Shown: in pieces, positions 1-64,000 of the stretch | How the letters are laid out: each line of letters begins with the position of its first letter | How positions within the stretch are numbered: the stretch's first letter is position 1 | From: a virus | IMG/VR virus record: IMGVR_UViG_3300035698_011202 | Location: 8,232 to 72,231 of that record | Reading direction: 5' to 3' (one strand) | DNA length: 64,000 bases | Notes under the pieces: model-generated | What the model was told of the DNA's origin: nothing | What the model saw: the letters and a program-made list of their open reading frames with translations, nothing else | Database searches by the model: none | Program-made: the position numbers and the translations under genes

Positions 1-2904
1 ATTAAAAGTTGTACTGTAACGTTTCTTAAAGTCTACATGAGAGAAACTATTCAATTTTGCAGAGTCACTAGAATAACTAGAAGTAAACGCGTTACCAGTA
101 GTATCTTGATTAAGGCGTGGTAAGTTACTAGCAAAAGAGTTAAGAGTTTGCCATCTCAAGTAGCTATCTGAACCTGTTGAAATTGCAATCCTATCAGCAG
201 TAACAGCAGTCTCGTTAGCAGACATGTTAAAATAATTGCTAAATATGTAACCATTTTGATGTCTAACTACTAATTCGTTACCTGTAAAATCACCAGACCC
301 ATCGTTGGCATGAAAGCCATCTACAGTGTCTGCGTCTAAGCCAGAGTTAGGCCCGTGATTTACATCATCCCATTGCTTACGCCAATTAGACCATGTCGAG
401 TTATATGCTCTTGTGTAAGATTCCCCGTTTACATAGTGTATCGCATGTTGAGCTACTACATTATTATTGTTACCAAAAGTATTTATTGCGTAGTGTTCTG
501 TAGTAGGATTATTAACATGTGGATCAAATCGATAACCCGATGTTTTACGAGTAGCATTAGGATTTGTAAAAGCTCCATTTCCTGCCCAAGCAAAGTCATC
601 AACATCTCTAGTACCTAGCAAACTAGCAGTACTCGCGCTACTTGCTGTTCCTGTCAAGTCGCCTACAAATACAGCGTGTAAAGAGCACAACGTTGTATGG
701 TCCAGACCATCAGCGAAATAAAAGTCACCATCGCTGTGTAATGCTAAACGTCCTTGTTGCCTACTACCCCAATGAAACGCCAAAGCAGGAGCATAAGCCT
801 TAGAAGACTGACTATTACCTACTCCACCAACCTCGCGAATCTCAACAGCTGCACCTTGATATGAACCTGAAATATCAGTAGAGAAGAACTGATTGTTACC
901 CCCGAACACATTATTCTTATCAATGTAAGCACCTTTAGTGACTGTCTCAGCGTTCCCTTCTAAATTTCCTTTAAATACAGCAGCTGTAACCTTCTTAGTA
1001 GATGGATTATAGTGAAAGTCTGATCCAGAATCATACAGTTGAGAGCTGCCGTTGTGCCACATTATGGAGTAATTAATGTTGTTAGTCTTATTCTCTGATA
1101 CTAAGGCTTTGCTTGCTTGACCATCTAAAGCACCTTTGAAGGTTCCTGCTGTTAGCGTATTATTGATGCCCTCGTAAGTCAGGTCGCTGTGACTATAAAT
1201 AGACCCTCCTACGTTTACGGTAACAGGGTATTTGCCGTTAAAGCTTTGTGCTATATAAGCAAGCTTTGTTGCGGTGTTAGCGTTGCCGGTTGTGGCTTGA
1301 TTCCAAGTTGGGACCGTGCCAAAATTTGAGTAATCTAAATAGTGAGAGCCTTCTTCGCCGTTTAATGTAGTTGCCGCACCTGATGCTCCACCGCCTTGTG
1401 TTGCTTGTGAGAGGGTGAAGTCACCTAGTCGGTTATTAGATGGCATAGTTCCTGATACTTTATTCATAGTTAATTTATAAATTAACTTTGAAGCTGAGGC
1501 AGGAATGTTGTTATCTAGGTACTCTAGCTCTACATACGCGCTACCATAGTAAGTGTTGTTATTTGAACTATAAAATTTACCCGTCACATCCACTTGCGCT
1601 AAATAAGAATAGCTAACCCCATCGTCTACCGATCTTGTTAACGTCAGTTTTAATCTTGGGTGATTATTGTAGGAGTTGGGTCCAGAGTAAGAGTTTGAAA
1701 TCTGCCCTGAAACGCTGACTGTCTCTTGATTGCAAGGGTCTATACTCAGTGACCAAACCTCAGTATTATTGGTTGCTGATACCGGAGTGCTAGGATATAC
1801 CTTGGTTCCACCTGTTGAGCCAGCCACTAGAGGCACTAAAGAAGACAGCACTTCAGGGCTAAATACATTGAGGGATGTTATGGTGTTGGGTGCTAATCCT
1901 CCACCCAATTGCAGATACTCCACTTCAACATCATCGACTACTTTTTTAACAAATTTCAGCATGTCTTGACCATCAGAGCCGCGAATATGTATAACCGATT
2001 TGTCTTTTTCTGAGGTAAGCACTATGCTTTGAGTAGCCCCGTTGGTTCCTGACGAAAGCTCAGGAGTACCCACGGTTAAACTACCTGTAGCTGTTATGTT
2101 TTCAGAAAACACTCTATTAGCAAAAACTTGGTCAATGATAGCATCGCCGTTGACTACCAGATTGCCGTCCACGACTTTAGTGGCCCGTATCCAACTGCCG
2201 CTACCATTAAAGTATCTAGTCTCAGCCCAACCAGCGGCCATAAACAGAGTGACTTCATCCAAAAGAACGCTGTCATTAGGGGTCGCTAACTCTGCCTCAG
2301 CGTTGCTCCAATTTTGGCTGGTAACTAATCTATTATAGACCCCTGCGCCTCGGCTACCGTCAAAGTAATCCACGTCTTTGATGGGGGAGTATCCCGCTAA
2401 AGCGAAACCGATGTTGGTAATGCTTCCGTTGAGGTTATGTATAGAGCAATCCCATCGGTAATTACCTGATGGTTTTATACGTGATTCATAAAACTCCACT
2501 CCGTTCTTGCAGTAGTAGACTCTTATCCCGTTGTTCACAACTGAAAATACGTCGGTGGGTAAACTGGTGTTATTAGCACCTTTACTAGTCCCGCTCTCGT
2601 ATATTACAACTTTTGCGGTGTCATCAACATATATCGCAAAGTCGATAGTGGTGTAACTGGCAGTAGCTACATTATTACTTTGTTTGGAAAGTCCTACCAT
2701 CGATCTAGTGCCCAAAGAACCTGACGCAACACACGTTGAGTAAGACTCTCTTGAGTAAGCGCCTGCGTTCCAAGAGTTTCCACCACTGGTCTTAGTTACA
2801 CTAGCAGCCGATACAACCGTATTGTCGCTGTTGACTAAGTTAAAAACCGAGGCTCCGTCAATAATATCTGATATAGTTGCGGTTCCTACCGCTGTGCGTG
2901 GCAT
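1..2904 (-). CDS. Tail fibre / receptor-binding protein, 3' end runs off the window (not in the ORF track)
   Basis: ATG at 2904 overlaps the upstream TAA (TAATG) and begins MPRTAVGTATISDIIDG. The same frame reads WSNWRKQWDDVNHGPNSGLDADTVDGFH near 310-393, a typical fibre motif, and is still open at position 1 (spot-checked). Confidence 0.85.
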   Translation of the reverse strand, partial: MPRTAVGTATISDIIDGASVFNLVNSDNTVVSAASVTKTSGGNSWNAGAYSRESYSTCVASGSLGTRSMVGLSKQSNNVATASYTTIDFAIYVDDTAKVVIYESGTSKGANNTSLPTDVFSVVNNGIRVYYCKNGVEFYESRIKPSGNYRWDCSIHNLNGSITNIGFALAGYSPIKDVDYFDGSRGAGVYNRLVTSQNWSNAEAELATPNDSVLLDEVTLFMAAGWAETRYFNGSGSWIRATKVVDGNLVVNGDAIIDQVFANRVFSENITATGSLTVGTPELSSGTNGATQSIVLTSEKDKSVIHIRGSDGQDMLKFVKKVVDDVEVEYLQLGGGLAPNTITSLNVFSPEVLSSLVPLVAGSTGGTKVYPSTPVSATNNTEVWSLSIDPCNQETVSVSGQISNSYSGPNSYNNHPRLKLTLTRSVDDGVSYSYLAQVDVTGKFYSSNNNTYYGSAYVELEYLDNNIPASASKLIYKLTMNKVSGTMPSNNRLGDFTLSQATQGGGASGAATTLNGEEGSHYLDYSNFGTVPTWNQATTGNANTATKLAYIAQSFNGKYPVTVNVGGSIYSHSDLTYEGINNTLTAGTFKGALDGQASKALVSENKTNNINYSIMWHNGSSQLYDSGSDFHYNPSTKKVTAAVFKGNLEGNAETVTKGAYIDKNNVFGGNNQFFSTDISGSYQGAAVEIREVGGVGNSQSSKAYAPALAFHWGSRQQGRLALHSDGDFYFADGLDHTTLCSLHAVFVGDLTGTASSASTASLLGTRDVDDFAWAGNGAFTNPNATRKTSGYRFDPHVNNPTTEHYAINTFGNNNNVVAQHAIHYVNGESYTRAYNSTWSNWRKQWDDVNHGPNSGLDADTVDGFHANDGSGDFTGNELVVRHQNGYIFSNYFNMSANETAVTADRIAISTGSDSYLRWQTLNSFASNLPRLNQDTTGNAFTSSYSSDSAKLNSFSHVDFKKRYSTTFN

Positions 2905-3938
2905 TAGGCGACCGAAACAGAACAGCTGTACTGCTCTGAACTACCATTATCTATATCGCCAAACGTCACCACTAAATTTTTACTATTCGTACCCACTGTT
3001 ATTCCGTTTCTAGCCCATAAGTAGGTAACGCCTGATGTAATTTCAGAGCCATCTTTATTGTCATAGACTTTAGCGGTTAACGTCTTTGCGGGACCAGTGT
3101 TATTTCTAAACTCAAAACCGTTAACACTTGAGGTAATAATAACCAGTAATGAAGCCGCGCCGGTATTACCATTTTGGATTCTAACAATGCTGATAATATC
3201 TACAGCATCACCCCCACCTACCACTTTAATTGCCATGGTTTCGGCGTTACCAAAGTTCGCGGCTGAAATAACAATTAAGTCGTTACCAGCAAGACCATCT
3301 ATATCTATAGATTTTGCTTGATTAGCAGCATTTCCCACCGAAAGGGCTGAAAAACTACCTCCGTTTTTACTAACAAAGGCTTGCATGTCATTCACTGTGC
3401 CTTGGATAACTACAGGTATCTTGATGTCGTTAGTAGCACTGGTGTCAGTGGTGCCTGCTTCGGTAAACTTAAAGCTTTGGCGGCTAGGGACCAAACTAAT
3501 AATTGCACCACCGGCACCTATAACAGCCTTAGATAAAGAAATGACTGCCGTAACCAACGTGGCATTACCCGCGCCATTGGTAACAGTAATAGCTACATCT
3601 ACTAAACCTGTTTTATCCGCAGTGTTTAATCCTGAAGGACAGGTAGATACCTTTACCACTTTTTGACCCGCAACTGTTTCAGTAGTCACAGCCCATGTGC
3701 CTGAAGGAGTAAGTGCCACATTATAAGTGCTGTTGGCACCCGTACTGCCAAAAGGTATTCTGTTTGCGCCTAAGTAAACGAACAACTCACATCTAAATAA
3801 ATTCTTTTCTGCATCGGTTACAACACCGGTGGAGCTTGCCGCAAAGGAATGTGACTGGTTTCCAAGTACAACGGAGATGGGGTTAAAACCATCATTAATG
3901 TCGGATATTGTAATTGCGCCTATACTAGTTCTTGCCAT
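2904..3938 (-). CDS. Tail accessory protein, beta-rich and probably Ig-like
   Basis: 344 aa, rich in G/T/S/V, located between the tail tip and fibre genes. Confidence 0.7.
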   Translation of the reverse strand: MARTSIGAITISDINDGFNPISVVLGNQSHSFAASSTGVVTDAEKNLFRCELFVYLGANRIPFGSTGANSTYNVALTPSGTWAVTTETVAGQKVVKVSTCPSGLNTADKTGLVDVAITVTNGAGNATLVTAVISLSKAVIGAGGAIISLVPSRQSFKFTEAGTTDTSATNDIKIPVVIQGTVNDMQAFVSKNGGSFSALSVGNAANQAKSIDIDGLAGNDLIVISAANFGNAETMAIKVVGGGDAVDIISIVRIQNGNTGAASLLVIITSSVNGFEFRNNTGPAKTLTAKVYDNKDGSEITSGVTYLWARNGITVGTNSKNLVVTFGDIDNGSSEQYSCSVSVA

Positions 3939-3956
3939 GATTGTGAAGCTCCGGTG

Positions 3957-6900
3957 TTATATGTTGGTTACAGTGCATGTGAGGTTTAAATCCGCGCCAT
4001 TAGCTACGTCAGTAAAGTCCACTTTTATAGTCTTAAAATTTAGCCCTTGTGGGTCTTCACCATCAGCCGCAAAAAGATTAGTTGAGGGGGATAGGGACAC
4101 GTAATCTCCACTGGTTGTGACGTAAACTACTCGCCCTTCATTAGTCCATTTATACTTATATTCACTGGTGTCATAAGCGGCTACACCGTTAATAAATATA
4201 TTTGCCGTAATACTTTTTAACGCACCTGTGTTGTTTCTAAAGTAGTTTCCGTTGTCACTTAGAAGCACCATTTGAATAGTCTCGCCCTCAGTTAAAGGCA
4301 ACCACGTATAGATGCTGGCATCCGTAATGATGGCTTGTGCCGTCGTATGTCCTGAACTCAATCCTTGCCAGGTTAACTCGCCAGCGGAAGTACTAATATT
4401 TGTACCCACGGCATCCTCGGCATACGCGGTCCATGTATATAATATTTGTTCTGTGCCAAGGGCTGAGGTGAGCCTCCATGTGGTATTGCGGTTGTTATCT
4501 GTAACCAGTCGATACCAGACATGGTAAATTTGGTCTTTGATAACATTGCCAAAGGACAAACTAGTGTTTGAACCTACAGGTTTCGCAATTTCAAAATTAT
4601 CAGACGTGCTGGTTTTAAATTCATAAGTATCAAATTTAGATTCAACTACAGGGGGAGTGACCGTGATGGTGCCATTGCTCGATGTTGTGTTAGGTGCAAC
4701 ATCTGAGGTATCTTTTTGCAATACAACCAAGGTTTGAGTAAATATTTTTCCATACCCTAAGTCTGAGCTAACAGGCTGAATAGTGAATGTGTACGTACCC
4801 GCTGAAAGCGTTTCAAGTGTAACTTCAGCACTGGTAAGGGTTTGCTTCTTTAGAATGTTTCCGGTGAGGGTGAGTAACGTAAATTCGTAGTTAGCTGAAT
4901 CATCCGTCCACGTAATTAAATACTTTCCAAACGCACTGGTTTGTTCAGTGACTACAACGTTCGTAATTAAAGCCTGCACTGCCTCAATCGTTAAGATGTG
5001 GTCGTTTACCGCAAGGGCAGGGTAACGCTCATCAAAGAAATCGTGAAACGCTACACGTACAATTAACTTGCTAGGTAGAAATACTTGTTGTGACGCTTCT
5101 TTGAACTGACTCGCGGTTAAGATTAAGTTGGGTTGAGTTTGAACAGTATTAAATAAAAACGTGTTGTTGCCATCAGAATCATCAAAGATTGAAAAAGTTA
5201 CACTAGATAAATAGCCACCTGTTAATAGGGCTACAGGGAGGCTAGTGACTGACCCCACAACATAGTTAATATCTGCGTAGGCTTTTAATATTCCATTCTT
5301 GAAGCTGCCATACATAAGAGGCAATGCGTTCTCTTCAATTAGGTCAGCCGCCGTGACTCTTCCTAATTCGTAGGTTAGCGAAGTTACCGCGCTTTTAGTG
5401 CCTGACCGCTCAGCGGTGACTCTAAATTCGTACTCTGCAAACTGTAACCCTTTTATCTCAGTAAAATTTTCTGCAGTATTAACAACTCGACCTATCGACG
5501 TACCATTGCTAAAGACTTCTACGCGGTAAGATGTGCCAAACTGACGGTCTTCTTGCTCGTCCCATGAAATCCACGCGCTAACTTGAGTGCCTTGCAAGGT
5601 ATCTACAATAGACTCGTTAACCACAACTAAATTGGTGACTCTCTTTAATGGCGCTAGGAGCTGGAATGAGTACTGAGGTTGAGTAGCTTGCTTGAGTAAA
5701 TCAGCTTCAGTGTGCTTTTCAGAATTAAACTCCACCGCTGAAATAGAAAATAATTCTAGGCCAGTATCATCAGTTGGCTCAATCGATGTGATCCTATAAA
5801 GTTTTGGAAAGCCTATTTGCTTATCAGACCTTGCTCGGTTTCCAATATGCACTACCGGATAATCACCAAGACTACTCGCCGCAGGATAAGGACGACTTAA
5901 CGTAAACTTGCGAAGAGGCAGCCCGACTTCAGTATCTTTTATGGTAATAGTAGCGTCAAAATCTTCCGTAAGTCCTTGCAACGTAAGGCTGTATAAACCG
6001 GATTCAGCAAAGTAAATTGGATCTCTTACCGTCAGCGAAAACGTATCGTTAGATACCACGCGGCCCGACACACCATGTCCCATCACAGGGTCTACTATCG
6101 CTACCACGTCATAAACTTGGAACTGCACACCCGATAAGGGCATGACAAAGTTAATCGATTCAGTTTCAGTTTGCCCAGCAACTAAAAATACCAGCGCCTT
6201 ACGCTCAGCTTCCCACGCATTCGTAGTGCCTAACGACACAAACTCCGTGACATTTAAACCATGACGGTCAATGGCATCTTGGTTTCTTATCTCAGGTAAT
6301 TGCTGCGTCGCATACTCACTGTCTTTATCGATAAAGCTCGTAGATACAGCGTTAATCCGCGCCGACGTACTAGAATAAGAATAACTAAACGGAGACTCAG
6401 AGCTAGTTGATACTGCCATTTCTGCCGTAATAAAGGCCACTGGCACCGTGGGCATGTCGGTGAGTATTTCTATTTCACCATCATCGTTTTCTAAAATTAC
6501 CGAAAACGTAGTGGCTAGAATTTTATTAATGAACTCCATGCCACTCATCCGGTCACTTAATACCGCGTTAAACGTGTATCGAGCTACGCCGGTTTCTGAT
6601 GTATTCGGATTTTGTAAGTCTTTTGCGTTACTGAAAGCGTTATAACCATCTGCGTATTTAGCTTTGTCATAAACTGAATACTTGTTTACTTTCACATTAG
6701 GGTTGTAAGAGATAACACCAAACACTTCGTTAAGTATTAGCTCATTGACTATCCAAAAAGGGTTGTCGGTAGGGAATCGCTCAGGAGCGTACAGGCCATC
6801 CCACGCCGAGCTTTCGTCATAGGTCTTAGTACGTGGGTTGTAATTAGATGGAACGCGGCACAACAAGCCCCTGTAGTCAGCATTCATCGTAGGTAGACCG

Positions 6901-7697
6901 TCAATCTGGTCACCAATCACACCTACCACATGCAACATCGCTGTACTTGGGTGATACTCGAAGCTAGGGGTGTCGTATTTTTTATCTGAAGCCCCATAGC
7001 TGCTCAACTTACGTGTAACCAGCTCGTACCCACGCCAAATTATCGTATCAAAGATGTCTTCATCATCACTGTTAGTGTTTTTAGTCAGCGTAATTTCGTA
7101 CTGGTCACCCGTATTTGAACGCACAGGTAACTCAAACTTTAGGCTTCGGGCAAAACCACTTTGAGGGGTTTTACCTTTTATCCTAATCGCTTTAGTTTCA
7201 GAGTAACCACCACCAATTTTTGACAGCACCACCGTCAAAGTAACTTCGTGCTCTTTCACGCCGTCTTTTGAGTTGCGGTAAAGTGCTTGTGCAACTACCT
7301 GAACGTCAAGCTGGTCCCAACCATCAGGAATACTAGGCGTGGTTTTACTAATGGGCGCACCATGAACAACTTCCTGACCTACCGTTTGATTTGAGGCGGT
7401 GCCGTCAAACAAATATCTAATCGGCGTTTGACCGTCTTCACTCTCAGCAGCGGTTAACGGAGTGCCTGATTCAAAACGAATGAGTAGTTCACTTTCCTCA
7501 AAGTTAGGTTTGCCTTGGCTGTCAAAAATAGGTGTGTCATCAAGGTAGATGTGGTTTAGCTTTTCTTCCGCAGATTCACCCACAATGCCACCAATCTGTC
7601 CTTGAGCAATACCCATCACAAACTCGAAAGCGTCTGTAGAAAACAGATTGCTTCTAGCATTGCTTGGGCCGCCGCCTCCGCTGCCTTTAAATCTCAT
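3957..7697 (-). CDS. Central tail tip / host specificity protein (lambda gpJ-like)
   Basis: ~1246 aa. N-terminal GSGGGG, VPSNYNP and TDNPFWI motifs, FN3-like segments, and position after I/K/L/M-like genes. Confidence 0.85.
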   Translation of the reverse strand: MRFKGSGGGGPSNARSNLFSTDAFEFVMGIAQGQIGGIVGESAEEKLNHIYLDDTPIFDSQGKPNFEESELLIRFESGTPLTAAESEDGQTPIRYLFDGTASNQTVGQEVVHGAPISKTTPSIPDGWDQLDVQVVAQALYRNSKDGVKEHEVTLTVVLSKIGGGYSETKAIRIKGKTPQSGFARSLKFELPVRSNTGDQYEITLTKNTNSDDEDIFDTIIWRGYELVTRKLSSYGASDKKYDTPSFEYHPSTAMLHVVGVIGDQIDGLPTMNADYRGLLCRVPSNYNPRTKTYDESSAWDGLYAPERFPTDNPFWIVNELILNEVFGVISYNPNVKVNKYSVYDKAKYADGYNAFSNAKDLQNPNTSETGVARYTFNAVLSDRMSGMEFINKILATTFSVILENDDGEIEILTDMPTVPVAFITAEMAVSTSSESPFSYSYSSTSARINAVSTSFIDKDSEYATQQLPEIRNQDAIDRHGLNVTEFVSLGTTNAWEAERKALVFLVAGQTETESINFVMPLSGVQFQVYDVVAIVDPVMGHGVSGRVVSNDTFSLTVRDPIYFAESGLYSLTLQGLTEDFDATITIKDTEVGLPLRKFTLSRPYPAASSLGDYPVVHIGNRARSDKQIGFPKLYRITSIEPTDDTGLELFSISAVEFNSEKHTEADLLKQATQPQYSFQLLAPLKRVTNLVVVNESIVDTLQGTQVSAWISWDEQEDRQFGTSYRVEVFSNGTSIGRVVNTAENFTEIKGLQFAEYEFRVTAERSGTKSAVTSLTYELGRVTAADLIEENALPLMYGSFKNGILKAYADINYVVGSVTSLPVALLTGGYLSSVTFSIFDDSDGNNTFLFNTVQTQPNLILTASQFKEASQQVFLPSKLIVRVAFHDFFDERYPALAVNDHILTIEAVQALITNVVVTEQTSAFGKYLITWTDDSANYEFTLLTLTGNILKKQTLTSAEVTLETLSAGTYTFTIQPVSSDLGYGKIFTQTLVVLQKDTSDVAPNTTSSNGTITVTPPVVESKFDTYEFKTSTSDNFEIAKPVGSNTSLSFGNVIKDQIYHVWYRLVTDNNRNTTWRLTSALGTEQILYTWTAYAEDAVGTNISTSAGELTWQGLSSGHTTAQAIITDASIYTWLPLTEGETIQMVLLSDNGNYFRNNTGALKSITANIFINGVAAYDTSEYKYKWTNEGRVVYVTTSGDYVSLSPSTNLFAADGEDPQGLNFKTIKVDFTDVANGADLNLTCTVTNI

Positions 7698-7724
7698 CGT
7701 CAATCCTCATTGTATTTTTACAGC

Positions 7725-8471
7725 CTAGCGGGTAAAAGCGCCGTTCTTAGACTTGCCGCCTAGATAATAATTGTACTCAATATCAAAGTAACTCAATTCC
7801 TCAGCGTTGTGATACAAAGTGTTCCATGAATCCCAGCCTACATCCTGCTCCCATAAGTTCAAAGCGAAGCTGCTTAGCCCTGAATCTCTACCTTTCAACG
7901 ACTCGATGTTGACACTGAACAAGTGACCTCCCCATCTATGCGTCCCAAAAATCATCGGTATCACTGTGCCAGATTGTATGGTGTTGGGGTAACGCCTTGA
8001 TACGCGACTATCTTTGTCTTTTTCTTTCTCCAAAGGGTCTTGTAGCTTTTCAATAATCCCGCCAACCACTAGACCAATACCCATGGAAAAAGCCGCACTC
8101 ATAAACATCTGGCCCGCTGTCAGTATCTCGCCCGCTATAATTGCGTTACCTGTCGTAGCAAAAAAGACCACAGCTACAATTATTAGAATAATCCCGACTA
8201 TAATTCTGGCGTTGGCGTTACCCGCACCCGCCATAGTCATAGGGTTGGTCTTCTTTTTGTAACGCAGCGTCATGGTGGCATCACCGACATGCTTTACTAA
8301 ATCACGCGAGTCTTGGACTTCATCAATCACGCACTCGTAACGGTCCATTACTTTTCGAGGGTCAAAGTCAGGGTGAGTTTTCAGTGCTTCAAGAGCTTGC
8401 TTATACGTAGTCACATCAAAAGATAATTTCTTAGGCTTGCCTTTGAAGCCTACTAACTTAATGGTTACCAT
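7725..8471 (-). CDS. Tail assembly protein (lambda gpI-like)
   Basis: AGAG followed by a hydrophobic segment, then NTIQSGTVIPMIFG. Synteny supports the call. Confidence 0.75.
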   Translation of the reverse strand: MVTIKLVGFKGKPKKLSFDVTTYKQALEALKTHPDFDPRKVMDRYECVIDEVQDSRDLVKHVGDATMTLRYKKKTNPMTMAGAGNANARIIVGIILIIVAVVFFATTGNAIIAGEILTAGQMFMSAAFSMGIGLVVGGIIEKLQDPLEKEKDKDSRVSRRYPNTIQSGTVIPMIFGTHRWGGHLFSVNIESLKGRDSGLSSFALNLWEQDVGWDSWNTLYHNAEELSYFDIEYNYYLGGKSKNGAFTR

Positions 8472-8811
8472 AATGTGTCACCCCTCGATAAACGCTATGT
8501 CCTTCCACGTAATAGTTCGTCACTTCGTCTTTAGAAATAATAATATGTTGCCACTCAGGAACTTGTGAAAATAACTCATAGTCAGACTGACTTAAATTAG
8601 CTGTGCCTCTAGGGTGGCTATGCCATGACGCTGCAATCCTGTCTTCGTATTTATCAATATCATCATACGAAATTTCAAAATTGTCTTCAGGGTCATCGGC
8701 TATATTTTCGACTTCTACGATTTCTCCGCTGGTCAGCACGAAACCACAGCGTTCAATCTTATCGTTCCAGTAAGAACGCCATGCTAGGTCAATAGGGTTT
8801 ATTGAAGCCAT
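8458..8811 (-). CDS. JAB/MPN-domain tail protein (gpK N-terminal-like)
   Basis: ERCG and WHSHPxxxxxxSxxD JAMM motif. Confidence 0.85.
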   Translation of the reverse strand: MASINPIDLAWRSYWNDKIERCGFVLTSGEIVEVENIADDPEDNFEISYDDIDKYEDRIAASWHSHPRGTANLSQSDYELFSQVPEWQHIIISKDEVTNYYVEGHSVYRGVTHYGNH

Positions 8812-9275
8812 TACTTTCTCCTGAAACGCATTTGAGGTGAACGCTTATCTAACACATCCACTATTCCGTCAATACTGCTTAGGCCATCTACAGCTGGGTG
8901 ACGCAGTACTGTCGTCACGCGTAACCGCCAGCGGTGGTCATATTCACTAAGCTCAGAAGGCTTCCCGTACATATGGTGCAGTATCTTGTTGCGGCCCACG
9001 TAGATTCCAATGTGGTTGTCCACAGGCGATTTAAGCAAGTTCATGACCAGTACGTCACCCTTTTGCACCTTGTTAGGGTTGTTGCCTGTGTCAAAGAAAC
9101 CCTCTTGATTAAACAAGTTGTGAAGCAAGTTAAGCTGAGGATTTAAAGACCAAGCATTAGGACGAGCGTGATTTTTTAATTGTAATGAATACTCGTTTTT
9201 ATAGAACTGCTGCACAAGGGTATAGCAATCTTGAGTACCCAATGAATAGGGTAGGTTTAAGTAGTCAATGTACAT
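8811..9275 (-). CDS. NlpC/P60 tail protein (gpK C-terminal-like)
   Basis: DCY, GDVL, HIGIYVG and ILHH motifs. Confidence 0.85.
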   Translation of the reverse strand: MYIDYLNLPYSLGTQDCYTLVQQFYKNEYSLQLKNHARPNAWSLNPQLNLLHNLFNQEGFFDTGNNPNKVQKGDVLVMNLLKSPVDNHIGIYVGRNKILHHMYGKPSELSEYDHRWRLRVTTVLRHPAVDGLSSIDGIVDVLDKRSPQMRFRRK

Positions 9276-9276
9276 A

Positions 9277-9765
9277 TTAGACTCTCACCGATGAAAACTC
9301 AGGCTGCGCGTATCGACGAGGTGGGAAAACAATTTGGTTTCCGTCACTCGGCATTCTTAGCTCAGCCGTTATCATATGCTCTGTAATATTCGTTACATGC
9401 GACACAATAAAGACTCGTCGAGTATAGGTGCCCAACGATAGTTCTTGAGGTAGCACTCGGTACTCAACAACATCTGCGCCTTCTAGGATACGTCTTGACA
9501 CGTAGTAGGATAGGGCACCATCTTGGTTAGGTAAGTTAAGTTTAGGGCGAGATACTTCACCTGAACTGTTTTGCTGAAAACCAGCAATAAGAAAAGGATT
9601 ACTTGTCCACGTTTCACCTAGCCACGTTATAGTTGGACCATCGGTAAGGCGAAAATGAATAGGCGTAGAATCTAAGTCTAGGATTTTTATATATAGGAAT
9701 TTTATACGTTCAGAGGACGTAAGAGATTTAATCTCAGTGGTTAAACTGGGCGAAAGTGTTTTCAT
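9277..9765 (-). CDS. Minor tail protein (gpL-like)
   Basis: GFQQNSSGEVSRPKL and LEGADV motifs plus synteny. Start placed at the ATG of the TTGACGATG motif. Confidence 0.75.
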   Translation of the reverse strand: MKTLSPSLTTEIKSLTSSERIKFLYIKILDLDSTPIHFRLTDGPTITWLGETWTSNPFLIAGFQQNSSGEVSRPKLNLPNQDGALSYYVSRRILEGADVVEYRVLPQELSLGTYTRRVFIVSHVTNITEHMITAELRMPSDGNQIVFPPRRYAQPEFSSVRV

Positions 9766-9811
9766 CGTCAACTCCAAATTTTATGCTTGGAGTTTAATAC
9801 AAAGCGCAGAC

Positions 9812-9838
9812 AAAAAAAACCCCGCACTAGGCAGGGTT
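9812..9838 (-). terminator. Intrinsic terminator closing the candidate sRNA
   Basis: 8-bp GC-rich stem, 5-nt loop, run of 8 T on the minus strand. Confidence 0.85.
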
Positions 9839-9890
9839 GATACTAAATTGACGATGAGAAATGGCATCTGGCGACGCCATCAAACGAGAT
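9812..9890 (-). ncRNA. Candidate small regulatory RNA antisense to the shared translation-start motif
   Basis: Minus strand reads hairpin AUGGCGUC-GCCA-GAUGCCAU (9880-9861), single-stranded UUCUCAUCGUCAAUUUAGUAUC (9860-9839), then terminator AACCCUGC-CUAGU-GCGGGGUU with U-tail. Both stems contain a G-U pair that only works on this strand. 5' end is approximate. Confidence 0.7.
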
Positions 9891-9892
9891 AA

Positions 9893-9920
9893 ATATTATC
9901 ATAATGATAACGTGCGTCAA
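9893..9920 (-). promoter_or_regulatory. Sigma70-like promoter for the candidate sRNA
   Basis: TTGACG (9920-9915), 16-bp spacer, TAATAT (9898-9893) preceded by TGn (extended -10). Confidence 0.6.
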
Positions 9921-9945
9921 CAGGTTTATTCTGTACATGAATATT

Positions 9946-10335
9946 TTATGAGACTGATACCTGTTTCAGAGACACCTGTATGCCCGTGTGTACACCATCA
10001 GCCCCTGTCAAGCCTTCAGGGATAACAAGCGGCTGCATAAATTTGACAACTACACTGCCATATCTCTCATGTTCAAACAAAAAGGAATCATGCAGCTCAT
10101 GAGCAAGATAGAAGTCTTCTAGTGCTTGTAACGAATATCTTTTCTGAAACGCAGTTAATACTTTAGTGGGTTCAAAAAACTTCATTCCTGCAAACGTTAA
10201 CGTAAACTTTTTTGCAACCGGCGTGTGAGACTTAACCGTATAATCCCAATTATTTCCTAGCGTTACCGCCTTACCCCTTGCGGGGTACTCGACAGATACT
10301 TTGTGCATTGGAAAGTTGAATACTTGTAGTGCCAT
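9946..10335 (-). CDS. Distal tail protein (gpM-like)
   Basis: 129 aa directly after the tape measure gene, with an LEDFYLAH...FLF pattern. Confidence 0.7.
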   Translation of the reverse strand: MALQVFNFPMHKVSVEYPARGKAVTLGNNWDYTVKSHTPVAKKFTLTFAGMKFFEPTKVLTAFQKRYSLQALEDFYLAHELHDSFLFEHERYGSVVVKFMQPLVIPEGLTGADGVHTGIQVSLKQVSVS

Positions 10336-13300
10336 TAGAGCGTTCCCATATTAATTCGTTTAACTAGTTGCTTGGTTACGCCGCCTCGCGTGAGGTTATC
10401 AGCAATGATATGTACCACGTCATTCGCTCCCAGACTGGATGGCATCTGCTCAGGGCTGACCACGTAGACATTGACTTCTTTGCTACCACTGTCTTTTTGT
10501 TGAGCCATCGGATTGCCGCCTAGCTTCTCGGCCTGACGGTCAATTAGATTGGGATCAGCTGAGTTGAGAGCTTTCACCGTATCGATACCTAATGACTGCA
10601 CCGCTTTTCTACGAAGCACAAACTCGCCCTTGGCTACTTTGGCAAAAGTGGAATCACGGGTAGACATACCACGCGTTATCTCACCGCCACCCGCGTAGCT
10701 TCCTGCGAACTGTTCGCCTCCGTTCCAAGCATTCATCCCCCCATTCATATTAGTTGAGGGGTTTCCAGCCATAGTTGTTCCTGTGGGGCTAAACATACCC
10801 CCAAAGCCTGCGCCCGCCACCATTTGCAAGATACCTTTTAGCAACGCGTTAGCCGCAATCTCAGACGCTATATCCAACATGCTTTCTAAGATACTGATAG
10901 TAAACGCTTTAAAAGCCTCGCTACCTGAAAGAGTGCCGTTTGCAAACGCTGTAAAAGCCTGCGCAAAATTGGAGGCTAAATCCTGAGCAACATCATTCAA
11001 GCCTTTCATGGCTTCTGTCAACGGGTCAAAGTTATCTAGGCTTTGCATCAACAAGTCGTTGATACCTCTAAAGCCTCCGGCGACATTTTCAAGTATGCCC
11101 TCGGGAGTATCCTGCCCATTTTTAGGTACGTAAGTAGTATCGGTTGTTTCATCACCTAGTGGATTAAACCCTTCACCTGTCATAGCAGCAAACAACCTAC
11201 GGCGTACATCATCATCAAACTGATTAGCTTTTAAATCACGTACTATTGTGCCTAGCTCGTCGGATGTCTTCTTATTGTCAAGGTTAGTGTCTGACTGATT
11301 TTTATTATCATCGGCTAAATCTTTTTGGGCTTGGGCTTGCTTGACTATTTGCTCTTTAATAGTTTTGTTCAAGCCACTTCCATCAATACCACTATCAACG
11401 GCTAAGTCAGGATTACTGGCAACAAGAGATTCAAGGTATTCGATTAAAACTTTCCTAGCCCTAATTGCCTCAGTGGTTAAGTCTATTTCAGCTTTTGCTC
11501 TTTCTTCTCTTTTATCAATTAACTGCTGAGTGACTAGCTGTTGCTCTTCAAGAGAAGCCTCTTTAAATTGATTAGTGTACTTATCCCCACCTGTGGTGAT
11601 TTTTTGTAGTTCACTTATCCGAGCTTCAAAAACCTCTTCAGTTTGTTTCAAGGCAATAACCTCAGCCTTCGCCAACTCTGAAGCTTTTTCTATCTTAGAT
11701 TCTTGAGCCTCGGTAAAAGACTTTATAAGCCTAAGCCCATCTGTCTCTTCGTAGTCACGGTCTTTTGTATCCAGATTTGTGTTTTTACCGTCCAAGGATT
11801 TAGCAAACTTTTGAGTGAACAAGTTCTTGTCTATAATTAACTGGGTTTCAGCTTTTGAGCTTATTGCTTCTTGTTGCGTCAAACGAGTAGCAACACCTTT
11901 GCTTTGTGGGCCTTGGTCGTTAAGACGCCCAGCAAAATCTTCCTTTTCCCTAGCAATTGCGCTTATTTTAGCCTGTAGCAATTCCTTTTCATCTGCCAAC
12001 ACGTTTAATCGTTCAGCTGACGCAGAGGTTGATAGTTCTTTATTGATCGTGCCCATCTGAGCATCAAGAATAGCACCTCGGTTTTTGAAATCTAAGTCCT
12101 TAGCAAACTTGGCTTCTGTAGCGATATTCTTAAAACCCACCGATAAAGAAAGAATAATTGCATTAACTACTTCATTGAATCCTGTGCTCACAAAGGCTTC
12201 CTGAAGCTCTTGTGGCGATAAGCCATTGCCTGTTGCGGTTGATTCAATGATTTTATTATTGTCGTTGTTTTTAGGGTCAAGACCACTTTGTATTAAGACT
12301 TCTCTTACCTGATTGCTAGTCAGCTCAGGGTTACTGAGAAGATTTTGTATTTGTAGTGGGTCTACATTTTGAGCCTCTAAAACTTTACGCAACTCGTCAC
12401 CTGTCAGTGGTCTATCCCGCAAGGTAGTTTTAAAGTTATTCGTTAGCCTGTCTAACTCCGCTAATACCGTAGTCTCATTTTCTCCCATTGACGTGTAAGC
12501 TTTTAAATCGTCACGCTCATCTAGTTTTAGTACGTTTTGATAGACAGAAGAAATGTTTGACGTAAAGGCTTTTGTCGCTTGCTCTAATTGCAACATGCCC
12601 CCTGTCACCGCATCATCACCTAACGTTGTTAGCTCACGACGATTAATAACGTTGGCTTCTGAGTTAGTTAAATTATTTTCGAACCCTGTCTGAGATGTAG
12701 AGATGGCGAAAATAATACTCTGTAAAGCATCCGTAAAATCTTTACCGTACTTTTTAAACACATCTCCGTTTAAGCCTGTTTCAGTTGCATATTGTTGTAC
12801 ATTGCCTTCACGAATAAATACATCTCTTAGATTACCTTCTACGCTGAGTATTTTATCTAAAATACTCTTACCTTCAGCTACCTTGTCTTTATCAACGTTA
12901 CCGTCTTTGTCCGTAAAAGCTAACTGGTTGTATTGTTGAGTCAAGCCTGTGACAATTTTAGAGGTATCTCGCAACGAGGTTGTAAAGTCGCCAAGTTCAA
13001 TTCTACCGCTGCCGACTGGTCCTCTCTCGCTACGATCCCTTTCTCCCGTATTACCCGTGAGTTTGCGCGAAGCTTTCTCAAAAATAGCCACTGCACTGTT
13101 TTCACCTTTCAGTGGTAGCTGTTCCTGAATAATAGCGTTTGAAGTTCTAGCTGATGCTTTGCCGCCATCAACAAGGGCGAGGTCTAGGCTCGCGTTTTCC
13201 TCATCCTTAAAAGTTTTAACTGCGTCAAATAACCCTTTATAATCCTTTACCGAATCGGGGATATATAAACCCAACGCTTTAAACTCAGAGTTAACGCGCT

Positions 13301-16300
13301 TAATAGTTGAGGCCAACATGTCCGTGTCTTTACTTAACTTTACTTCGTTGGTAGCAATATTTTGCAGCGTTTTATTCAAAGCTTTTATGCTGTCTCGACT
13401 GGCTATCTGCCTAGATTTAGCATCGTTTTCTTCAGCCGTGGCCTTGTCTACTACATCCTTTAGTTTTGCATCGTCATTAAAGCTATCTGCCAAGTACGCA
13501 ATGCCTCCGAGTAAACCACCTATGGCAGCGAGCACCAGCGTTACTTTTCCTGCTAAAAATCTTAGCGCAACAGTTAGTGCTGACGTGCCCATAGCCGCTC
13601 TTCTGGCTGTGTTTAAGCTTGAGCGCGTGTTGTCCCTTTGTAATCGATTACTGTTCAAAGGACGTCTATCACCATCCCCTGAAACAGTTGAGCCAATCCC
13701 TAAGATAGCCGCAATAGCTCTGCCACCTGCAGCCAAGCCTATAGCAAGTTTTCCGAATGACACCACAAGGGCACCAATAGCAGCGCCCCCCGCAATAGAG
13801 CCAATAACCGATAACGCACCACCTACATCTTTTAAGCCGCTCAACATATCCGCAAGCGTAGAAACAAGAGCTGTTCCAGACTTCAAAAGCGGGTCGAACG
13901 CTTCCGAGGTGACCGAGAAAAACGTAGAGCCTAATCGCGCAAACTGGTTCGCAAATGATTCCATCTGAATAGCGTTAGCTCTTGCCGCTGCACCACCAAT
14001 CTCCATCTTCTCAGCCAGCTCATCAGCCACATCGATGTTGTTAGCAAACGCACCAAACGCCGCTGCCGCTCGAACTTGCATCGTTCGCATAGCATCGGTA
14101 ACAGTAAATCCACTTTGAGAAAGCTTTTTAAGAACAGGAATTAAACCATTAGTCGATATGTCTAAGTCACTCATACTTAAACCAAGTAACTGTGTAGTCC
14201 TTACAAACTCTTCTGAGGGCTTTTGTAAGGCGATCAATATCTGACGTAAGCCTGTGCCTAGCGTTGAGCCTGAACGTATGCCTGAGTTAGCCATGGCTCC
14301 TAGAGCTGCAACTGTTTCTTCAAAGCTGACGTTAGACTGAGCTGCGATGTTACCTGCATACTGTAGACCCAACGCAAGCTTGTTTAAGTTTAGTTTTGAT
14401 GAGTTAACCGCCGTCGTTAACTTGTCAGCAATGTTACCCATGTCTCTTGCATCACGGTTAAATATGCCCATTGTTGACGTAGCTAAGTCTACCGCTTCAC
14501 TTAGATTTGCACCTACCGCTGTAGCAAACAGCGTAATACCTTCTATCGAGTCTGCTATCTGGTCTTTACCAAATCCTGCTTGTCCAAGTACGACCGCTGC
14601 TTGTGTGACTTCTAGCGCCGTGAACTTAGTTTTTTCTGATACCGCAACTAACGTTTTACTTAGCCCTTGCATCTCAGTATTGGTCAAAGCCACAATAGAT
14701 TGTAGCTGTTTCATCTCCTTTTCGAGCTGAACCATGAACTGACCAGATTGAGTAATAAGACTAATGCCTGTTCCCATAACTGCATAGTTTCTAAGCAACT
14801 GAGCTTGCTGCTTAAACATACCCGCGCCATTGTCCATTCGGCGTCTTTCGTCAGCCGCTAGAAGCGATCGGGCTGAACTAGTCTGAGCGCGACCTATTTC
14901 TGTTTGAGCAGGGCGGTAGTTTTGCTTAATCTTGATTTGCTCTAAGCGTCGCTCAATCCGTTTTAGCTCAGCGGTGGCTTGGTCAAAAACTACCGATGTA
15001 GCTGATGAACTTTTAATTAACCCTTTGACGACATTAGCGTAGTCACCTGCGGATTTTTTTAATTCGTTGAGTTCAGATGAACTTAAACCAACTAGTGATT
15101 TATTCAGTCCCTCTTTACCGGCCCGAGCGAAACGGTCACCGGCTAGGCGATTCTCGGTTTCTCTTAAAAGGGTGGTGTTGTTGTCACGCTGCAACTTTAA
15201 ATCATTCTTAAATTGGGTGCTGTTTGACGCATCAATCTGAGCTTTGTTTTTTTGCTGCTGAGTTTCTACTCGCTTGTCGCTTTGACGAATACTGGCAAGT
15301 TGTGTATCTATTTGTTTGCGTAAGTCAGAGCCTTCTGGCGCATTCTTTACTTGCTGGTTAACCGTTCTCGCAAACTCTTTTAGGTTGTTTCGTATTTGAG
15401 TCAGCTCACCCTTGCTTTTCATGTTTATGCTTTGGTCACCTAGACCACGCGCAAACCTAGCACCTTCCGATACGCGAGAGTCAGCCTTTGACCTTGCAGA
15501 GACTTCTTGTTTAAGATCAGACGAGTTCGCTCTTGATAACTTACGTTTGGCTTTTTCTGGTTCACTGTTATAAAAGACTTTAGCGGCGGCGTTACTTTCT
15601 CGCTGCGTCACAATGCCTTCTTTTAATGCGCTTATCTGTTGCTTGCGTAAATCTATCTGGCTACGCAGCTGCGTTCCTTCAGGAGCATTTTTTACTTGCG
15701 CGTTAACCACTTTCTCATACGCGCTCACATCTCTTGAAAGCCTTCTTAGCTCAGCAGGAGATTTGGCCCCAAGGTCTAATCTAGCCGCACCCCTAACAAC
15801 TCTTTTCTTACCTTCGCGGGCATTAATATCAGCCGCCAATCTAACCGCGCTAGTTTTGGTAATACTCGTGCTGTTAGCGGCTCTAACCTTCTCGTCCTGC
15901 TTTCGCTTGGCCTTCGCTTCAGGACTATTGAAAACCCGCTTTTGCTCAGCGATAAACGCTTTGCGAGAGCCTGTTTCTTTATCTAAGGCCGCAAGTTGGT
16001 TCTCAAATAAACCTTTAAGACGGGCAGAAGACTTGGCAAAAGCCGTGTCCCCCGTATTGTTAGCTGCGTTGTTAGCTTTGGTGGCACCCTTTAAATAAAC
16101 AGCCGTAGCCTGACGTTGCGCTTTTAGGTCCGACGCAGACATGGCACTCGTTCGTGCGTCTGAGAACTTAGATTCTTTTTTTGCAAGGTTAGGGTTTCGT
16201 CTAATTTCTTCGTTTAGAAATGAACGAGTACTTTGAGAAATAGCTCTTTTTATAGCCGGAGAAGAAACCATCTTCCCTGTAATTTCACTCACCCCTTTAG

Positions 16301-16694
16301 TCAGACTATCCGTGTACCGTTTTACTAAAGCAGGGTCATTTAACTTGCTGGCTAAATTGCCTAAGTTTCCTATAATCCCTTGGGCTTCAGATTGCAGCGT
16401 AGCTACGCCGCCCCGAGAAATCGCCAATGCTCTGTTTAAAGGCGCAAGCTCTGCAGCATTCAAAGCATCAATAGGTTTTCGACTCTTAGCCGACATGCCG
16501 CTAGTCAGCTTTTCGTTAGCCTTAACGACATTATTTATGTCGGTCATAGATTGCTTGACAGTACCCATGCTTAGTTCAAGGGCTTTTTGTAGCTTCTCTA
16601 ATTTTTTAGTCGCTTCGTCAACGGCTTTTTGACCGCTTTTATCAAATTTTACTTTTAATACGGTAGTACGGATAGAACTGCTGTTATCACTCAT
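10335..16694 (-). CDS. Tail tape measure protein
   Basis: ~2119 aa, helical and A/K/L-rich, with a TP901-like core (TKFTALEV...GIRSGSTLGTGLR). Confidence 0.92.
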   Translation of the reverse strand: MSDNSSSIRTTVLKVKFDKSGQKAVDEATKKLEKLQKALELSMGTVKQSMTDINNVVKANEKLTSGMSAKSRKPIDALNAAELAPLNRALAISRGGVATLQSEAQGIIGNLGNLASKLNDPALVKRYTDSLTKGVSEITGKMVSSPAIKRAISQSTRSFLNEEIRRNPNLAKKESKFSDARTSAMSASDLKAQRQATAVYLKGATKANNAANNTGDTAFAKSSARLKGLFENQLAALDKETGSRKAFIAEQKRVFNSPEAKAKRKQDEKVRAANSTSITKTSAVRLAADINAREGKKRVVRGAARLDLGAKSPAELRRLSRDVSAYEKVVNAQVKNAPEGTQLRSQIDLRKQQISALKEGIVTQRESNAAAKVFYNSEPEKAKRKLSRANSSDLKQEVSARSKADSRVSEGARFARGLGDQSINMKSKGELTQIRNNLKEFARTVNQQVKNAPEGSDLRKQIDTQLASIRQSDKRVETQQQKNKAQIDASNSTQFKNDLKLQRDNNTTLLRETENRLAGDRFARAGKEGLNKSLVGLSSSELNELKKSAGDYANVVKGLIKSSSATSVVFDQATAELKRIERRLEQIKIKQNYRPAQTEIGRAQTSSARSLLAADERRRMDNGAGMFKQQAQLLRNYAVMGTGISLITQSGQFMVQLEKEMKQLQSIVALTNTEMQGLSKTLVAVSEKTKFTALEVTQAAVVLGQAGFGKDQIADSIEGITLFATAVGANLSEAVDLATSTMGIFNRDARDMGNIADKLTTAVNSSKLNLNKLALGLQYAGNIAAQSNVSFEETVAALGAMANSGIRSGSTLGTGLRQILIALQKPSEEFVRTTQLLGLSMSDLDISTNGLIPVLKKLSQSGFTVTDAMRTMQVRAAAAFGAFANNIDVADELAEKMEIGGAAARANAIQMESFANQFARLGSTFFSVTSEAFDPLLKSGTALVSTLADMLSGLKDVGGALSVIGSIAGGAAIGALVVSFGKLAIGLAAGGRAIAAILGIGSTVSGDGDRRPLNSNRLQRDNTRSSLNTARRAAMGTSALTVALRFLAGKVTLVLAAIGGLLGGIAYLADSFNDDAKLKDVVDKATAEENDAKSRQIASRDSIKALNKTLQNIATNEVKLSKDTDMLASTIKRVNSEFKALGLYIPDSVKDYKGLFDAVKTFKDEENASLDLALVDGGKASARTSNAIIQEQLPLKGENSAVAIFEKASRKLTGNTGERDRSERGPVGSGRIELGDFTTSLRDTSKIVTGLTQQYNQLAFTDKDGNVDKDKVAEGKSILDKILSVEGNLRDVFIREGNVQQYATETGLNGDVFKKYGKDFTDALQSIIFAISTSQTGFENNLTNSEANVINRRELTTLGDDAVTGGMLQLEQATKAFTSNISSVYQNVLKLDERDDLKAYTSMGENETTVLAELDRLTNNFKTTLRDRPLTGDELRKVLEAQNVDPLQIQNLLSNPELTSNQVREVLIQSGLDPKNNDNNKIIESTATGNGLSPQELQEAFVSTGFNEVVNAIILSLSVGFKNIATEAKFAKDLDFKNRGAILDAQMGTINKELSTSASAERLNVLADEKELLQAKISAIAREKEDFAGRLNDQGPQSKGVATRLTQQEAISSKAETQLIIDKNLFTQKFAKSLDGKNTNLDTKDRDYEETDGLRLIKSFTEAQESKIEKASELAKAEVIALKQTEEVFEARISELQKITTGGDKYTNQFKEASLEEQQLVTQQLIDKREERAKAEIDLTTEAIRARKVLIEYLESLVASNPDLAVDSGIDGSGLNKTIKEQIVKQAQAQKDLADDNKNQSDTNLDNKKTSDELGTIVRDLKANQFDDDVRRRLFAAMTGEGFNPLGDETTDTTYVPKNGQDTPEGILENVAGGFRGINDLLMQSLDNFDPLTEAMKGLNDVAQDLASNFAQAFTAFANGTLSGSEAFKAFTISILESMLDIASEIAANALLKGILQMVAGAGFGGMFSPTGTTMAGNPSTNMNGGMNAWNGGEQFAGSYAGGGEITRGMSTRDSTFAKVAKGEFVLRRKAVQSLGIDTVKALNSADPNLIDRQAEKLGGNPMAQQKDSGSKEVNVYVVSPEQMPSSLGANDVVHIIADNLTRGGVTKQLVKRINMGTL

Positions 16695-16710
16695 CGTCAA
16701 TCTCCAAATT

Positions 16711-17109
16711 TTACGACAAGCCGCGTATCATGGCTTGCGCTTGTGCAATATTCTGAGGTTCATCTTGCTTTCGGACAGTTACAGGCTTTTCACTCTCACC
16801 ACCCATTATGGCAACAGCTACTTTCATAAGGGACTCTTGAAACTGTCCGAACTTAACGGTCTGTAAGCCTACAACAAGCTTTATCTTTAATTGTATATCA
16901 GAATATGCCAGCGACCAGAAGACAGCCTCTAGTTGACTCGGGACAGAATCAAACACAAAACACATTTGGTCTTCAAATTCTAAGCCCGAATACCAGACGT
17001 TGAAGGTTTCTAAATACTTTTCTTGATTGCCTCTGTCCTTTTTATCGAGCTTGCTATCGACTTCTCCCAAGCTCGTAAAAAAAAATACGATATATGGCTC
17101 TCTACCCAA
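16711..17109 (-). CDS. Tail assembly chaperone, gpT-like part (probably reached by -1 frameshift)
   Basis: Overlaps the gpG-like ORF in the -1 frame across a T9 run at 17077-17085. Confidence 0.7.
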   Translation of the reverse strand: MGREPYIVFFFTSLGEVDSKLDKKDRGNQEKYLETFNVWYSGLEFEDQMCFVFDSVPSQLEAVFWSLAYSDIQLKIKLVVGLQTVKFGQFQESLMKVAVAIMGGESEKPVTVRKQDEPQNIAQAQAMIRGLS

Positions 17110-17372
17110 TCAAGAAAGTCGATCAAATGGTCCGTGTCTATTTCTAATTCATTAATAGCAAACTCTTCGGTTATTTTTCCATATTGGTCACGCTTAGATA
17201 GACACAATAAAAGTATGTCTAGTCGAACGGTAGCGTTGGTAAAGGTTTCTGAAATTTGTTGTGGGTTTTCGAATATGGCACTTAATGTGTTGAGCAATCC
17301 AAAAGACATAAACAGTTCTTTTTGTGTATCACCACAGGTCAAAGTAAAGCGAGGGGCTAGTTTATCAGTCAT
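17010..17372 (-). CDS. Tail assembly chaperone (gpG-like)
   Basis: Lies between the tail tube and tape measure genes, with a slippery run near its 3' end. Confidence 0.75.
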   Translation of the reverse strand: MTDKLAPRFTLTCGDTQKELFMSFGLLNTLSAIFENPQQISETFTNATVRLDILLLCLSKRDQYGKITEEFAINELEIDTDHLIDFLDWVESHISYFFLRAWEKSIASSIKRTEAIKKSI

Positions 17373-17394
17373 CGTCAATCCAAATTATAAGTAT

Positions 17395-17420
17395 AAAAAA
17401 AGGCTCCAAAAGGAGCCTTT
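17395..17420 (-). terminator. Intrinsic terminator after the major tail gene
   Basis: AAAGGCTCC-TTTT-GGAGCC followed by T7 on the minus strand. Confidence 0.75.
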
Positions 17421-17440
17421 ATACTATCAGGTATAGGTTG

Positions 17441-18274
17441 TTACACAATAGGTGCAGTAACCGTGTCAGTTAGTAACTCAGCTACTTTGTTCTTGAACTG
17501 AGCATAGAACGGGTCACCGCTAATAGGCTTCATAGGCATAAATTCGAACGGGACGTTACCGAAGTTATCAGTTGTAAACGACATAGTTAATCCTGAACTC
17601 ACACGAATTTTAGGAATTAACAATACGATGAACTGTCCATCAGCCAACTGACCCTGCACTTTAGCAGAGTAATAACGGTCAGTATCGGTAGAACCAATAT
17701 CTAATACGTTAACCAGTGACACGCGAGTACCTGCAGCAAAGCTACTTACTGAAACAACATCTGGCATAGAAACCGTCATGGTTGCGCTTGTAGAAGTGTT
17801 GCCAGAAATACCAGAAACAGCCGTAGCTGTACCCGCAACAATCTTATCCGTAGAAGGGTCACGCAATAATACGCGGCTACCAAGGGTAATGTTCTGAATG
17901 TCAGCGGCATCTTCAAACGAAAGGTCTACTGAGCCAGCTGAGAATGATGCTGTCCCTGAAGTTTCCAACGCTTTTTGAGGGGCTGAAATTAAGCCTGAGC
18001 CTTCTAATCCTAACGCATACGCTAAGTTCTGAGTAGTATACTCGTACATTTCAAAAGAACCCCGAGTCGTTTGACCCGTAGTTAATGAAACGATAATGTC
18101 GTTGGTACGACCTTGTGTTAGCTCGGTTTGGTCTTTAGTTGCTTCAATACTGAAGTTTTTTACCAAGCCTACGCCATGCTGCACAGGGTTTAAATTATAC
18201 ACGTCTTCTGGGTTGCCGATCATTACTTCGGCAGTACCCAACATGAATTTCTGTGATTTAGCATTTCCGCTCAT
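17441..18274 (-). CDS. Major tail tube protein
   Basis: 277 aa upstream of the chaperones and followed by a terminator. VGLVKNFSIE and DNFGNVPFEF segments. Confidence 0.8.
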   Translation of the reverse strand: MSGNAKSQKFMLGTAEVMIGNPEDVYNLNPVQHGVGLVKNFSIEATKDQTELTQGRTNDIIVSLTTGQTTRGSFEMYEYTTQNLAYALGLEGSGLISAPQKALETSGTASFSAGSVDLSFEDAADIQNITLGSRVLLRDPSTDKIVAGTATAVSGISGNTSTSATMTVSMPDVVSVSSFAAGTRVSLVNVLDIGSTDTDRYYSAKVQGQLADGQFIVLLIPKIRVSSGLTMSFTTDNFGNVPFEFMPMKPISGDPFYAQFKNKVAELLTDTVTAPIV

Positions 18275-18339
18275 CGTCAATCTCCAAATTTTGATTTAGT
18301 TAGGTTATAATCAATACCTCAACAAAGGAGCGAAAGACG

Positions 18340-18651
18340 ATGAAACTAACACCGATACCCTTACAACTACCCTCGTATATAGTACACTTGGCGAAAACTG
18401 CACCTATTGATGAAACAGATACTGCTTCAAAAATTAGGATGCTAACTCGGCATTTTCTGAAAAACGATTTACCCGTTCCAGATATGTCCTCGTATAAAGA
18501 CTTGCACCAAGACAAATCTTTCACGTTAAGAATGTCGCAACCTGAGTTGGACACGCTTAATAAGTTCTGCCAAAAAAAGCTCTATAATCGGCAACAAGCC
18601 TTTCAAATAGCTATCGTGGCGAGTCTGCAACATTTATCAGACCTTTACTAG
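18340..18651 (+). CDS. Ribbon-helix-helix-like DNA-binding protein, antisense within the structural operon
   Basis: TATAAT at 18306-18311, AAGGAG RBS, KSFTLRMSQPELDTLNKFCQKK strand-helix pattern, and a second possible RHH at the N-terminus. Confidence 0.6.
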   Translation: MKLTPIPLQLPSYIVHLAKTAPIDETDTASKIRMLTRHFLKNDLPVPDMSSYKDLHQDKSFTLRMSQPELDTLNKFCQKKLYNRQQAFQIAIVASLQHLSDLY

Positions 18652-19085
18652 ACTACAGCACCGTTGAAGGTAATGCCCTGATAAACTCTAGCGGTATTAC
18701 CTCTGACAACAGCCGATATTTGAGTTATCCCATATATCTTCGCAAGGTGGGTTCTTAACCCATTAGTAGCATTATAAATAGCTATTTCCTGCTCAGGCTT
18801 TAGCTCTTTATAAATCGCATCAACGACAAAGCTCAACATCATATTGTTTGGGTCGTTCAAGGTAGAAATAGTAATGGTGGCGTTAAAGGTTTCTAACGCT
18901 TGCATATCTGAGCCTGATTGCATACTCAAGCCTTCAAGGCCAATCAAATTCACTTCTGGAAATTGTGACTCGTTAGCAAACGCATCAAAATTGTCAGCTT
19001 GAAAATTATACCCAGCCGTGGCGTTAAGAAGAATAGCTTTGTCGTTGCAATATTTAAGTAGTGAGGCTTGAATGTTCTGAAACAT
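18648..19085 (-). CDS. Putative tail terminator protein
   Basis: 145 aa, synteny before the tail tube gene. Confidence 0.55.
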   Translation of the reverse strand: MFQNIQASLLKYCNDKAILLNATAGYNFQADNFDAFANESQFPEVNLIGLEGLSMQSGSDMQALETFNATITISTLNDPNNMMLSFVVDAIYKELKPEQEIAIYNATNGLRTHLAKIYGITQISAVVRGNTARVYQGITFNGAVV

Positions 19086-19086
19086 A

Positions 19087-19992
19087 TTAGTTTATATACC
19101 TGTTTAGTGAAACGCCCTGAAAACCGGCTGAGCTGGTGACACCTTGTAAAAATGCGCGTTCTAATAACTGATGGTTAACCACGTACCTAGTACCGGCATC
19201 CCCTTTACCACCATTAGCTTTTAAGTAGTGAAAAAGAGCACCGTTGTTTATATCCATAGGCGACCCTGTATTCGCGTTTAATATTTTTTCTTGCTGTAAT
19301 TTTTCAGCAATAATATCGTCGTATAAATCTTTCTTGAGTCTTTTTAAGTCTGGGAGTGCAACGATAGTGGTCTTTGTGCCTGCGATGCCATCGAACATAG
19401 CTCTAAATACATGCTTGTTACCGAATGCCTTTATCTTGTCTTTACCAGAACTGGCACCGAAACTTTCCATTAACTTCTTAGCGTTTTTTCGCTCAACCAC
19501 TTTAAAAGCGTCTTCCCAACTAATGAAGGATTTCTTTTTTTGGTCATAAGGTGTGTTGTTCTTAGTTAGGCGAACACCTCGTCTAAATAACGATGCACCG
19601 CCGGTGCTTATATTTTTTTCTACACCACCGAACGCAGCTAGTAAGTCCTCTTCATCTTTATCAGCTAAATACTGTAAGGTTTGAGCGAGGTTATAACCAA
19701 GACCACTCCAAAGGTCTGAGGGGGGGTTTGTGCCTCCCGCTTTTTCTTGACGCCAACTCATCGTTAGAGGCGATGAACGATTGGCGATATTCAATCCAGC
19801 GCCACCTTTAAAGCTCACTGTTTTTCGAGCAGGGTTCATGTTTTCAACAAAATCAAACAAACTTCTGAAAAAGTTCTTTAGAAATTTCTCAGAACCTTTA
19901 GTTACCTTGGCGTTAGTAACTTCTATCTCAGTTTCAAGCATGTCTTCTAAGTGTCTCTCTAGGGCTTGTTTGAAATTGAGAACTAACGCCAC
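19087..19992 (-). CDS. Putative neck / tail completion protein
   Basis: 301 aa basic protein in the head-tail joining block. Synteny only. Confidence 0.45.
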   Translation of the reverse strand: MALVLNFKQALERHLEDMLETEIEVTNAKVTKGSEKFLKNFFRSLFDFVENMNPARKTVSFKGGAGLNIANRSSPLTMSWRQEKAGGTNPPSDLWSGLGYNLAQTLQYLADKDEEDLLAAFGGVEKNISTGGASLFRRGVRLTKNNTPYDQKKKSFISWEDAFKVVERKNAKKLMESFGASSGKDKIKAFGNKHVFRAMFDGIAGTKTTIVALPDLKRLKKDLYDDIIAEKLQQEKILNANTGSPMDINNGALFHYLKANGGKGDAGTRYVVNHQLLERAFLQGVTSSAGFQGVSLNRYIN

Positions 19993-20480
19993 TAGTTGAC
20001 CTCCACTCGATATAACCCTGAAATATTTCTAATAGTCTTAATGGTTTTGCCATTAATCTTATCATTTAGCCCTACGGATTCTGCCAGATAATAAATACTT
20101 CTCTCTACTACCAGTGAACGCTCATCTGTCAGATTTCCTAATTCGAATACACCCACTATCTGTCGAGTGCCAATGCTGACTTCTGCGGTCGCTAAACCCG
20201 TAACAGGGTGTATGCCTGTGCGCTTTGAATTAAGGGTGACTAAAGTGTTAATGTGCAAACCAAGATACACAGCATAACCTTCGGTCATATGATGGTCAGC
20301 TAGTAACAGTAAAGGCTTGTCGTTTGTAGATTTTAAAACACGGTTAAAATGTTTATTGTATTTCAGAGGTAGATACACCAACGAGCGCACTGGCATCATG
20401 GTGCTAATATTCTGGCTAGGTTTAGTAACCGCAGCTTGGACTTTTTTATAACCCATTCTATAAGATTTATAAGGTGTCAT
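19992..20480 (-). CDS. Putative head closure protein
   Basis: Synteny and an HPVTG motif. Confidence 0.45.
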   Translation of the reverse strand: MTPYKSYRMGYKKVQAAVTKPSQNISTMMPVRSLVYLPLKYNKHFNRVLKSTNDKPLLLLADHHMTEGYAVYLGLHINTLVTLNSKRTGIHPVTGLATAEVSIGTRQIVGVFELGNLTDERSLVVERSIYYLAESVGLNDKINGKTIKTIRNISGLYRVEVN

Positions 20481-21169
20481 TAGACCCCCGTGAACGGATC
20501 GGTTCGGGCTACTATCGTCAATAAAGGAATAATCGGTGAGGCTTGCTCAGGTACAAACTTAGTACGCAGCTCTCTAACCAATCCCTCGAATCGCTGACGT
20601 AGAGCTTCAAAATCAAAATTAGCTAAACGCGTTTTACGAATATCGTCTATTGAAAAGCTTTTTAATAATTTAAGTTCTAAAAATAACGTTTGTCGCAGGG
20701 CTTCTTCATACAAAATAAGTTCGTTAGCATCGGTAGGGTTGTATTGTTCAGCAAGAATATCGATACCTAAACTTTCGTTTATCGCATAATACCGGCTGTA
20801 TAAATCAACATCGCTATCAGGAAGCTCACTGGCACTGACACCTAGAGAAGCCCTGACGTTATCAGGAGTAACAAAGATGAAGGTGTGCTTCTCTAATCTG
20901 ATAAAGTCTCTGAAAACTCTACTACGGCCCTCAGATTGGAAGTTTAGTATTAGCGTAAACATCTTATTAGGCTCGTTGTCTAATAATGTCCCAAACTCAC
21001 TAGCTGGTATAACAATATGCGCGTCAAAAGCAGGAGAGTCATCATAAAATACCTCACCGTTTCGAGCTTTTAATCGGACACGGACTACGCCCGAATCAGG
21101 TGTGAACTGTTCGTCATTTATAACAAAATCACTAAATATTAAATCATCACCAGACTCAAGGCGTATCAT
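20480..21169 (-). CDS. Putative head-tail adaptor
   Basis: Synteny and a VTPDNVRASLGVSASELPD segment. Confidence 0.55.
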   Translation of the reverse strand: MIRLESGDDLIFSDFVINDEQFTPDSGVVRVRLKARNGEVFYDDSPAFDAHIVIPASEFGTLLDNEPNKMFTLILNFQSEGRSRVFRDFIRLEKHTFIFVTPDNVRASLGVSASELPDSDVDLYSRYYAINESLGIDILAEQYNPTDANELILYEEALRQTLFLELKLLKSFSIDDIRKTRLANFDFEALRQRFEGLVRELRTKFVPEQASPIIPLLTIVARTDPFTGV

Positions 21170-21178
21170 CGTAAATCC

Positions 21179-21499
21179 TTACTTCTTAGAAATCGTTTTT
21201 GCTTTGGCAGGGGGCTTAGTAGAAATTTTATTTTCTGTGGCTTCGTCTTCAACTGTCAAAGAAGCAATGTAATTTTGAACCGCTGATTCAACATCGCCAT
21301 CGTGGGCCTTTAAAAATTTCTCGAACTCAAGGTCACAAGCTTCTTCTGGCAGTGAATTAAAGCTTCTTACTAGCTTCTCATGCACCAACTCATTTAATCG
21401 ATTTGAGCTATGAATCACAGTAGGTCGGTGAGCGTAAATGTACTCAGACCCAAGCATGTAACTGAAATCCCCAATTGATTCAACAATATGTTTAGACAT
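21179..21499 (-). CDS. Hypothetical protein downstream of the capsid gene
   Basis: 106-aa ORF with AAGG RBS. Confidence 0.7.
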   Translation of the reverse strand: MSKHIVESIGDFSYMLGSEYIYAHRPTVIHSSNRLNELVHEKLVRSFNSLPEEACDLEFEKFLKAHDGDVESAVQNYIASLTVEDEATENKISTKPPAKAKTISKK

Positions 21500-21510
21500 G
21501 GTATTACCTT

Positions 21511-21537
21511 AAAAAAGAGGGTGGGAAACCCACCCTC
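21511..21537 (-). terminator. Intrinsic terminator after the major capsid gene
   Basis: GAGGGTGGG-TTT-CCCACCCTC followed by T6 on the minus strand. Confidence 0.8.
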
Positions 21538-21547
21538 AAAGGGAGAC

Positions 21548-22759
21548 TTACGCTAAGGTGTTAAAAATTGTGCGCGTATCGCCGTACACTAAACGGTAAC
21601 CAGTATTAATGGTTCTTACGTAAGTGATAGACTGGTTTTTGATAGCTTCTTCAGATTCATTAACTACTGAACCTGTTTCAACTAGCTCTTCTAACGTGTC
21701 ACCTTGAGAGTAACAAATTAGCTGACCGGCTGGCGCAGAGCTTGATATACGAATAGACACGCCATTCATAAAGTCCAAGTTCATTGAAAAGCTAGGCATA
21801 CCACGGCCCTGAAGCGTTTCAGCATCAGAACTTTGATTGCCATTGTTCGGTAAGAACATTAGGAACAATTCTAAAAACATAGAATAGTTACATACGATGG
21901 TATCAACCGGCACCATGTCGCGGGCGCGTTGAGTCAAGAAGTCAGCTAAAGCAACATAGTTGTCTTTTAGGGACTTGGCACCTGAAACATCCCAATTCTT
22001 ATAACCAGAAGCAGCTTTAACAGTCGCAGCTGCATGAACACCATCACCACTAACTAACAAGTTAGTTGCTTGACGAACTTTACCGATTTCCATGTTACGA
22101 ACAATACGAGCAACATAGGGCGTTAGTATGTCTAAGCTTGCACGACGTTCAAATTCGTATGAAGTACGAATACCAGAACCATGCTTGAAGAACTTAACGC
22201 GACGGTCACTAGACGTAATTGTCTGCATTGGGATGTTCGCTAGTTCTGCGATAGGTGACGTATTAAGGTTACCTGCATCGTCAAAAATAGCTTCCGTGAT
22301 AATCTCGTTACCTGTAACTGTACGGGTCTGAGAAACCATACCAGTAGTGCTTTCAAACTGGTCTAAACGATTGGTGAACTGCATCATGTCATCAATAGTT
22401 TCTGGGAAAAGCGCACGAACTCCTGGACGGGTTGCAAACGTATCTGCAGCAGCTTGAAGGGTCACACCAGATTTAAAGTCATTTTTAAATGGTAAGTTAA
22501 GCTCAGAAAGAGCAGCTTCATAACCTGTTAAAAATTGACCGTTGGCCCCTACGAAGCGGTTGTGCTTGTTCTCGTCAACTGAGCTTGCAACGTCAATCGA
22601 AAGAGTAAGGAAGTCACGGATACTTAGTCCAAATTGCTTTGCCTGTGAGCAAAGTTTAAGACCCGCATTTTTAGAAACTTCTTGTCTGTCATCAGCTAAA
22701 CCAGCAAGTACTTCGTTTACTGTTCCGCGTTTGACCTGAGTTAAAGGTGTTAAATTCAT
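21548..22759 (-). CDS. Major capsid protein
   Basis: 403 aa with an HK97-like IAELANIP...KFFKHGSGIRTSYE segment, followed by a terminator. Confidence 0.85.
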   Translation of the reverse strand: MNLTPLTQVKRGTVNEVLAGLADDRQEVSKNAGLKLCSQAKQFGLSIRDFLTLSIDVASSVDENKHNRFVGANGQFLTGYEAALSELNLPFKNDFKSGVTLQAAADTFATRPGVRALFPETIDDMMQFTNRLDQFESTTGMVSQTRTVTGNEIITEAIFDDAGNLNTSPIAELANIPMQTITSSDRRVKFFKHGSGIRTSYEFERRASLDILTPYVARIVRNMEIGKVRQATNLLVSGDGVHAAATVKAASGYKNWDVSGAKSLKDNYVALADFLTQRARDMVPVDTIVCNYSMFLELFLMFLPNNGNQSSDAETLQGRGMPSFSMNLDFMNGVSIRISSSAPAGQLICYSQGDTLEELVETGSVVNESEEAIKNQSITYVRTINTGYRLVYGDTRTIFNTLA

Positions 22760-22786
22760 CGTCAATCTCCAAATTTTAAATTGTTC

Positions 22787-23176
22787 TTAGCGAATAATAA
22801 ATTCGCAAGTGCCTTCAGCAGTGTCTACCTGAGTAACTACAATGTTTGTAGCCGTTGCAGATGCTTTAGGATAACCAGCATCAGTTGAACCTTGTAAGCC
22901 GCCGCCAACTACAGGGGCAGTGCCGACGTAGGTGGCTTTACTACAAAGCATCCAAGAAACCGCACCAGTTTTAGAACCTTCAGTTACACGGTCTTCATAA
23001 GACTCTAGGTAACCAAAAATAACGTCGCCATCGCCAGCTAAGCCTACCAAATGGTTGCCTTTTAAAGCGACCAATTTACCTACATCAGCGTTAGCCGTGA
23101 TGCTTGCATCTAGTTCGAAAGTAGCCGCTGCTGATTCAGTGCGAATACCGTTATGTGTTAGTTGTCCGATATACAT
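22787..23176 (-). CDS. Capsid decoration/cement protein
   Basis: 129 aa, rich in G/A/V/T, directly upstream of the capsid gene. Confidence 0.65.
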   Translation of the reverse strand: MYIGQLTHNGIRTESAAATFELDASITANADVGKLVALKGNHLVGLAGDGDVIFGYLESYEDRVTEGSKTGAVSWMLCSKATYVGTAPVVGGGLQGSTDAGYPKASATATNIVVTQVDTAEGTCEFIIR

Positions 23177-23190
23177 AAGTAATCTCCAAT

Positions 23191-24369
23191 TTATTTAGTT
23201 TGAAACGCACTGTTCCGAGATAGCATAGCTATTTGAGATAAGTTCACTTCGCCAGAGGTAGGCTCATTCGTTAGTCCACCGCGAGGAATAGCCGCAAGTT
23301 TAATTTGCGCGTTCTTCATCAAAGTGATTTTTTCGTCGTTAGACAGACCTTCTTTTAACTCAAGCTCAGCCGCTACCGCTGCTGCCTTGACTTGGGCATC
23401 AAAAAACTCTTGTAAAGGCTTTTGGCCTTCGACAGCAGCTTCCAATTCGACCAATTTCTTTGCGGTTTCTGACTGTTCAGTTGCCGCTAGTTCTAGTACT
23501 AATTTGTCTACCTTATCTTGCAGAGCCGCAACTTCGGTTTTAGAAGCAGCCAGTGCTAAATCTGCACCTTCCATCTTCACTTCCAATCGTGCTTTGTCTG
23601 CTGATAAGCTACTTACTTGATCCGTTATATCTTTTAAGTTCATGTCGTTGCCTTCATCATCATTTATAGTTGGGGTGGTTGCGGAGCAAAGAAGATAAGC
23701 CATTTCGATACCCTTATCGGACATACTAGATGCCGCCAAGGACTGATAGCGTTCTTTACCCAATCGCTGCTTCGCAGAACCAACGATTTTTGGTTTATCA
23801 CTCGCGCCTTTACCCACAAGTGACAATTCTTTCCAAGAGCTAAGCTTGGTCAATCTTAGGTGAGTGCCATTTACACCAAGGGCATGACCCTCATCGCACT
23901 CTCTAAAATAAAAATTCATTTCATTGTTTTCAGCCATATAATCGAAATCACATTCTGAACAATAAGCGTGGAGAGGTAAGGCACCAACACTTACTTCGTC
24001 TATAATCCCAAGGTCAATCTTTTTAGCTTCATCGCTATCAGACTCAACGTAGAACAAGGCGACCAAATCTTTATGACCAGATTCCGCATCAAGGACCGCA
24101 GCATCAAATACTTTACCAGCGGGCAACATGGAACCTTCGTGCATGATGAGAATAGGTACAGATTCAGAAAGTAAGTGCTCGGACATTTCTACGAGAAATG
24201 CTTCCGACATAACTGCTCCGTCGTAAGCAGTTCGAGATTGGTGAATGGGTCTTGTACTGGCGGCAACAGATTCATAAGCCGCAATGAGGTTGAAGTCAAT
24301 ATCGTCATTGCCTGAAGCAAGACGTATCTTTTTCTTCAACTGTTCGCTAAGTTGTAGTCGTTTGCTCAT
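23191..24369 (-). CDS. Prohead protease / scaffold fusion
   Basis: IMH, EVSVG and ELSLVGKGA protease motifs, plus a coiled-coil C-terminal half. Confidence 0.8.
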   Translation of the reverse strand: MSKRLQLSEQLKKKIRLASGNDDIDFNLIAAYESVAASTRPIHQSRTAYDGAVMSEAFLVEMSEHLLSESVPILIMHEGSMLPAGKVFDAAVLDAESGHKDLVALFYVESDSDEAKKIDLGIIDEVSVGALPLHAYCSECDFDYMAENNEMNFYFRECDEGHALGVNGTHLRLTKLSSWKELSLVGKGASDKPKIVGSAKQRLGKERYQSLAASSMSDKGIEMAYLLCSATTPTINDDEGNDMNLKDITDQVSSLSADKARLEVKMEGADLALAASKTEVAALQDKVDKLVLELAATEQSETAKKLVELEAAVEGQKPLQEFFDAQVKAAAVAAELELKEGLSNDEKITLMKNAQIKLAAIPRGGLTNEPTSGEVNLSQIAMLSRNSAFQTK

Positions 24370-24443
24370 CGTCTATCCAAATTTTAAAGGCAAGCCTTAT
24401 TAGCTGTATTAAAAACATTATTTACGAAAATAATCAACCCTAC

Positions 24444-25889
24444 CTAGTTACTCTTAGCTTGTTTATCCGCAGCTCTTGAGACACTTTCACCAGCAGGGTC
24501 AGAGTTAGGTGAAATACGTGTGGCATCAACCTCTAGTTTTTTACTGTTAAAGCCCGTTCCTGATAGCTCAGGAGATGAATCAGGGCGTATACGGCGATAC
24601 ATAGCTAAATGATATTCGTCGTCAGTAATCAAGCCATCACTCAAATCTTGTCTCAAGCGTGAGTTTTTCATGGTGATGTTAGCTTCGCCTTCCAACTCAG
24701 AGCGGAGATTTATTTCTGGGAACTTCACTTTTACTCGACCCTCAGAGCCTTGCAAACGTAGCGCCATAGTCAGAATTTTACTTAACACTTCAGCAATAGG
24801 TTTGTTGATACTGTCAGCGTTCATCGCAAACAAGTTGGCTTCCACCGTAGCAGTGTTAACTCCGCTTTCCCCACGACCCAAAACCGTTGCCATGGTCCTA
24901 AGACCCGCTTGGTTTTGCGCGTTTAGCACTTCAATCATTTTACTAATATCAAGACCCGCTGCAGGATTGCTATCATTTAGCATTTTGACTTCCATCGAGT
25001 CGGTGTGAATGATGGGTTGGTCAGGTCTAATAGCCGCGAACTGCGCTCCCATTTCACCGCGTCGGGCGTTGATGTATTGGCGTAGCTTTAATTGGTCGTT
25101 ACGTATCTCAGGGGGTGCATTTTTTACTAGGACTTCTTCCAGTACTTTTAGCGTAATGCGAGGGAAGCCGGTGATTTGCATAATACGATACAAGTCATTA
25201 ATAACTTGCTGACGTGCCGCCATGGTGTTGATGGCTGATATAAATGGACTACTTGAATACACATCACTGGGGTCTTTGCGAAACCATGCTACAAAAAACG
25301 TCGGTATGTCTAGCTTTACGGGGTCACCGCCACCTTGGTCTTGGTACGGCACCAACTTACCGGCTTCTTTTTCTTGCCAGCGGATTGAGGCTAATTCTAC
25401 CAAACGTATTTCCGTTAGTTCTAAAATATCTCCAAACACCGCTTCGGCACCAATACCACCTTGAGCAATTATCATGTAACGAAAATCATTAGCCAGTTCA
25501 GCTAGTGTTCTCTTGTGAACAAAGCCTTTGGTATAATCACGACGAGTTTCTAGCACCTCAATTATTTCGTTTACAAGCTTGTACGCCTCGCGGTCTACTG
25601 CGCCATCTACATCAGTAACTTCTATGTAAGGCAGGACTTTACCCGCCGTAGTTAGATACGCGTTTAGAGAGGCACTAGCATCAGGGTCAGATTTTAATAA
25701 ACTTTTTATTAATTCTTGAGAGTTAGAAGACCTACGTAGGCTTAGTAAGTCATCAAGGTGCTCACGATAAGCGGGTAGCCCAAAAACGTCATCCTTTTTT
25801 TCTTCTTCAAAAGTAGGCGTTATGAAGCTGCCTTTGGGCTTTGTTCGGGTAGGGATAAGAATCTTTAGTTTGCTAAGTATGTTTGCCAT
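24444..25889 (-). CDS. Portal protein
   Basis: 481 aa between terminase and protease genes. Confidence 0.8.
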   Translation of the reverse strand: MANILSKLKILIPTRTKPKGSFITPTFEEEKKDDVFGLPAYREHLDDLLSLRRSSNSQELIKSLLKSDPDASASLNAYLTTAGKVLPYIEVTDVDGAVDREAYKLVNEIIEVLETRRDYTKGFVHKRTLAELANDFRYMIIAQGGIGAEAVFGDILELTEIRLVELASIRWQEKEAGKLVPYQDQGGGDPVKLDIPTFFVAWFRKDPSDVYSSSPFISAINTMAARQQVINDLYRIMQITGFPRITLKVLEEVLVKNAPPEIRNDQLKLRQYINARRGEMGAQFAAIRPDQPIIHTDSMEVKMLNDSNPAAGLDISKMIEVLNAQNQAGLRTMATVLGRGESGVNTATVEANLFAMNADSINKPIAEVLSKILTMALRLQGSEGRVKVKFPEINLRSELEGEANITMKNSRLRQDLSDGLITDDEYHLAMYRRIRPDSSPELSGTGFNSKKLEVDATRISPNSDPAGESVSRAADKQAKSN

Positions 25890-25903
25890 CGTCAGTCCAA
25901 TTT

Positions 25904-28141
25904 TTAGTATCGTGTGATAATTTTATCAGGCGAATAACTATTGCCAAAGCCAATCAAGTCTTGCGCCCCAAAAAAGTCCTCACTTTCGCCGGACATTAGC
26001 ATGTTGCTATGACGTATACCAGATAGCCCCACGGTTAAGTTGACGAAGGGTTCTTTGCCTTCTACGTAACGATAATACTCAATAGACCCAAACATATAAC
26101 CTAACGCATGAAAGAAGTGGTCGTTACCATTTAATTTAACCCAGACCGGAATCTTCTCGTCGTTTTCTTCTCGTACCATGTCTACTAAATGCTCTATAAT
26201 CATGGTCTTGAATTTACCAAACCCATCGAGGAATAAGTTTCGCTTCTTAATACCAAAAAACACGGAATCTAGGACGTGGGTTCTGTTTATCTGAACGTAA
26301 TCTAACTTGTCTAAGCCATCCGTGACCAAAGCAATAGGCTTGTTGACCGTGTAATGAGCAGGAGCAATTTTTCCATCACTGGCTTCGCGTATAGCATTAG
26401 CCGTGGGTGTGTAAGGGTAACGGTCCATCAGGCCACTGATGATGTTGTATTTAGCTCTCATGCTGTCTACAAAAGACTGGATAGCCGATGAGGGGCACGT
26501 CATAAATTCAACTACGCGAATTTTTTCAGTCCCTTCCATACGCGCTACAACAATGTGACACGTTTTACCCACGTCTATACCTATGAAGTGGGGTAGGGTG
26601 TTATCGACAGGCGGGCATCCAGCGTAGCCAAACATCGCATCGACATCGCTGTCCGACATTTTCTGGTCTTCATTGGTGTAAGGCTCACCAAGCACCGTGT
26701 TGTGGAAGCCTTTTAAATTATCCTTTTCCAAGTACTTGAACATCTGAGTAAAACAATAAACAGGGTCCAGACGGTGTGTTGAGAAAGTCCTGACACGATA
26801 GCCTCGGTTTAAAGTCCTACTTGGATACTTAGCCACCCACTCACGATTATCATGGTCAGCAAGATTAAGAGGTTTGTGGCATTTCTCGCAATAAACTTTC
26901 GCAGTCTCAAGTTTAACTTGTCCACTATCAACAAGCTTAGATGAAAGGTGAATAAAACTATCACAATCATCAGGCATACCATCGACACGAACAAAATCGC
27001 GGTTAAATAAAGGAACTTGGTGATGATTGCAAGCAGCACATTTAAGAATATATTCATGTTGGTCACTTCTAGCATAGCCTTTGTCAACACCAAACCCTTC
27101 ATAGGTAGGTGTACTAAACCGCTGGCTGACTCGGTGGTCTGAACCCTGCAATCGAGAGTTGAACAAAGACAGCATATCGGGGGGTGTTAAATCAATTTCA
27201 TCGTTAAATACAAAGTCAGCATTGATAGATGTCGCATCTGCCTCGCTTGAGCCGGTGACATACAAGTACGACGTACCAATTCTCATCAAATCCATGGATT
27301 GTTGCGTCTTATCTTGGGCATCTTGCCTGAATGCTTTGTCGTATTTCAGCAAGGGCTGGATACGCGCCTTAGAAATACGCTTAAACATTCGCTCGTTGGG
27401 CATGGTGTAGATTAATGACGTATTGGGTGTACGAATTAGCAGCGTTATTGCTTTGCGAATTTGTATCTCAGTGTTGTGCGTCGGTATCATTCCTCGACCA
27501 CACAAAAACAAGTGAGAAGGTGAGTCTACTGATATACATCGAACAGGTACGGGGTCACAGGCTTTGATAGATTGTATGTAGTGGTGTCCAATCCCGTTCG
27601 CGGTGGGTATTCGTATCGTTCGACCCGTTACTAAATGGGCTAATCGATGAGTTGGATGCACGTTGACTTCTCTGTGCAGCTTAATTCCGAGAAAGTTGAC
27701 GTAAGTTTCTACTTTCCAGCGATGACCAGCATCAGCGATTATTTTTTCCCCTCCTTTGAATTTTATTTCAAAGCAGTCATGGTCTTGATAAATGGGTGAT
27801 ACGTAAGTGACGTTGCAGTGCCGTAGATTTTCGTCAAAGACCACATCCCCCACATCAAGAGCGCCCATATTACTAAACCCCCCGAGTACACGAACAGGCG
27901 TATCTAGCGCCAAAGCAAGACCAACCTGCGATGGCTTGATTACATCCATGTTTGGGTGCATATCGTCGGCTATCTGTTTTTGGAACGGGTATCGGTCAAA
28001 AGAGAAGGGGCGTTTGTTAAGGCTAGTGTTGGCACACATCCAATCGCCATGGCTCATATCAGCCGAATCTTTGTTATAGCGACCATTAGCTTTAGACACG
28101 AAGCTTTGAACAAAGCTGTTCTTTTTCATTCTCATCGCCAT
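25904..28141 (-). CDS. terL: Terminase large subunit (lambda gpA-like) with intein
   Basis: KPSQVGL/TE Walker A interrupted by an intein, FNDEID Walker B, STP motif, CxxC pairs, FHNTVLGEPY, IGIDVG nuclease motif. Start may be 28135. Confidence 0.92.
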   Translation of the reverse strand: MAMRMKKNSFVQSFVSKANGRYNKDSADMSHGDWMCANTSLNKRPFSFDRYPFQKQIADDMHPNMDVIKPSQVGLALALDTPVRVLGGFSNMGALDVGDVVFDENLRHCNVTYVSPIYQDHDCFEIKFKGGEKIIADAGHRWKVETYVNFLGIKLHREVNVHPTHRLAHLVTGRTIRIPTANGIGHHYIQSIKACDPVPVRCISVDSPSHLFLCGRGMIPTHNTEIQIRKAITLLIRTPNTSLIYTMPNERMFKRISKARIQPLLKYDKAFRQDAQDKTQQSMDLMRIGTSYLYVTGSSEADATSINADFVFNDEIDLTPPDMLSLFNSRLQGSDHRVSQRFSTPTYEGFGVDKGYARSDQHEYILKCAACNHHQVPLFNRDFVRVDGMPDDCDSFIHLSSKLVDSGQVKLETAKVYCEKCHKPLNLADHDNREWVAKYPSRTLNRGYRVRTFSTHRLDPVYCFTQMFKYLEKDNLKGFHNTVLGEPYTNEDQKMSDSDVDAMFGYAGCPPVDNTLPHFIGIDVGKTCHIVVARMEGTEKIRVVEFMTCPSSAIQSFVDSMRAKYNIISGLMDRYPYTPTANAIREASDGKIAPAHYTVNKPIALVTDGLDKLDYVQINRTHVLDSVFFGIKKRNLFLDGFGKFKTMIIEHLVDMVREENDEKIPVWVKLNGNDHFFHALGYMFGSIEYYRYVEGKEPFVNLTVGLSGIRHSNMLMSGESEDFFGAQDLIGFGNSYSPDKIITRY
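27473..27916 (-). mobile_element. Class 3 mini-intein (148 aa, no homing endonuclease)
   Basis: Starts ALALDTP. Block B ADAGHRW, block F VRCISVDSPSHLF, block G IPTHN followed by Thr+1. Confidence 0.9.
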
Positions 28142-28203
28142 AGTTTAATTTTATGCGTGATAAGGTATCATTTGTAGCGAAACATACAATATGGCAGATG
28201 ACG

Positions 28204-28686
28204 ATGAGCAAGCACTACCCCGAAATGGATGCTCTTAGTATCCAACGATTTATCATTATAAAAAATATGATGGATAACGACCCCCTGTACCTCGATGATG
28301 ACCATTGCCCCTATGATTATGAGGTTGTTCAAAAGCTAAGACAGCTCCTAGATACCCCTAAAGCGCCGGTTTCATTTGTGGCCGAAGTCGAAGACCTAAA
28401 TGAGCTTGATGAAATCGATTTTGAAGTGGAAACCAAGAAGCTGTTCCGCGATATAAAGCTGTTTAAAGCCACACTTAGTAATGATGACTCATCCGAGCAA
28501 GTGCAAACCTTTAGAACCATGGTGACACTTATCGAAAAAATGATTGAGTCACAAGAACGAGCATCGGGCATCAAACAATTTACAGCCTTCACCTCAATGA
28601 TTATGGACTCCATGGATAGGTATCTTACCCCTGTTCAAAAAACCGAGTTCCTAGAAACCCTCGAACTTACATTGGATAGACAATAA
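28204..28686 (+). CDS. Hypothetical helical protein divergent from terL (possible small terminase)
   Basis: ATG lies within an ATGACGATG motif variant. Function inferred from adjacency only. Confidence 0.6.
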   Translation: MSKHYPEMDALSIQRFIIIKNMMDNDPLYLDDDHCPYDYEVVQKLRQLLDTPKAPVSFVAEVEDLNELDEIDFEVETKKLFRDIKLFKATLSNDDSSEQVQTFRTMVTLIEKMIESQERASGIKQFTAFTSMIMDSMDRYLTPVQKTEFLETLELTLDRQ

Positions 28687-28688
28687 TT

Positions 28689-31088
28689 ATGTTTGAATCC
28701 CTGTCCCGACAAGCAATTGAACTAGGTTTACCTCTAATCCCTGTTTTTCAGGCCAGTGGTTTACCTTGCGTCACCGATAAAATTCTACCACGGGCTTTTG
28801 ACCCTTTAATTCAAGCTAGTATGCGTACCGAGCACCCAACTAAAAACGCCTGTATCTCGTTAGACACATTAGGTGACAATGGTTGCCGCTTATATGTGGT
28901 CGAAGTGTTCGATTCTCGCATTAACCGACTGCTACAGCCGACTGCAGCATTAGGCCATAAGTTAATTTACAAAACTATGGACCCCACAGGCAGAAAAGAC
29001 TTCGATGTTTATAACCTTGAAGGCGATGTTGTGGTGTCTGTTCAGTTGCGAGGGTACGTCACGGTACTGAGTGCCACGGATTTACCGAGCAAACACGCAG
29101 AAATTATAGTCGTAGACCTGCAACAGTTAAGAGAAATACTGGCTGAGGTAGGTGAAATACGCACTCAAAATGACCCTTATACCCGTCTACCCAGCACTTT
29201 TGCTCAATTAGACTACCAACTAAAGAGCAAAAACGGGCTGTTTGTGGCTAATTTACTGCTAAAAAGCAACGAAAACACCCGAGTTCTTCCGATTTTGCAT
29301 GAAATTGACGCGGTTTATGCCCAAATGACCGTAAAACTGCTAAAAGACGCTCGATTGGCCCATTCTCCGGTGGGTTTGTATATACAACACTTTCTTAGTT
29401 TATTATCAGAGCAGATTCACGAAAATAAATTGAAGTTACACCCTGACGCGCTGCGAGGTATAGGTGCTCAGTACAGCGAAAAATACTTTGTGTCGTTGTC
29501 AAAAGACGACATTCAAATGGATTACGAGGACTTTAAAACGTTCGCACTGCGCCTAATGTCAGCCGCAATAGGCAGTGAGCAAAAGATGTTGGTTGCTTGC
29601 CAAGATATTTTTGATGAAATGGCTTTATCAACCGCGCTTAGCAAAATACAGCTGGACCAGTTCAAGCGATTCGTGTCACGGCAGTCTGCGATGAAACTCA
29701 ACATGAATAAAATTGAATCTCAAATACTTGAAACCCGCAAAGAACGCTTTGGCCTTGGGTCGTTTAGCAACACACTTGGAAAAGCTATATCCACCCTAAA
29801 CCTAATGGGTGACTTTCGCTACGACGGAATTATATCCAGTGAACTGCTTCGCTGGTCGGGTGCGTTCTGGGAAATTTACCCTGATGTTGAACTTCGACAA
29901 TTCATTAACTACTATTTTGCGTCAAAAGAAATACAGCGTTCAATATCCAAACTCAATGAAATGTGTGAGTCCATCAAGCGCCAGTTCGCCTCCTACTTGC
30001 CCCCTACATCGGGCGTTAACTTTTTAAACTGCTACTTGGATGAGAATTTGAATACCTTTAGCCATGACCGCCGACAAGGGTTTACGTATGCCTTCGATTT
30101 TGAGTACAACCCTGAATTACCAGACCCTGCATTATTCTTAGACTTCCTAAACGATTGCTTTTGTGAGCAAACGCCTGCAGACCGCGATCGGAATATTAAT
30201 CTGGTTAAGCAAACCATCGCTGCCACCTTGTTTCAAAAAGGCCCATCACTACAAAAAGCAGTGTTACTTTATGGCGCAGCCTCGACAGGTAAAAGCCAGC
30301 TACTTGAAATAGTAAAGCGGTTAGTGCCCTCGCACAAAACCTGTGCCATCTCTCCTGAGAAGTGGAACGAGGCGGTCCAAGCTAAAGGACTAAACGACAA
30401 GCTCTTGAATGTGTGTGGTGAGCTAAGTGAAACGAAATCGATAGATGCCCAGCGGTTCAAAGACATAGTAGATGGCAACCCGATTACTCACTCCACCTTG
30501 AGTACAAGCTTTACCGTAACGCCACATTGTACTCACTGGTTCGCATCCAACCACTTACCTAAATCCAAAGACCCCACAGAGGGCTTTAGCCGCAGATGGT
30601 TGATTATACAATTCGACAACGTAGTTAAGCCACACCTACGCGTACTAGATTTAGGCTCAAAGATAGCCTCAGCTGAAAAAGAGCAAATTGTAAATTGGGC
30701 TAGTAAAGCAATCACCCAATTAAACGAGCAGCGCAGTTTTGACCTAGCGCCTAATGACTTAGAAGGAGGTATCGCTCGTATGAATAACAACGTTAGGTAT
30801 TTTATAGAAACAGCGTGTACCACTCACAATCTGTCTTGGCTAAAAAGCCTCGAAAAAGATGAATTGACCCAAGAACTGACAGCCTTAAAACCCACATCAC
30901 TAAAATATATTTATACAAAGTACAGCGTGTTCGTGAAAGATATGAATTGTGGCGCGGGAGTAGACGAGCAGGAATTTATTATGAGAATGAGGCATCTTGC
31001 GGCAATGTTCGGCTTCATCTCTGTGGTAGGAGCAGCAGCAAATCGACGTATAATCGTACAGTATTATGGGGTGGTTATATGCGCTTAA
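28689..31088 (+). CDS. P4/D5-family SF3 helicase with a divergent N-terminal region
   Basis: GAASTGKS Walker A, LLNVCGE Walker B, FASNHLP motif C, GFSRRWLII. Confidence 0.85.
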   Translation: MFESLSRQAIELGLPLIPVFQASGLPCVTDKILPRAFDPLIQASMRTEHPTKNACISLDTLGDNGCRLYVVEVFDSRINRLLQPTAALGHKLIYKTMDPTGRKDFDVYNLEGDVVVSVQLRGYVTVLSATDLPSKHAEIIVVDLQQLREILAEVGEIRTQNDPYTRLPSTFAQLDYQLKSKNGLFVANLLLKSNENTRVLPILHEIDAVYAQMTVKLLKDARLAHSPVGLYIQHFLSLLSEQIHENKLKLHPDALRGIGAQYSEKYFVSLSKDDIQMDYEDFKTFALRLMSAAIGSEQKMLVACQDIFDEMALSTALSKIQLDQFKRFVSRQSAMKLNMNKIESQILETRKERFGLGSFSNTLGKAISTLNLMGDFRYDGIISSELLRWSGAFWEIYPDVELRQFINYYFASKEIQRSISKLNEMCESIKRQFASYLPPTSGVNFLNCYLDENLNTFSHDRRQGFTYAFDFEYNPELPDPALFLDFLNDCFCEQTPADRDRNINLVKQTIAATLFQKGPSLQKAVLLYGAASTGKSQLLEIVKRLVPSHKTCAISPEKWNEAVQAKGLNDKLLNVCGELSETKSIDAQRFKDIVDGNPITHSTLSTSFTVTPHCTHWFASNHLPKSKDPTEGFSRRWLIIQFDNVVKPHLRVLDLGSKIASAEKEQIVNWASKAITQLNEQRSFDLAPNDLEGGIARMNNNVRYFIETACTTHNLSWLKSLEKDELTQELTALKPTSLKYIYTKYSVFVKDMNCGAGVDEQEFIMRMRHLAAMFGFISVVGAAANRRIIVQYYGVVICA

Positions 31089-31189
31089 AAATAGTTATAG
31101 CGTTTTATACTTTAGTATAATGGACGTTAGTTTAATGGGGACTGTTTTTTATATTGACAGATTTTAAAAATAGGCAGAAACTCCCGCCC

Positions 31190-31290
31190 GACGGTGAGTT
31201 CAGAACATAGTAAAAAAAAGACGATGAGTTCAGAACGCAGTAAAAAAATGACGATGAGTTCAAAACGCAGTAAAAAAATGACGATGAGTT
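31190..31290 (+). repeat. 30-bp tandem repeat, about 3.4 copies
   Basis: Unit GACGATGAGTTCAGAACGCAGTAAAAAAAT at 31190, 31220, 31250, and partial at 31280. Confidence 0.95.
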
Positions 31291-31353
31291 AAATCAGGCA
31301 ACATACCCTTTAAAGCTTATTCTATTCGTGGCATTCGCGTGGGCGTGAACATC

Positions 31354-31388
31354 AAGCCCTCACTTCTTTGAAGTGGGGGTTTTCTTTT
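31354..31388 (+). terminator. Intrinsic terminator after the repeat array
   Basis: CCCTCACTTC-TTT-GAAGTGGGGG followed by TTTTCTTTT. Confidence 0.75.
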
Positions 31389-31722
31389 GCCCGAGTTTCG
31401 CCATGACACATAGACCGGCCCTTTCAAATTCCCTTTCAAATTATTAAATATTCATAGCTTTTCGCTTTTCGCTTTTGGCTCTAGCTTTTCGGTTTGAGGT
31501 ATGAACTTCTACCTCCGTAAAATCCTAATTTTTTTCAGCTGGAGTGAGGGCACAACCAGACTAAGGTGTTGTTTCTGTTGACCTTTTTAGCCGATACCCT
31601 TAATATATGTGGGTCGGATAAGGAGTCTGGCAGGGGGTGCAAATGTACCCGTTCAAGGCACAAATGTACCTTGTTACTTTTAATTAACTCAGGTGGGGAC
31701 TCCCCACCAAAAGGCAAAAAAA

Positions 31723-32601
31723 ATGACCACATCAAACGTAGTAAATTCAGTAAACGTAGTAAATCCAGTAAAAGCTAACTTCGAATTTTTACTAAAAAAG
31801 GACAAAGAAATTCTGTTCAATAAAGTTGGTTTTGCCGTGACCCTAGTATGTAATGGGTTGGTTGATATAGGTCAAATTATTGACCATATCGATGCAAGAA
31901 ATGACGCGAATGGTATCGCTCAAATTGATTCTCAATGTGATGGATTTAGTCAGATTAAAGGTTTTGTGAAAGACTTCACAAAAAAGCTAGTTGAGTTGGA
32001 ATTTTTACCAAAAAGTCACTTGAATATTGGCGAATGTAAACCCGCTCAGTTCACTGCTTATGGTAAATTCTTGCTTGCTGGCGGCACAAAAGACGCGTTT
32101 ATTAAAAAGTTATCGGCTATGAATGGCGATTACGAACGCGCTGCTAAGTGGAATACTTTGTTAAATTCGTTCCCAACGCTAGCCGGTTTTGAAGGCGCTG
32201 AAGGTCAACCGCCAGTGCTACCTGCTGAAGTCTTAGCATTAGCCGAAAACTTAGAGCGCGACCATGCCGATGCGCTGAATATCAACGCGATTTTAATCGC
32301 TAACGATAATGCTAAGTTTGATGCCGCATTGGCCATTGTGAATGCTCGGACCAACGCCATAGAAGCTGCTAAGCAGTCGCTAATTGATGCCGAAGCTTTA
32401 CCGCTAACAGGTGGGGACTCCCCACTAGAAGCGCCAACCGAAGTGCTAACAGGTGAGCGATTGACCGAAGTGCTAGAAGCCGTGAACAATAAAGTCTTAA
32501 CTAATATTGAGCTGTTAATGAATGATTACATCGATGCTAGTTTTGATGCGGTTCAAAAGGCAAAAGTTAGAAAAATGATGATTGCATTTGCCCAATCGTA
32601 A
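31723..32601 (+). CDS. Hypothetical protein, first gene of the early arm
   Basis: Long ORF with ATG at 31723 after AAGG, followed by a terminator. Confidence 0.8.
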   Translation: MTTSNVVNSVNVVNPVKANFEFLLKKDKEILFNKVGFAVTLVCNGLVDIGQIIDHIDARNDANGIAQIDSQCDGFSQIKGFVKDFTKKLVELEFLPKSHLNIGECKPAQFTAYGKFLLAGGTKDAFIKKLSAMNGDYERAAKWNTLLNSFPTLAGFEGAEGQPPVLPAEVLALAENLERDHADALNINAILIANDNAKFDAALAIVNARTNAIEAAKQSLIDAEALPLTGGDSPLEAPTEVLTGERLTEVLEAVNNKVLTNIELLMNDYIDASFDAVQKAKVRKMMIAFAQS

Positions 32602-32619
32602 AAACAAATAACCATCCAG

Positions 32620-32644
32620 AACCCGCTGACAAGCGGGTTTTGTT
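32620..32644 (+). terminator. Intrinsic terminator
   Basis: AACCCGCT-GACA-AGCGGGTT followed by TTGTT. Confidence 0.7.
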
Positions 32645-32853
32645 CTCGCGTGACGCATGACGCATGACGCGTGACTCCCCTTGTACCATTTACTGCCCAC
32701 CGCTAGGCGCTCACAGTGAGCGCCTTGCTGTGAGCTGTGTATTTTGCTGGGAATAGTAAAACGCGAGACAAAAAAACTGGGGCATTTTTGGCCCTATATA
32801 TCGCGGGAAATTTAATTAACTAACGGTGGGGACTCCCCACTAGGAATATAAAA

Positions 32854-33345
32854 ATGTCTACTTTACAAGCTAAGCAAATCCTTAAACTAAAAAGCCTTGT
32901 AGCTAAGGGTACAGCGTTGTACCAGTTGCACAAAAGCACAACGTTCTTGAAAGGGAGCTACGACAATGAAGATGGGATATGCGTCGTTGTCCTGCCTATG
33001 AAGTGCGATAACGACAACAACTATTATGACATGATAGGTGAAAAGCTCACCTGTGATATGGACTTTCCCGAAGATGGAATAGCCGTTTCCATGTCTGGCG
33101 ACGCTAAAGAGCATTATGAATATGTCACTAGCGAGTGGGTTATCTACCCCCTCATAGCCGAGTTAGGGCTTGTAAAAAGAGTAGATGAAGATGGGAGGCT
33201 ACACATCGATATACCCAAACTAGACGCGATACCAAGGTTTATGACCGGTGAATTAAACCTTCAAAATTTTAAGGGTAAGACCGTAGCATTTTGTCAGGCC
33301 AGTGGCTTGAGCATTTTGGAAACAGACCTAGCGTTAACCGCTTAA
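32854..33345 (+). CDS. Hypothetical protein
   Basis: 163 aa with AGGA RBS, directly after a palindrome copy. Confidence 0.8.
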   Translation: MSTLQAKQILKLKSLVAKGTALYQLHKSTTFLKGSYDNEDGICVVVLPMKCDNDNNYYDMIGEKLTCDMDFPEDGIAVSMSGDAKEHYEYVTSEWVIYPLIAELGLVKRVDEDGRLHIDIPKLDAIPRFMTGELNLQNFKGKTVAFCQASGLSILETDLALTA

Positions 33346-33393
33346 TTTAATTAACTAACAGTGCGGACTCCGCACTAACAATTGGAATTGACG

Positions 33394-33576
33394 ATGGAAA
33401 CAATAGTATTAGTAATACTTGTACTAATCACCTTTTGGCTTGCCCTAATGGTCATTAAAATTACCCTTAACGCTGCTTTATCGTACAAAAAACGGGTCAC
33501 AATTCGCAGAAAGATGTTCATAGCGCGAAAAAAAGCGCGTGAAAAATATTTTAAGCACCTGTTTTTGCGCGATTAA
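33394..33576 (+). CDS. Small membrane protein
   Basis: N-terminal hydrophobic helix, basic tail, start motif present. Confidence 0.7.
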   Translation: METIVLVILVLITFWLALMVIKITLNAALSYKKRVTIRRKMFIARKKAREKYFKHLFLRD

Positions 33577-33708
33577 GGTGGACGGGGGGGATAAAAACGC
33601 AGTGCAATTTCACCCCCAAAGTCAACGCGCACTGCTCACCGCTAACATGAATAAGCTCACCGCTAACATTCACTTTTTACTTAAATCTTCACAAAAGGGT
33701 CTACCACA

Positions 33709-33954
33709 ATGTCCATATTTTCAATAATCGCCAACACGTTTAGCGTCAACAAAACGATGTTATCTGCCTCAGAAATGCAATTACTGGCATCTATAAATGC
33801 GTCTGCCCGTACATTAAAAGCGCAATTAGAGGCCAAAAAATTGGGCGCTCAGCGTGCAAAAGTCCAAGTAAAAGACTGCTACCGTAGCAATAAAACCCTG
33901 TTACGGACTCCTATTAGTACAAAAATTGCACGAAAAGCCCCTATTAATCTATAG
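33709..33954 (+). CDS. Hypothetical basic protein
   Basis: 81-aa ORF with AAGGG upstream. Confidence 0.55.
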   Translation: MSIFSIIANTFSVNKTMLSASEMQLLASINASARTLKAQLEAKKLGAQRAKVQVKDCYRSNKTLLRTPISTKIARKAPINL

Positions 33955-34497
33955 CTTTGCGGGCTAGGGTAAATTAGTAGGTTAGTAGCCACTATCGCTT
34001 TATGCCGTCATATGTCGGGTCTTGAGAAGAATAAAGTGTACAGAATCAAAAATAGCAGACATTTTTCTTATTAAAAACATTATGTATTAATTAGAAATAT
34101 GAGTGTGATCTAAAAAAGAGCCATCAAAAAAAGAGCCTACAATTTAGTTCCTAAGCGTGACCGCACGAAAGTCCTCAGGCGACATCCGACAGCTAAGAGT
34201 CCAAACGCGCCAACGTCATTGCTGGGCGATTTGACTTTTGCTCCTGTATCGCTCGGTGTTGATATATAATTTTATAGATATACCAATGCTTAGGTTGATG
34301 CTCGAACGTGTCACCTTGCTATGTTTGCTTTCGTATTTCGGGTATTGTGTCTGCTTAGTTTGCCCGTAGGGTATGAAGGTATTAAAAAGCTTGCAATATA
34401 TTATTCTTTGATCGAATAATACTCACAGTAAATCGGGGATTAAGACCTGATTACTATTTTATAGATGGGGACTCCCCACTAACAATTGGAATTGACG

Positions 34498-35028
34498 ATG
34501 ACAAACACGACATTTGTATGCTCTCAACGAGCGACGCAGAAAGAGATTTCTGAGATTCGCCTTCAAGTATTCACATTGGGTAATCGCCTAAATAATTATC
34601 GCATAAATAATGCGGTGCGAGTTCGTGCTGCGTTGGGCGATTTGTTGCTTGCCTCCATACGCCGTGAGGCTGAGCTGACGGCGTTATTATCCTTCCTTAA
34701 TACGACGTGTCGTATTCTCAATAAAAAGCCCATAACACCTCACTGTGAGGTTATTACAAGCGATTTAGACGATGCGGTGGGTAACATCATTGGATTTAAG
34801 AACGATGGCAAGGGTTTCGCCATCATTCCTACATTTAGGGAGTTGGGCGCGGTGTTTGTTCCGACTCAATATAAAGTGACGTTGTTGCGTAACACTGATT
34901 TCGAAAAGCTTTACATTGTAATGCTAAACGACGAGCTAAAGGCTGACTTTCTAGGCCGCCAGCAGCTTGTTCAAGAGCATAACGCCCTAGTATTGAGGCA
35001 TACCCACCTTATGTGCCTCTTAGCTTAA
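34498..35028 (+). CDS. Hypothetical protein
   Basis: Palindrome and start motif upstream. Confidence 0.8.
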   Translation: MTNTTFVCSQRATQKEISEIRLQVFTLGNRLNNYRINNAVRVRAALGDLLLASIRREAELTALLSFLNTTCRILNKKPITPHCEVITSDLDDAVGNIIGFKNDGKGFAIIPTFRELGAVFVPTQYKVTLLRNTDFEKLYIVMLNDELKADFLGRQQLVQEHNALVLRHTHLMCLLA

Positions 35029-35196
35029 CAGCGAGCGAGTGGGGAGTCCCCACTCAAAACTTAAATTAACTTGAAAATTGGAAATTGACGATGAAAAATA
35101 CTTCGGTATCAAATCTAACCTGTCCTCAGGTGTTCAACTAATGGCGGTCGCTACGTTCGACACTCAGCGAGAATTAGCTTCTTGGGTGAATAGTTT

Positions 35197-35565
35197 ATGA
35201 CTGTTCTGATAGGTGAAATGCTGACCCGTGAGCAGTGTTGGCTTGAATATCATGCAAACCGTGATTTTGAGGCAAGTTACGATGCTTTTGAAATGGGTTA
35301 TCACTCTGTGCTGGGTCAAAACACCTGTTCGTGGGCTATTCACATTGATGAAATGTCACGCGGTCTTTGTGATATTTCACGGGAAGAAGCCTTCGACTTA
35401 ATGGAGGCGCATGAGTGTGAAATCCAGCGAGAATATGACCGTTATGCCCCGCCTGAAGAAACTGAAGAAGAAGCTCAGGCTTACTTCGAGTTTCACCATC
35501 TAAAGCCTGTGACAGCTCCATACTGGCAAGTGTGTGTGGCTAAAATAGACGCGGCTTTAGCTTAG
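35197..35565 (+). CDS. Hypothetical acidic protein
   Basis: 122-aa ORF ending just before a palindrome copy. Confidence 0.75.
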   Translation: MTVLIGEMLTREQCWLEYHANRDFEASYDAFEMGYHSVLGQNTCSWAIHIDEMSRGLCDISREEAFDLMEAHECEIQREYDRYAPPEETEEEAQAYFEFHHLKPVTAPYWQVCVAKIDAALA

Positions 35566-35585
35566 AATCGGTGGGGACTCCCCAC

Positions 35586-35754
35586 CAATAAAACGGTGTG
35601 ACACCTGTAAAATTGATGACCAATAAAACGGTGTGACACCTGTAAAATTGACGATGAGAAAACAGTGTGACACCTAATAGTGTGACACCTATCAAATTGA
35701 CGATGTGAACAAACAGCAAGGTTTTTGCCTTGCACTCCAATTAAATTGACGAAG
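35586..35754 (+). repeat. Composite repeat: 4 x GTGTGACACCT interleaved with AAATTGA(C)GATG-like units
   Basis: (G/A)GTGTGACACC at 35595, 35630, 35664 and 35679. TTGACGATG at 35648 and 35697, variants near 35613 and 35746. Confidence 0.9.
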
Positions 35755-35762
35755 AGATAATT

Positions 35763-37466
35763 ATGACTGTTATTGCTATGAGTAAAATCGAAGTACAAGC
35801 CCACTTTGCAGATAAAATGGACAATTGCCATCCTTTGGTTGCCGATGCGATTAACAATTGCGTTGGCGGGTTGCAAATCCGATCCGTGTTCAAGCCTGAA
35901 TTAAACAGAGAGGCGTTACAATCCAAAGTACAGGTAGCTTTGAGAAAGTTGGCTGCCCACCCTATAGGTGAGCGTAAAAAGGGTCGTATCTTGGGTGAGG
36001 GCAGCAGCATGGATTTTAGATTACACCTAAGTATTCATCAAGATACCCCTTATATGGTGAGTAATATCAACGAGATTTGGGTCAACTATATGGTCACGGG
36101 TGACATGCCTGCTGAGCGGTCTGTGGGCAGTAAGTTAATGCACAAGGGTCGTGTGCCCATTTCTAAAGTAGTGTCTGATTTCAGTGATGGCTTGTGCGGT
36201 ATATTTCGCAACCAAGACCAAACGGTCAAGGACTTTATTGCTGAGATTAACCAGTTGGTAAGTTCCAATATATTTGTGATGACTAAAAGTAAGCTCAAGC
36301 ATCACTATCAAACGTTTGCAAAAACTAAAAATACGACCTCTTGCATGTCAAAGCCTGACGAACAATATGAGATGGGTGGTGGTCACCCTATCGATTGTTA
36401 TGAACAAAGCCCAAATATGGCATTAGGTCTAATGATTAGGCCCGATGCGACTTTTTCTGAGGACCATTATAGTTTTGCGGGTCGCATGTTTTTCTTGCAT
36501 AACCTTGAGGGCAAGTTTGTCGGACGTTCCTCGTTTTACGGCAACGAATCTCAAAAAAGGTTCATCATTGACCAACTCAATGACAGTGGTATCGACAACA
36601 CGCTTTACGGCGGTTTGCTGAACGTTATCACTAACCACGATAACGAGTTGATGGTGCCATATATCGATGTATGCCATCAGCCCCATCGTGACCCTCAATC
36701 AAATAGATTGCATTGGCTAGCTGACTTGACTGAATTGCAGGACAATAATTGTATGCACTTAATCGACCAGCAAATGTGGTTGGAAAAAGGTAAAAAGTAC
36801 CTTTTTATTGGTGAGCCTGAGTATTGTGGTAATGAGCAGTATTTTCATGGAGAGGCCAGTGACCAAGGCCGCAAAGTATGCCGTTTAGTGGACGTAGACG
36901 ACGCGCAGCGGTCATGGACTGATTTATCAAAGGGTGTGGTCCTGATATATGTACCAAGCCGTGACGAGTCGTATCCAGAGGACGAAGTGGTTTATTCCGA
37001 CTATTCAGACAGCTATATACACGAGGACGATGTAGTTCACTTAGTAACAGGCGAGATAATGCACGAAGATGACGAAGGTAACGAGTATGTCCAATGCGAT
37101 GACAGCGGCGATAACATTCGCATAGATAGGGCAATTCGCTCTGATTACCACGACCGGTGGTATCGAAAGGATTTGCATGGCGATATTCTTAGTTATTGCT
37201 CAGAAGAAGATGACTATTACTTAGACCACGAAGAAGATAACTTTATGGAGTATCACGGCTACGTTCAGGTTGTTGATATTTACGGTGATAAGGAATGGTC
37301 TAAAAACGCGGTGTTTTCTGAGTTTAGAGGTGCCCATCTTGACGGCGATAGCGCCATTTCCACACCCACCAATGATTATATCTATTCAGAAGATGTAATC
37401 GAGTGGTTAGAGGCCAATGATTCGTACGAGTACGAGTTTGGTGAATTTACAGAAAAAGCAGCATAG
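35763..37466 (+). CDS. Hypothetical protein with SCM/YG/PYID motifs and an acidic Tyr/Asp-rich repeat C-terminus
   Basis: 567 aa. Apparent paralogue of the next gene. Confidence 0.8.
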   Translation: MTVIAMSKIEVQAHFADKMDNCHPLVADAINNCVGGLQIRSVFKPELNREALQSKVQVALRKLAAHPIGERKKGRILGEGSSMDFRLHLSIHQDTPYMVSNINEIWVNYMVTGDMPAERSVGSKLMHKGRVPISKVVSDFSDGLCGIFRNQDQTVKDFIAEINQLVSSNIFVMTKSKLKHHYQTFAKTKNTTSCMSKPDEQYEMGGGHPIDCYEQSPNMALGLMIRPDATFSEDHYSFAGRMFFLHNLEGKFVGRSSFYGNESQKRFIIDQLNDSGIDNTLYGGLLNVITNHDNELMVPYIDVCHQPHRDPQSNRLHWLADLTELQDNNCMHLIDQQMWLEKGKKYLFIGEPEYCGNEQYFHGEASDQGRKVCRLVDVDDAQRSWTDLSKGVVLIYVPSRDESYPEDEVVYSDYSDSYIHEDDVVHLVTGEIMHEDDEGNEYVQCDDSGDNIRIDRAIRSDYHDRWYRKDLHGDILSYCSEEDDYYLDHEEDNFMEYHGYVQVVDIYGDKEWSKNAVFSEFRGAHLDGDSAISTPTNDYIYSEDVIEWLEANDSYEYEFGEFTEKAA

Positions 37467-37477
37467 GAAAATTGACG

Positions 37478-38980
37478 ATGAGTTATACAAGTAAGACCTT
37501 TAACCAATTACAGGCTTCAGTTTTGAAGTCTATGGATGATTTAAATCTAGCACCTATAGAAATACTTTCGTTGACGAAGAACGCAGCTATGAATGCTGCC
37601 CAGCGTTACGCAGAAAAGTATTTGGAGGTATCGCTACGTCAAGGCGATCCTTCTCAGATGAAGCGGCTCCGAGCGTTTATGGATTCAGCTGGAAACTGTT
37701 GTTATGACTTCAATATAGTGGGGAGTCCCCACTCAGAAGAGGATGGTGAGTATCGGTTCACTTATAGCGTTGATTTTGACCGTCAGGACGGCCTGTACCT
37801 GCAAAAACGCTCAAAGCGAGGTGTCAGCCTTGGTCGAGTACTTGGTGACTTTGACGACGGCCTGATGCTCAATCTTCAATTCGATGGCGATACGTATATT
37901 CGCAGCTATCACGAGGTAGAAGCATTAAAAACTGAGGGTATGCCCCAAAGCGAGTTGATCAAGTACTTTGTCAACAAATTCAAAGCACAATCAAAAAATG
38001 CTTTTGTGTATTTCACAGACGTTAACATCGACCAACATTACAAATCTTTGTCTCAAGTGCGTGACTTAGATACCTGTTTGAGTCGTAAAAACTCACACTA
38101 CCATCGCAAGGTCAATGGCACCTATTACCACCCATTGCGAACATTAAACAAGTCGCCAAATGTCCGATTGGCTTTACTATCCAACACTCATCACAGCGAG
38201 TGGGAGGACGGCCAGTACCCCTTTGTGGGTCGTTGTTTAGTCAAGATGGACGAGCTAGGTAAGGTCACGGGTCTATCTCGTTACTATGGTCACGAAAAGT
38301 TCAGTCGTGATTCGCTAAGTCAAGCGTTTAACACTAGAGAAGGAGTGCAAGGCGGGGTATTTAAGGCGGTATATGATGACGAAAACGAATTGATTTTGTT
38401 TTTTGCTGACCAACTAACCTCAGATTCTGAAGAGAAAAATGCGGTTTCGTGGATAGATAATCCTAGTCCTAGATGGTTCGATATTCATGTAGGCCGCGAG
38501 TTTTCGTCCCTCAAGAATCGCAAAGATTTACTGGTAATGGGTAATACCAATCGCAGTTTTGGGGTCACGCCCAGCTTCGATGGCAGGGAAGTGACTACTT
38601 GTAGCAATGCTAAGTATGTGCGTAACGACAGACCTAAGCCCGATAAGTATAGCGACTACGTTTATAGCCTTGAGTATGGCGTAATCAGGGCCAGTAACTA
38701 CGATTTGACGTTCAATATTGCGCTAAACGACTTTGTAGTAGACGGCGACATACTACACCGCTCAAATACGGGGGATGGCATTACGCATTATCACGTAGAG
38801 AAAAACTTGTACGTACAAACTATCTTTCACGATTGGGTGTTACGTGACGAAGTGATACTTTTCTTTGTCGCATATAGCAGTTGCTATGTCCCGATAGATA
38901 ATGACCTTGGCATCATATACGGTCAAGAAATGGGCACACGAGAACTTGAAGAATTAATAGCTGACACGATTGCAGCATAG
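37478..38980 (+). CDS. Hypothetical protein, paralogue of 35763-37466
   Basis: Collinear blocks TCLSR/SCMSK, SPNVRLAL/SPNMALGL, YYGHE/FYGNE, DENELI/HDNELM. Confidence 0.8.
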   Translation: MSYTSKTFNQLQASVLKSMDDLNLAPIEILSLTKNAAMNAAQRYAEKYLEVSLRQGDPSQMKRLRAFMDSAGNCCYDFNIVGSPHSEEDGEYRFTYSVDFDRQDGLYLQKRSKRGVSLGRVLGDFDDGLMLNLQFDGDTYIRSYHEVEALKTEGMPQSELIKYFVNKFKAQSKNAFVYFTDVNIDQHYKSLSQVRDLDTCLSRKNSHYHRKVNGTYYHPLRTLNKSPNVRLALLSNTHHSEWEDGQYPFVGRCLVKMDELGKVTGLSRYYGHEKFSRDSLSQAFNTREGVQGGVFKAVYDDENELILFFADQLTSDSEEKNAVSWIDNPSPRWFDIHVGREFSSLKNRKDLLVMGNTNRSFGVTPSFDGREVTTCSNAKYVRNDRPKPDKYSDYVYSLEYGVIRASNYDLTFNIALNDFVVDGDILHRSNTGDGITHYHVEKNLYVQTIFHDWVLRDEVILFFVAYSSCYVPIDNDLGIIYGQEMGTRELEELIADTIAA

Positions 38981-38991
38981 GAAAATTGACG

Positions 38992-40371
38992 ATGACATTT
39001 AAAACAGAATTAAAATTGATTGCTAACGAATCCAAGGTATTTCACAACACGGACGCTTTTTTACCCAGTGTGATATTGCCACAGATATGCCGCCATATCC
39101 GAGGCCATAACAGTGTTGGCGAAAAGAATTTCCTTAAAAACTGGCTTGAGCCAGCGTTCAAGAAGCTTGGCCTTGAGTTCACCAACGATGCCTTTGGTAA
39201 CTATTACGTGCAAATAAAAGGCCCGCAAATGGAGCGAGTGCTGCACGTAGGCCACTTAGATACGGTCAGTAGTGCCAGTAATCTCAAGAAATACCAGAAA
39301 GTAATTATCGACAAAGATAACTTTATGACGCTAGACCATGCTCACTATGCAAGTCTCAAAGGGGCTGATGCTTCTATGGGTGTGCTTGGCGCTGATGACG
39401 GCTCGGCTATCGCTGTAATGTTGTATTTGATGGCTAACGGAGTATCGGGCTGTTTTTTACTAACCAAAGCAGAAGAAATTGGATGCCTTGGTGCAAACTA
39501 CATCGTAAAAAATCACCCTGAGTTCTTAGAAAAGTTCGATATTGCGCTAGAAGTTGACCGAGCAGACACCTTCGAGCTTATCGCTGAGCAAAGTACAGGT
39601 AAGTGCGCCAGCCGTGGATTTACAAAAACACTAGCGGATGCAATCGGCATGAAGCACGAGCATTCGGATGGAGGAATTATTACTGACCTTGGGAATTTTA
39701 ATAACCTAATCAAAGAGGGAATTAACATAGCCGCTGGCTATTTATTTCAGCATTCCAGTGATGAGATTCAAGACATGCTTTACATTGAGATATTAGCTAA
39801 GCAGATGGCTAAGCTAGATTATGGCTCGTTGGTTGTATCCCGAAAAGTCACTGATTTAGGTGACACAGGTTGGGGTAACTATGGGGGTTATGGTGGTGGT
39901 TACAGTCGCTCCAAAAGCAGCTCAGGATTACACAAAAACTCTGGGTACAGGTACGACGATTATGAAGATTACGATTACGATGGTTTTTTCTCTTCTAAAC
40001 AGAAAAGCAAGACTGAGGATGTTAAAGGTATTTGCCCTGCGTTGCTGCAAAAAGACCCTGCGTTAGAAACAGGGTTGAGCATAGATGACTTGACTTATGA
40101 CGAGAAAACCGACCTGTACCAGAACCTTTCAGATTCTGATTGGTATTTTATGCTCAACGCTGATGCGAGGCGCGAGCTGATGCGTTTCGAATATCCAATT
40201 ATAACGGGTGTTACGTGTGACAAATTACCCTATGCCGAACTCGTTGACTTTATTGCGTCAGACCCAGAGGCATTTGCTAACTATTTCATAGACCAAAAGC
40301 TCGACCTAGCGGTAGTTGGCGCGGATGATTATTTGCAAGATATTAACGATATATACGAAGGAAAATTATAA
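38992..40371 (+). CDS. M28/M20-like zinc metallopeptidase
   Basis: HLDTV, GADDG, EEIG, EVDR and a late His metal-ligand motif. Confidence 0.85.
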   Translation: MTFKTELKLIANESKVFHNTDAFLPSVILPQICRHIRGHNSVGEKNFLKNWLEPAFKKLGLEFTNDAFGNYYVQIKGPQMERVLHVGHLDTVSSASNLKKYQKVIIDKDNFMTLDHAHYASLKGADASMGVLGADDGSAIAVMLYLMANGVSGCFLLTKAEEIGCLGANYIVKNHPEFLEKFDIALEVDRADTFELIAEQSTGKCASRGFTKTLADAIGMKHEHSDGGIITDLGNFNNLIKEGINIAAGYLFQHSSDEIQDMLYIEILAKQMAKLDYGSLVVSRKVTDLGDTGWGNYGGYGGGYSRSKSSSGLHKNSGYRYDDYEDYDYDGFFSSKQKSKTEDVKGICPALLQKDPALETGLSIDDLTYDEKTDLYQNLSDSDWYFMLNADARRELMRFEYPIITGVTCDKLPYAELVDFIASDPEAFANYFIDQKLDLAVVGADDYLQDINDIYEGKL

Positions 40372-40619
40372 TGAGTAAATGTTCTAAGAAAGAAGGATGT
40401 AATTTGTTTTTCAACGGCGTGTGTCAGGCGCTTTGTGGTCAGCCACAAGACATTTTTGTGGCTGAGTTTAATAGAGCCAAAAAAACGGTGGCAGCGCCAG
40501 TGACGGGTGCTGGATTGTCAAGTACCGCGAACTGGTACAAGCCCAAGCCAGCCGTGGTCTATAAGCCGCGCCATGTCACTGCCAGTATCCGTACAAGACG
40601 CGACTATTTACCTGTATAA
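40371..40619 (+). CDS. Hypothetical protein with Cys-rich N-terminus
   Basis: TAATG overlap with the peptidase gene. Confidence 0.65.
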   Translation: MSKCSKKEGCNLFFNGVCQALCGQPQDIFVAEFNRAKKTVAAPVTGAGLSSTANWYKPKPAVVYKPRHVTASIRTRRDYLPV

Positions 40620-40666
40620 TTAACTAACTGAGTGGGGAGTCCCCACTCAAAAACTAGGAATTGACG

Positions 40667-40918
40667 ATGAAACTAAATCACACCACTCCTGCTGTTGGTA
40701 GAAAATCCACGCGTGAAAATAAAGGTAGCACTCAGCTTTTTTTAGTGTTGTTTACTAATTTTAATGGGATGAAAACCCAAGAAATTGTCAAAGCTTTTAG
40801 TTTTGACGAGCTACATTCTTGGATTGAGAAGTTCAAAGCGGATTATGGCCCCCGTATGACTCATAGTATCCAACATATTAACAAAGCGCGTATAGCTGAC
40901 AAAATAAATATTGCTTAA
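40667..40918 (+). CDS. Hypothetical protein
   Basis: Palindrome and start motif upstream. Confidence 0.75.
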   Translation: MKLNHTTPAVGRKSTRENKGSTQLFLVLFTNFNGMKTQEIVKAFSFDELHSWIEKFKADYGPRMTHSIQHINKARIADKINIA

Positions 40919-40949
40919 ATTAACACCACTCAAAAACTAGGAATTGACG

Positions 40950-41453
40950 ATGACATTAGCAGAACAAATATTAGATAGACTTTTCTCTTTAGACGAGCAG
41001 CAAAAGCAAATCCTCGAATTAATTAAGAACTTACCAGCGTCTAGGGACGCTGCATTTGAAGCTGAATTACAAGCGATAGTCGAGCCTACGGTTTTACCGC
41101 TTATTGAGTTACCTGTGACGTTGCATGAAGCACCTGTGGCTCTTAAAAACTCCCGGCTACTTTTGAGCGACATGACTAAAGGCACTAACGCCGCACTTGG
41201 CTTGCGATTGCTAAAAAAACACCCTGAAGTATTGGGTAGGATTATAAGGTTGCGTAGAGAAGGCTACTTGAACGATGACGTCTTTGAGTTTCTTAGCTCT
41301 GATTTTATAAATATTCACAAGGAATATCATATTGGAGCCATTATCACAGCGGCAACTCAGGTCAGGTTCATGGTAGGACAGACCAAAAACCTAAAAGCCA
41401 CGGCTGCTTATAGGCGCTTCATCAAAGATTGTGAAGCGGGTATTAAAGTATGA
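40950..41453 (+). CDS. Hypothetical protein
   Basis: Start motif upstream. Confidence 0.75.
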   Translation: MTLAEQILDRLFSLDEQQKQILELIKNLPASRDAAFEAELQAIVEPTVLPLIELPVTLHEAPVALKNSRLLLSDMTKGTNAALGLRLLKKHPEVLGRIIRLRREGYLNDDVFEFLSSDFINIHKEYHIGAIITAATQVRFMVGQTKNLKATAAYRRFIKDCEAGIKV

Positions 41454-41626
41454 GGCCCAAGTACGCGTTCACAGAAGAAGAGAAGGTGCATATCTTCAAG
41501 CTGCGTCGTGAAGGAACTTTTGCAGATGTGGTTGCCGCGTATCCTAAAAAAAGCCTAGTGAGTATTAAGCGGTTGATTATGCGAATGGGCTTGTCTTCCA
41601 CCGATTCACCAAGGACATATTCATGA
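41450..41626 (+). CDS. Small protein, possibly HTH-like (58 aa, below the ORF-track cutoff)
   Basis: MRPKYAFTEEEKVHIFKLRREG..., with ATGA overlaps at both ends. Confidence 0.6.
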   Translation: MRPKYAFTEEEKVHIFKLRREGTFADVVAAYPKKSLVSIKRLIMRMGLSSTDSPRTYS

Positions 41627-41883
41627 ATTATTTTACAGCTTGGTTTCGCCGTAAGAAGGGTACGGACATGAATTTGCCTATAAATTTCCATCAAAAGTGG
41701 AAGGCGCGTATGCCTGATGTGGCTCAGATGATCCAGCAGGGTTTGTTGGTCAAGCACATTGCCAAACATTACCAGTGTGCGCCTAGCACTGTTGTAGAGG
41801 CGGTAACTATGCACAGCATAGGTGTTAACCGGCTAAAGCAGAAGTTTAGAGCAGAGGGTACGTTATGCAAACAACTCTCGTAA
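41623..41883 (+). CDS. Small HTH-like protein
   Basis: GLLVKHIAKHYQCAPSTVVEAV pattern. Confidence 0.6.
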   Translation: MNYFTAWFRRKKGTDMNLPINFHQKWKARMPDVAQMIQQGLLVKHIAKHYQCAPSTVVEAVTMHSIGVNRLKQKFRAEGTLCKQLS

Positions 41884-42019
41884 AGCATCAGTCCCAGAGA
41901 TACTGGACAGAAAAAAATCGGTGTCTTGAGTGCGCGTATAGAACGCAGTTCTCAAGTCATCACTGCCAGATTGTTATTAGCAAGCCTATGCAAAAATGCC
42001 CTTGGTTTAAGGAAAATTT

Positions 42020-42472
42020 ATGAAAGCGCGTAATAAAAAGTACAACCCGTTGCGGGTTGCTATTCTCAAAGCTGAAAGGGTACTGTCAGGTTATTGCATT
42101 ATTAATGTGAATAACCAAGGCGGTGTGTGCCGGTTGTTGAAGCTAAACGGGGACGAGGTGATGGTCACGCAAGCAATTCACCACACCCTTACGTTAACCA
42201 AGTTCAACTGGTCAATTTATATGGCTGCTTTTGGTATTAATGGTACTGAAAATTACACTAAGTCTAAGATTGCTATCTCTGATAAGCCCTACCTTCAGTC
42301 AGAGCTAATCGAGTTCTTAAACCATGAGCATCAAAAGATACTGAAAGGTTTCAATCCGTCGCAGTTGTGTGGGTTTGGTTGGATTGCCAGCCCCACAGGG
42401 CACGATTTCACAGAAGAACACGCCTACCAGCTTTTTGAGCGGTATGGTGCGTTTACGGAGTTAGCCGCATGA
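42020..42472 (+). CDS. Hypothetical phage protein
   Basis: 150 aa with AAGGA RBS and an RNKKYNP N-terminus. Confidence 0.8.
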   Translation: MKARNKKYNPLRVAILKAERVLSGYCIINVNNQGGVCRLLKLNGDEVMVTQAIHHTLTLTKFNWSIYMAAFGINGTENYTKSKIAISDKPYLQSELIEFLNHEHQKILKGFNPSQLCGFGWIASPTGHDFTEEHAYQLFERYGAFTELAA

Positions 42473-42798
42473 GTGACCTAGTGCAAATGCTCAGAAAACA
42501 AACCAAATTACACAGACTAGGCGGTGCAGTGCAATTAGGATATGTGTTTCTCAATGCAGCTAATAGAATCGAGAAACTTGAAGAAGAAAACAGGAAGTTA
42601 ATCCTTGCTAGAAACGAAAAGGGCGAGTTAAACGCTCAGCTTAAAAGCCAAGTGCTAAAACTTGAGACACTGATTAACAGCCACCATAAAGTAGTAGAGA
42701 GTAATTTGCTTCGTGTGATTTTACAGCACGAAAATACGATTGACCAACTCAGGTCAGATTACAACGACTCAATGGAGTCTAACGGGGGTAGCTGTTGA
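42469..42798 (+). CDS. Hypothetical coiled-coil protein
   Basis: ATGA overlap and AANRIEKLE motif. Confidence 0.7.
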   Translation: MSDLVQMLRKQTKLHRLGGAVQLGYVFLNAANRIEKLEEENRKLILARNEKGELNAQLKSQVLKLETLINSHHKVVESNLLRVILQHENTIDQLRSDYNDSMESNGGSC

Positions 42799-42953
42799 TT
42801 ACCGACCAGCAGAAGGAGAAAGAATTAGCCTTGTACAACCAAGGTTATGAAAAAGGTGTAAAAGATACAGCTGTCAGCTGTGCTTATATTTTATTAATTG
42901 GATTTATGGTGCTGGCTTTTTTATAGCTCACCCAAAACAACTTGGAATTGACG

Positions 42954-43448
42954 ATGACTTTTTATACAAAAGACGAACTGTATTGTAAATATGTAGAACT
43001 TATCCCTTCAGAAGAAGTGCATAACACGTTTATGCCTCTAATGGAAAAGTACCCTCGACTAATAGGACTGGACATGAAGACTTGTAATCTCATGGACCAG
43101 TTTCGTGACGACAAAAACCCTTCTGGCTATGGCATGGCAGATTGCTATTTGGTTGGTCGTAGCGAAGAGCAAAAAACAATGTTGTTTGTGTTTGGCTCCA
43201 AGACTGAAATAGTTGACGTAAGTGTCGCGTCTAACTATTTTCAAGGGTCTATGAGTGTGGCGGCATTAAGTGTGGCGTGTCAGATTTTGTGGCACAATCA
43301 TCTGGCGGCATTTGCAGATTCTATGGGACAACATCTGCTTTCTTCTTGGGCAGCAGATATGTATTATGCTCTTAAAGATGTTGTTTACCTTGAAGCTCTA
43401 GGCTTATCAGACAACGACAGGTCAGCTATTGCTGGCTTCTTAGATTAA
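42954..43448 (+). CDS. ArdB/KlcA-like antirestriction protein
   Basis: NYFQGSMSVAALSV...MYYALKD...AIAGFLD resembles the ArdB/KlcA C-terminal pattern. Confidence 0.65.
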   Translation: MTFYTKDELYCKYVELIPSEEVHNTFMPLMEKYPRLIGLDMKTCNLMDQFRDDKNPSGYGMADCYLVGRSEEQKTMLFVFGSKTEIVDVSVASNYFQGSMSVAALSVACQILWHNHLAAFADSMGQHLLSSWAADMYYALKDVVYLEALGLSDNDRSAIAGFLD

Positions 43449-43464
43449 AAAATTGGAATTGACG

Positions 43465-43617
43465 ATGAAACAATCATATGTATGGGTGCCCTCAAAAAAC
43501 TTCTCTTCATTACTTAGCCTTTGTATCTATTCGATACCGCTGGGCGAGTACATTTTACGCCGTGAAGCTGTCGTAGACGAAACAGGTCAAGTGACACTAG
43601 CGGAGGATTTCGCATGA
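43465..43617 (+). CDS. Small hypothetical protein (50 aa, below the ORF-track cutoff)
   Basis: Start motif at 43459 and ATGA overlap with the next gene. Confidence 0.65.
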   Translation: MKQSYVWVPSKNFSSLLSLCIYSIPLGEYILRREAVVDETGQVTLAEDFA

Positions 43618-43814
43618 CTGAAGCGGAAGAAATGGACTTGTATGGCGACTCTCGTAGCTCTTTTGAGGCGTACAGTTTCCAACTTTCCGTCGCCACGGTA
43701 AGACGTGAGCATGGAAGTAAAATTACAGGGGGGATGATAGAAATAGCTACACTAGTTAATTATCACTTTGCTCGAATGAAGCGATTAGAGGTCAAGCCAG
43801 AGACTGACGTTTAA
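43614..43814 (+). CDS. Hypothetical protein
   Basis: GGAGG RBS. Confidence 0.65.
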   Translation: MTEAEEMDLYGDSRSSFEAYSFQLSVATVRREHGSKITGGMIEIATLVNYHFARMKRLEVKPETDV

Positions 43815-43844
43815 GTTAGTCTCTTATCTTTTAACCCCGATGGT

Positions 43845-43990
43845 GCTTGTTGACGAACAGGCCGCGCCTACTTGCGAAAGTGTAGGGCTTATTGAGTTGG
43901 TGACTTAGTTCAAGCGACGGTTTGAAGAGGTCTATGCGTGAAACGTGGTTCGACTCCACAAAGTCACCAACTCAATACGTTAAGCGTATT
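43845..43990 (+). ncRNA. Structured RNA with a tRNA-like T-arm
   Basis: 17-bp perfect stem 43890-43906/43961-43977 enclosing a 7-bp hairpin and GTGG-TTCGACT-CCAC, with two more hairpins upstream. Confidence 0.6.
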
Positions 43991-44023
43991 ATTTTAGTAA
44001 TTAACTACAATTAGGAATTGACG

Positions 44024-44203
44024 ATGAGAAATCATTTTGAACAAAACGAGTACGTCCGACTTGTTAACAGTCCCAGTAAAGTCTACGTGGTAATAGTCCA
44101 AAACGGGTCTAGGGTTTCGGTTAAACGTGAATACTACCAGACCCCAGAGGTCGTTGCGTTACGAAGCGAGATTATTGACCGAAGTTTATTGGAGCGCCTG
44201 TAA
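44024..44203 (+). CDS. Small hypothetical protein
   Basis: Start motif and TAATG overlap with the next gene. Confidence 0.7.
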   Translation: MRNHFEQNEYVRLVNSPSKVYVVIVQNGSRVSVKREYYQTPEVVALRSEIIDRSLLERL

Positions 44204-44859
44204 TGATAGTAGGAATTACAGGTAAGGCGGGTGTGGGGAAAGACACATTGTTCAAGCTTCTAGCGCCCACCTACCCTAATGCTAAACGTTTTGCTTTTGC
44301 TGATGAGATTAAAGTGTTGTGCGCTTTGTACTTTGATTGGAAAGAGAGGCATTTAAACGGTTATTTAAAAGATAAACTAGTTCCCACCAATGGTTCAAAG
44401 ATAGGGCATAGTCGTTTAAATGCTCGATTGCATATTCTAGCAAAGGCGGTGGGTTTATGTCCTGAGTTAGTGATTAAGCATTTTTTAGCCGCGTTTAAAA
44501 TGTTCGAGTTGCGAGGACAGGTAATGCCGCGAGAAGTCATGCAGTATATGGGCACCGAGATAGGTAGAGTGCTATACACTGATTTTTGGGCCATTGTTTT
44601 AATGGCCCAGATACAAAAGTCAGTGGGGACTCCCCACCACTTTGTTACTGATGTTCGTTTCGACAGCGAGGCTTACGCTATCAAGGCGCAAGGTGGTGTA
44701 ATTATTCAGATACATCGACCTAATGTACCGGATGTAAGAGAGCATTCATCCGAGTCAGGTGTCCATCTAACGCTTATCGACCACATTATTATTAATAGCG
44801 AGGATGTGCATTTCTTCAAGCACCAAGCTTTGTCTTTTTTAGGGAAGTTCAATGCCTGA
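44203..44859 (+). CDS. Deoxynucleoside monophosphate kinase
   Basis: GITGKAGVGKDT, FADEIK, PREVMQYMGTEIGR, TDVRF and HSSE motifs. Confidence 0.9.
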   Translation: MIVGITGKAGVGKDTLFKLLAPTYPNAKRFAFADEIKVLCALYFDWKERHLNGYLKDKLVPTNGSKIGHSRLNARLHILAKAVGLCPELVIKHFLAAFKMFELRGQVMPREVMQYMGTEIGRVLYTDFWAIVLMAQIQKSVGTPHHFVTDVRFDSEAYAIKAQGGVIIQIHRPNVPDVREHSSESGVHLTLIDHIIINSEDVHFFKHQALSFLGKFNA

Positions 44860-45181
44860 GCTAACTCAGTTCTATGGAGCCTTGCAACAGGTAGCAGACT
44901 GCCAACTCAAAATGGTGCAGTTAACTAAAGAGTTCCAGGATTTAAAATCGACCTTGAAAATCGCTGTGGCCCACGTCAACAAGTTAAATCAACCTACCAC
45001 TGCCCAAGAAAGAAAAGGCTTACCCCCCAAGGGGGCGCAGTACTTTACGCTTGGCTCATATTGGAAGGTAGACCAATTTAACAGGTTGATGCAGCACACA
45101 GGCACTGCTTGGGTTCGCTCACTTAGAGAGCGCAAGCACATCATTAATAAACCGCTTGTTATTTTTAGGAAAACAATATGA
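44852..45181 (+). CDS. Hypothetical protein
   Basis: 109-aa ORF overlapping the kinase stop codon. Confidence 0.7.
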   Translation: MPELTQFYGALQQVADCQLKMVQLTKEFQDLKSTLKIAVAHVNKLNQPTTAQERKGLPPKGAQYFTLGSYWKVDQFNRLMQHTGTAWVRSLRERKHIINKPLVIFRKTI

Positions 45182-45323
45182 TAGTCACTACGCAAACTGC
45201 ACAAGACCATATAAATTGGATGAACTATAAATTTAATAAATCTCGGATTTATTTAGGTGTAATTATATCTTTGCAAACCTCACAAGAGCAGTGGTGGAGA
45301 CACACACAGCGCAATAAAAAGCC

Positions 45324-45938
45324 ATGAACAAAGAGCAAAAGTTCCGTCTACGTACTAGTGTGCAGCAGTGGTCAAGAGAGTATCACGCGCCTTTTATTAG
45401 GCCACTGTACAAAGCCCTGTTAGAGCACTATCAAACGCATCATTCAGGCGTTAATTGGAATGTTGCTATTGCTCAAGCCAGAGCAGACTTTATAGTAGCA
45501 AAGCGGTGGGGTGAGATGACTTGTAAGCAGCGTTCGGTTCGGTTGTATGTAGATGGACTAAACATAGAGCTTTCGTGTGCTACGGCAGCGTGGGCTTTGA
45601 TATTTCCTGACTATCTACTGGTCACTTACCCCACGTTCCCTATAGGTAGGGCAGGTAAATTATCGGACGAATGGAGTCACAGCTGCAATCCTTTTTATTG
45701 GCAGCCGAGTCACCTGTGGCACTTGCCAGAGCACGTTTACTTAGCTATGGAAGGCGAGTATGGCCCTAGAAAAAAAGAGGCTTTAAATCCTAAGAAATAC
45801 GAGGATTATTATGCGTTGCGAAAAACTTATTGTGAGTATTTCTGTAAATCATATAATCTTAATCCTGAAGTATTAACCCCTATAATTAACAAGGCAAGGC
45901 CGACGCTTCATATTGCGTCGATATTTGAGGTAAATTGA
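45324..45938 (+). CDS. Hypothetical protein
   Basis: 204-aa ORF. Confidence 0.7.
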   Translation: MNKEQKFRLRTSVQQWSREYHAPFIRPLYKALLEHYQTHHSGVNWNVAIAQARADFIVAKRWGEMTCKQRSVRLYVDGLNIELSCATAAWALIFPDYLLVTYPTFPIGRAGKLSDEWSHSCNPFYWQPSHLWHLPEHVYLAMEGEYGPRKKEALNPKKYEDYYALRKTYCEYFCKSYNLNPEVLTPIINKARPTLHIASIFEVN

Positions 45939-46150
45939 TGACTATAACTAAATTAGAGGGTGTAATGGTTCTAACTAAACGCTTAGGTAAAACACCCACC
46001 TTGGCGCTTGCACAAGAGCTTTTAGACGTGATGTTGGAACTAAATGAAGAGCACAGTGGGGTATTTGCTAAAGAACAACTTGATGGGGTAATTGAAGTCA
46101 GGGACAAGCTAAAAGAGCAAGAAGCTCAAACCAAGGAAAAGAGGCATTAA
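45935..46150 (+). CDS. Hypothetical protein
   Basis: GAGG RBS and overlap with the upstream stop codon. Confidence 0.6.
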   Translation: MMTITKLEGVMVLTKRLGKTPTLALAQELLDVMLELNEEHSGVFAKEQLDGVIEVRDKLKEQEAQTKEKRH

Positions 46151-46184
46151 GCATCAATTAAGCGATATTCACGTAAAAATTGGG

Positions 46185-46379
46185 ATGACACTCGATTCTT
46201 ACGTGCATTTTACATATAATGATGGGACTACCCAGCGTTTAATAGAACATTTAGGCGTTACTACCGGAGGCTGGAAGGCTTTATTGGCTGGGAAGCGAGA
46301 AATTACATTAACTGAGTTATTAAAACTTTCGGTTTGGTTTAAAACAGACTTAAACAAGATACTCACAGCAAACTTTTAA
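46185..46379 (+). CDS. XRE-like HTH protein
   Basis: LIEHLGVTTGGWKALLAGKREITLTELLKLSVWF pattern. Confidence 0.65.
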   Translation: MTLDSYVHFTYNDGTTQRLIEHLGVTTGGWKALLAGKREITLTELLKLSVWFKTDLNKILTANF

Positions 46380-46394
46380 AATTTGGAATTGACG

Positions 46395-47090
46395 ATGATG
46401 AATCAAACAAGACAGTTGCCTTCGTATGGGTTACATACAAGCGATCAAGGTATTACCTACTTATTTCAAGACCTGTGCCCCTATGGTTGGGAGTTTTTAG
46501 GACTAAAAAATAGCCGTTCAAATCTGAGCGTCAAACACTTAAAAAACCAATGCCCCCACCAAATTAATATGTACTTAGCCCAGCGTGTGCTTAGCAAAAA
46601 GGTTTGGGATTCGTTTTGCAGAATTATAAACGATCCTTTAGTCAGAGCTATGCTGCCTTTGCCTAACGGTAGGACGTATTCTTTTGACCAAAACTCAATA
46701 GAAAATTCAACCGAATGGTTTAGCTGCTTAGAGCGATTAGCGTCACCGTTACATACAGGTGTAAAGCCTTTTTGGGTAGACTCAAATCAAGCTATGGCTA
46801 GAAAGCTTACGCTAACAAATATACAGCCTTTGGTCTTAATGGATGTCAAAGCTGAGAATACATTGGATGTAAGAAGGCTACATGACCTAAATAAAACGTG
46901 TCCTAGAACCTTAATTATTAGCTGTACCGAGCAGCTAGTATTAACGCCTTCGGTAGAAGTTATTCAAACACAGCTAGAATCGTTAATATCCTTAAAAGAT
47001 ATGATTTCATTGCCATTAGAGCATATTGGTTCCTATTTAATTGCAGAGCATTGCAAGAGTACCCTTCAATTAGAATCTATTACTAACTAG
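46395..47090 (+). CDS. Hypothetical protein
   Basis: Start motif upstream. Confidence 0.75.
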   Translation: MMNQTRQLPSYGLHTSDQGITYLFQDLCPYGWEFLGLKNSRSNLSVKHLKNQCPHQINMYLAQRVLSKKVWDSFCRIINDPLVRAMLPLPNGRTYSFDQNSIENSTEWFSCLERLASPLHTGVKPFWVDSNQAMARKLTLTNIQPLVLMDVKAENTLDVRRLHDLNKTCPRTLIISCTEQLVLTPSVEVIQTQLESLISLKDMISLPLEHIGSYLIAEHCKSTLQLESITN

Positions 47091-47098
47091 GAGAAAGT

Positions 47099-47437
47099 GT
47101 GTCCAACGTAAACATGACCGCATTACGAGTAGCTATATCAGACAGTGGTTTTACACAGTCCGATATATGTAAAGAATTGGGCATAAAGCAGCCATCGTTA
47201 TCTAAAAAATTACGTTGTAAAGAAAAGGTTGACGTAATATTTATGTTTAAAGTAATGAAGATTGTTAACGCCCCGATTAACGATATTTTTCCAGATTTGC
47301 AGGAAAAGTTAGCCAAGGCGTTAACGTTAACACCAGAAAATAACCAACAAGCTTTGAATCAAATATTAGGGCTTTTAATGTTACAGGCTAATCTAATTGA
47401 CTATAAAAATACCGAATCAACCGAGATACAATCCTGA
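47099..47437 (+). CDS. XRE/Cro-like HTH regulator
   Basis: GFTQSDICKELGIKQPSLSKKL motif and AGGAG RBS. Confidence 0.8.
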   Translation: MSNVNMTALRVAISDSGFTQSDICKELGIKQPSLSKKLRCKEKVDVIFMFKVMKIVNAPINDIFPDLQEKLAKALTLTPENNQQALNQILGLLMLQANLIDYKNTESTEIQS

Positions 47438-48866
47438 GTTTGATTTTAACAGGATAATGCAAAACAGAGAGAAGCTTCAGCTTAGGGATTACCAGAACAA
47501 GCATCTATCATTTTTATTAAGCAACCACCGAGCCGGTGATTTAAGTGAAGCAGGGACCGGAAAGTCCCCAACAGCAGCACTTTGGATTTACGCTCAATCG
47601 CAAGATAAACGTGTTATCTGGGTAATGCCTAAGTCTTTACTAGTAAAAAACTACTTCGAGTTACTCTTGTGGTCAAATTTGACCCCCGACGAAGTAATAA
47701 TACTAGATGGCAGTATCGGTCAAAGAGCCAAGCAATTAGCTAACAAAACCACGCGTGTTTTTATTATGGGCTATCAATGCTTTGCAAATAACTGGAATAA
47801 AATTGTTGAACAGTTTCCAGATACATATCATTTAGCAGTAGACGAGCATCACTTAGGTTTCTCTACCCATTGCCAATACAACTTTCACCAGCGCAAGTAC
47901 GTTGGGGCTATGAGAACACTAGAGTTTTACCAGTTTTTAAAGCGCGGGGGGGCGCTATTATCGATGACCGGCACTATGATTTCAGGGAGGCTAAACTCAG
48001 CTTACTCATTTATTAACGCGGTTAATCCTAGCTATTACCCTACTTATGAAGCTTTTATGCAGTGGCACAGCCTTCGAGATGAGTACGGCAACCCGTTTCA
48101 TTGGAAGAATCACGGGAGGTTGCAAAAAATACTAGATAAACACTCTTGTCGGGTGACATTTGAAGAAGTATACGGAAAAGAGAAAAAGGACATGTTTATT
48201 CAAATGTGTACGATGAGTCCTAGTCAATATAAGGCTTACAAGGACATGGAAAACAGGCAGATTTCTATGCTAGGTGACGATTATCTTGAAGCAGATAACG
48301 CCGCCGTTGCGATAGCTCATTGCTTTTCGATTATGCAGACTCCCGAAAAGCATGGTTTACCCTGCCATCCTACGGACTCAAAAGAGGCGCACCTAGAAAA
48401 CTTGTTAGATGACCACAAAGAAACAGGCCGACCGTTAATTATCTTCGATAAGGCTGTGGATAACCATTACAAGGTTGCGGAAATGTGTAAGAAGCGGGGG
48501 ATGACGCATGGAATTATGAACTCGCGGGAAACCACTGATAGGGGTGTGATGGATTATCAATTTACAGGTGGACAGATGCAAATCATGATTTGTTCCCCAG
48601 CTGTAGCAGGCATAGGATTCAATTGGGGCCACGTAGATGACATGGTGTTCAATAGTTTAGATTGGCAGGACTCTACGTTTATCCAGAACTATAGAAGAGC
48701 CATGAGGGGCGTTAGAGAGCGTCCACTACGAATATACGTTTTCGTATATCGGGGCGGCTTAGATATTTATATTGCTAAGAAGCTAAAAGAAAAATCCAGA
48801 AACCGACTAATGGTGGAAGAGGGTGTCGATGTAGAAATCATTGATGCCATATTAAATGCAGTATAA
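47397..48866 (+). CDS. SF2 (SNF2-like) helicase
   Basis: LRDYQ, AGTGKS, DEHH, MTGT, GIGFN and QNYRRAMR motifs. Confidence 0.88.
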   Translation: MTIKIPNQPRYNPEFDFNRIMQNREKLQLRDYQNKHLSFLLSNHRAGDLSEAGTGKSPTAALWIYAQSQDKRVIWVMPKSLLVKNYFELLLWSNLTPDEVIILDGSIGQRAKQLANKTTRVFIMGYQCFANNWNKIVEQFPDTYHLAVDEHHLGFSTHCQYNFHQRKYVGAMRTLEFYQFLKRGGALLSMTGTMISGRLNSAYSFINAVNPSYYPTYEAFMQWHSLRDEYGNPFHWKNHGRLQKILDKHSCRVTFEEVYGKEKKDMFIQMCTMSPSQYKAYKDMENRQISMLGDDYLEADNAAVAIAHCFSIMQTPEKHGLPCHPTDSKEAHLENLLDDHKETGRPLIIFDKAVDNHYKVAEMCKKRGMTHGIMNSRETTDRGVMDYQFTGGQMQIMICSPAVAGIGFNWGHVDDMVFNSLDWQDSTFIQNYRRAMRGVRERPLRIYVFVYRGGLDIYIAKKLKEKSRNRLMVEEGVDVEIIDAILNAV

Positions 48867-48879
48867 CGAGGATTAATTA

Positions 48880-49185
48880 ATGACTGCCCTTTCAAAACTA
48901 AAAAACTTTGAAGCGTTTGAGCTAAAGCTCACAGATATAGATACTGACGACTCATTGGTAGCGTTGTTAGTTATTAGTTCACTTTTACAGGTAATTAAGA
49001 CTGACTCACAGATTACTTCAAAGTCCGATAAAGCTAACATATCTATGATGATAGCGGTGATGGAGAAGCAGTTTAGAGCTTCGCCAGAAGAGGACAAACA
49101 ACCAGTACGTTTGGCTCTTTTGGAAAACCTAGAAACTTTTATTAAAGAAATCAGAGATAGTGTTGACACATCTTTGGACTCTTGA
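48880..49185 (+). CDS. Hypothetical protein
   Basis: GAGGA RBS. Confidence 0.65.
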   Translation: MTALSKLKNFEAFELKLTDIDTDDSLVALLVISSLLQVIKTDSQITSKSDKANISMMIAVMEKQFRASPEEDKQPVRLALLENLETFIKEIRDSVDTSLDS

Positions 49186-49290
49186 TAAGGTTAGTTTCCA
49201 TACCGGCAAAGGGTATGAAACCATTGAGAAAACAATGCTAAAAATCAAACCCAACTTAAAATCTAAATATGACGAATGAGACATTAAACA

Positions 49291-50118
49291 ATGAACAATA
49301 ACATCAACGAAATAATCCAAAACGCTAAAAATCAAAACACTGCTGGCATCATTGTAAACGATGACTCTAAAAACGTTATCGAGCAAAAGATTGCTGAAGT
49401 GTCAAATGATAATAGCCATGCGCTCGTTACTAAAGATAATACTAACGAGATGGCTGGTATAGATATGGATTCTTTACCCGCTGAGCTAAGAGCCTTATTA
49501 ATGGGCGGCGCAGCGCCAAGTCAAGAGCTAGGTAACGCTACAAAGACAACGCTAGGTGTCGATACGTGGTTACAACCATCAGGTATGGGCTTAACCGCTA
49601 AAGAGTGCGATGACGTATTAAAGCCGTTCAAAGCCTCCATCGTTTATAGTAAAGGTGATGGTGTCAACAAAATCAAAACTGTTCAAATTGAGTCGGTATC
49701 TCCTACAGGTGATGTTGAAGTGCAATACGTCAGTACTGTCGATGATAAAGGCGAAAAAGGTTCAGATGGTCGCCCTTGGGGTCTATCAATTGTTGAGGCT
49801 TACACTCAGGCTACTCAAAAAGGCCGAAAGTACCCTTACGATTCAGCGCAAATCATATTGATTGCTGAAGAAGATGTAACAGGCTTTGATGGCGAAGTGT
49901 TATTTGAAAAAGGCACTAAGTTCGGACATTCTACGCCGCGTACTGGTTGGAACAACTTTGCTGACCTTGACCAAAAAGTAGGTCAATGTGGATTAGTTGG
50001 AAAGAAGATACTGGTACAAGTATCTAACGAAAAAGTTCTTATGAAAGGTCGCAAGCCTTGGGGCGTGTTGGCTTTTGCTTTGATCGGTGTAGCTGAAGAC
50101 CAAGAAGTAGTCAGCTAG
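49291..50118 (+). CDS. Putative single-stranded DNA-binding protein
   Basis: Located between helicase and exonuclease/polymerase genes and followed by a terminator. Synteny only. Confidence 0.5.
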   Translation: MNNNINEIIQNAKNQNTAGIIVNDDSKNVIEQKIAEVSNDNSHALVTKDNTNEMAGIDMDSLPAELRALLMGGAAPSQELGNATKTTLGVDTWLQPSGMGLTAKECDDVLKPFKASIVYSKGDGVNKIKTVQIESVSPTGDVEVQYVSTVDDKGEKGSDGRPWGLSIVEAYTQATQKGRKYPYDSAQIILIAEEDVTGFDGEVLFEKGTKFGHSTPRTGWNNFADLDQKVGQCGLVGKKILVQVSNEKVLMKGRKPWGVLAFALIGVAEDQEVVS

Positions 50119-50147
50119 TACCTTTAAACACTACGAATATTACTCAT

Positions 50148-50170
50148 AGGGGCTTTTAAGCCCCTTTTTT
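50148..50170 (+). terminator. Intrinsic terminator
   Basis: AGGGGCT-TTTA-AGCCCCT followed by T5. Confidence 0.75.
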
Positions 50171-50187
50171 GACTACGGAAATTGACG

Positions 50188-50997
50188 ATGAAAATAGAAT
50201 GTATTGATGGCAACAACGTGTTGCGCCGGTTAGTTGAGGCTGAGGGTGTAACGGTCACCAAGTCTTTGTACAATATTGCTTGCATGGACTCCCCCGACCT
50301 ACAAATTATATGGGTGTGGGATGGTAAAGACGGCAACAAAGTCCGTCGAGAAATCTTTCCCGACTATAAAAAGAAAGCTGAGGGCACAGGTACGCCAGAT
50401 AGCTTTTACGAATTTATGAACAACTTCAGAACATTGCTCAATCACAGTAATTGTTTGCAGATACGCGTAGACGGCTTTGAGGGTGATGATGTTATCGCTC
50501 AGATTGTAGCGTTACGCGATGCCGGTCAGAAGATAGAAATCAACTCTAACGACCAAGACTTCAGGCAGTTAGTTAGCAATAACGTCACTTTAGAGTACAT
50601 GGCACCTAAGTTTTCAGGCTACTCAGCATCCGACATGCGCTTAGCTAAGACTTTAGTAGGCGATAGTGCGGATAACATAAAAGGATTGCCTCGTTTTGGG
50701 TTGAAATCCTTCGAGAAACTTACGCCTACGCAGCGTGATAGCTGGGTAGATTTGTTAGAAGACGATGCTATCCAATTAAGCCCCGCTCACCTTGAAGGTA
50801 TGCCGGATGCTTTGGGGCTGTCAAAAACCCTCTCGCAAGTCACCTTAGACAACATCGATTTGCTACGCGCTTACTACACCATCATTGGGTTTATGCCTAT
50901 CCCTATAGACGTGTTTGCAAGTAGCTTTACGATGGGTGACGGAGACACCAAAAAAGGTGGTGAGCTTCTTAATGACATGTTCATGCTAGAAATTTAA
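50188..50997 (+). CDS. 5'-3' exonuclease / flap endonuclease
   Basis: IDGNN, WDG, RREIFPDYK, EGDDVI, SNDQDF and GDSADNIKG motifs. Confidence 0.9.
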   Translation: MKIECIDGNNVLRRLVEAEGVTVTKSLYNIACMDSPDLQIIWVWDGKDGNKVRREIFPDYKKKAEGTGTPDSFYEFMNNFRTLLNHSNCLQIRVDGFEGDDVIAQIVALRDAGQKIEINSNDQDFRQLVSNNVTLEYMAPKFSGYSASDMRLAKTLVGDSADNIKGLPRFGLKSFEKLTPTQRDSWVDLLEDDAIQLSPAHLEGMPDALGLSKTLSQVTLDNIDLLRAYYTIIGFMPIPIDVFASSFTMGDGDTKKGGELLNDMFMLEI

Positions 50998-51041
50998 GTG
51001 CTGAGTGGGGACTCCCCACTCAATTACAATTTGGATTGACG

Positions 51042-53927
51042 ATGATAAGCAAAATTAACGAATACACAGGGTTGGTTGAACAGCTAGTTGACGCTAGAAA
51101 TATGGAATATCTGAGTATCGCTCTTGACCGTATCAAAGAACAGCAGGGTAAAGCTTTCGTAGGTTTTGATATTGAGACTGAGGATAGCCAGCGTCACGAT
51201 GGACTCAATCGGCTAATGAACGTAGATGCTCATAGCCTACGCTACAAAAAACCCACTAAGTTAATGTTCGACATTCCTAGAACTAACGTCACAGGGTTCT
51301 CGTTCTACATAAAAGGCGAAGATATTGTTTACTACGTGAACACTAAGCATTTTGACGTAGAAAACAGAATACCTTTTGCGCTCACCAAATGTTTTATAGA
51401 AGAGTTACGAGACAATGCCACTTTAATTATCCATAACTATACGTTTGAAAGAACTATGGTGCTTGCGGATTGGGGTATTGACCTTGGCAAGAACTATATC
51501 GATACGCTTCAAATGGCCGTGTCAGCTTACAACGATGACCAGTATGATATTGCGGCTTTTAAGCAGCGAAATCTTGGTGAGATAGCTAAACTGGTGCCTG
51601 AAATAAAGAAGCATTTTAAAGGATTTGACCCTAAAGTGCCGCTTAGTGCTGAGCAGTTCGAGGTGGTTAACAAGGTCGTATCTAAAGACTCCAAAGCCGA
51701 TCATAGTTACAACGGTTATGTACGGTCTATGAATTACGGTTATGGTTTAAAAGTCTGTACCGAGCGTTTGTTTGGTTACAAGCAAGACTCGTTTGAGGAC
51801 TGCCTACAAGGTAAGGCTCACATGGGTATGCTAACAGGTGAAGAAGTGTTGCATTATGGTGCTGATGACTCCTATTGGTGTGTCAGGTTGTTCGATTGGC
51901 TTTTAGAGTTTATGAGTAAGACTAACCCAGCTGTCATACAAACCTTCTTTGAGCAAGAGAACCCAATGCCTTACATCTTTAGTGATTGTTGGTCTAGGGG
52001 TTGGAGAGTTAACCGTGAGGCGATTGAGAGAAGAAACATTCAAGAGCGTGTTAACTATGTAAGGGCATTACGAGATTTAGCGGAATTATTGAACGGTTAC
52101 ACGTACATATTTCCTGATGGAAACCCAGCCATGCTAGAAAAACAGCCCAAATGGTATAGCGGCAAAGAGGGTGAGTCCTTTCAAAAGTACCGCGAGAAGT
52201 TAGAGTTTTTCAAAAGTGGCTACCAGTTATTGCTGCAAGAGCAAGGTGTAACCACGCTAACCAACGAGCGCCTAGAGTCTAATGAAATGTTAGGCTTTGA
52301 CCTTTGCCAATTATCCAGCGGTAGTGTCCCCGCAGCTTGGCGGGTAGAAATGAAGAACGCGCCAGTGAAGAAGGACTTAGATAAGCGCCCCAATCTTATG
52401 CACTATATGGTACAGCGGGTGCTGTTACATGATTTATGCAATCTCCCGTTCATTTATATAAAAGGTAAAGTGTCTACGAACGGCGAGGCACGAGGTAAAA
52501 TGATGCAAAAGGCTGAAGACCTAGCTTCTATGCCTAATGCGTGGCTTGAGTATTGGGATAAATACAAATCACTGACCCAACTAACGCCTATGGAGCGCCA
52601 GCTAACGGCTGAACATCTGTCAAACGAGTACGATGCAGACAAGGTGCAAAACATCATCCGTTGTCTGAATACGTTGGTTGGTATTGACCAGCGCATTAAG
52701 CTATTCATTACTAATTACAGGTGCATGATTGATCCTAATACCGACCGCATTCACCCTGTACTAAGCTCCAAGCTAAACACTAGGCGTATGGCCTCACAGA
52801 ACCCTAATGCGATGCAGTTAGCCAAGCGAGGCGACTCTGCGTACATTCGCGGGTTCTTCCAAGCAAACCACGATGACCACCTAATTATCGCGGTTGACTG
52901 GTCACAGGTAGAGCTAGTGTTGATAGGAGAAGAGTCCTCAGACCCTAACTTTGCTAAAGCATTTGGTCAGTTACCTTACGAAGACTTACACACGGCAGCG
53001 GCAAAATCCGCGTTAGAAGTATTTTATCCTAATTTTAGTGACGAATTATTTATGGGTTTGAAGATGGGAGATGCCAGCGCCATCCAAACTATTCAAATAG
53101 ATTTTCCCAAGGTGTTAATTAACCCTGTAGAAAATGAGCCGCTAGAACCTAGCTATGCCTTTAAGTTTTGGCGTAGCGAAGCGGGGAAGCCTAGTAACTT
53201 TGGTTACTGGTATTCAGGCTCACTGATGACGGTGCAAGAAAAGCTAGGTTGGACTAGCAAGGAAATGTGGGCCGGTACTGAGAACTACCGAATGGTGTTT
53301 GAGATAGCAGAGCATTGGCGGCTCAAGGTTATTGAGAATGTTAAGAATAAGGGTATCACTACACTTAGAGACAATCACCAGAGAGTACGTTATGAAGCTA
53401 CTGATGAGTGGGTTTATGACTTTGTAGCTAAGTTCTCAGCCCACGGAAATAACGATTTATCTATGTTTGGTTATCACTGTGCGAAGAAGATACAACGTCG
53501 TGCCCACAACCAAGCAGTCAACGCAAAAATACAAGGTGGGTGTGCCACGCTAGCCAAGCGCAGCATTATACCTCTGCATAAAGAAATACACGAAGAAGGT
53601 AAGTGGGACGCAGAATTTTTGATGCCTATTCACGATGAATTAGTGTTTAGCGCCCACCACAGTCAGGCTGTAGATTTCTCATATCGTATCTTAGAGGTCA
53701 TGTGTGACCACCCAACCGTAGTCAAGAACTTGAAGCTAGACGGCACCATTTCTATTGGTAAAACCCTAGAGCCATTTCACCCTGTCAACGCCCCGTATGG
53801 GCAGATAGAGCTTGATGAAGCGCCCTTTATTGATGGTGTTATACCTAAAGAATATGTGAAGAAATCATTGCCTAGAGAAATTAGACAAAAGGTAGTTGAT
53901 TACCTAAGAAGAGGCAGTTATGCGTGA
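51042..53927 (+). CDS. polA: Family A DNA polymerase with 3'-5' exonuclease
   Basis: FDIET, HNYTFE, DWSQVEL (motif A), KPSNFGYWY (motif B), IQG and IHDEL (motif C). Confidence 0.95.
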   Translation: MISKINEYTGLVEQLVDARNMEYLSIALDRIKEQQGKAFVGFDIETEDSQRHDGLNRLMNVDAHSLRYKKPTKLMFDIPRTNVTGFSFYIKGEDIVYYVNTKHFDVENRIPFALTKCFIEELRDNATLIIHNYTFERTMVLADWGIDLGKNYIDTLQMAVSAYNDDQYDIAAFKQRNLGEIAKLVPEIKKHFKGFDPKVPLSAEQFEVVNKVVSKDSKADHSYNGYVRSMNYGYGLKVCTERLFGYKQDSFEDCLQGKAHMGMLTGEEVLHYGADDSYWCVRLFDWLLEFMSKTNPAVIQTFFEQENPMPYIFSDCWSRGWRVNREAIERRNIQERVNYVRALRDLAELLNGYTYIFPDGNPAMLEKQPKWYSGKEGESFQKYREKLEFFKSGYQLLLQEQGVTTLTNERLESNEMLGFDLCQLSSGSVPAAWRVEMKNAPVKKDLDKRPNLMHYMVQRVLLHDLCNLPFIYIKGKVSTNGEARGKMMQKAEDLASMPNAWLEYWDKYKSLTQLTPMERQLTAEHLSNEYDADKVQNIIRCLNTLVGIDQRIKLFITNYRCMIDPNTDRIHPVLSSKLNTRRMASQNPNAMQLAKRGDSAYIRGFFQANHDDHLIIAVDWSQVELVLIGEESSDPNFAKAFGQLPYEDLHTAAAKSALEVFYPNFSDELFMGLKMGDASAIQTIQIDFPKVLINPVENEPLEPSYAFKFWRSEAGKPSNFGYWYSGSLMTVQEKLGWTSKEMWAGTENYRMVFEIAEHWRLKVIENVKNKGITTLRDNHQRVRYEATDEWVYDFVAKFSAHGNNDLSMFGYHCAKKIQRRAHNQAVNAKIQGGCATLAKRSIIPLHKEIHEEGKWDAEFLMPIHDELVFSAHHSQAVDFSYRILEVMCDHPTVVKNLKLDGTISIGKTLEPFHPVNAPYGQIELDEAPFIDGVIPKEYVKKSLPREIRQKVVDYLRRGSYA

Positions 53928-54159
53928 GTTTGGAATCTTAAAACAAGACCTAAAAGACGTTTTAGAGATACAAGAATATCAGCAGCGTTTGCTCACAAAA
54001 ACAGTTTTGATAAAACGGGTACGTGATATAGTAGACAGGGCAGGGGCACTCGAATCGGCGTTAAGGCAACTCGACCCTCACCACCCTTTAATTACTACGA
54101 GAGTAAAAAATGATGACCGCACAATCAAAAGTAGTCCAACTAAGACCCCGACCTTTTGA
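53920..54159 (+). CDS. Hypothetical protein
   Basis: GAGG RBS and overlap with the polymerase stop codon. Confidence 0.6.
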   Translation: MREFGILKQDLKDVLEIQEYQQRLLTKTVLIKRVRDIVDRAGALESALRQLDPHHPLITTRVKNDDRTIKSSPTKTPTF

Positions 54160-54703
54160 GTATCTAAAAGATAAGTCTTTTATTACCTTTGATACTGAAA
54201 CCACAGGTGTATCTGGTACTAGTGAGATTTGCGAGATTTGCTTAATCGATGGCGACACAGGCAACGTAATGATTAACACGTTGGTCAAGCCTGTTGGGAT
54301 GATGCACCCCAAGGCGCAAGAAATACACGGGATTATGCCTCACGAATTAGTCGATGCACCTGACTGGCTAGAAGTGGAGCAGCAGATTAGAGCCATTTCA
54401 CAAGGTCGAGTCGGCATTGCGTACAACGCTAACTTCGATCTAAAGATGATGGTGCAATCTTGCAATGTAAGAGGTGTAAAAACCGACATTTCTTTTGGGT
54501 TTGACAATTTCTTTTGCGCCATGGTTGAGTATTCTAAGCGAATTAAAATAATGGATTTCTTCCGTAAATCTCACAAGTGGGTAAAGCTAAGTCAAGCGTG
54601 TGAGTTAGAAGGCATTGCTGTAAACGAAACGCTTCACCGAGCTAAAGCTGATGCGATGTTAACCCACTTGTTAGTGCGTAAATTAATAGACGAGCTAGAA
54701 TAA
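54110..54703 (+). CDS. DEDDh 3'-5' exonuclease (DnaQ-like)
   Basis: DTETTG, YNANFD and HRAKAD motifs. Confidence 0.9.
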   Translation: MMTAQSKVVQLRPRPFEYLKDKSFITFDTETTGVSGTSEICEICLIDGDTGNVMINTLVKPVGMMHPKAQEIHGIMPHELVDAPDWLEVEQQIRAISQGRVGIAYNANFDLKMMVQSCNVRGVKTDISFGFDNFFCAMVEYSKRIKIMDFFRKSHKWVKLSQACELEGIAVNETLHRAKADAMLTHLLVRKLIDELE

Positions 54704-54704
54704 T

Positions 54705-54896
54705 ATGCTTGCCAGTATGGTTCTTTGGGGTTTCTGTTTAATGTTTCCTATCGCATTTTTTCTAGTTCATTTAAAGATGAAGATGGATTGTGAGAAATAT
54801 AAACAAGACTTCCAAAGGGCTAGACCCCCTATACCGCCCCATGATGACCCGCCACTAGATAGGTTAGAAACCTTGAACGACAGGCACCCACTTTAA
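54705..54896 (+). CDS. Small membrane protein
   Basis: N-terminal hydrophobic helix. Confidence 0.55.
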   Translation: MLASMVLWGFCLMFPIAFFLVHLKMKMDCEKYKQDFQRARPPIPPHDDPPLDRLETLNDRHPL

Positions 54897-54913
54897 CAAC
54901 TAGGAAATTGACG

Positions 54914-55531
54914 ATGAGAACACATACCTTGACCCCTTTACCCTTCAAGTACCTTACAGAAGTGACGTATAAAAAGCTTTATAACGATATTATTGAGTTC
55001 AGAACGCTGTTTGATTTACCTATCGATAAAAAAGTACTAAGCCGTGACGAGCACCGTTTACATTGTGATTTATTTTGCGAAGAGCAGGGGGAGTTAGCCC
55101 TCGCCACAAACCGAGTAGACAGCATTGATGCAGTAATTGACTCGGTTTACGTATACATGGGCGCACTGGTTCATATAGGAAAGCCTTGGGAAGTTTTAGT
55201 CGCTTGCTCACCTTTAATTGCTTATCCCTTAGAATCGATGCTCGGTTCAGCTGAAGAAATGGGGTTTGATTTTGTAGAAGCATGGGATATTGTTCATAGC
55301 AGTAACATATCAAAGCTTTGCACAGCGGATAATGTTGACCAAACCTCTCAAGTGTACAAATCTTTAGGGGTGTCGGTAGTTACTGAGCTAGCTTTCAACA
55401 ATATCCATAAAGGTGCTAAATATAGGGTTAAAGTTGCTCGTCATTGCAAAGACTATCATGGGAAATTCTACCCCCAAGGCAAGGTTTTAAAGAGCATTGG
55501 CTATACTCCGGCGATTTTAACGGGTCTGTAG
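54914..55531 (+). CDS. MazG-like nucleoside triphosphate pyrophosphohydrolase
   Basis: EEQGEL, DAVIDSVYV, VHSSNISK and GKVLKS motifs. Confidence 0.8.
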   Translation: MRTHTLTPLPFKYLTEVTYKKLYNDIIEFRTLFDLPIDKKVLSRDEHRLHCDLFCEEQGELALATNRVDSIDAVIDSVYVYMGALVHIGKPWEVLVACSPLIAYPLESMLGSAEEMGFDFVEAWDIVHSSNISKLCTADNVDQTSQVYKSLGVSVVTELAFNNIHKGAKYRVKVARHCKDYHGKFYPQGKVLKSIGYTPAILTGL

Positions 55532-55558
55532 TACTGAACACAACAATTTGGACTGACG

Positions 55559-58500
55559 ATGACAAACAAACTAATTCCGTTAACCGTTTTTACAGCCCAT
55601 AAGGGTGTTCTAACCAAAACCATAACCAGACAGCATGGAAAGTTCAATGCTGATCCTCCAAAACTTGCGTCCGGTTTAGCTAGAACAGCGTGGGTCACGC
55701 TTGCCGAGCTTCCTAAGTTTATTAAAAGCCTAAAAATCTCTGAGTGTTTTACACTTGGAGTTTTTGATTTAGGCGATGAAATTACCGAAGTCATCACAGT
55801 ACCTGAGTTCGATCGTCGCGGTTACACCTACCCGATAGAAGTCAACGAAACGGGACGGTATGGCACTAGGGCTAAGAAGTCGATGCAACAAACTCAAAGA
55901 ACGTTATTGTTCTTTGATTATGACCATGACCCATCAGACCCTAACGTTATCGAGAACCCTGAACACTTTATAGCTCTTTTGGATAAAGCAGTTCCAGAGT
56001 TAAGCATAGCTGATACTACTTACGTAAGAACCTATTCTACATCCCGAGGTTTGTACCGAAAGTCAGATGATGTTTGTCTTAAACCGGCAAACGGGTTTCA
56101 CATCTACTTCGAAATAGAAGATGGCGCTGACATTGAACGCTTTGTAAAAATGTTAGAGCGACGCTGTTGGACTAAAGGTTTAGGCCACATAAAAATATCA
56201 GCGAACGGACAACTGTTAGAGCGCGTTATTTTTGACAAGCTAGTCTTCCAACCTGAAAGAATGTGTTTTGAAGCCGGTGCTTTTATTCCTGAAGACCAAG
56301 ACTTCTACCAAAAACTACCGGATGCTGAGTACATAGAAAAGCCTTTACTAGTTTTAGATACGCATAAAGTAATTGATTTATCAGTTGAAGCGTTGCGTGA
56401 TATAGAAATCACAATCGCTAAGATAAAGCACAGCGATGCCGTCCAAGACTTAATGGATGACTATCGTGATAAAGCTACGCAGCACAAGATGAGTCAGGCT
56501 CACTTGACGGGTAGACTGATGACGCCCAAGCAAGCTTACGAGCAAGTGGTTAACGAAGAAAAGTTACTGCTACATCCAGATGACGTACTTTACTTTGAGG
56601 ATGGGCGTACCGCCACAGTAAGAGAGACAGTCATTTATTCAGAGCAGTACGATGGATGTGGTTTAAAAGACCCTATACGATTAGACAAGGGTTATTCTAA
56701 AGCGAAATTTTACGCTAACCGTGATCATGCTCAAGTACCTCATCCCGCTATTCATAGCTTTATAAACGGTGGGCGAACGTTCAAGTTAGAGGACGCGGTA
56801 ACCTATTACGATAACCGTGAAAAAATTGAACAAAGCTCTTTGTCAGACCTGTGCGACATGCCTGAAGTCTTTGACGCTAAGTATTTACCGGACTTTCAAC
56901 TTAAAAAAGGGCTTACGTTAATCAAGAGTGCCAAGGGTACAGGTAAAACATCTACGCTTGCTAAGAAGATAGGCCCAGAGTTGATGGGGCGCGTTATTAG
57001 CTTGAACCAGTTAGTATCGTTAGTAGGGGCGTTGTGCCTTAAATTTGACCTTGAAAACTACAATGACTTGCAAACTAAAGAAGGACGTAGCTTACACACA
57101 GCAGCAAGATTAGGTATTTGCTTGAACTCTATTCATAAGATACGTGGTAACCGTTACGACGTAGTAATCATGGATGAATTTACACAGTTACTACGATCCA
57201 TTAAATCAGACACTGTGCGCTATCCTGCGGCGTGTTTGCAAGTTATGAGAGAAGTCATTGCCGCAGCATCATACGTTGTGTGTATGGACGCTGACTTGAC
57301 CTCAGAGTACGTTGAGATGTTTCGTCACCCTGAGTTTGGATTGATTAGAAACGACATACCCGTAAACGTGGTGGAGAATCTTTATAGGCCACCGGCAATC
57401 GAAGAGCGCAAAGTGGTCTTGTACCAAGATTCACAAGACAAACCTGACCACGCTGCGTTTACTGAGAAGCTTGTATTAACGGGTATAAAAAACGAAGAAG
57501 GTTTCTTTTATGCCAGTAACTCTAAGGCTGATGTTATTAAAAAAGCGTCATTACTTATTGGTAAATTAGGTGGTGAATCGATCTTAGAAGAAGAGCATTT
57601 TATTACTGAGATTGCAGGGCGCAGAGTAATTACGGTTACCTCTAACAACTCGCAGCTTAAAGAAACACAAGATTTTATTAAGAATCTAAACACTCAGCTA
57701 CGCCCCACCGATATGTTTTTATCTAGTCCAAGTATGGGAACAGGCCATTCGATAGATATGGTTGATGGCTTACCGTTGTTTGACAAATGTTTTGGGTACT
57801 TTACTAGTCGAGCAGGTAATTTACCTTCTGACTGCACCCAGCACATAAGTCGCGTTAGAGGGTGTAACGAACTGCACATCATTTACACGCAGGTTTCTTT
57901 AAATTTACCTGAAGACAAAACCCTAATTATGAACCAACATATTTACGGTCGCTCTAACATGGTTGACTCTCTTAGTGCGTTCAACAAGTTTGGCAAGCAC
58001 GTCATGGATAATCTCACCAACTCGTTTAAATACGAAGATTTTGGTTATGCCAATTGGTACGTGGGCCTAACAAGTCATGAGAACAAGCTAAAAAACTCTT
58101 TTGGTCTTAACCTTCTTGTTCAACTACAAACGGAAGGCTATCAGATAAGTCATAACTATTATGCAGAAGGCATGGGACACGGTGCAGGGTACTTAGCCGA
58201 GATGAAGTTAACTGCTGAATCTATGCGAGAGCTTAGCCGTGAGAAAATTTGGAGTACGCCTTTAATCAGTGACCTAGAGTTCGAGTCTCTAAATAATTCT
58301 GTGTACCAAACACCGGATGAAAAACGAGAACTGTTTAAGAAGCGTCAAGCCAATTACTTTGGCTTTGAAGAAGACTGTCAATTGCTAAATGAAATAGCTA
58401 CCTCATCAGCGGGAAGGTTAGCAGGATTAAAAGCAGGCGTGATGCTGGGGGCCGACCCTATTCACTTGCTAGTGATGGACGTAAATACCCGATTAGACAG

Positions 58501-59065
58501 CACTCGCGCTGACCGAGATAAAAGCGCACACAACAAACACTATGCTCTACTAACGTTTGCCCTACGTAAAATAGGCATAACCATAGTTAAAGGGTTGTTA
58601 GAATATGATGGTCGAGCTATCCGCAGAGAAAACAAGTATTTGTTTGCAGAAACTGTTTTAGAACGTAGTTCAGAGCTAAAAATTCTTCATGGTTTATCCA
58701 GTGCAGCTGACACTGAAGAAAAAATGATAGCTTTTGCAAGCCGCTTTCTTACAAGTGTAGGATTAAAATTTATAAATAAACAAGTCAAGGAAGTTGGTGG
58801 GGTAGTGCGGGTGGCCTTTATAGACCCTGAAGCAATTGCACTACTTAATTTGTTAATCGTTCAAGCTCAAAATCACTCCAAATCGCCAATTTTCAATGAG
58901 ATACCAGAGCTTTCAGTGGGTTTGTACGCTTATTCAATAATGAAACATTTAACTATGAGTGACACCCGACCCGAGTTTAAATACATACGAAGTTTTCCAG
59001 AAGCATTTTGGAAGGCCATTGATGCGTATTTGGAAAACTACAAGATTCAAAAGCTCGTTGCATAA
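55559..59065 (+). CDS. Primase-like domain fused to an origin-binding-type SF2 helicase
   Basis: N-terminal FFDYD and GFHIY (AEP-like). Central SAKGTGKT, MDEF, MDADL, SPSMGTG and QHISRVR. Confidence 0.8.
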   Translation: MTNKLIPLTVFTAHKGVLTKTITRQHGKFNADPPKLASGLARTAWVTLAELPKFIKSLKISECFTLGVFDLGDEITEVITVPEFDRRGYTYPIEVNETGRYGTRAKKSMQQTQRTLLFFDYDHDPSDPNVIENPEHFIALLDKAVPELSIADTTYVRTYSTSRGLYRKSDDVCLKPANGFHIYFEIEDGADIERFVKMLERRCWTKGLGHIKISANGQLLERVIFDKLVFQPERMCFEAGAFIPEDQDFYQKLPDAEYIEKPLLVLDTHKVIDLSVEALRDIEITIAKIKHSDAVQDLMDDYRDKATQHKMSQAHLTGRLMTPKQAYEQVVNEEKLLLHPDDVLYFEDGRTATVRETVIYSEQYDGCGLKDPIRLDKGYSKAKFYANRDHAQVPHPAIHSFINGGRTFKLEDAVTYYDNREKIEQSSLSDLCDMPEVFDAKYLPDFQLKKGLTLIKSAKGTGKTSTLAKKIGPELMGRVISLNQLVSLVGALCLKFDLENYNDLQTKEGRSLHTAARLGICLNSIHKIRGNRYDVVIMDEFTQLLRSIKSDTVRYPAACLQVMREVIAAASYVVCMDADLTSEYVEMFRHPEFGLIRNDIPVNVVENLYRPPAIEERKVVLYQDSQDKPDHAAFTEKLVLTGIKNEEGFFYASNSKADVIKKASLLIGKLGGESILEEEHFITEIAGRRVITVTSNNSQLKETQDFIKNLNTQLRPTDMFLSSPSMGTGHSIDMVDGLPLFDKCFGYFTSRAGNLPSDCTQHISRVRGCNELHIIYTQVSLNLPEDKTLIMNQHIYGRSNMVDSLSAFNKFGKHVMDNLTNSFKYEDFGYANWYVGLTSHENKLKNSFGLNLLVQLQTEGYQISHNYYAEGMGHGAGYLAEMKLTAESMRELSREKIWSTPLISDLEFESLNNSVYQTPDEKRELFKKRQANYFGFEEDCQLLNEIATSSAGRLAGLKAGVMLGADPIHLLVMDVNTRLDSTRADRDKSAHNKHYALLTFALRKIGITIVKGLLEYDGRAIRRENKYLFAETVLERSSELKILHGLSSAADTEEKMIAFASRFLTSVGLKFINKQVKEVGGVVRVAFIDPEAIALLNLLIVQAQNHSKSPIFNEIPELSVGLYAYSIMKHLTMSDTRPEFKYIRSFPEAFWKAIDAYLENYKIQKLVA

Positions 59066-59142
59066 TTAATCTAGTAATTTATAATCATCGTCTTATTCAC
59101 TAACAGAATAAAGTGTACACAAAACTGCGAGGCATTAGGACG

Positions 59143-59604
59143 ATGAAAGATAATCAAACTTTAGATAAATTAATACATAACAGAACACACTTCGAGCATG
59201 ACTACGAAGTGTGGTTTTATATTATTAAATATTTGCGAGAAAATGATTACAAGATAAGTGGGTACAAACCCATGTCTGTTAAAATGTACAATCAAATTAG
59301 AAATGTTATTTCACCAAAAAAACTTTCATCAAAGGATTTGTATAGAGGCATAGGATTCCACGTAAATAGTATTGCATATTTAAAAACTATCAAAACGGGA
59401 CAAAAGAGATGGAATTTATTTGGAAAGCCAGATGGGAAAGTTACGCAAGCTGAATCTGACTTTGCGTTACAACAAATGGCTTTAGTACACCCTGCCTATA
59501 TGAGAAGTTTACGTAAGGCTAGGGCCGGAAGACAGACCCTTATGGTAGAAAAAAAGGGTAGGAAATTAGTTCTAAACAAGGGTAAAATAGATACCGGCTC
59601 CTAG
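59143..59604 (+). CDS. ProQ/FinO-family RNA-binding protein
   Basis: KPMSVKM...LYRGIGFHVNSIAYLKTIKTGQKRWNLFGKPDGKVTQAESDFA matches the FinO-domain pattern PLxxGI...YL...GxxRxxLxGxxxGxVT. Confidence 0.8.
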   Translation: MKDNQTLDKLIHNRTHFEHDYEVWFYIIKYLRENDYKISGYKPMSVKMYNQIRNVISPKKLSSKDLYRGIGFHVNSIAYLKTIKTGQKRWNLFGKPDGKVTQAESDFALQQMALVHPAYMRSLRKARAGRQTLMVEKKGRKLVLNKGKIDTGS

Positions 59605-59627
59605 TAGTATCACAATTCGGATTGACG

Positions 59628-60059
59628 ATGACAAAAACACTGAGTACAGCAAAGTGGGCTGAGAACTATTTCGAAGATGCCTTTAACCAGAAAAAAGCCA
59701 ATGTATTCAGGATACCAGATTACTCAGATATAAATTTTGGGGCTAACAGCGGCAAACAAAATGTTGCTGTTGATCCTAAACCCGCTGACTTTTTAATTAC
59801 CTACTCCAAACAAACTTTCTATGCCGAAGTAAAAACAGTTGAAAAAGCAAAAGCGTTTTCCTTTTCAGGTATTCGTCCTGCTCAATGGAAAGCGGCGTTA
59901 AAGACCATCCGTAATGGTGGTAAATATTACTTTGTAATTTATTTTAAACACAATGCTCAGTGGTATTGGGTTCCAGCCCGTATCATATTAGAAAGCAGCA
60001 AACAGTCCTTAAACTTAGAGGACTTAGAAATTTACAAGGTTCATAAAACTTTTATGTAA
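59628..60059 (+). CDS. RecU-like Holliday junction resolvase
   Basis: PADF, YAEVKT and IRPAQW PD-(D/E)xK pattern. Confidence 0.8.
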   Translation: MTKTLSTAKWAENYFEDAFNQKKANVFRIPDYSDINFGANSGKQNVAVDPKPADFLITYSKQTFYAEVKTVEKAKAFSFSGIRPAQWKAALKTIRNGGKYYFVIYFKHNAQWYWVPARIILESSKQSLNLEDLEIYKVHKTFM

Positions 60060-60079
60060 CTACAATTAGGAAATTGACG

Positions 60080-61063
60080 ATGACAAACAAAACAATGCCA
60101 CAGGTACAAACATTAGGCGACCCGCATTTAGGAAAGGTTTTTAAAACAGGCGTACCGATTCACCGATTAGATGAGCGAGAAGGCTTAGTTCAAAAAGACT
60201 TTATAGCTAATTTAGTACCTAAAAAAGGTGTGACCCTGCATGTTTGTATGGGAGATTTATTTGACAAGTTTAGAGTACCCGAAGAAATTATCTTGTTTGC
60301 CGCCCACGCTTACAAAGAAGCCAGCCTTAAAAACCCCACTGTATTGTATGTAATTATACGTGGCAACCACGATGCAAGCCGAGATGTAGCATTGAAGTCT
60401 AGCTTTGACGTGTTCAAAGAAATTGTCTGGGGGCTAGATAATATTTATGTGGTTTGTGACGAACCTTTAACTATTGACAACGAGGGTGTTACTCACTGCT
60501 TCTATCCATGGCATCCGTTTATTAATGCTAAACAGATGGTGGAAACTATGCTCCCGCCGAAGGGTGCATATAGTTATGGGCATTGGGATGTAGCGTCGTT
60601 TGGTGAAGACAGCAGCTCACTAAGTAATATGATACCGCTTGAGTTTTTCAAAGATGCCGAGCTAGTTACCACAGGTCACTATCACCTTGCTTCGAATAAA
60701 GTTATGCAAGGGGTGCCGGTTATGGTTACAGGCTCCATGCAGCCGTACTCACATGCTGAAGACTTGGAGGGTACTCATTACGTGACTATCTCAAAAGAAG
60801 ACGCGCTGTTAGCGCCTAGAGCCTTAAAGAATCTAAATGTTCGTATCTTACTAGAATCAGGAGAAACGCCTTTCGGGGATTTAGACTGCTTCAGCCTTAC
60901 CTTTAAAAAGCTCGCAGCGGATGCTGCCCCTGAGCTTGTGGTTGACATCGATAACTTCGACATAGCTGATATTTTTCAGACAACGTTTGCTGAGTTCAAG
61001 GTTGGCAAAGAATTAACAGACAGCTTGTGGGCAAGCTTCACGGAGATAAACGCTAATGATTAG
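60080..61063 (+). CDS. SbcD/Mre11-like metallophosphoesterase nuclease
   Basis: GDPHLG, GDLFD, GNHD and GHYH motifs. Confidence 0.9.
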   Translation: MTNKTMPQVQTLGDPHLGKVFKTGVPIHRLDEREGLVQKDFIANLVPKKGVTLHVCMGDLFDKFRVPEEIILFAAHAYKEASLKNPTVLYVIIRGNHDASRDVALKSSFDVFKEIVWGLDNIYVVCDEPLTIDNEGVTHCFYPWHPFINAKQMVETMLPPKGAYSYGHWDVASFGEDSSSLSNMIPLEFFKDAELVTTGHYHLASNKVMQGVPVMVTGSMQPYSHAEDLEGTHYVTISKEDALLAPRALKNLNVRILLESGETPFGDLDCFSLTFKKLAADAAPELVVDIDNFDIADIFQTTFAEFKVGKELTDSLWASFTEINAND

Positions 61064-63083
61064 ATATTTAAAGTACGTATTCACGTTTGCCAATGGCAAG
61101 ACTATTAAGCAAGACATTCAGTTGCAAGCCGGTTCAACGTTAATAACCGGCGCTAACGGTAAAGGTAAGAGCCTGACGTTTGAGGTTATTAGTTATCTGT
61201 TATTTGGTAACAAAGCTTTGCGAGGCGTGGCTACTGACTATAAGAAAATCAAAGCTGAGATGAGCGTAGAAATTAACGCTAAGCCCTACGTAATTACCCG
61301 TACCAAAACTCAGGCAGAAGTAATTTGCGACGGTGAAGTGTGTGTATCTGGTGTGGCGGCAGTCAACTCGTTTATCACAAGAATCATGGGCTATGGCTAT
61401 GATGTATTTAAAATAGCGCATTGGTGTGGTCAAGGCGAGATACAGGCGTTAGCTGCTATGCGTCCGACCGAGCGTAAAGCGATGATAGATAGCGTTGCGG
61501 GCCTAGCGTCTATGGATGCTCTGACTAAGATTATTGCTGACCAAATACGTGAAGGCAAAGCCAGTATAGGTTATTTGACAGGGCATTTAATTGCGCCTGT
61601 AACGCCTGTAACGCCGAGTGTTAAAAAAGAGTTGGCGTTGCAAGCACTAGATGAGATAGACAAGCTACAAGCCACCTATCAACGATTGATGCAAGTTCAG
61701 CCTGTAGTCATACCTATCGAGCCAGTGGCCCCGTTAGAGCCTGACTTCCCTGATGCACCTAAGCCTTTTGAGTTGCCTGAGTTGAGTGCTATGATGCCAG
61801 AAATCCCGGAAGGACTTCCTGCATCTACCAGCCAGCTCAACACTATTATTGCCGCGCTTGAGGCTGAGAAAACAAAGTACGACCGTTTGATCCGTGAATT
61901 GGCTTCTTTCCCTGTGTACGAAGAAAAATCTTTACCTACGCTTACCAATTACGTAGACGAAGCTTCGCTTAAAAAGGCATGGGCAAGTTTTCATCGGTTC
62001 CAGTTTATCGAGGACTTTAAAGCCAGCTCTAACATTCATTGCCCGAACTGCGAGCATGACTTCCATCTTTCAGACGAAGTTCAAAAGTTAATAAATACGG
62101 ATGCTGGTAGCTCGGTAAAGCCTACTATAGAACTAGGTATTTACAGGGAGGCAAAAAAGCAGCTGGCTGATGAAGTTAAAATATCCCAGTTAACTAAAGA
62201 CCTAGAAGCCCTAAACGGTGACAAGGTGGTAGCGATGCTTGAGGTTGCCCGTATCGCTTTAAAAATGCTTAAACTGTATGACGAAGAAGTATTGCAGTAT
62301 AAATCTAAGAGAAAAAACTTAGACGAGATGTATAAAACGCAGACGCAAGGGCATCTCACTAATATCGAACGCATCAGAAAACACTATGACGCTCAAATGG
62401 TTCATCACAATAAACGTTTAGGCGTGTACGAGTCTGAAATGGCTACACTAGCTGAGCGTTTAGATATTTATAATGCTGCTCAGATGCAACTAGCAAACTT
62501 ACCCATAGCCGCCAACGATATAAATGGACATACTATTGAGGTTCGCACTCGTATGAGCCAGATATTAATTGAATGGGCCAAATACGAGACAGAAGAAACG
62601 CATTACGAATCATTATGTATTAAGTACGATGCAGCTAATGCTGAGTTAACCCTGTTAACTAATAAAAACGCGCAACTCGAACTGGCAAAGAAAGCAGTGA
62701 AGGAAGTAAAAAGTCGCGTACAGTCTCATTTAATTCCTTCGCTCAACAATGTAGCAAGTAGTTTAATGAACGAGATGACAGGCGGTGAGTACACGTCGGT
62801 CGTAGTGGGCGAGAGCTTTGAAGTTGAGGTAGATGGTCAGCCTCTGAGAACGCTCAGTGGTTCGGCAAAAGACTTGGCGAACCTTACGCTTAGGATTGCG
62901 TTAGGTCGTATCATTACTCACAGGGTTATGGGTTTCATGTTGTTAGATGAAATCGATTCTGCGATGGATGACACCAGAGCAAGTTATACATGGGATTGCA
63001 TCGAGCGCATCACTCCGCAAATAGGACAGGTCATTCAAGCCTCACATAAAGACTTGAGTAGCGATAACACCATAAACGTTTAA
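61056..63083 (+). CDS. SbcC/Rad50-like ATPase
   Basis: GANGKGKS, CPNC zinc hook, LSGS, LLDE and SH motifs. Confidence 0.9.
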   Translation: MIRYLKYVFTFANGKTIKQDIQLQAGSTLITGANGKGKSLTFEVISYLLFGNKALRGVATDYKKIKAEMSVEINAKPYVITRTKTQAEVICDGEVCVSGVAAVNSFITRIMGYGYDVFKIAHWCGQGEIQALAAMRPTERKAMIDSVAGLASMDALTKIIADQIREGKASIGYLTGHLIAPVTPVTPSVKKELALQALDEIDKLQATYQRLMQVQPVVIPIEPVAPLEPDFPDAPKPFELPELSAMMPEIPEGLPASTSQLNTIIAALEAEKTKYDRLIRELASFPVYEEKSLPTLTNYVDEASLKKAWASFHRFQFIEDFKASSNIHCPNCEHDFHLSDEVQKLINTDAGSSVKPTIELGIYREAKKQLADEVKISQLTKDLEALNGDKVVAMLEVARIALKMLKLYDEEVLQYKSKRKNLDEMYKTQTQGHLTNIERIRKHYDAQMVHHNKRLGVYESEMATLAERLDIYNAAQMQLANLPIAANDINGHTIEVRTRMSQILIEWAKYETEETHYESLCIKYDAANAELTLLTNKNAQLELAKKAVKEVKSRVQSHLIPSLNNVASSLMNEMTGGEYTSVVVGESFEVEVDGQPLRTLSGSAKDLANLTLRIALGRIITHRVMGFMLLDEIDSAMDDTRASYTWDCIERITPQIGQVIQASHKDLSSDNTINV

Positions 63084-63121
63084 TGAGTGGGGACTCCCCA
63101 CCTTACAATTAGGAATTGACG

Positions 63122-63367
63122 ATGACACCAAACGAGCACATTAATTTTATAGCCCAAGGGTTTGCCAACAAATACCAAAAGCCTTTGTTGACCATAGACG
63201 ATTTAGCAGAAGTATTATCGATTACCAAAGCGACAATCATTCAATATATTTCAAGAGAAACCTTTCCTATTCCGCTAATCAGAGTGGGGCGAAACTGGTT
63301 TGTTAGTTCGCTAACCCTTGCTACTTATTTAGTTTCACAAGAAGGAAATGCTGGTGCATACCGTTAA
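63122..63367 (+). CDS. Excisionase / AlpA-like HTH protein
   Basis: LLTIDDLAEVLSITKATI...FPIPLIRVGRNW, next to the integrase. Confidence 0.8.
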   Translation: MTPNEHINFIAQGFANKYQKPLLTIDDLAEVLSITKATIIQYISRETFPIPLIRVGRNWFVSSLTLATYLVSQEGNAGAYR

Positions 63368-63623
63368 AAAAATACGTGAGGCTTTAATAAGTTATAAAAG
63401 TCGTAACTATGGTGGGGCAGGTGACCGCCTAGAAATTCGTGTAGGTAGTCAGACCTACAGCAATATTAAAAGTGATATGTGGCTTGAGAGCAGAGTGGAG
63501 GGATCATTAACTAGTCCCCCTCATCCTGTGACGCTGGTTGATAATTTTGAAGGACACAAGCTAGAAGTATGTATGTGGCTGGATGCTTACGCCATGGAAT
63601 TATATTTGCCTGAGCTGCACTAA
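63348..63623 (+). CDS. Hypothetical protein
   Basis: AAGGA RBS. Confidence 0.6.
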   Translation: MLVHTVKKIREALISYKSRNYGGAGDRLEIRVGSQTYSNIKSDMWLESRVEGSLTSPPHPVTLVDNFEGHKLEVCMWLDAYAMELYLPELH

Positions 63624-63624
63624 C

Positions 63625-64000
63625 CTATCTCTTTTTACCCTTAATCTTATGCCCAACTAATTCCATATTAGGATGGGCATATCTTTTCATACTTCTATAA
63701 TCTTCGTGACCCATTGCCGCCGCTGCAATTCTAAAATCCACTTCACTGTCTGCCTGCGTACTGCCAAACTCATGTCGAGTGGTGTGGTAGGAGATTAATT
63801 TCACGCCTGTTCGTTCTCTAAAACGCGTCATTGCCTTACTTAGTGTGGCGGGATGTTCAAAATTCCACACTCTTTCAGTTAACTGGCCCCTCTTTTTTAA
63901 CTTCCAACGCACCAATCTTAACAATGCCACCGCTCTAAACGTCAAAGGTACGATGCGGCCCTTAGAATAGGCTTGTCTTTTATAGTCAGACTTCTGATGA
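63625..64000 (-). CDS. int: Tyrosine recombinase/integrase, C-terminal part
   Basis: HTTRH, MGH and RY catalytic motifs. Frame stays open to the window edge (K...GRIVPL). Confidence 0.88.
   Translation of the reverse strand, partial: HQKSDYKRQAYSKGRIVPLTFRAVALLRLVRWKLKKRGQLTERVWNFEHPATLSKAMTRFRERTGVKLISYHTTRHEFGSTQADSEVDFRIAAAAMGHEDYRSMKRYAHPNMELVGHKIKGKKR

What the first reader, a model, noticed from the sequence alone, without database searches (positions are those of the whole stretch)
7695..63124. Near-invariant start-associated sequence AATT(T/A)GGA(A/G)ATTGACG-ATG-A
By manual count there are 23 exact TTGACGATG starts and 7 variants, always with zero spacing to the ATG and on the coding strand of both arms. 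The base after ATG is A in nearly all cases and G in the rest, so it can always pair with the sRNA U. Genes whose start overlaps the upstream stop generally lack the motif. RBS spacers are not normally conserved like this. The closest precedent I know is the start-associated sequences of cluster K mycobacteriophages. An alternative is a site for a phage translational activator or repressor protein. The motif also explains the artefactual MTM/MELTM starts in the ORF track.
Basis: seen in the sequence. Interest (0 to 1): 0.75.

Follow-up and report, generated by a model that had tools for sequence, protein, structure and literature searches.

The report
Phage start-site tag with matching sRNA
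About thirty genes of this temperate phage begin with the same short sequence, and the phage also carries a small RNA gene whose exposed middle is the exact complement of that sequence, so one RNA could probably damp translation of most phage genes at once.

Summary
TTGACGATG occurs 27 times in the window against 0.32 expected. It sits on the coding strand of both arms. It marks 28 of the 41 gene starts that stand 4 nt or more after the previous gene, and none of the 26 overlapping starts.

The tag is a GGA Shine-Dalgarno core, a fixed spacer and the AUG. One copy lies on the opposite strand at 9848. There the transcribed strand holds a sigma-70-like promoter, a 5' hairpin, an unpaired UCAUCGUCAAUUU and a terminator with U8, making an RNA of about 75 nt.

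The same small-RNA locus lies upstream of the minor-tail gene in all 14 low-GC relatives examined. Tag and seed change together (TTGACG, TCGACG or TTGACA; spacing 0 or 2 nt). The tag variants that are tolerated follow G-U wobble rules. These phages carry integrases and a FinO/ProQ-domain protein.

Best reading, at 0.6: the tag is the shared target of a phage antisense sRNA that represses translation, perhaps as RNA immunity in lysogens. Expression is untested, because no RNA run holds this phage.

The parts
9812..9886 (-). Candidate small RNA (about 75 nt): 5' hairpin, unpaired seed UCUCAUCGUCAAUUUAGUAUCA complementary to the tag, then a terminator hairpin and U8.
   Evidence: Sequence. Fold: MFE -24.9 kcal/mol, z -3.2, seed unpaired. 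Homologues. Alignment A4. No Rfam family matches.
9893..9920 (-). Sigma-70-like promoter of the sRNA: TTGACG, 16 nt, TAATAT, with TG before the second hexamer.
   Evidence: An equivalent site at the same relative place is found in 3 of 4 relatives scanned. The fourth, G005, fails the scan.
9818..9838 (-). Intrinsic terminator hairpin of the sRNA, followed by a T run.
   Evidence: In the family alignment the stem has 11 pairs, 7 of them with compensatory changes.
9848..9856 (+). The only tag copy on the non-coding strand of the minus arm. It is the DNA complement of the sRNA seed, not a gene start.
   Evidence: The ORFs on that strand are not conserved across 7 phages: 6 to 54 aa.
7695..7703 (-). 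Tag at the start of the central tail fibre J-like gene (1246 aa).
9763..9771 (-). Tag at the start of the minor tail gene (162 aa), just downstream of the sRNA.
16692..16700 (-). Tag at the start of the tape measure gene (2119 aa).
17370..17378 (-). Tag at the start of a 120-aa gene upstream of the tape measure gene.
18272..18280 (-). Tag at the start of a 277-aa gene (phrog_28493).
22757..22765 (-). Tag at the start of the major capsid gene (403 aa).
21167..21175 (-). Variant tag TTTACGATG at the start of a 229-aa gene.
24367..24375 (-). Variant tag TAGACGATG at the start of a 392-aa gene.
25887..25895 (-). Variant tag CTGACGATG at the start of the portal gene (481 aa).
33388..33396 (+). Tag at the start of a 60-aa gene.
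34492..34500 (+). Tag at the start of a 176-aa gene.
35085..35093 (+). Tag followed by only a 16-aa ORF.
35648..35705 (+). Two orphan tag copies (35648, 35697) between GGTGTGACACC-type palindromes. The first is the longest complement to the sRNA seed outside the sRNA gene, 17 nt.
37472..37480 (+). Tag at the start of a 500-aa gene.
38986..38994 (+). Tag at the start of a 459-aa M28 peptidase-like gene.
40661..40669 (+). Tag at the start of an 83-aa gene.
40944..40952 (+). Tag at the start of a 167-aa gene.
42948..42956 (+). Tag at the start of a 164-aa gene.
43459..43467 (+). Tag at the start of a 50-aa gene.
44018..44026 (+). Tag at the start of a 59-aa gene.
46389..46397 (+). Tag at the start of a 231-aa gene.
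50182..50190 (+). Tag at the start of a 269-aa exonuclease-like gene.
51036..51044 (+). Tag at the start of the family A DNA polymerase gene (961 aa).
54908..54916 (+). Tag at the start of a 205-aa pyrophosphohydrolase-like gene.
55553..55561 (+). Variant tag CTGACGATG at the start of the 1168-aa origin-binding/helicase-like gene.
59137..59145 (+). Degenerate tag AGGACGATG at the start of the FinO/ProQ-domain gene.
59143..59604 (+). FinO/ProQ-domain protein (153 aa), the candidate chaperone of the sRNA.
   Evidence: Pfam PF04352, E 3.4e-10, 40.3 bits against a cut-off of 27. Homologues in relatives.
59622..59630 (+). Tag at the start of the Holliday junction resolvase-like gene (143 aa).
60074..60082 (+). 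Tag at the start of the SbcD-like gene (327 aa).
63116..63124 (+). Tag at the start of an 81-aa HTH_17 (excisionase-like) gene.
63625..63999 (-). C-terminal part of a tyrosine integrase, cut by the end of the record. It marks the phage as temperate.
   Evidence: PF00589 match at G000 71895-72080, above the cut-off.

Best explanation
The motif is a composite translation-initiation tag. It has an A/U-rich stretch, a GGA(G/A) Shine-Dalgarno core, the fixed spacer (A)TTGACG and then ATG-A.

I read its unusual invariance as maintained because it is the common pairing site of a phage-encoded trans-acting small RNA. That RNA is about 75 nt, lies at window 9812-9886 on the minus strand, and has its own sigma-70-type promoter and intrinsic terminator. 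Its single-stranded seed is complementary to positions -9 to +4 or beyond of every tagged gene.

Pairing across the spacer and the start codon would block 30S binding. One RNA would then repress translation of nearly all independently initiated phage genes. Genes downstream in translationally coupled runs need no tag.

The phage's FinO/ProQ-domain protein is the likely chaperone or stabiliser.

The sRNA gene has the self-contained layout of a moron inside the tail operon, and the phages carry integrases. I therefore infer that it is expressed from the prophage. There it would silence leaky phage transcripts and the genes of a superinfecting phage that bears the same tag. A burst of tagged mRNAs on induction would outrun it.

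Shown: the tag, the complementary RNA gene architecture, and their co-variation across relatives. Inferred: expression, repression, the chaperone role and the immunity role.
For: 1. Architecture of the sRNA locus. The minus strand of the 180-nt gap 9766-9945 holds TTGACG-16-TAATAT, a 5' hairpin, an unpaired seed, and a terminator with U8.

2. Conservation of the locus. The same unit lies upstream of the minor-tail gene in 14 of 14 low-GC relatives where that region was fetched: the window, KB12-38, G001, G005-G010, G012-G014, G016 and G017. It is absent in G019 and Lumi, which also lack the tag.

3. Structure. In the alignment of 11 sRNAs the seed is the most conserved block, and the terminator stem has compensatory changes at 7 of 11 pairs.

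4. Co-variation following wobble rules.
- Where the sRNA has A opposite hexamer position 2, TCGACG is found at 0 of 27, 39, 38, 23 and 20 tagged starts.
- Where it has G, both TCGACG (14) and TTGACG (14) occur in G005, and 8 of 8 are TCGACG in G009.
- Where it has U opposite position 6 (KB12-38), TTGACA (13) and TTGACG (4) occur. Where it has C, TTGACA is never seen.
- The commonest hexamer-to-ATG spacing equals that of the sRNA complement: 0 in the window, G008 and G009, and 2 in G001 and KB12-38.

5. The reverse strand is not a gene start. In G005- and G006-type phages the complement of the seed has no ATG, and in the window it has no GGA. ORFs there are 6-54 aa and not conserved.

6. Excess of seed-complementary sites. 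In each phage's own genome they number 34, 43, 47, 37, 11, 26 and 31, against shuffled-seed means of 1.8-4.6. Between 77% and 86% of them sit at the starts of ORFs of 40 aa or more.

7. Duplex energies with the window seed. The mean is -19.4 kcal/mol for 23 exact tags, -7.4 for 41 untagged starts, and -7.1 for shuffled seeds.

8. The base at +4 is A or G in 28 of 28 tagged starts, which can pair with the seed U. In untagged starts it is A in 20 of 41.

9. FinO/ProQ gene. It is present in the window, G001, G006, G008, KB12-38, G012, G013 and G017. It is absent in the sRNA-less G019.

10. Temperate lifestyle. An integrase is found in 5 of 5 records searched and in G006 and KB12-38. G006, G007 and G017 are flagged as proviruses.
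Against: - No expression data exist. The promoter, RNA ends and size are predictions, and the G005 promoter fails the scan.
- The antisense locus is itself a reversed copy of the tag. Part of the co-variation could therefore come from whatever homogenises all tag copies, not from pairing.
- The upstream half of the window's motif (AATTTGGA) is conserved although the window's own sRNA does not pair there. Part of the motif therefore answers to another constraint, most simply the Shine-Dalgarno and A/U-rich ribosome contacts.
- Some variant tags break pairing: CTGACG, ATGACG, TAGACG, TTTACG and TTGACT account for 10 of 11 variant sites in the window and G008.
- 13 of 41 independently placed starts have no tag.
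- Repressing early and late genes alike has no obvious logic during lytic growth.
- One sRNA against about 30 abundant mRNAs can only work at low mRNA levels.
- G005 (81% complete) shows no ProQ gene.
Confidence: 0.6

Rival explanations
1. The tag is primarily a translation signal read by the ribosome, a host factor or a phage protein (activator or repressor). The complementary sRNA merely exploits or modulates it, or regulates only one neighbour such as the minor-tail gene.
For: - A GGA core lies 6-9 nt before the ATG with an A/U-rich stretch upstream.
- The window's upstream half is conserved without sRNA pairing.
- The tag is absent exactly where translational coupling makes an independent initiation site unnecessary.
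- Cluster K authors left open RNA or protein binders for their comparable motif (passages).
Against: - A ribosome- or protein-read signal does not predict that tolerated variants follow G-U wobble against each phage's own sRNA. It also does not predict that close relatives differ in hexamer and spacing in step with that RNA.
- No candidate RNA-binding repressor other than the FinO/ProQ protein was found.
- The host 16S rRNA could not be examined.
Confidence: 0.2
2. The repeats are copies of a mobile or homogenised regulatory cassette (hairpin, promoter, RBS), kept alike by recombination. The spacer is conserved by descent, not by selection.
For: - In the plus arm 7 tags lie 11-61 nt after a shared palindrome GTGGGGA(C/G)TCCCCAC.
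- Relatives show longer shared upstream strings such as TAATTAACTTAAAATTTGG.
Against: - Information content peaks sharply at the spacer and ATG and falls upstream.
- The minus-arm tags have no hairpin.
- The GGA-to-hexamer distance varies while the hexamer-to-ATG distance does not.
- Homogenisation does not explain the promoter- and terminator-flanked reverse copy or the wobble pattern.
Confidence: 0.1
3. TTGACG or TTGACA is the -35 hexamer of sigma-70 promoters that fire into each gene.
For: The hexamer equals or nearly equals the -35 consensus used by the scan tool, and KB12-38 uses TTGACA.
Against: - Only 1 of 15 exact tag copies in 33000-52000 is the first hexamer of a promoter-like site.
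- Promoter-like sites there (36) are not above shuffles (39.6).
- A transcript started about 30 nt downstream would lack the start codon.
Confidence: 0.03

Closest known systems
Start-associated sequences (SAS) of cluster K mycobacteriophages (PMC3203893, passages read)
   Same: - A short asymmetric repeat containing a Shine-Dalgarno core.
- Present in 11-19 copies, a few nt before mostly ATG starts, in one orientation.
- Rare in other phages and, for SAS, absent from the host.
[quoted passage not shown] This mirrors the single reverse copy here, which is the sRNA gene.
   Different: - The sequence differs (GGGATAGGAGCCC).
- SAS lie 3-7 bp from the start, whereas this tag abuts it.
- SAS are confined to the non-structural half, whereas this tag is on both arms.
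- Phages and hosts are unrelated.
- The SAS function is stated as unknown in that paper, and no sRNA was proposed for the reverse copy.
c4 antisense RNA of phages P1 and P7. Seen as described in the review PMC12197685 (passages) and as the title of Citron and Schuster 1992 in a reference list. Further details are recalled.
   Same: A phage-encoded RNA of about 77 nt pairs around a ribosome binding site and blocks translation. Seed and target differences give heteroimmunity between related phages.
   Different: - c4 acts on one operon (ant).
- By recall, it is processed from the same transcript as its targets.
- Here the RNA has its own promoter and terminator, and its target is repeated at about 30 gene starts on both arms.
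FinOP fertility inhibition of F-like plasmids, and FopA/Inc (review PMC9977716, passages read)
   Same: A FinO-domain protein is encoded by a mobile element together with an antisense RNA that ends in a terminator hairpin and pairs with a ribosome binding site to repress translation.
   Different: - FinP and Inc are cis-encoded opposite a single target.
- Here the RNA is trans-encoded with many targets.
- Binding of the phage protein to this RNA is not shown.
STnc6030 of Salmonella prophage BTP1 (review PMC12197685, passages)
   Same: A prophage-expressed RNA pairs with a phage structural-gene mRNA and gives superinfection exclusion without blocking induction.
   Different: It is a 786-nt cis-antisense RNA against one gene (tailspike). 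There is no repeated tag.

Membership tests
Cluster K start-associated sequence (SAS) | 13-bp consensus GGGATAGGAGCCC | tested here: not met
   The window tag is (A)TTGACG-ATG preceded by GGA(G/A).
Cluster K start-associated sequence (SAS) | Lies within a few nt of mostly ATG start codons, in one orientation | tested here: met
   Spacing is 0 in 26 of 27 tagged starts, all ATG and all on the coding strand.
Cluster K start-associated sequence (SAS) | Restricted to the non-structural half of the genome | tested here: not met
   9 tagged starts are in the structural minus arm, including the capsid, portal and tape measure genes.
Cluster K start-associated sequence (SAS) | Absent or very rare in the host genome | not testable with these tools
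   The host is unknown.
Cluster K start-associated sequence (SAS) | A single reverse-orientation copy not at a gene start | tested here: met
   Window 9848 (+). In Anaya the reverse copy is at 59871-59881, in the gp96-gp97 gap.
Trans-acting base-pairing sRNA (Hfq/ProQ type) | Own promoter and Rho-independent terminator enclosing 50-300 nt without a conserved ORF | tested here: met
   Promoter-like sites were found in 4 of 5 loci scanned and terminators in 5 of 5 (one search is the miss). ORFs are not conserved.
Trans-acting base-pairing sRNA (Hfq/ProQ type) | Conserved single-stranded seed complementary to target initiation regions | tested here: met
   The seed is unpaired in the window fold and in the consensus fold. 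Complement counts are and duplex energies. In KB12-38 the seed is partly paired in the MFE structure.
Trans-acting base-pairing sRNA (Hfq/ProQ type) | The RNA is made in cells | not testable with these tools
   No RNA run holds the phage.
FinO/ProQ-assisted antisense control | FinO/ProQ domain protein encoded by the element | tested here: met
   PF04352, 40.3 bits against a cut-off of 27. Also present in 7 relatives.
FinO/ProQ-assisted antisense control | Antisense RNA encoded opposite its single target (cis) | tested here: not met
   The sRNA gene is separate from its roughly 30 targets.
FinO/ProQ-assisted antisense control | The protein binds the RNA's terminator hairpin | not testable with these tools
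   No RNA-protein test is on offer.
P1/P7 c4-type antisense immunity | Antisense RNA pairs at a ribosome binding site, and specificity differs between heteroimmune relatives | tested here: inconclusive
   Pairing and three specificity types are seen in sequence. Immunity itself is untested.
Sigma-70 promoter (-35 element) | A -10 hexamer 16-18 nt downstream of the hexamer | tested here: not met
   1 of 15 tag copies in 33000-52000.
Shine-Dalgarno ribosome binding site | Purine-rich core 5-10 nt before the start | tested here: met
   GGA lies 6-9 nt before the ATG in the tagged starts.
Shine-Dalgarno ribosome binding site | Spacer complementary to the host 16S rRNA tail (extended SD) | not testable with these tools
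   The host and its rRNA are unknown.

The most novel reading that the evidence does not exclude
A clade of temperate marine and saline siphoviruses barcodes nearly every independently translated gene with one start-site tag. Each phage carries a single sRNA, with a phage FinO/ProQ chaperone, that reads the barcode.

This would be an RNA-based, genome-wide immunity system. It would silence the prophage's own leaky messages and the genes of any superinfecting phage of the same tag type. New immunity types would evolve by paired seed and tag changes (TTGACG, TCGACG, TTGACA; spacing 0 or 2).

Orphan multi-site RNAs (window 31190-31290 and 35648-35705) might act as sponges that lift the block on induction.

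The long-unexplained start-associated sequences of cluster K mycobacteriophages also have exactly one reverse copy per genome. They may work the same way.
Probability: 0.3. Interest if true: 0.9.

Novelty: new variant of a known kind. Interest (0 to 1): 0.8.

Why it matters
Antisense RNAs that block one ribosome binding site are classic in phages and plasmids. An sRNA whose target is written into 30-45 start sites of its own genome would be post-transcriptional control on a different scale: in effect a master switch for a whole virus.

It would give a sequence-readable immunity type for a group of uncultured temperate phages. It would assign a function to phage-borne FinO/ProQ proteins.

It would also give a concrete, testable hypothesis for the cluster K start-associated sequences. 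Their function was left open in 2011 (PMC3203893).

My literature searches found no description of such a system (and passages). They cover open-access papers and bioRxiv only.

Tried and rejected
- Near-identical phages: megablast of 20 kb against GenBank phages found no match.
- tRNA scan and Rfam scan: nothing found.
- RNA polymerase search: PHROGs and Pfam on the large unknown proteins (567 aa, 500 aa) found none, so a phage-RNAP promoter reading was dropped.
- Sigma-70 -35 reading: rejected.
- Expression: no RNA holder is listed for the phage. Twelve DNA runs, all labelled salt lake metagenome, hold parts of it.
The motif's frequency at host starts was therefore not measured.
- Extra sRNA homologues by DNA pattern in IMG/VR: 27 stretches matched, of which only the 2 from G001's own contigs were real.
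- Minor-tail protein scans found few close relatives. The capsid scan was what opened up the clade.
- A first alignment of three sRNAs used wrong G001 coordinates and was replaced by A4. G007, G014 and G016 were left out of A4 as near-duplicates of G006 and G012. No covariance model was built.
- At the low threshold of 22 that score does not separate signal from shuffles, so only threshold 26 is used.
Only the window and KB12-38 folds and the consensus fold exist.
A stem-search script replaced them.
- Earlier findings were not open.
- The Citron and Schuster 1992 paper is not held.
- Supplements of the cluster K paper (site tables) could not be seen.
Full report
**What the window is.** It is bases 8232-72231 of a 72,231-bp IMG/VR virus record that is 89% complete.

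PHROGs and Pfam show a siphovirus.
- The minus arm (1-28141) carries terminase, portal, capsid, tape measure and tail genes.
- The plus arm (28153 onward) carries primase, helicases, a family A polymerase, SbcCD-like nuclease, a resolvase and a FinO/ProQ-domain protein.

No RNA polymerase, tRNA or Rfam family was found.

The last ORF (63625-63999, minus) is the C-terminal part of a tyrosine integrase cut by the record end.

The nearest named relative is Pseudoalteromonas phage KB12-38, with 52% capsid identity and a syntenic genome.

**The observation.** TTGACGATG occurs 27 times against 0.32 expected.
- 22 copies abut the ATG of an ORF of 50 aa or more, always on the coding strand.
- 1 copy precedes a 16-aa ORF.
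- 2 copies are orphan intergenic copies.
- 1 copy is inside the capsid gene.
- 1 copy is on the wrong strand of the minus arm.

Five more starts carry one- or two-mismatch versions.

The hexamer-to-ATG distance is fixed at 0 in 26 of 27 starts. The distance from GGA to the hexamer varies from 0 to 3 nt.

The base after the ATG is A in 26 and G in 2 of 28 tagged starts, against A in 20 of 41 untagged starts.

None of the 26 starts that overlap or nearly touch the upstream stop has the tag. 28 of 41 starts with a gap of 4 nt or more have it (with one row reclassified). These are my own gene calls, and a few starts were chosen with the tag in view.

**The wrong-strand copy is a small-RNA gene.** Read on the minus strand, the 180-nt gap between the minor-tail gene and the gene after the tape measure contains, in order:
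- TTGACG-16-TAATAT, a sigma-70-like promoter.
- A 9-bp 5' hairpin.
- A 21-nt unpaired stretch holding UCAUCGUCAAUUU.
- An 8-bp terminator hairpin followed by U8.

The fold has z = -3.2.

KB12-38 has the same unit at the same syntenic place, and its unpaired stretch is the complement of its own tag, GGATTGACA.

**Relatives.** A capsid-based scan of IMG/VR gave 104 relatives. I read the capsid start in 38 loci.
- 19 loci have the tag or the G001 form of it. All have 39-47% GC.
- 19 loci have none. All have 52-66% GC.

The minor-tail region was fetched for 14 low-GC records. All 14 hold the promoter-seed-terminator unit. G019 (56% GC) and Lumi lack both the unit and the tag.

In an alignment of 11 sRNAs the seed is the most conserved block. 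The terminator stem keeps pairing through compensatory changes at 7 of 11 pairs.

Promoter-like sites were found in the right place in 4 of 5 loci scanned and terminators in 5 of 5.

**Co-variation.** Tag types differ between phages and match each phage's own seed.

| Tag and spacing to ATG | Phages |
|---|---|
| TTGACG, spacing 0 | window, G006, G008 |
| TCGACG, spacing 0 | G009 |
| TCGACG and TTGACG mixed | G005 |
| TTGACG-AT-ATG (spacing 2) | G001 |
| TTGACA, mostly spacing 2 | KB12-38 |

The informative point is the asymmetry.
- A seed G tolerates both C and U in the tag: 14 and 14 sites in G005.
- A seed A is never opposite C: 0 of 147 sites in five phages.
- A seed U tolerates A and G: 13 and 4 sites in KB12-38.
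- A seed C is never opposite A.

By my hand count from the table, 27 of the 44 variant hexamers are wobble-compatible with the phage's own seed. Leaving out G005, it is 13 of 29. Only 2 of the 18 possible single changes to the hexamer would be wobble-compatible.

This is what RNA-RNA pairing predicts. A protein site or a DNA-level repeat does not predict it.

**Is the locus just a reversed tag with a tiny gene?**
- In G005- and G006-type phages the complement of the seed has no ATG.
- In the window the complement has no GGA.
- The ORFs on that strand are 6-54 aa and unrelated.
- The promoter and terminator point the other way in every case.

I therefore reject that reading. I note, though, that common descent of all tag copies still weakens the independence of the co-variation.

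**Strength of pairing.** Ungapped seed-complement sites at score 26 or more number 34, 43, 47, 37, 11, 26 and 31 in each phage's own genome. Shuffled seeds give means of 1.8-4.6.

Cross-tests show three specificity groups.

In G005 and G006 the complementarity runs for 18-20 nt over the A/U-rich stretch, GGA, the spacer and AU(G). In the window it runs from about -9 to +4, or +9 at the longest sites.

Duplex energies for the window seed:
- -19.4 kcal/mol on average for the 23 exact tags.
- -15.3 for the 5 variant tags.
- -7.4 for the 41 other starts.
- -7.1 for shuffled seeds.

**Context.** These phages are temperate.
- An integrase is present in 5 of 5 records searched, and also in G006 and KB12-38.
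- Three records are flagged as proviruses.

A FinO/ProQ-domain gene accompanies the system in 8 records. It is missing from G019, which has no sRNA, and from the incomplete G005.

According to a review read in passages (PMC9977716), FinO-family proteins typically bind terminator hairpins of antisense RNAs and promote pairing at ribosome binding sites.

**Mechanism proposed.** The tag is a ribosome binding site whose spacer and start are held constant because they are the landing pad of the sRNA. Pairing there should block initiation.

The sRNA gene has a self-contained promoter and terminator inside a late operon, and the phages are temperate. This suggests expression from the prophage, silencing of stray phage messages, and exclusion of same-tag phages, with titration by the mRNA burst on induction.

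These functional steps are inferred. No RNA run holds the phage.

**Rivals.**
- A ribosome or protein signal with an incidental sRNA: 0.2.
- A homogenised cassette: 0.1.
- A -35 promoter element: 0.03. Only 1 of 15 copies has a downstream second hexamer.

**Comparison with known systems.**
- The layout resembles cluster K SAS, but this tag fails the SAS sequence and genome-half criteria.
- The mode of action resembles P1/P7 c4, FinOP and BTP1 STnc6030. Those have one target each.

Searches of the open literature found no sRNA aimed at a tag repeated across a phage genome.

**A lead beyond this clade.** The cluster K paper says each K1 phage has one reverse SAS copy that is not at a gene start.

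In Anaya that copy lies in the 385-bp gp96-gp97 gap. The forward-strand RNA there would carry the anti-SAS, and the region folds with z = -4.2.

I did not follow this further.

Noticed in passing
window 31190-31382 (+): 3.4 tandem 30-bp units each contain a tag-like GACGATGAG. A strong plus-strand terminator follows at 31354-31382. The scan finds no sigma-70-like promoter. This could be a sponge RNA for the sRNA, iterons of an origin, or a repetitive micro-ORF. G006 has a comparable unit without an ORF (a TTGACA hexamer read by eye, then a tag, then a terminator).
   Followed up: partly
window 35584-35760 (+): Four GGTGTGACACC-type palindromes are interleaved with three or four tag copies that have no real ORF, upstream of the 567-aa gene. 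The 17-nt site at 35645 is the best complement to the sRNA seed outside the sRNA gene. KB12-38 (41494, 41549) and G001 (6747, 6772) have similar paired orphan sites. This is possibly the leader of an early operon under both protein and RNA control.
   Followed up: partly
window, 11 sites between 31692 and 63101 (plus arm only): The palindrome GTGGGGA(C/G)TCCCCAC is repeated at 11 places, with a close variant near 33361. No T run follows it. 6 copies lie 11-61 nt upstream of a tag, and 3 are inside genes. KB12-38 and G001 have their own different palindromes in the same role. It could be an operator, an RNA stabiliser or a processing site.
   Followed up: partly
window 63625-63999 (-): C-terminal fragment of a tyrosine integrase, cut by the end of the record, next to an HTH_17 excisionase-like gene (63122-63367). 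The phage is temperate.
   Followed up: yes
window 35763-37466 and 37478-38980 (+): Two adjacent large paralogous proteins (567 and 500 aa, about 24% identical to each other) have no Pfam or PHROG match. A relative is found in G009 only.
   Followed up: partly
window 18340-18651 (+): A 103-aa ORF on the plus strand inside the minus arm has AAGGAG and a tag-like AAGACGATG before its ATG. It overlaps a weaker minus-strand ORF (18300-18554). It is possibly a moron gene.
   Followed up: no
L199+L200 (Mycobacterium phage Anaya) 59682-60066: The single reverse-orientation SAS copy of this cluster K phage lies in a 385-bp non-coding gap. The forward-strand RNA would carry the anti-SAS GCCUCCUAUCC, and the region folds with z = -4.2. 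This is the same 'many sense tags, one antisense copy' layout as in the window.
   Followed up: partly
G005 (L177-L180): This relative uses two tag hexamers side by side: TCGACG at 14 starts and TTGACG at 14 starts. TCGACG predominates in the structural arm. Its sRNA has G at the matching position and can pair with both.
   Followed up: yes

Follow-up and report, generated by a model that had tools for sequence, protein, structure and literature searches.

What does a gap of 180 bp in the tail operon of a temperate, marine phage contain? The gap runs from the stop codon of an upstream ORF (9946) to the ATG of a gpL-like gene (9765) in the window, the whole stretch of 64,000 nucleotides analysed here, which corresponds to positions 8232-72231 in a virus record of 72,231 bases with an estimated completeness of 89%. 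The original prediction placed a small RNA (sRNA) gene in this gap, gave its length as about 180 bp and described its flanks as gpM-like and gpL-like. The length is as predicted and the gpL-like gene is a member of PF05100. The gpM-like label holds for position only, as the 129-aa ORF following the tape-measure gene (9946-10335) matches phrog_34212, a family of unknown function, and no Pfam family.

The gap is located within a block of minus-strand genes (1-28141) devoted to head and tail functions, including the terminase, the capsid protein, a tape-measure protein of 2119 aa and the gpL-, gpK-, gpI- and gpJ-like tail-tip proteins. Plus-strand genes for replication and accessory functions follow from 28153 on. 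The phage is considered temperate because the C-terminal fragment of an integrase is found at the end of the window (63625-63999), and both an integrase and an excisionase are annotated in its cultured relative, Pseudoalteromonas phage KB12-38.

The sequence of the gap supports a minus-strand RNA (9920-9812) that runs from promoter to terminator and exposes an antisense linker (Table 1). The promoter had been predicted as TTGACG-N16-TAATAT with an extended -10, and this is present, with the TAATAT at 9898-9893, the TG at 9901-9900 and 9/12 positions matching in a promoter scan. Taken alone, the match to a promoter carries little weight, with 20 promoter-like sites in positions 1-20000 against a mean of 34.8 in shuffled sequences, i.e. 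fewer. The remaining parts were also found in the predicted order, with one base pair more in the 5′ hairpin (8 bp had been predicted) and one nucleotide less in the linker (predicted 22 nt). The terminator hairpin consists of eight pairs, five of them G-C and one U.G. Together with the two G.U pairs of the 5′ hairpin, this bears out the claim that each stem contains G-U pairing on the minus strand which becomes an A-C mismatch on the plus strand. The RNA is assigned to the minus strand because the G.U pairs and the T-run fit that strand only.

The element folds with a minimum free energy (MFE) of -24.9 kcal/mol (z -3.38), and 0/200 shuffled sequences fold equally well. The linker, which the original prediction required to be free, has a mean P(unpaired) of 0.89. 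It carries the antisense core CAUCGUCAA at 9856-9848, within a 17-nt stretch, UUUCUCAUCGUCAAUUU, at 9861-9845 of the minus strand. No Rfam family reached its gathering score over the whole window. The best match of a local scan by E-value was Trp_leader, at 28.5 bits and below the cut-off of 41, and a tRNA search found none. A look-up of RNA sequencing runs likewise listed none.

Table 1. Coordinates of the predicted RNA element, its complementary sites and associated features in the window.
Feature	Position	Strand	Description
Sigma-70-like promoter	9893..9920	minus	TTGACG 9920-9915, 16-nt spacer, TGaTAATAT (extended -10) 9901-9893; matches consensus
5′ stem-loop	9860..9881	minus	9 bp including 2 G.U, loop GCCA; from predicted fold
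Seed/linker, single-stranded	9839..9859	minus	21 nt; unpaired in both MFE and centroid structures
Intrinsic terminator	9812..9838	minus	Hairpin 9838-9818 and U8 tract 9819-9812
gpL-like 5′ leader	9763..9795	minus	Hairpin AAACUCCAA (9795-9787)/UUGGAGUU (9777-9770) covers Shine-Dalgarno; tag TTGACGATG at 9771-9763
Non-coding stretch	31190..31382	plus	Downstream of primase-like gene; 3.4 tandem 30-bp units, then intrinsic terminator 31354-31382
17-nt perfect complement (longest)	35645..35661	plus	Orphan tag with no gene after it, inside operator-like repeat region
17-nt perfect complement	44016..44032	plus	Over start of 59-aa gene 44024-44203
16-nt perfect complement	54905..54920	plus	Over start of pyrophosphohydrolase-like gene 54914-55531
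ProQ/FinO-domain protein gene	59113..59604	plus	163 aa; PF04352 at 40.1 bits (cut-off 27; E 3.9e-10)

Reverse-complementing the linker core CAUCGUCAA gives a 9-mer, TTGACGATG, of which the window contains 27 copies where 0.32 are expected; 0/100 shuffled sequences reach 27. In 23 of the 27 copies the 9-mer sits flush on the ATG that starts a predicted gene, which amounts to 23/66 genes or about one third. This rises to 27/66 gene starts when up to one mismatch is allowed. The remaining copies comprise one inside the capsid gene, two orphans (35648 and 35697) in a repeat-rich regulatory stretch and the one in the sRNA. All copies but one (26/27) are co-oriented with the genes, the sole opposite copy being that of the sRNA at 9848-9856. 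The conserved block ATTGACGATGA has GGA or GGAG ahead of it, giving the consensus tag aaaTTtGGAaTTGACGATGa, and the tag is therefore a start-associated sequence which extends from the Shine-Dalgarno region through the spacer and over the start codon. It is found ahead of structural genes (tape-measure, capsid, tail and gpJ-like) and non-structural genes alike, typically at genes that come first after an intergenic gap. That the tag offers the 16S rRNA tail an extended site for pairing was considered and, by inspection of the rRNA sequence, set aside.

The three complementary sites named in the original prediction are exact at their 17, 17 and 16 nt (Table 1). The scope given to them was too small, as they belong to a start tag distributed across the genome, with a seed that co-varies with it between phages. 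Predicted duplexes with the sRNA of -16 kcal/mol or stronger are formed by 27/66 initiation regions, against 3.2% of 3000 random sense 40-mers. The best of the 66 translation initiation regions is that of gene 44024-44203, at -25.3 kcal/mol. The proposal that the seed wobble-pairs with the GGA of the tagged starts also stands. In the window and in a relative, phage B, the seed extends further into the coding side (CUCAUCGUCAAUUU) and the GGA could be reached by wobble pairs only.

Relatives of the locus were found by several routes. Phage B consists of two contigs (G001 and G002) whose ends meet within the tape-measure gene once both are placed on the window; its DNA is 69-80% identical to that of the window and its gpL-like protein 75% identical. 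The gpL-like protein of KB12-38 is 38% identical. A 14-mer scan of viral contigs gave at least 114 loci, mostly by chance, of which a T-run screen left at least nine. Among the screened 14-mer matches listed, three (L070, L072 and L075) are true relatives and gave G004, G005 and G006. Two of these, G004 (80,544 bases) and G005 (83,406 bases), are complete records that use the same tag. Three further relatives of the gpL-like protein (P0002, P0004 and P0005) are 85%, 77% and 46% identical. An identical contig (L009/L010), matched via the gpL-like protein, adds no information. There was no match to the locus in a nucleotide search of the phage collection, and no relatives were found among the genome contigs with the gpL-like protein or among the viral contigs with P0005 as the query. 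A metagenome scan with the gpL-like protein returned the phage B contig again and nothing else.

Five homologues of the unit, in four lineages, were thus available. The order of promoter, hairpin, seed and terminator ahead of the gpL-like gene is present in 5/5 gap-bearing records, namely the window, phage B, G004, G005 and KB12-38. The gap measures 167-220 nt in the latter four; on the strand of the tail genes, each has hexamers resembling a promoter, a 5′ hairpin, a stretch antisense to the tag and a terminator. The promoter-like pairs are TTGACA-N17-TAATAT in G004, TTGACA-N17-TAGTAT in G005, TTGACT-N17-TACTAT in KB12-38 and TTGCTT-N16-TAGTAT in phage B, the -35 of which matches 3/6 positions by inspection. 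The terminator is present in 5/5 homologues. A more distant, high-GC fragment (L019/G003; gpL 34% identical) has overlapping gpM-like and gpL-like genes, with neither the gap nor TTGACGATG, and the unit is therefore regarded as clade-specific.

Between the window and phage B, the linker (20/21) and the terminator hairpin (21/21) are identical at 41/42 positions, against 69.4% identity in the surrounding 5.5 kb (binomial P 4e-6). The predicted conservation of the linker is thus borne out, and its openness is retained in phage B (mean P(unpaired) 0.88). Helix 1, the 5′ hairpin, has diverged at the background rate, with 15/22 positions identical. Its six stem substitutions form three compensatory pairs out of nine and both G.U pairs are kept; over the whole element 17/17 base pairs are kept and none is broken. 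A shuffle control of this covariation gave 78/500, as two sequences give no power. In the other relatives the predicted seed is only partly open, with mean P(unpaired) values of 0.54 (G004), 0.48 (G005) and 0.39 (KB12-38) that depend on the RNA ends assumed. An automatic five-way alignment recovered the terminator only, since the 5′ hairpins of different lineages cannot be aligned. Taken at the level of sequence and predicted structure, the locus is a real, conserved RNA element and very probably an sRNA gene.

The seed also changes with the tag, each lineage having a seed that matches the tag variant of its own phage. The window and phage B have the seed CAUCGUCAA to match the tag TTGACGATG, and G004 has AUCGUCAAUUUCCAAAU to match TTTGGAAATTGACGAT(G/ATG). 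Within the 80,000 bases of G004 examined, 32 sites have a perfect complement of at least 13 nt, the longest being 19, 18 and 18 nt. The tag of KB12-38 is GGATTGAC(A)nnATG, e.g. GGATTGACAATATG, with a spacer 2 nt longer. The GGATTGA of this phage lies in the direction of the genes in 36/37 cases, and the sole exception is the sRNA copy in the gap. The co-variation of seed and tag across four lineages is the strongest argument for the RNA and the tag working together.

These observations bear on the reading that there is no RNA gene at the locus. The plus-strand copy of the tag would then be a relic, the start of a tiny ORF or the DNA site of a protein, and the hairpins would terminate transcription of the upstream tail genes. 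That the tape-measure block should be followed by a terminator is plausible, and on the plus strand TTGACGATG is followed by a 12-codon ORF. However, the plus-strand copy in the window lacks the GGA of the tag, and the T-run and G.U pairs fit the minus strand only. Helix 1 lies upstream of the terminator and has no role in termination, yet its pairing survives six substitutions. The tracking of the tag by the seed in four lineages further argues against this reading, which is considered very improbable. As for the plus-strand mini-ORF, the encoded peptides of 12 aa (window), 5 aa (phage B) and 10 aa (KB12-38) are unrelated in sequence by inspection; with no conservation of the peptides, a plus-strand gene was rejected.

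An sRNA of this kind may act in trans on the tagged genes or in cis on its neighbour. If it acted in cis, the anti-tag would pair with the start tag of the gpL-like gene within a read-through mRNA of the tail operon. Together with the hairpin over the Shine-Dalgarno sequence (9795-9770), this would lower translation of gpL and the coupled tail-tip genes, and the promoter-like sequence would either be fortuitous or supply RNA to this same structure. The c4 RNA of P1 is reportedly located upstream of its target on one transcript. In both the MFE and centroid structures predicted for a 144-nt read-through RNA, UCAUCGUCA is paired across the terminator with UGACGAUGA, at -45 kcal/mol (z -4.24) in the window and -50.5 kcal/mol (z -5.2) in phage B. 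The unit is always directly upstream of the gpL-like gene, and the conserved hairpin covering the gpL Shine-Dalgarno sequence adjoins the cis pairing.

Several features speak against the cis arrangement. A strong terminator stands between the two partners, so that few read-through RNAs would be made unless antitermination occurs, and promoter-like hexamers occupy the same place in 5/5 homologues. In every phage the sites of longest complementarity are tens of kb distant, including one of 23 nt in phage B. In KB12-38 the seed CAUAUUGUCAAUCC is the exact complement of the consensus GGATTGACAATATG and not of the variant carried by the gpL gene itself, GGATTGACTATG, which makes the cis pairing shorter than that with other genes and therefore favours trans action. 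Control in cis is judged unlikely as the main function, and it could coexist with trans action, as in the case of P1 c4. On balance, the element is more probably a trans-acting sRNA directed against the start tag.

Sites without a gene suggest another possible job for a real sRNA. Downstream of the primase-like gene the window has a non-coding stretch of tandem repeats (Table 1), three of whose 30-bp units contain GACGATGAG, a 10-nt complement to the seed. At the same place in phage B, the whole linker has a perfect complement of 23 nt (G002 15205-15227), and in G004 this place has the longest complement of the genome, 19 nt at 9386-9404. In all three phages a terminator and origin-like repeats come after these sites. 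The stretch in the window is possibly a decoy or target RNA, or a set of origin iterons. The sRNA might thus serve as the sponge or partner of an RNA such as the one downstream of the primase-like gene, or might stabilise or activate the tagged mRNAs. By way of a partner RNA, replication or the switch between lysis and lysogeny could come under its control.

In favour of such a job, the longest complement is an orphan site with no gene in each of the three phages (35645 in the window, and the sites of phage B and G004 given above). Two of these three orphan sites, as well as the GACGATGAG repeats of the window, lie just downstream of the primase-like gene. Against it, most complementary sites are true gene starts (23/27 exact copies in the window) and the GACGATGAG repeats could be mere iterons. 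In addition, an sRNA that pairs over a start codon normally acts as an inhibitor. This alternative is regarded as quite unlikely, and repression in trans remains the preferred reading.

A candidate protein partner is encoded by the phage itself. Domain PF04352 (ProQ/FinO) is above its cut-off in 4/4 near-complete genomes searched (G000, G004, G005 and KB12-38), all of which carry the sRNA unit. The protein has weak sequence similarity to FinO-domain proteins of solved structure, namely NMB1681 (E 0.04) and the N-terminal domain of ProQ (E 0.15). FinO/ProQ proteins are described in passages of PMC9977716 as binding terminator hairpins with 3′ tails. The predicted shape of the sRNA, a terminator stem-loop with a single-stranded 3′ tail, would suit the needs of such a protein. 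By analogy, the ProQ/FinO protein is a candidate chaperone of the sRNA.

The proposed mechanism is as follows. Host RNA polymerase would start at TTGACG-N16-TGaTAATAT and end at the U8 tract, giving a minus-strand sRNA of about 72-79 nt made up of a 5′ stem-loop, an open 21-nt seed and a terminator hairpin. The seed is antisense to the tag, which in some 23-27 first cistrons takes in the spacer, the start codon and a portion of the Shine-Dalgarno region. Pairing in trans with these initiation regions would block binding of the 30S subunit and lower translation, a direction of control that we infer from the position of the pairing alone. Translationally coupled genes downstream would fall along with the tagged first cistrons. 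The phage ProQ/FinO protein probably grips the terminator and 3′ tail and would aid formation of the duplex. One RNA could probably switch off the translation of much of the phage at once.

The sRNA may be expressed in lysogens, as a second lock or an immunity determinant, or during infection, where it would time translation. Its own promoter and terminator inside the late operon of a temperate phage are what we take to be a 'moron' layout, and expression from the prophage would therefore fit.

The functionally closest known system is the sRNA RocR with its FinO-domain chaperone RocC in Legionella pneumophila, which, according to passages of PMC9977716, represses several mRNAs in trans, RocR having four mRNA targets. 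The phage sRNA resembles RocR in being short, in ending with a terminator hairpin and in exposing a region complementary to several mRNA initiation regions, with repression presumed here. A dedicated FinO/ProQ-domain gene is likewise present, in 4/4 unit-bearing genomes. Unlike RocR, the phage RNA faces a tag on about 23-27 gene starts, approximately one third of the phage genes, and is phage-borne and self-directed. It also differs from FinP of the F-like plasmids, a cis antisense RNA with one target, in that its putative targets are many and lie elsewhere in the genome, a layout closer to that of RocR. Regulons of base-pairing sRNAs that have a FinO-type partner are thus a known kind; what would be new here is the scope and the self-direction.

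The tag itself has a counterpart in the start-associated sequences (SAS) of the Cluster K mycobacteriophages, known since 2011. As described in parts of PMC3203893 and PMC11373665, the SAS is an asymmetric motif near many start codons which includes a Shine-Dalgarno core and extends beyond it, almost always in one orientation. Passages of PMC3203893 restrict it to non-structural genes, leave open whether RNA or protein binds it and note a single reverse copy in K1 phages. Its role was still termed unknown in 2024 in a passage of PMC11373665, which also states that late transcription of Adephagia appears to begin between genes 92 and 93. The Adephagia genome contains 16 forward SAS copies and one reverse copy (58682-58694), located in the 432-nt gap between these two genes, where, on the strand in the sense of the genes, the loop of a strong hairpin contains the anti-SAS. 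In ZoeJ (K2) the only close reverse SAS has one mismatch and lies mid-genome (31723-31735).

Both systems thus have a tag at many gene starts, in one orientation, with a single reverse copy away from gene starts. The differences are considerable. The Cluster K motif is GGGATAGGAGCCC, against TTGACGATG with an upstream GGA here, and both the host phylum and the phage lineage differ. Cluster K SAS skip the structural genes, whereas the present tag precedes these too, and the anti-SAS of Adephagia is the loop of a sense-strand hairpin where the marine phages have a unit running from promoter to terminator. The two tags are analogous, not homologous. The words 'antisense' and 'sRNA' are absent from a survey published in 2025 that covers 188 genomes of Cluster K (PMC12699233). 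Our literature search found no paper that links start-associated sequences to an sRNA, nor a description of global self-control of translation or RNA-based immunity by one such phage RNA.

Phages are known to use antisense RNAs in immunity, among them P22 sar, P4 CI and lambda OOP in addition to c4. The c4 RNA of P1/P7 is a small structured RNA of about 70-80 nt which pairs around the ribosome-binding site and blocks translation, with roles in lysogeny and heteroimmunity (PMC12197685). The phage sRNA is of the same size and kind, and is likewise complementary to the surroundings of ribosome-binding sites. The c4-type RNAs act on one operon (antirepressor) through one or two sites, whereas the tag described here is carried by about one third of the genome's genes. 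The two have no sequence or Rfam relationship.

A wider reading, put forward tentatively and considered somewhat doubtful, is that three co-evolving parts make up a master switch based on RNA. The first would be a tag private to the phage, placed on the first cistron in almost all translation units. The second, the sRNA with its ProQ/FinO protein, would silence the phage proteome, be it that of the prophage itself or that of a superinfecting relative which shares the tag. The third, a non-coding decoy RNA by the replication origin with the best-matching site or sites, could release the block. The reverse SAS of Cluster K would represent the same idea with an independent origin.

For the SAS-like tag of marine phages, the locus supplies a specific candidate partner in a conserved sRNA and a candidate chaperone in the ProQ/FinO protein. 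The proposal is directly testable, with KB12-38 and its Pseudoalteromonas host in culture and RNA-seq of Adephagia deposited (GSE271014). If it is true, one RNA would gate the translation of about one third of the phage genes together with those coupled to them, and may confer RNA-based immunity. Should the master switch also prove true, it would provide a concrete answer to the purpose of the SAS, a question open since 2011.

A non-coding stretch lies 3′ of the primase-like gene in the window, in the related phage B and in the related record G004. In all three, an intrinsic terminator comes after it, along with short repeats of origin-like character. In the window it is built of 30-bp tandem units (3.4 copies), three of which contain GACGATGAG. 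The phage B stretch carries a 23-nt perfect complement matching the whole linker, the unpaired seed, of that phage's sRNA, while the 19-nt complement in G004 is the longest to the sRNA anywhere in its genome. The stretch may represent a decoy RNA, a target RNA or iterons.

Coordinates of the features described
Feature	Location	Strand	Remark
Non-coding stretch 3′ of primase-like gene	window 31190-31382	+	
Equivalent non-coding stretch, phage B	L134 (G002) 15160-15330		
Equivalent non-coding stretch, G004	L141 (G004) 9270-9410		
Conserved hairpin AAACUCCAA / UUGGAGUU over Shine-Dalgarno of gpL-like gene	window 9770-9795	-	
Single reverse-oriented SAS region, Adephagia	JF704105 58639-58729 (= L138 1240-1330)		unannotated gap, genes 92-93
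Tyrosine-integrase-like protein, C-terminal fragment	window 63625-63999	-	runs past contig end

The best match of the window's sRNA (17 nt) is one of two orphan start tags, copies of the start-associated sequence (SAS) with no gene downstream, within a regulatory-looking region at 35566-35765. The palindromic box GTGTGACAC(C) occurs five times in this region, which also includes a tandem repeat of 35 bp. The Pseudoalteromonas phage KB12-38 has two similar sites, located at 41498 and at 41549, that adjoin a divergently transcribed gene. Separately, a single exact copy of the tag sequence TTGACGATG is found within the capsid-protein gene (21548-22759), at 22276-22284 on the minus strand; this could be an internal start marker or a chance retention.

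The leader hairpin of the gpL-like gene sequesters that gene's Shine-Dalgarno sequence and is retained in phage B, where a C-to-U change gives a G·U pair. A hairpin is also formed by the reverse SAS of mycobacteriophage Adephagia, which on the gene-sense strand folds into a stem of ~19 bp (centroid) presenting the anti-SAS core in the apical loop (MFE -39.9 kcal/mol, z -2.96).

The integrase-like fragment of the window is encoded on the other strand from the genes around it; the KB12-38 integrase shares the strand of its own neighbours. The palindrome GGGGA(C/G)TCCCC occurs 11 times against 0.34 expected, with all sites (31695-63099) inside the plus-strand arm of the window. It often precedes a start tag by 15-25 nt, and may be a site for a protein or for processing, or else a hairpin.
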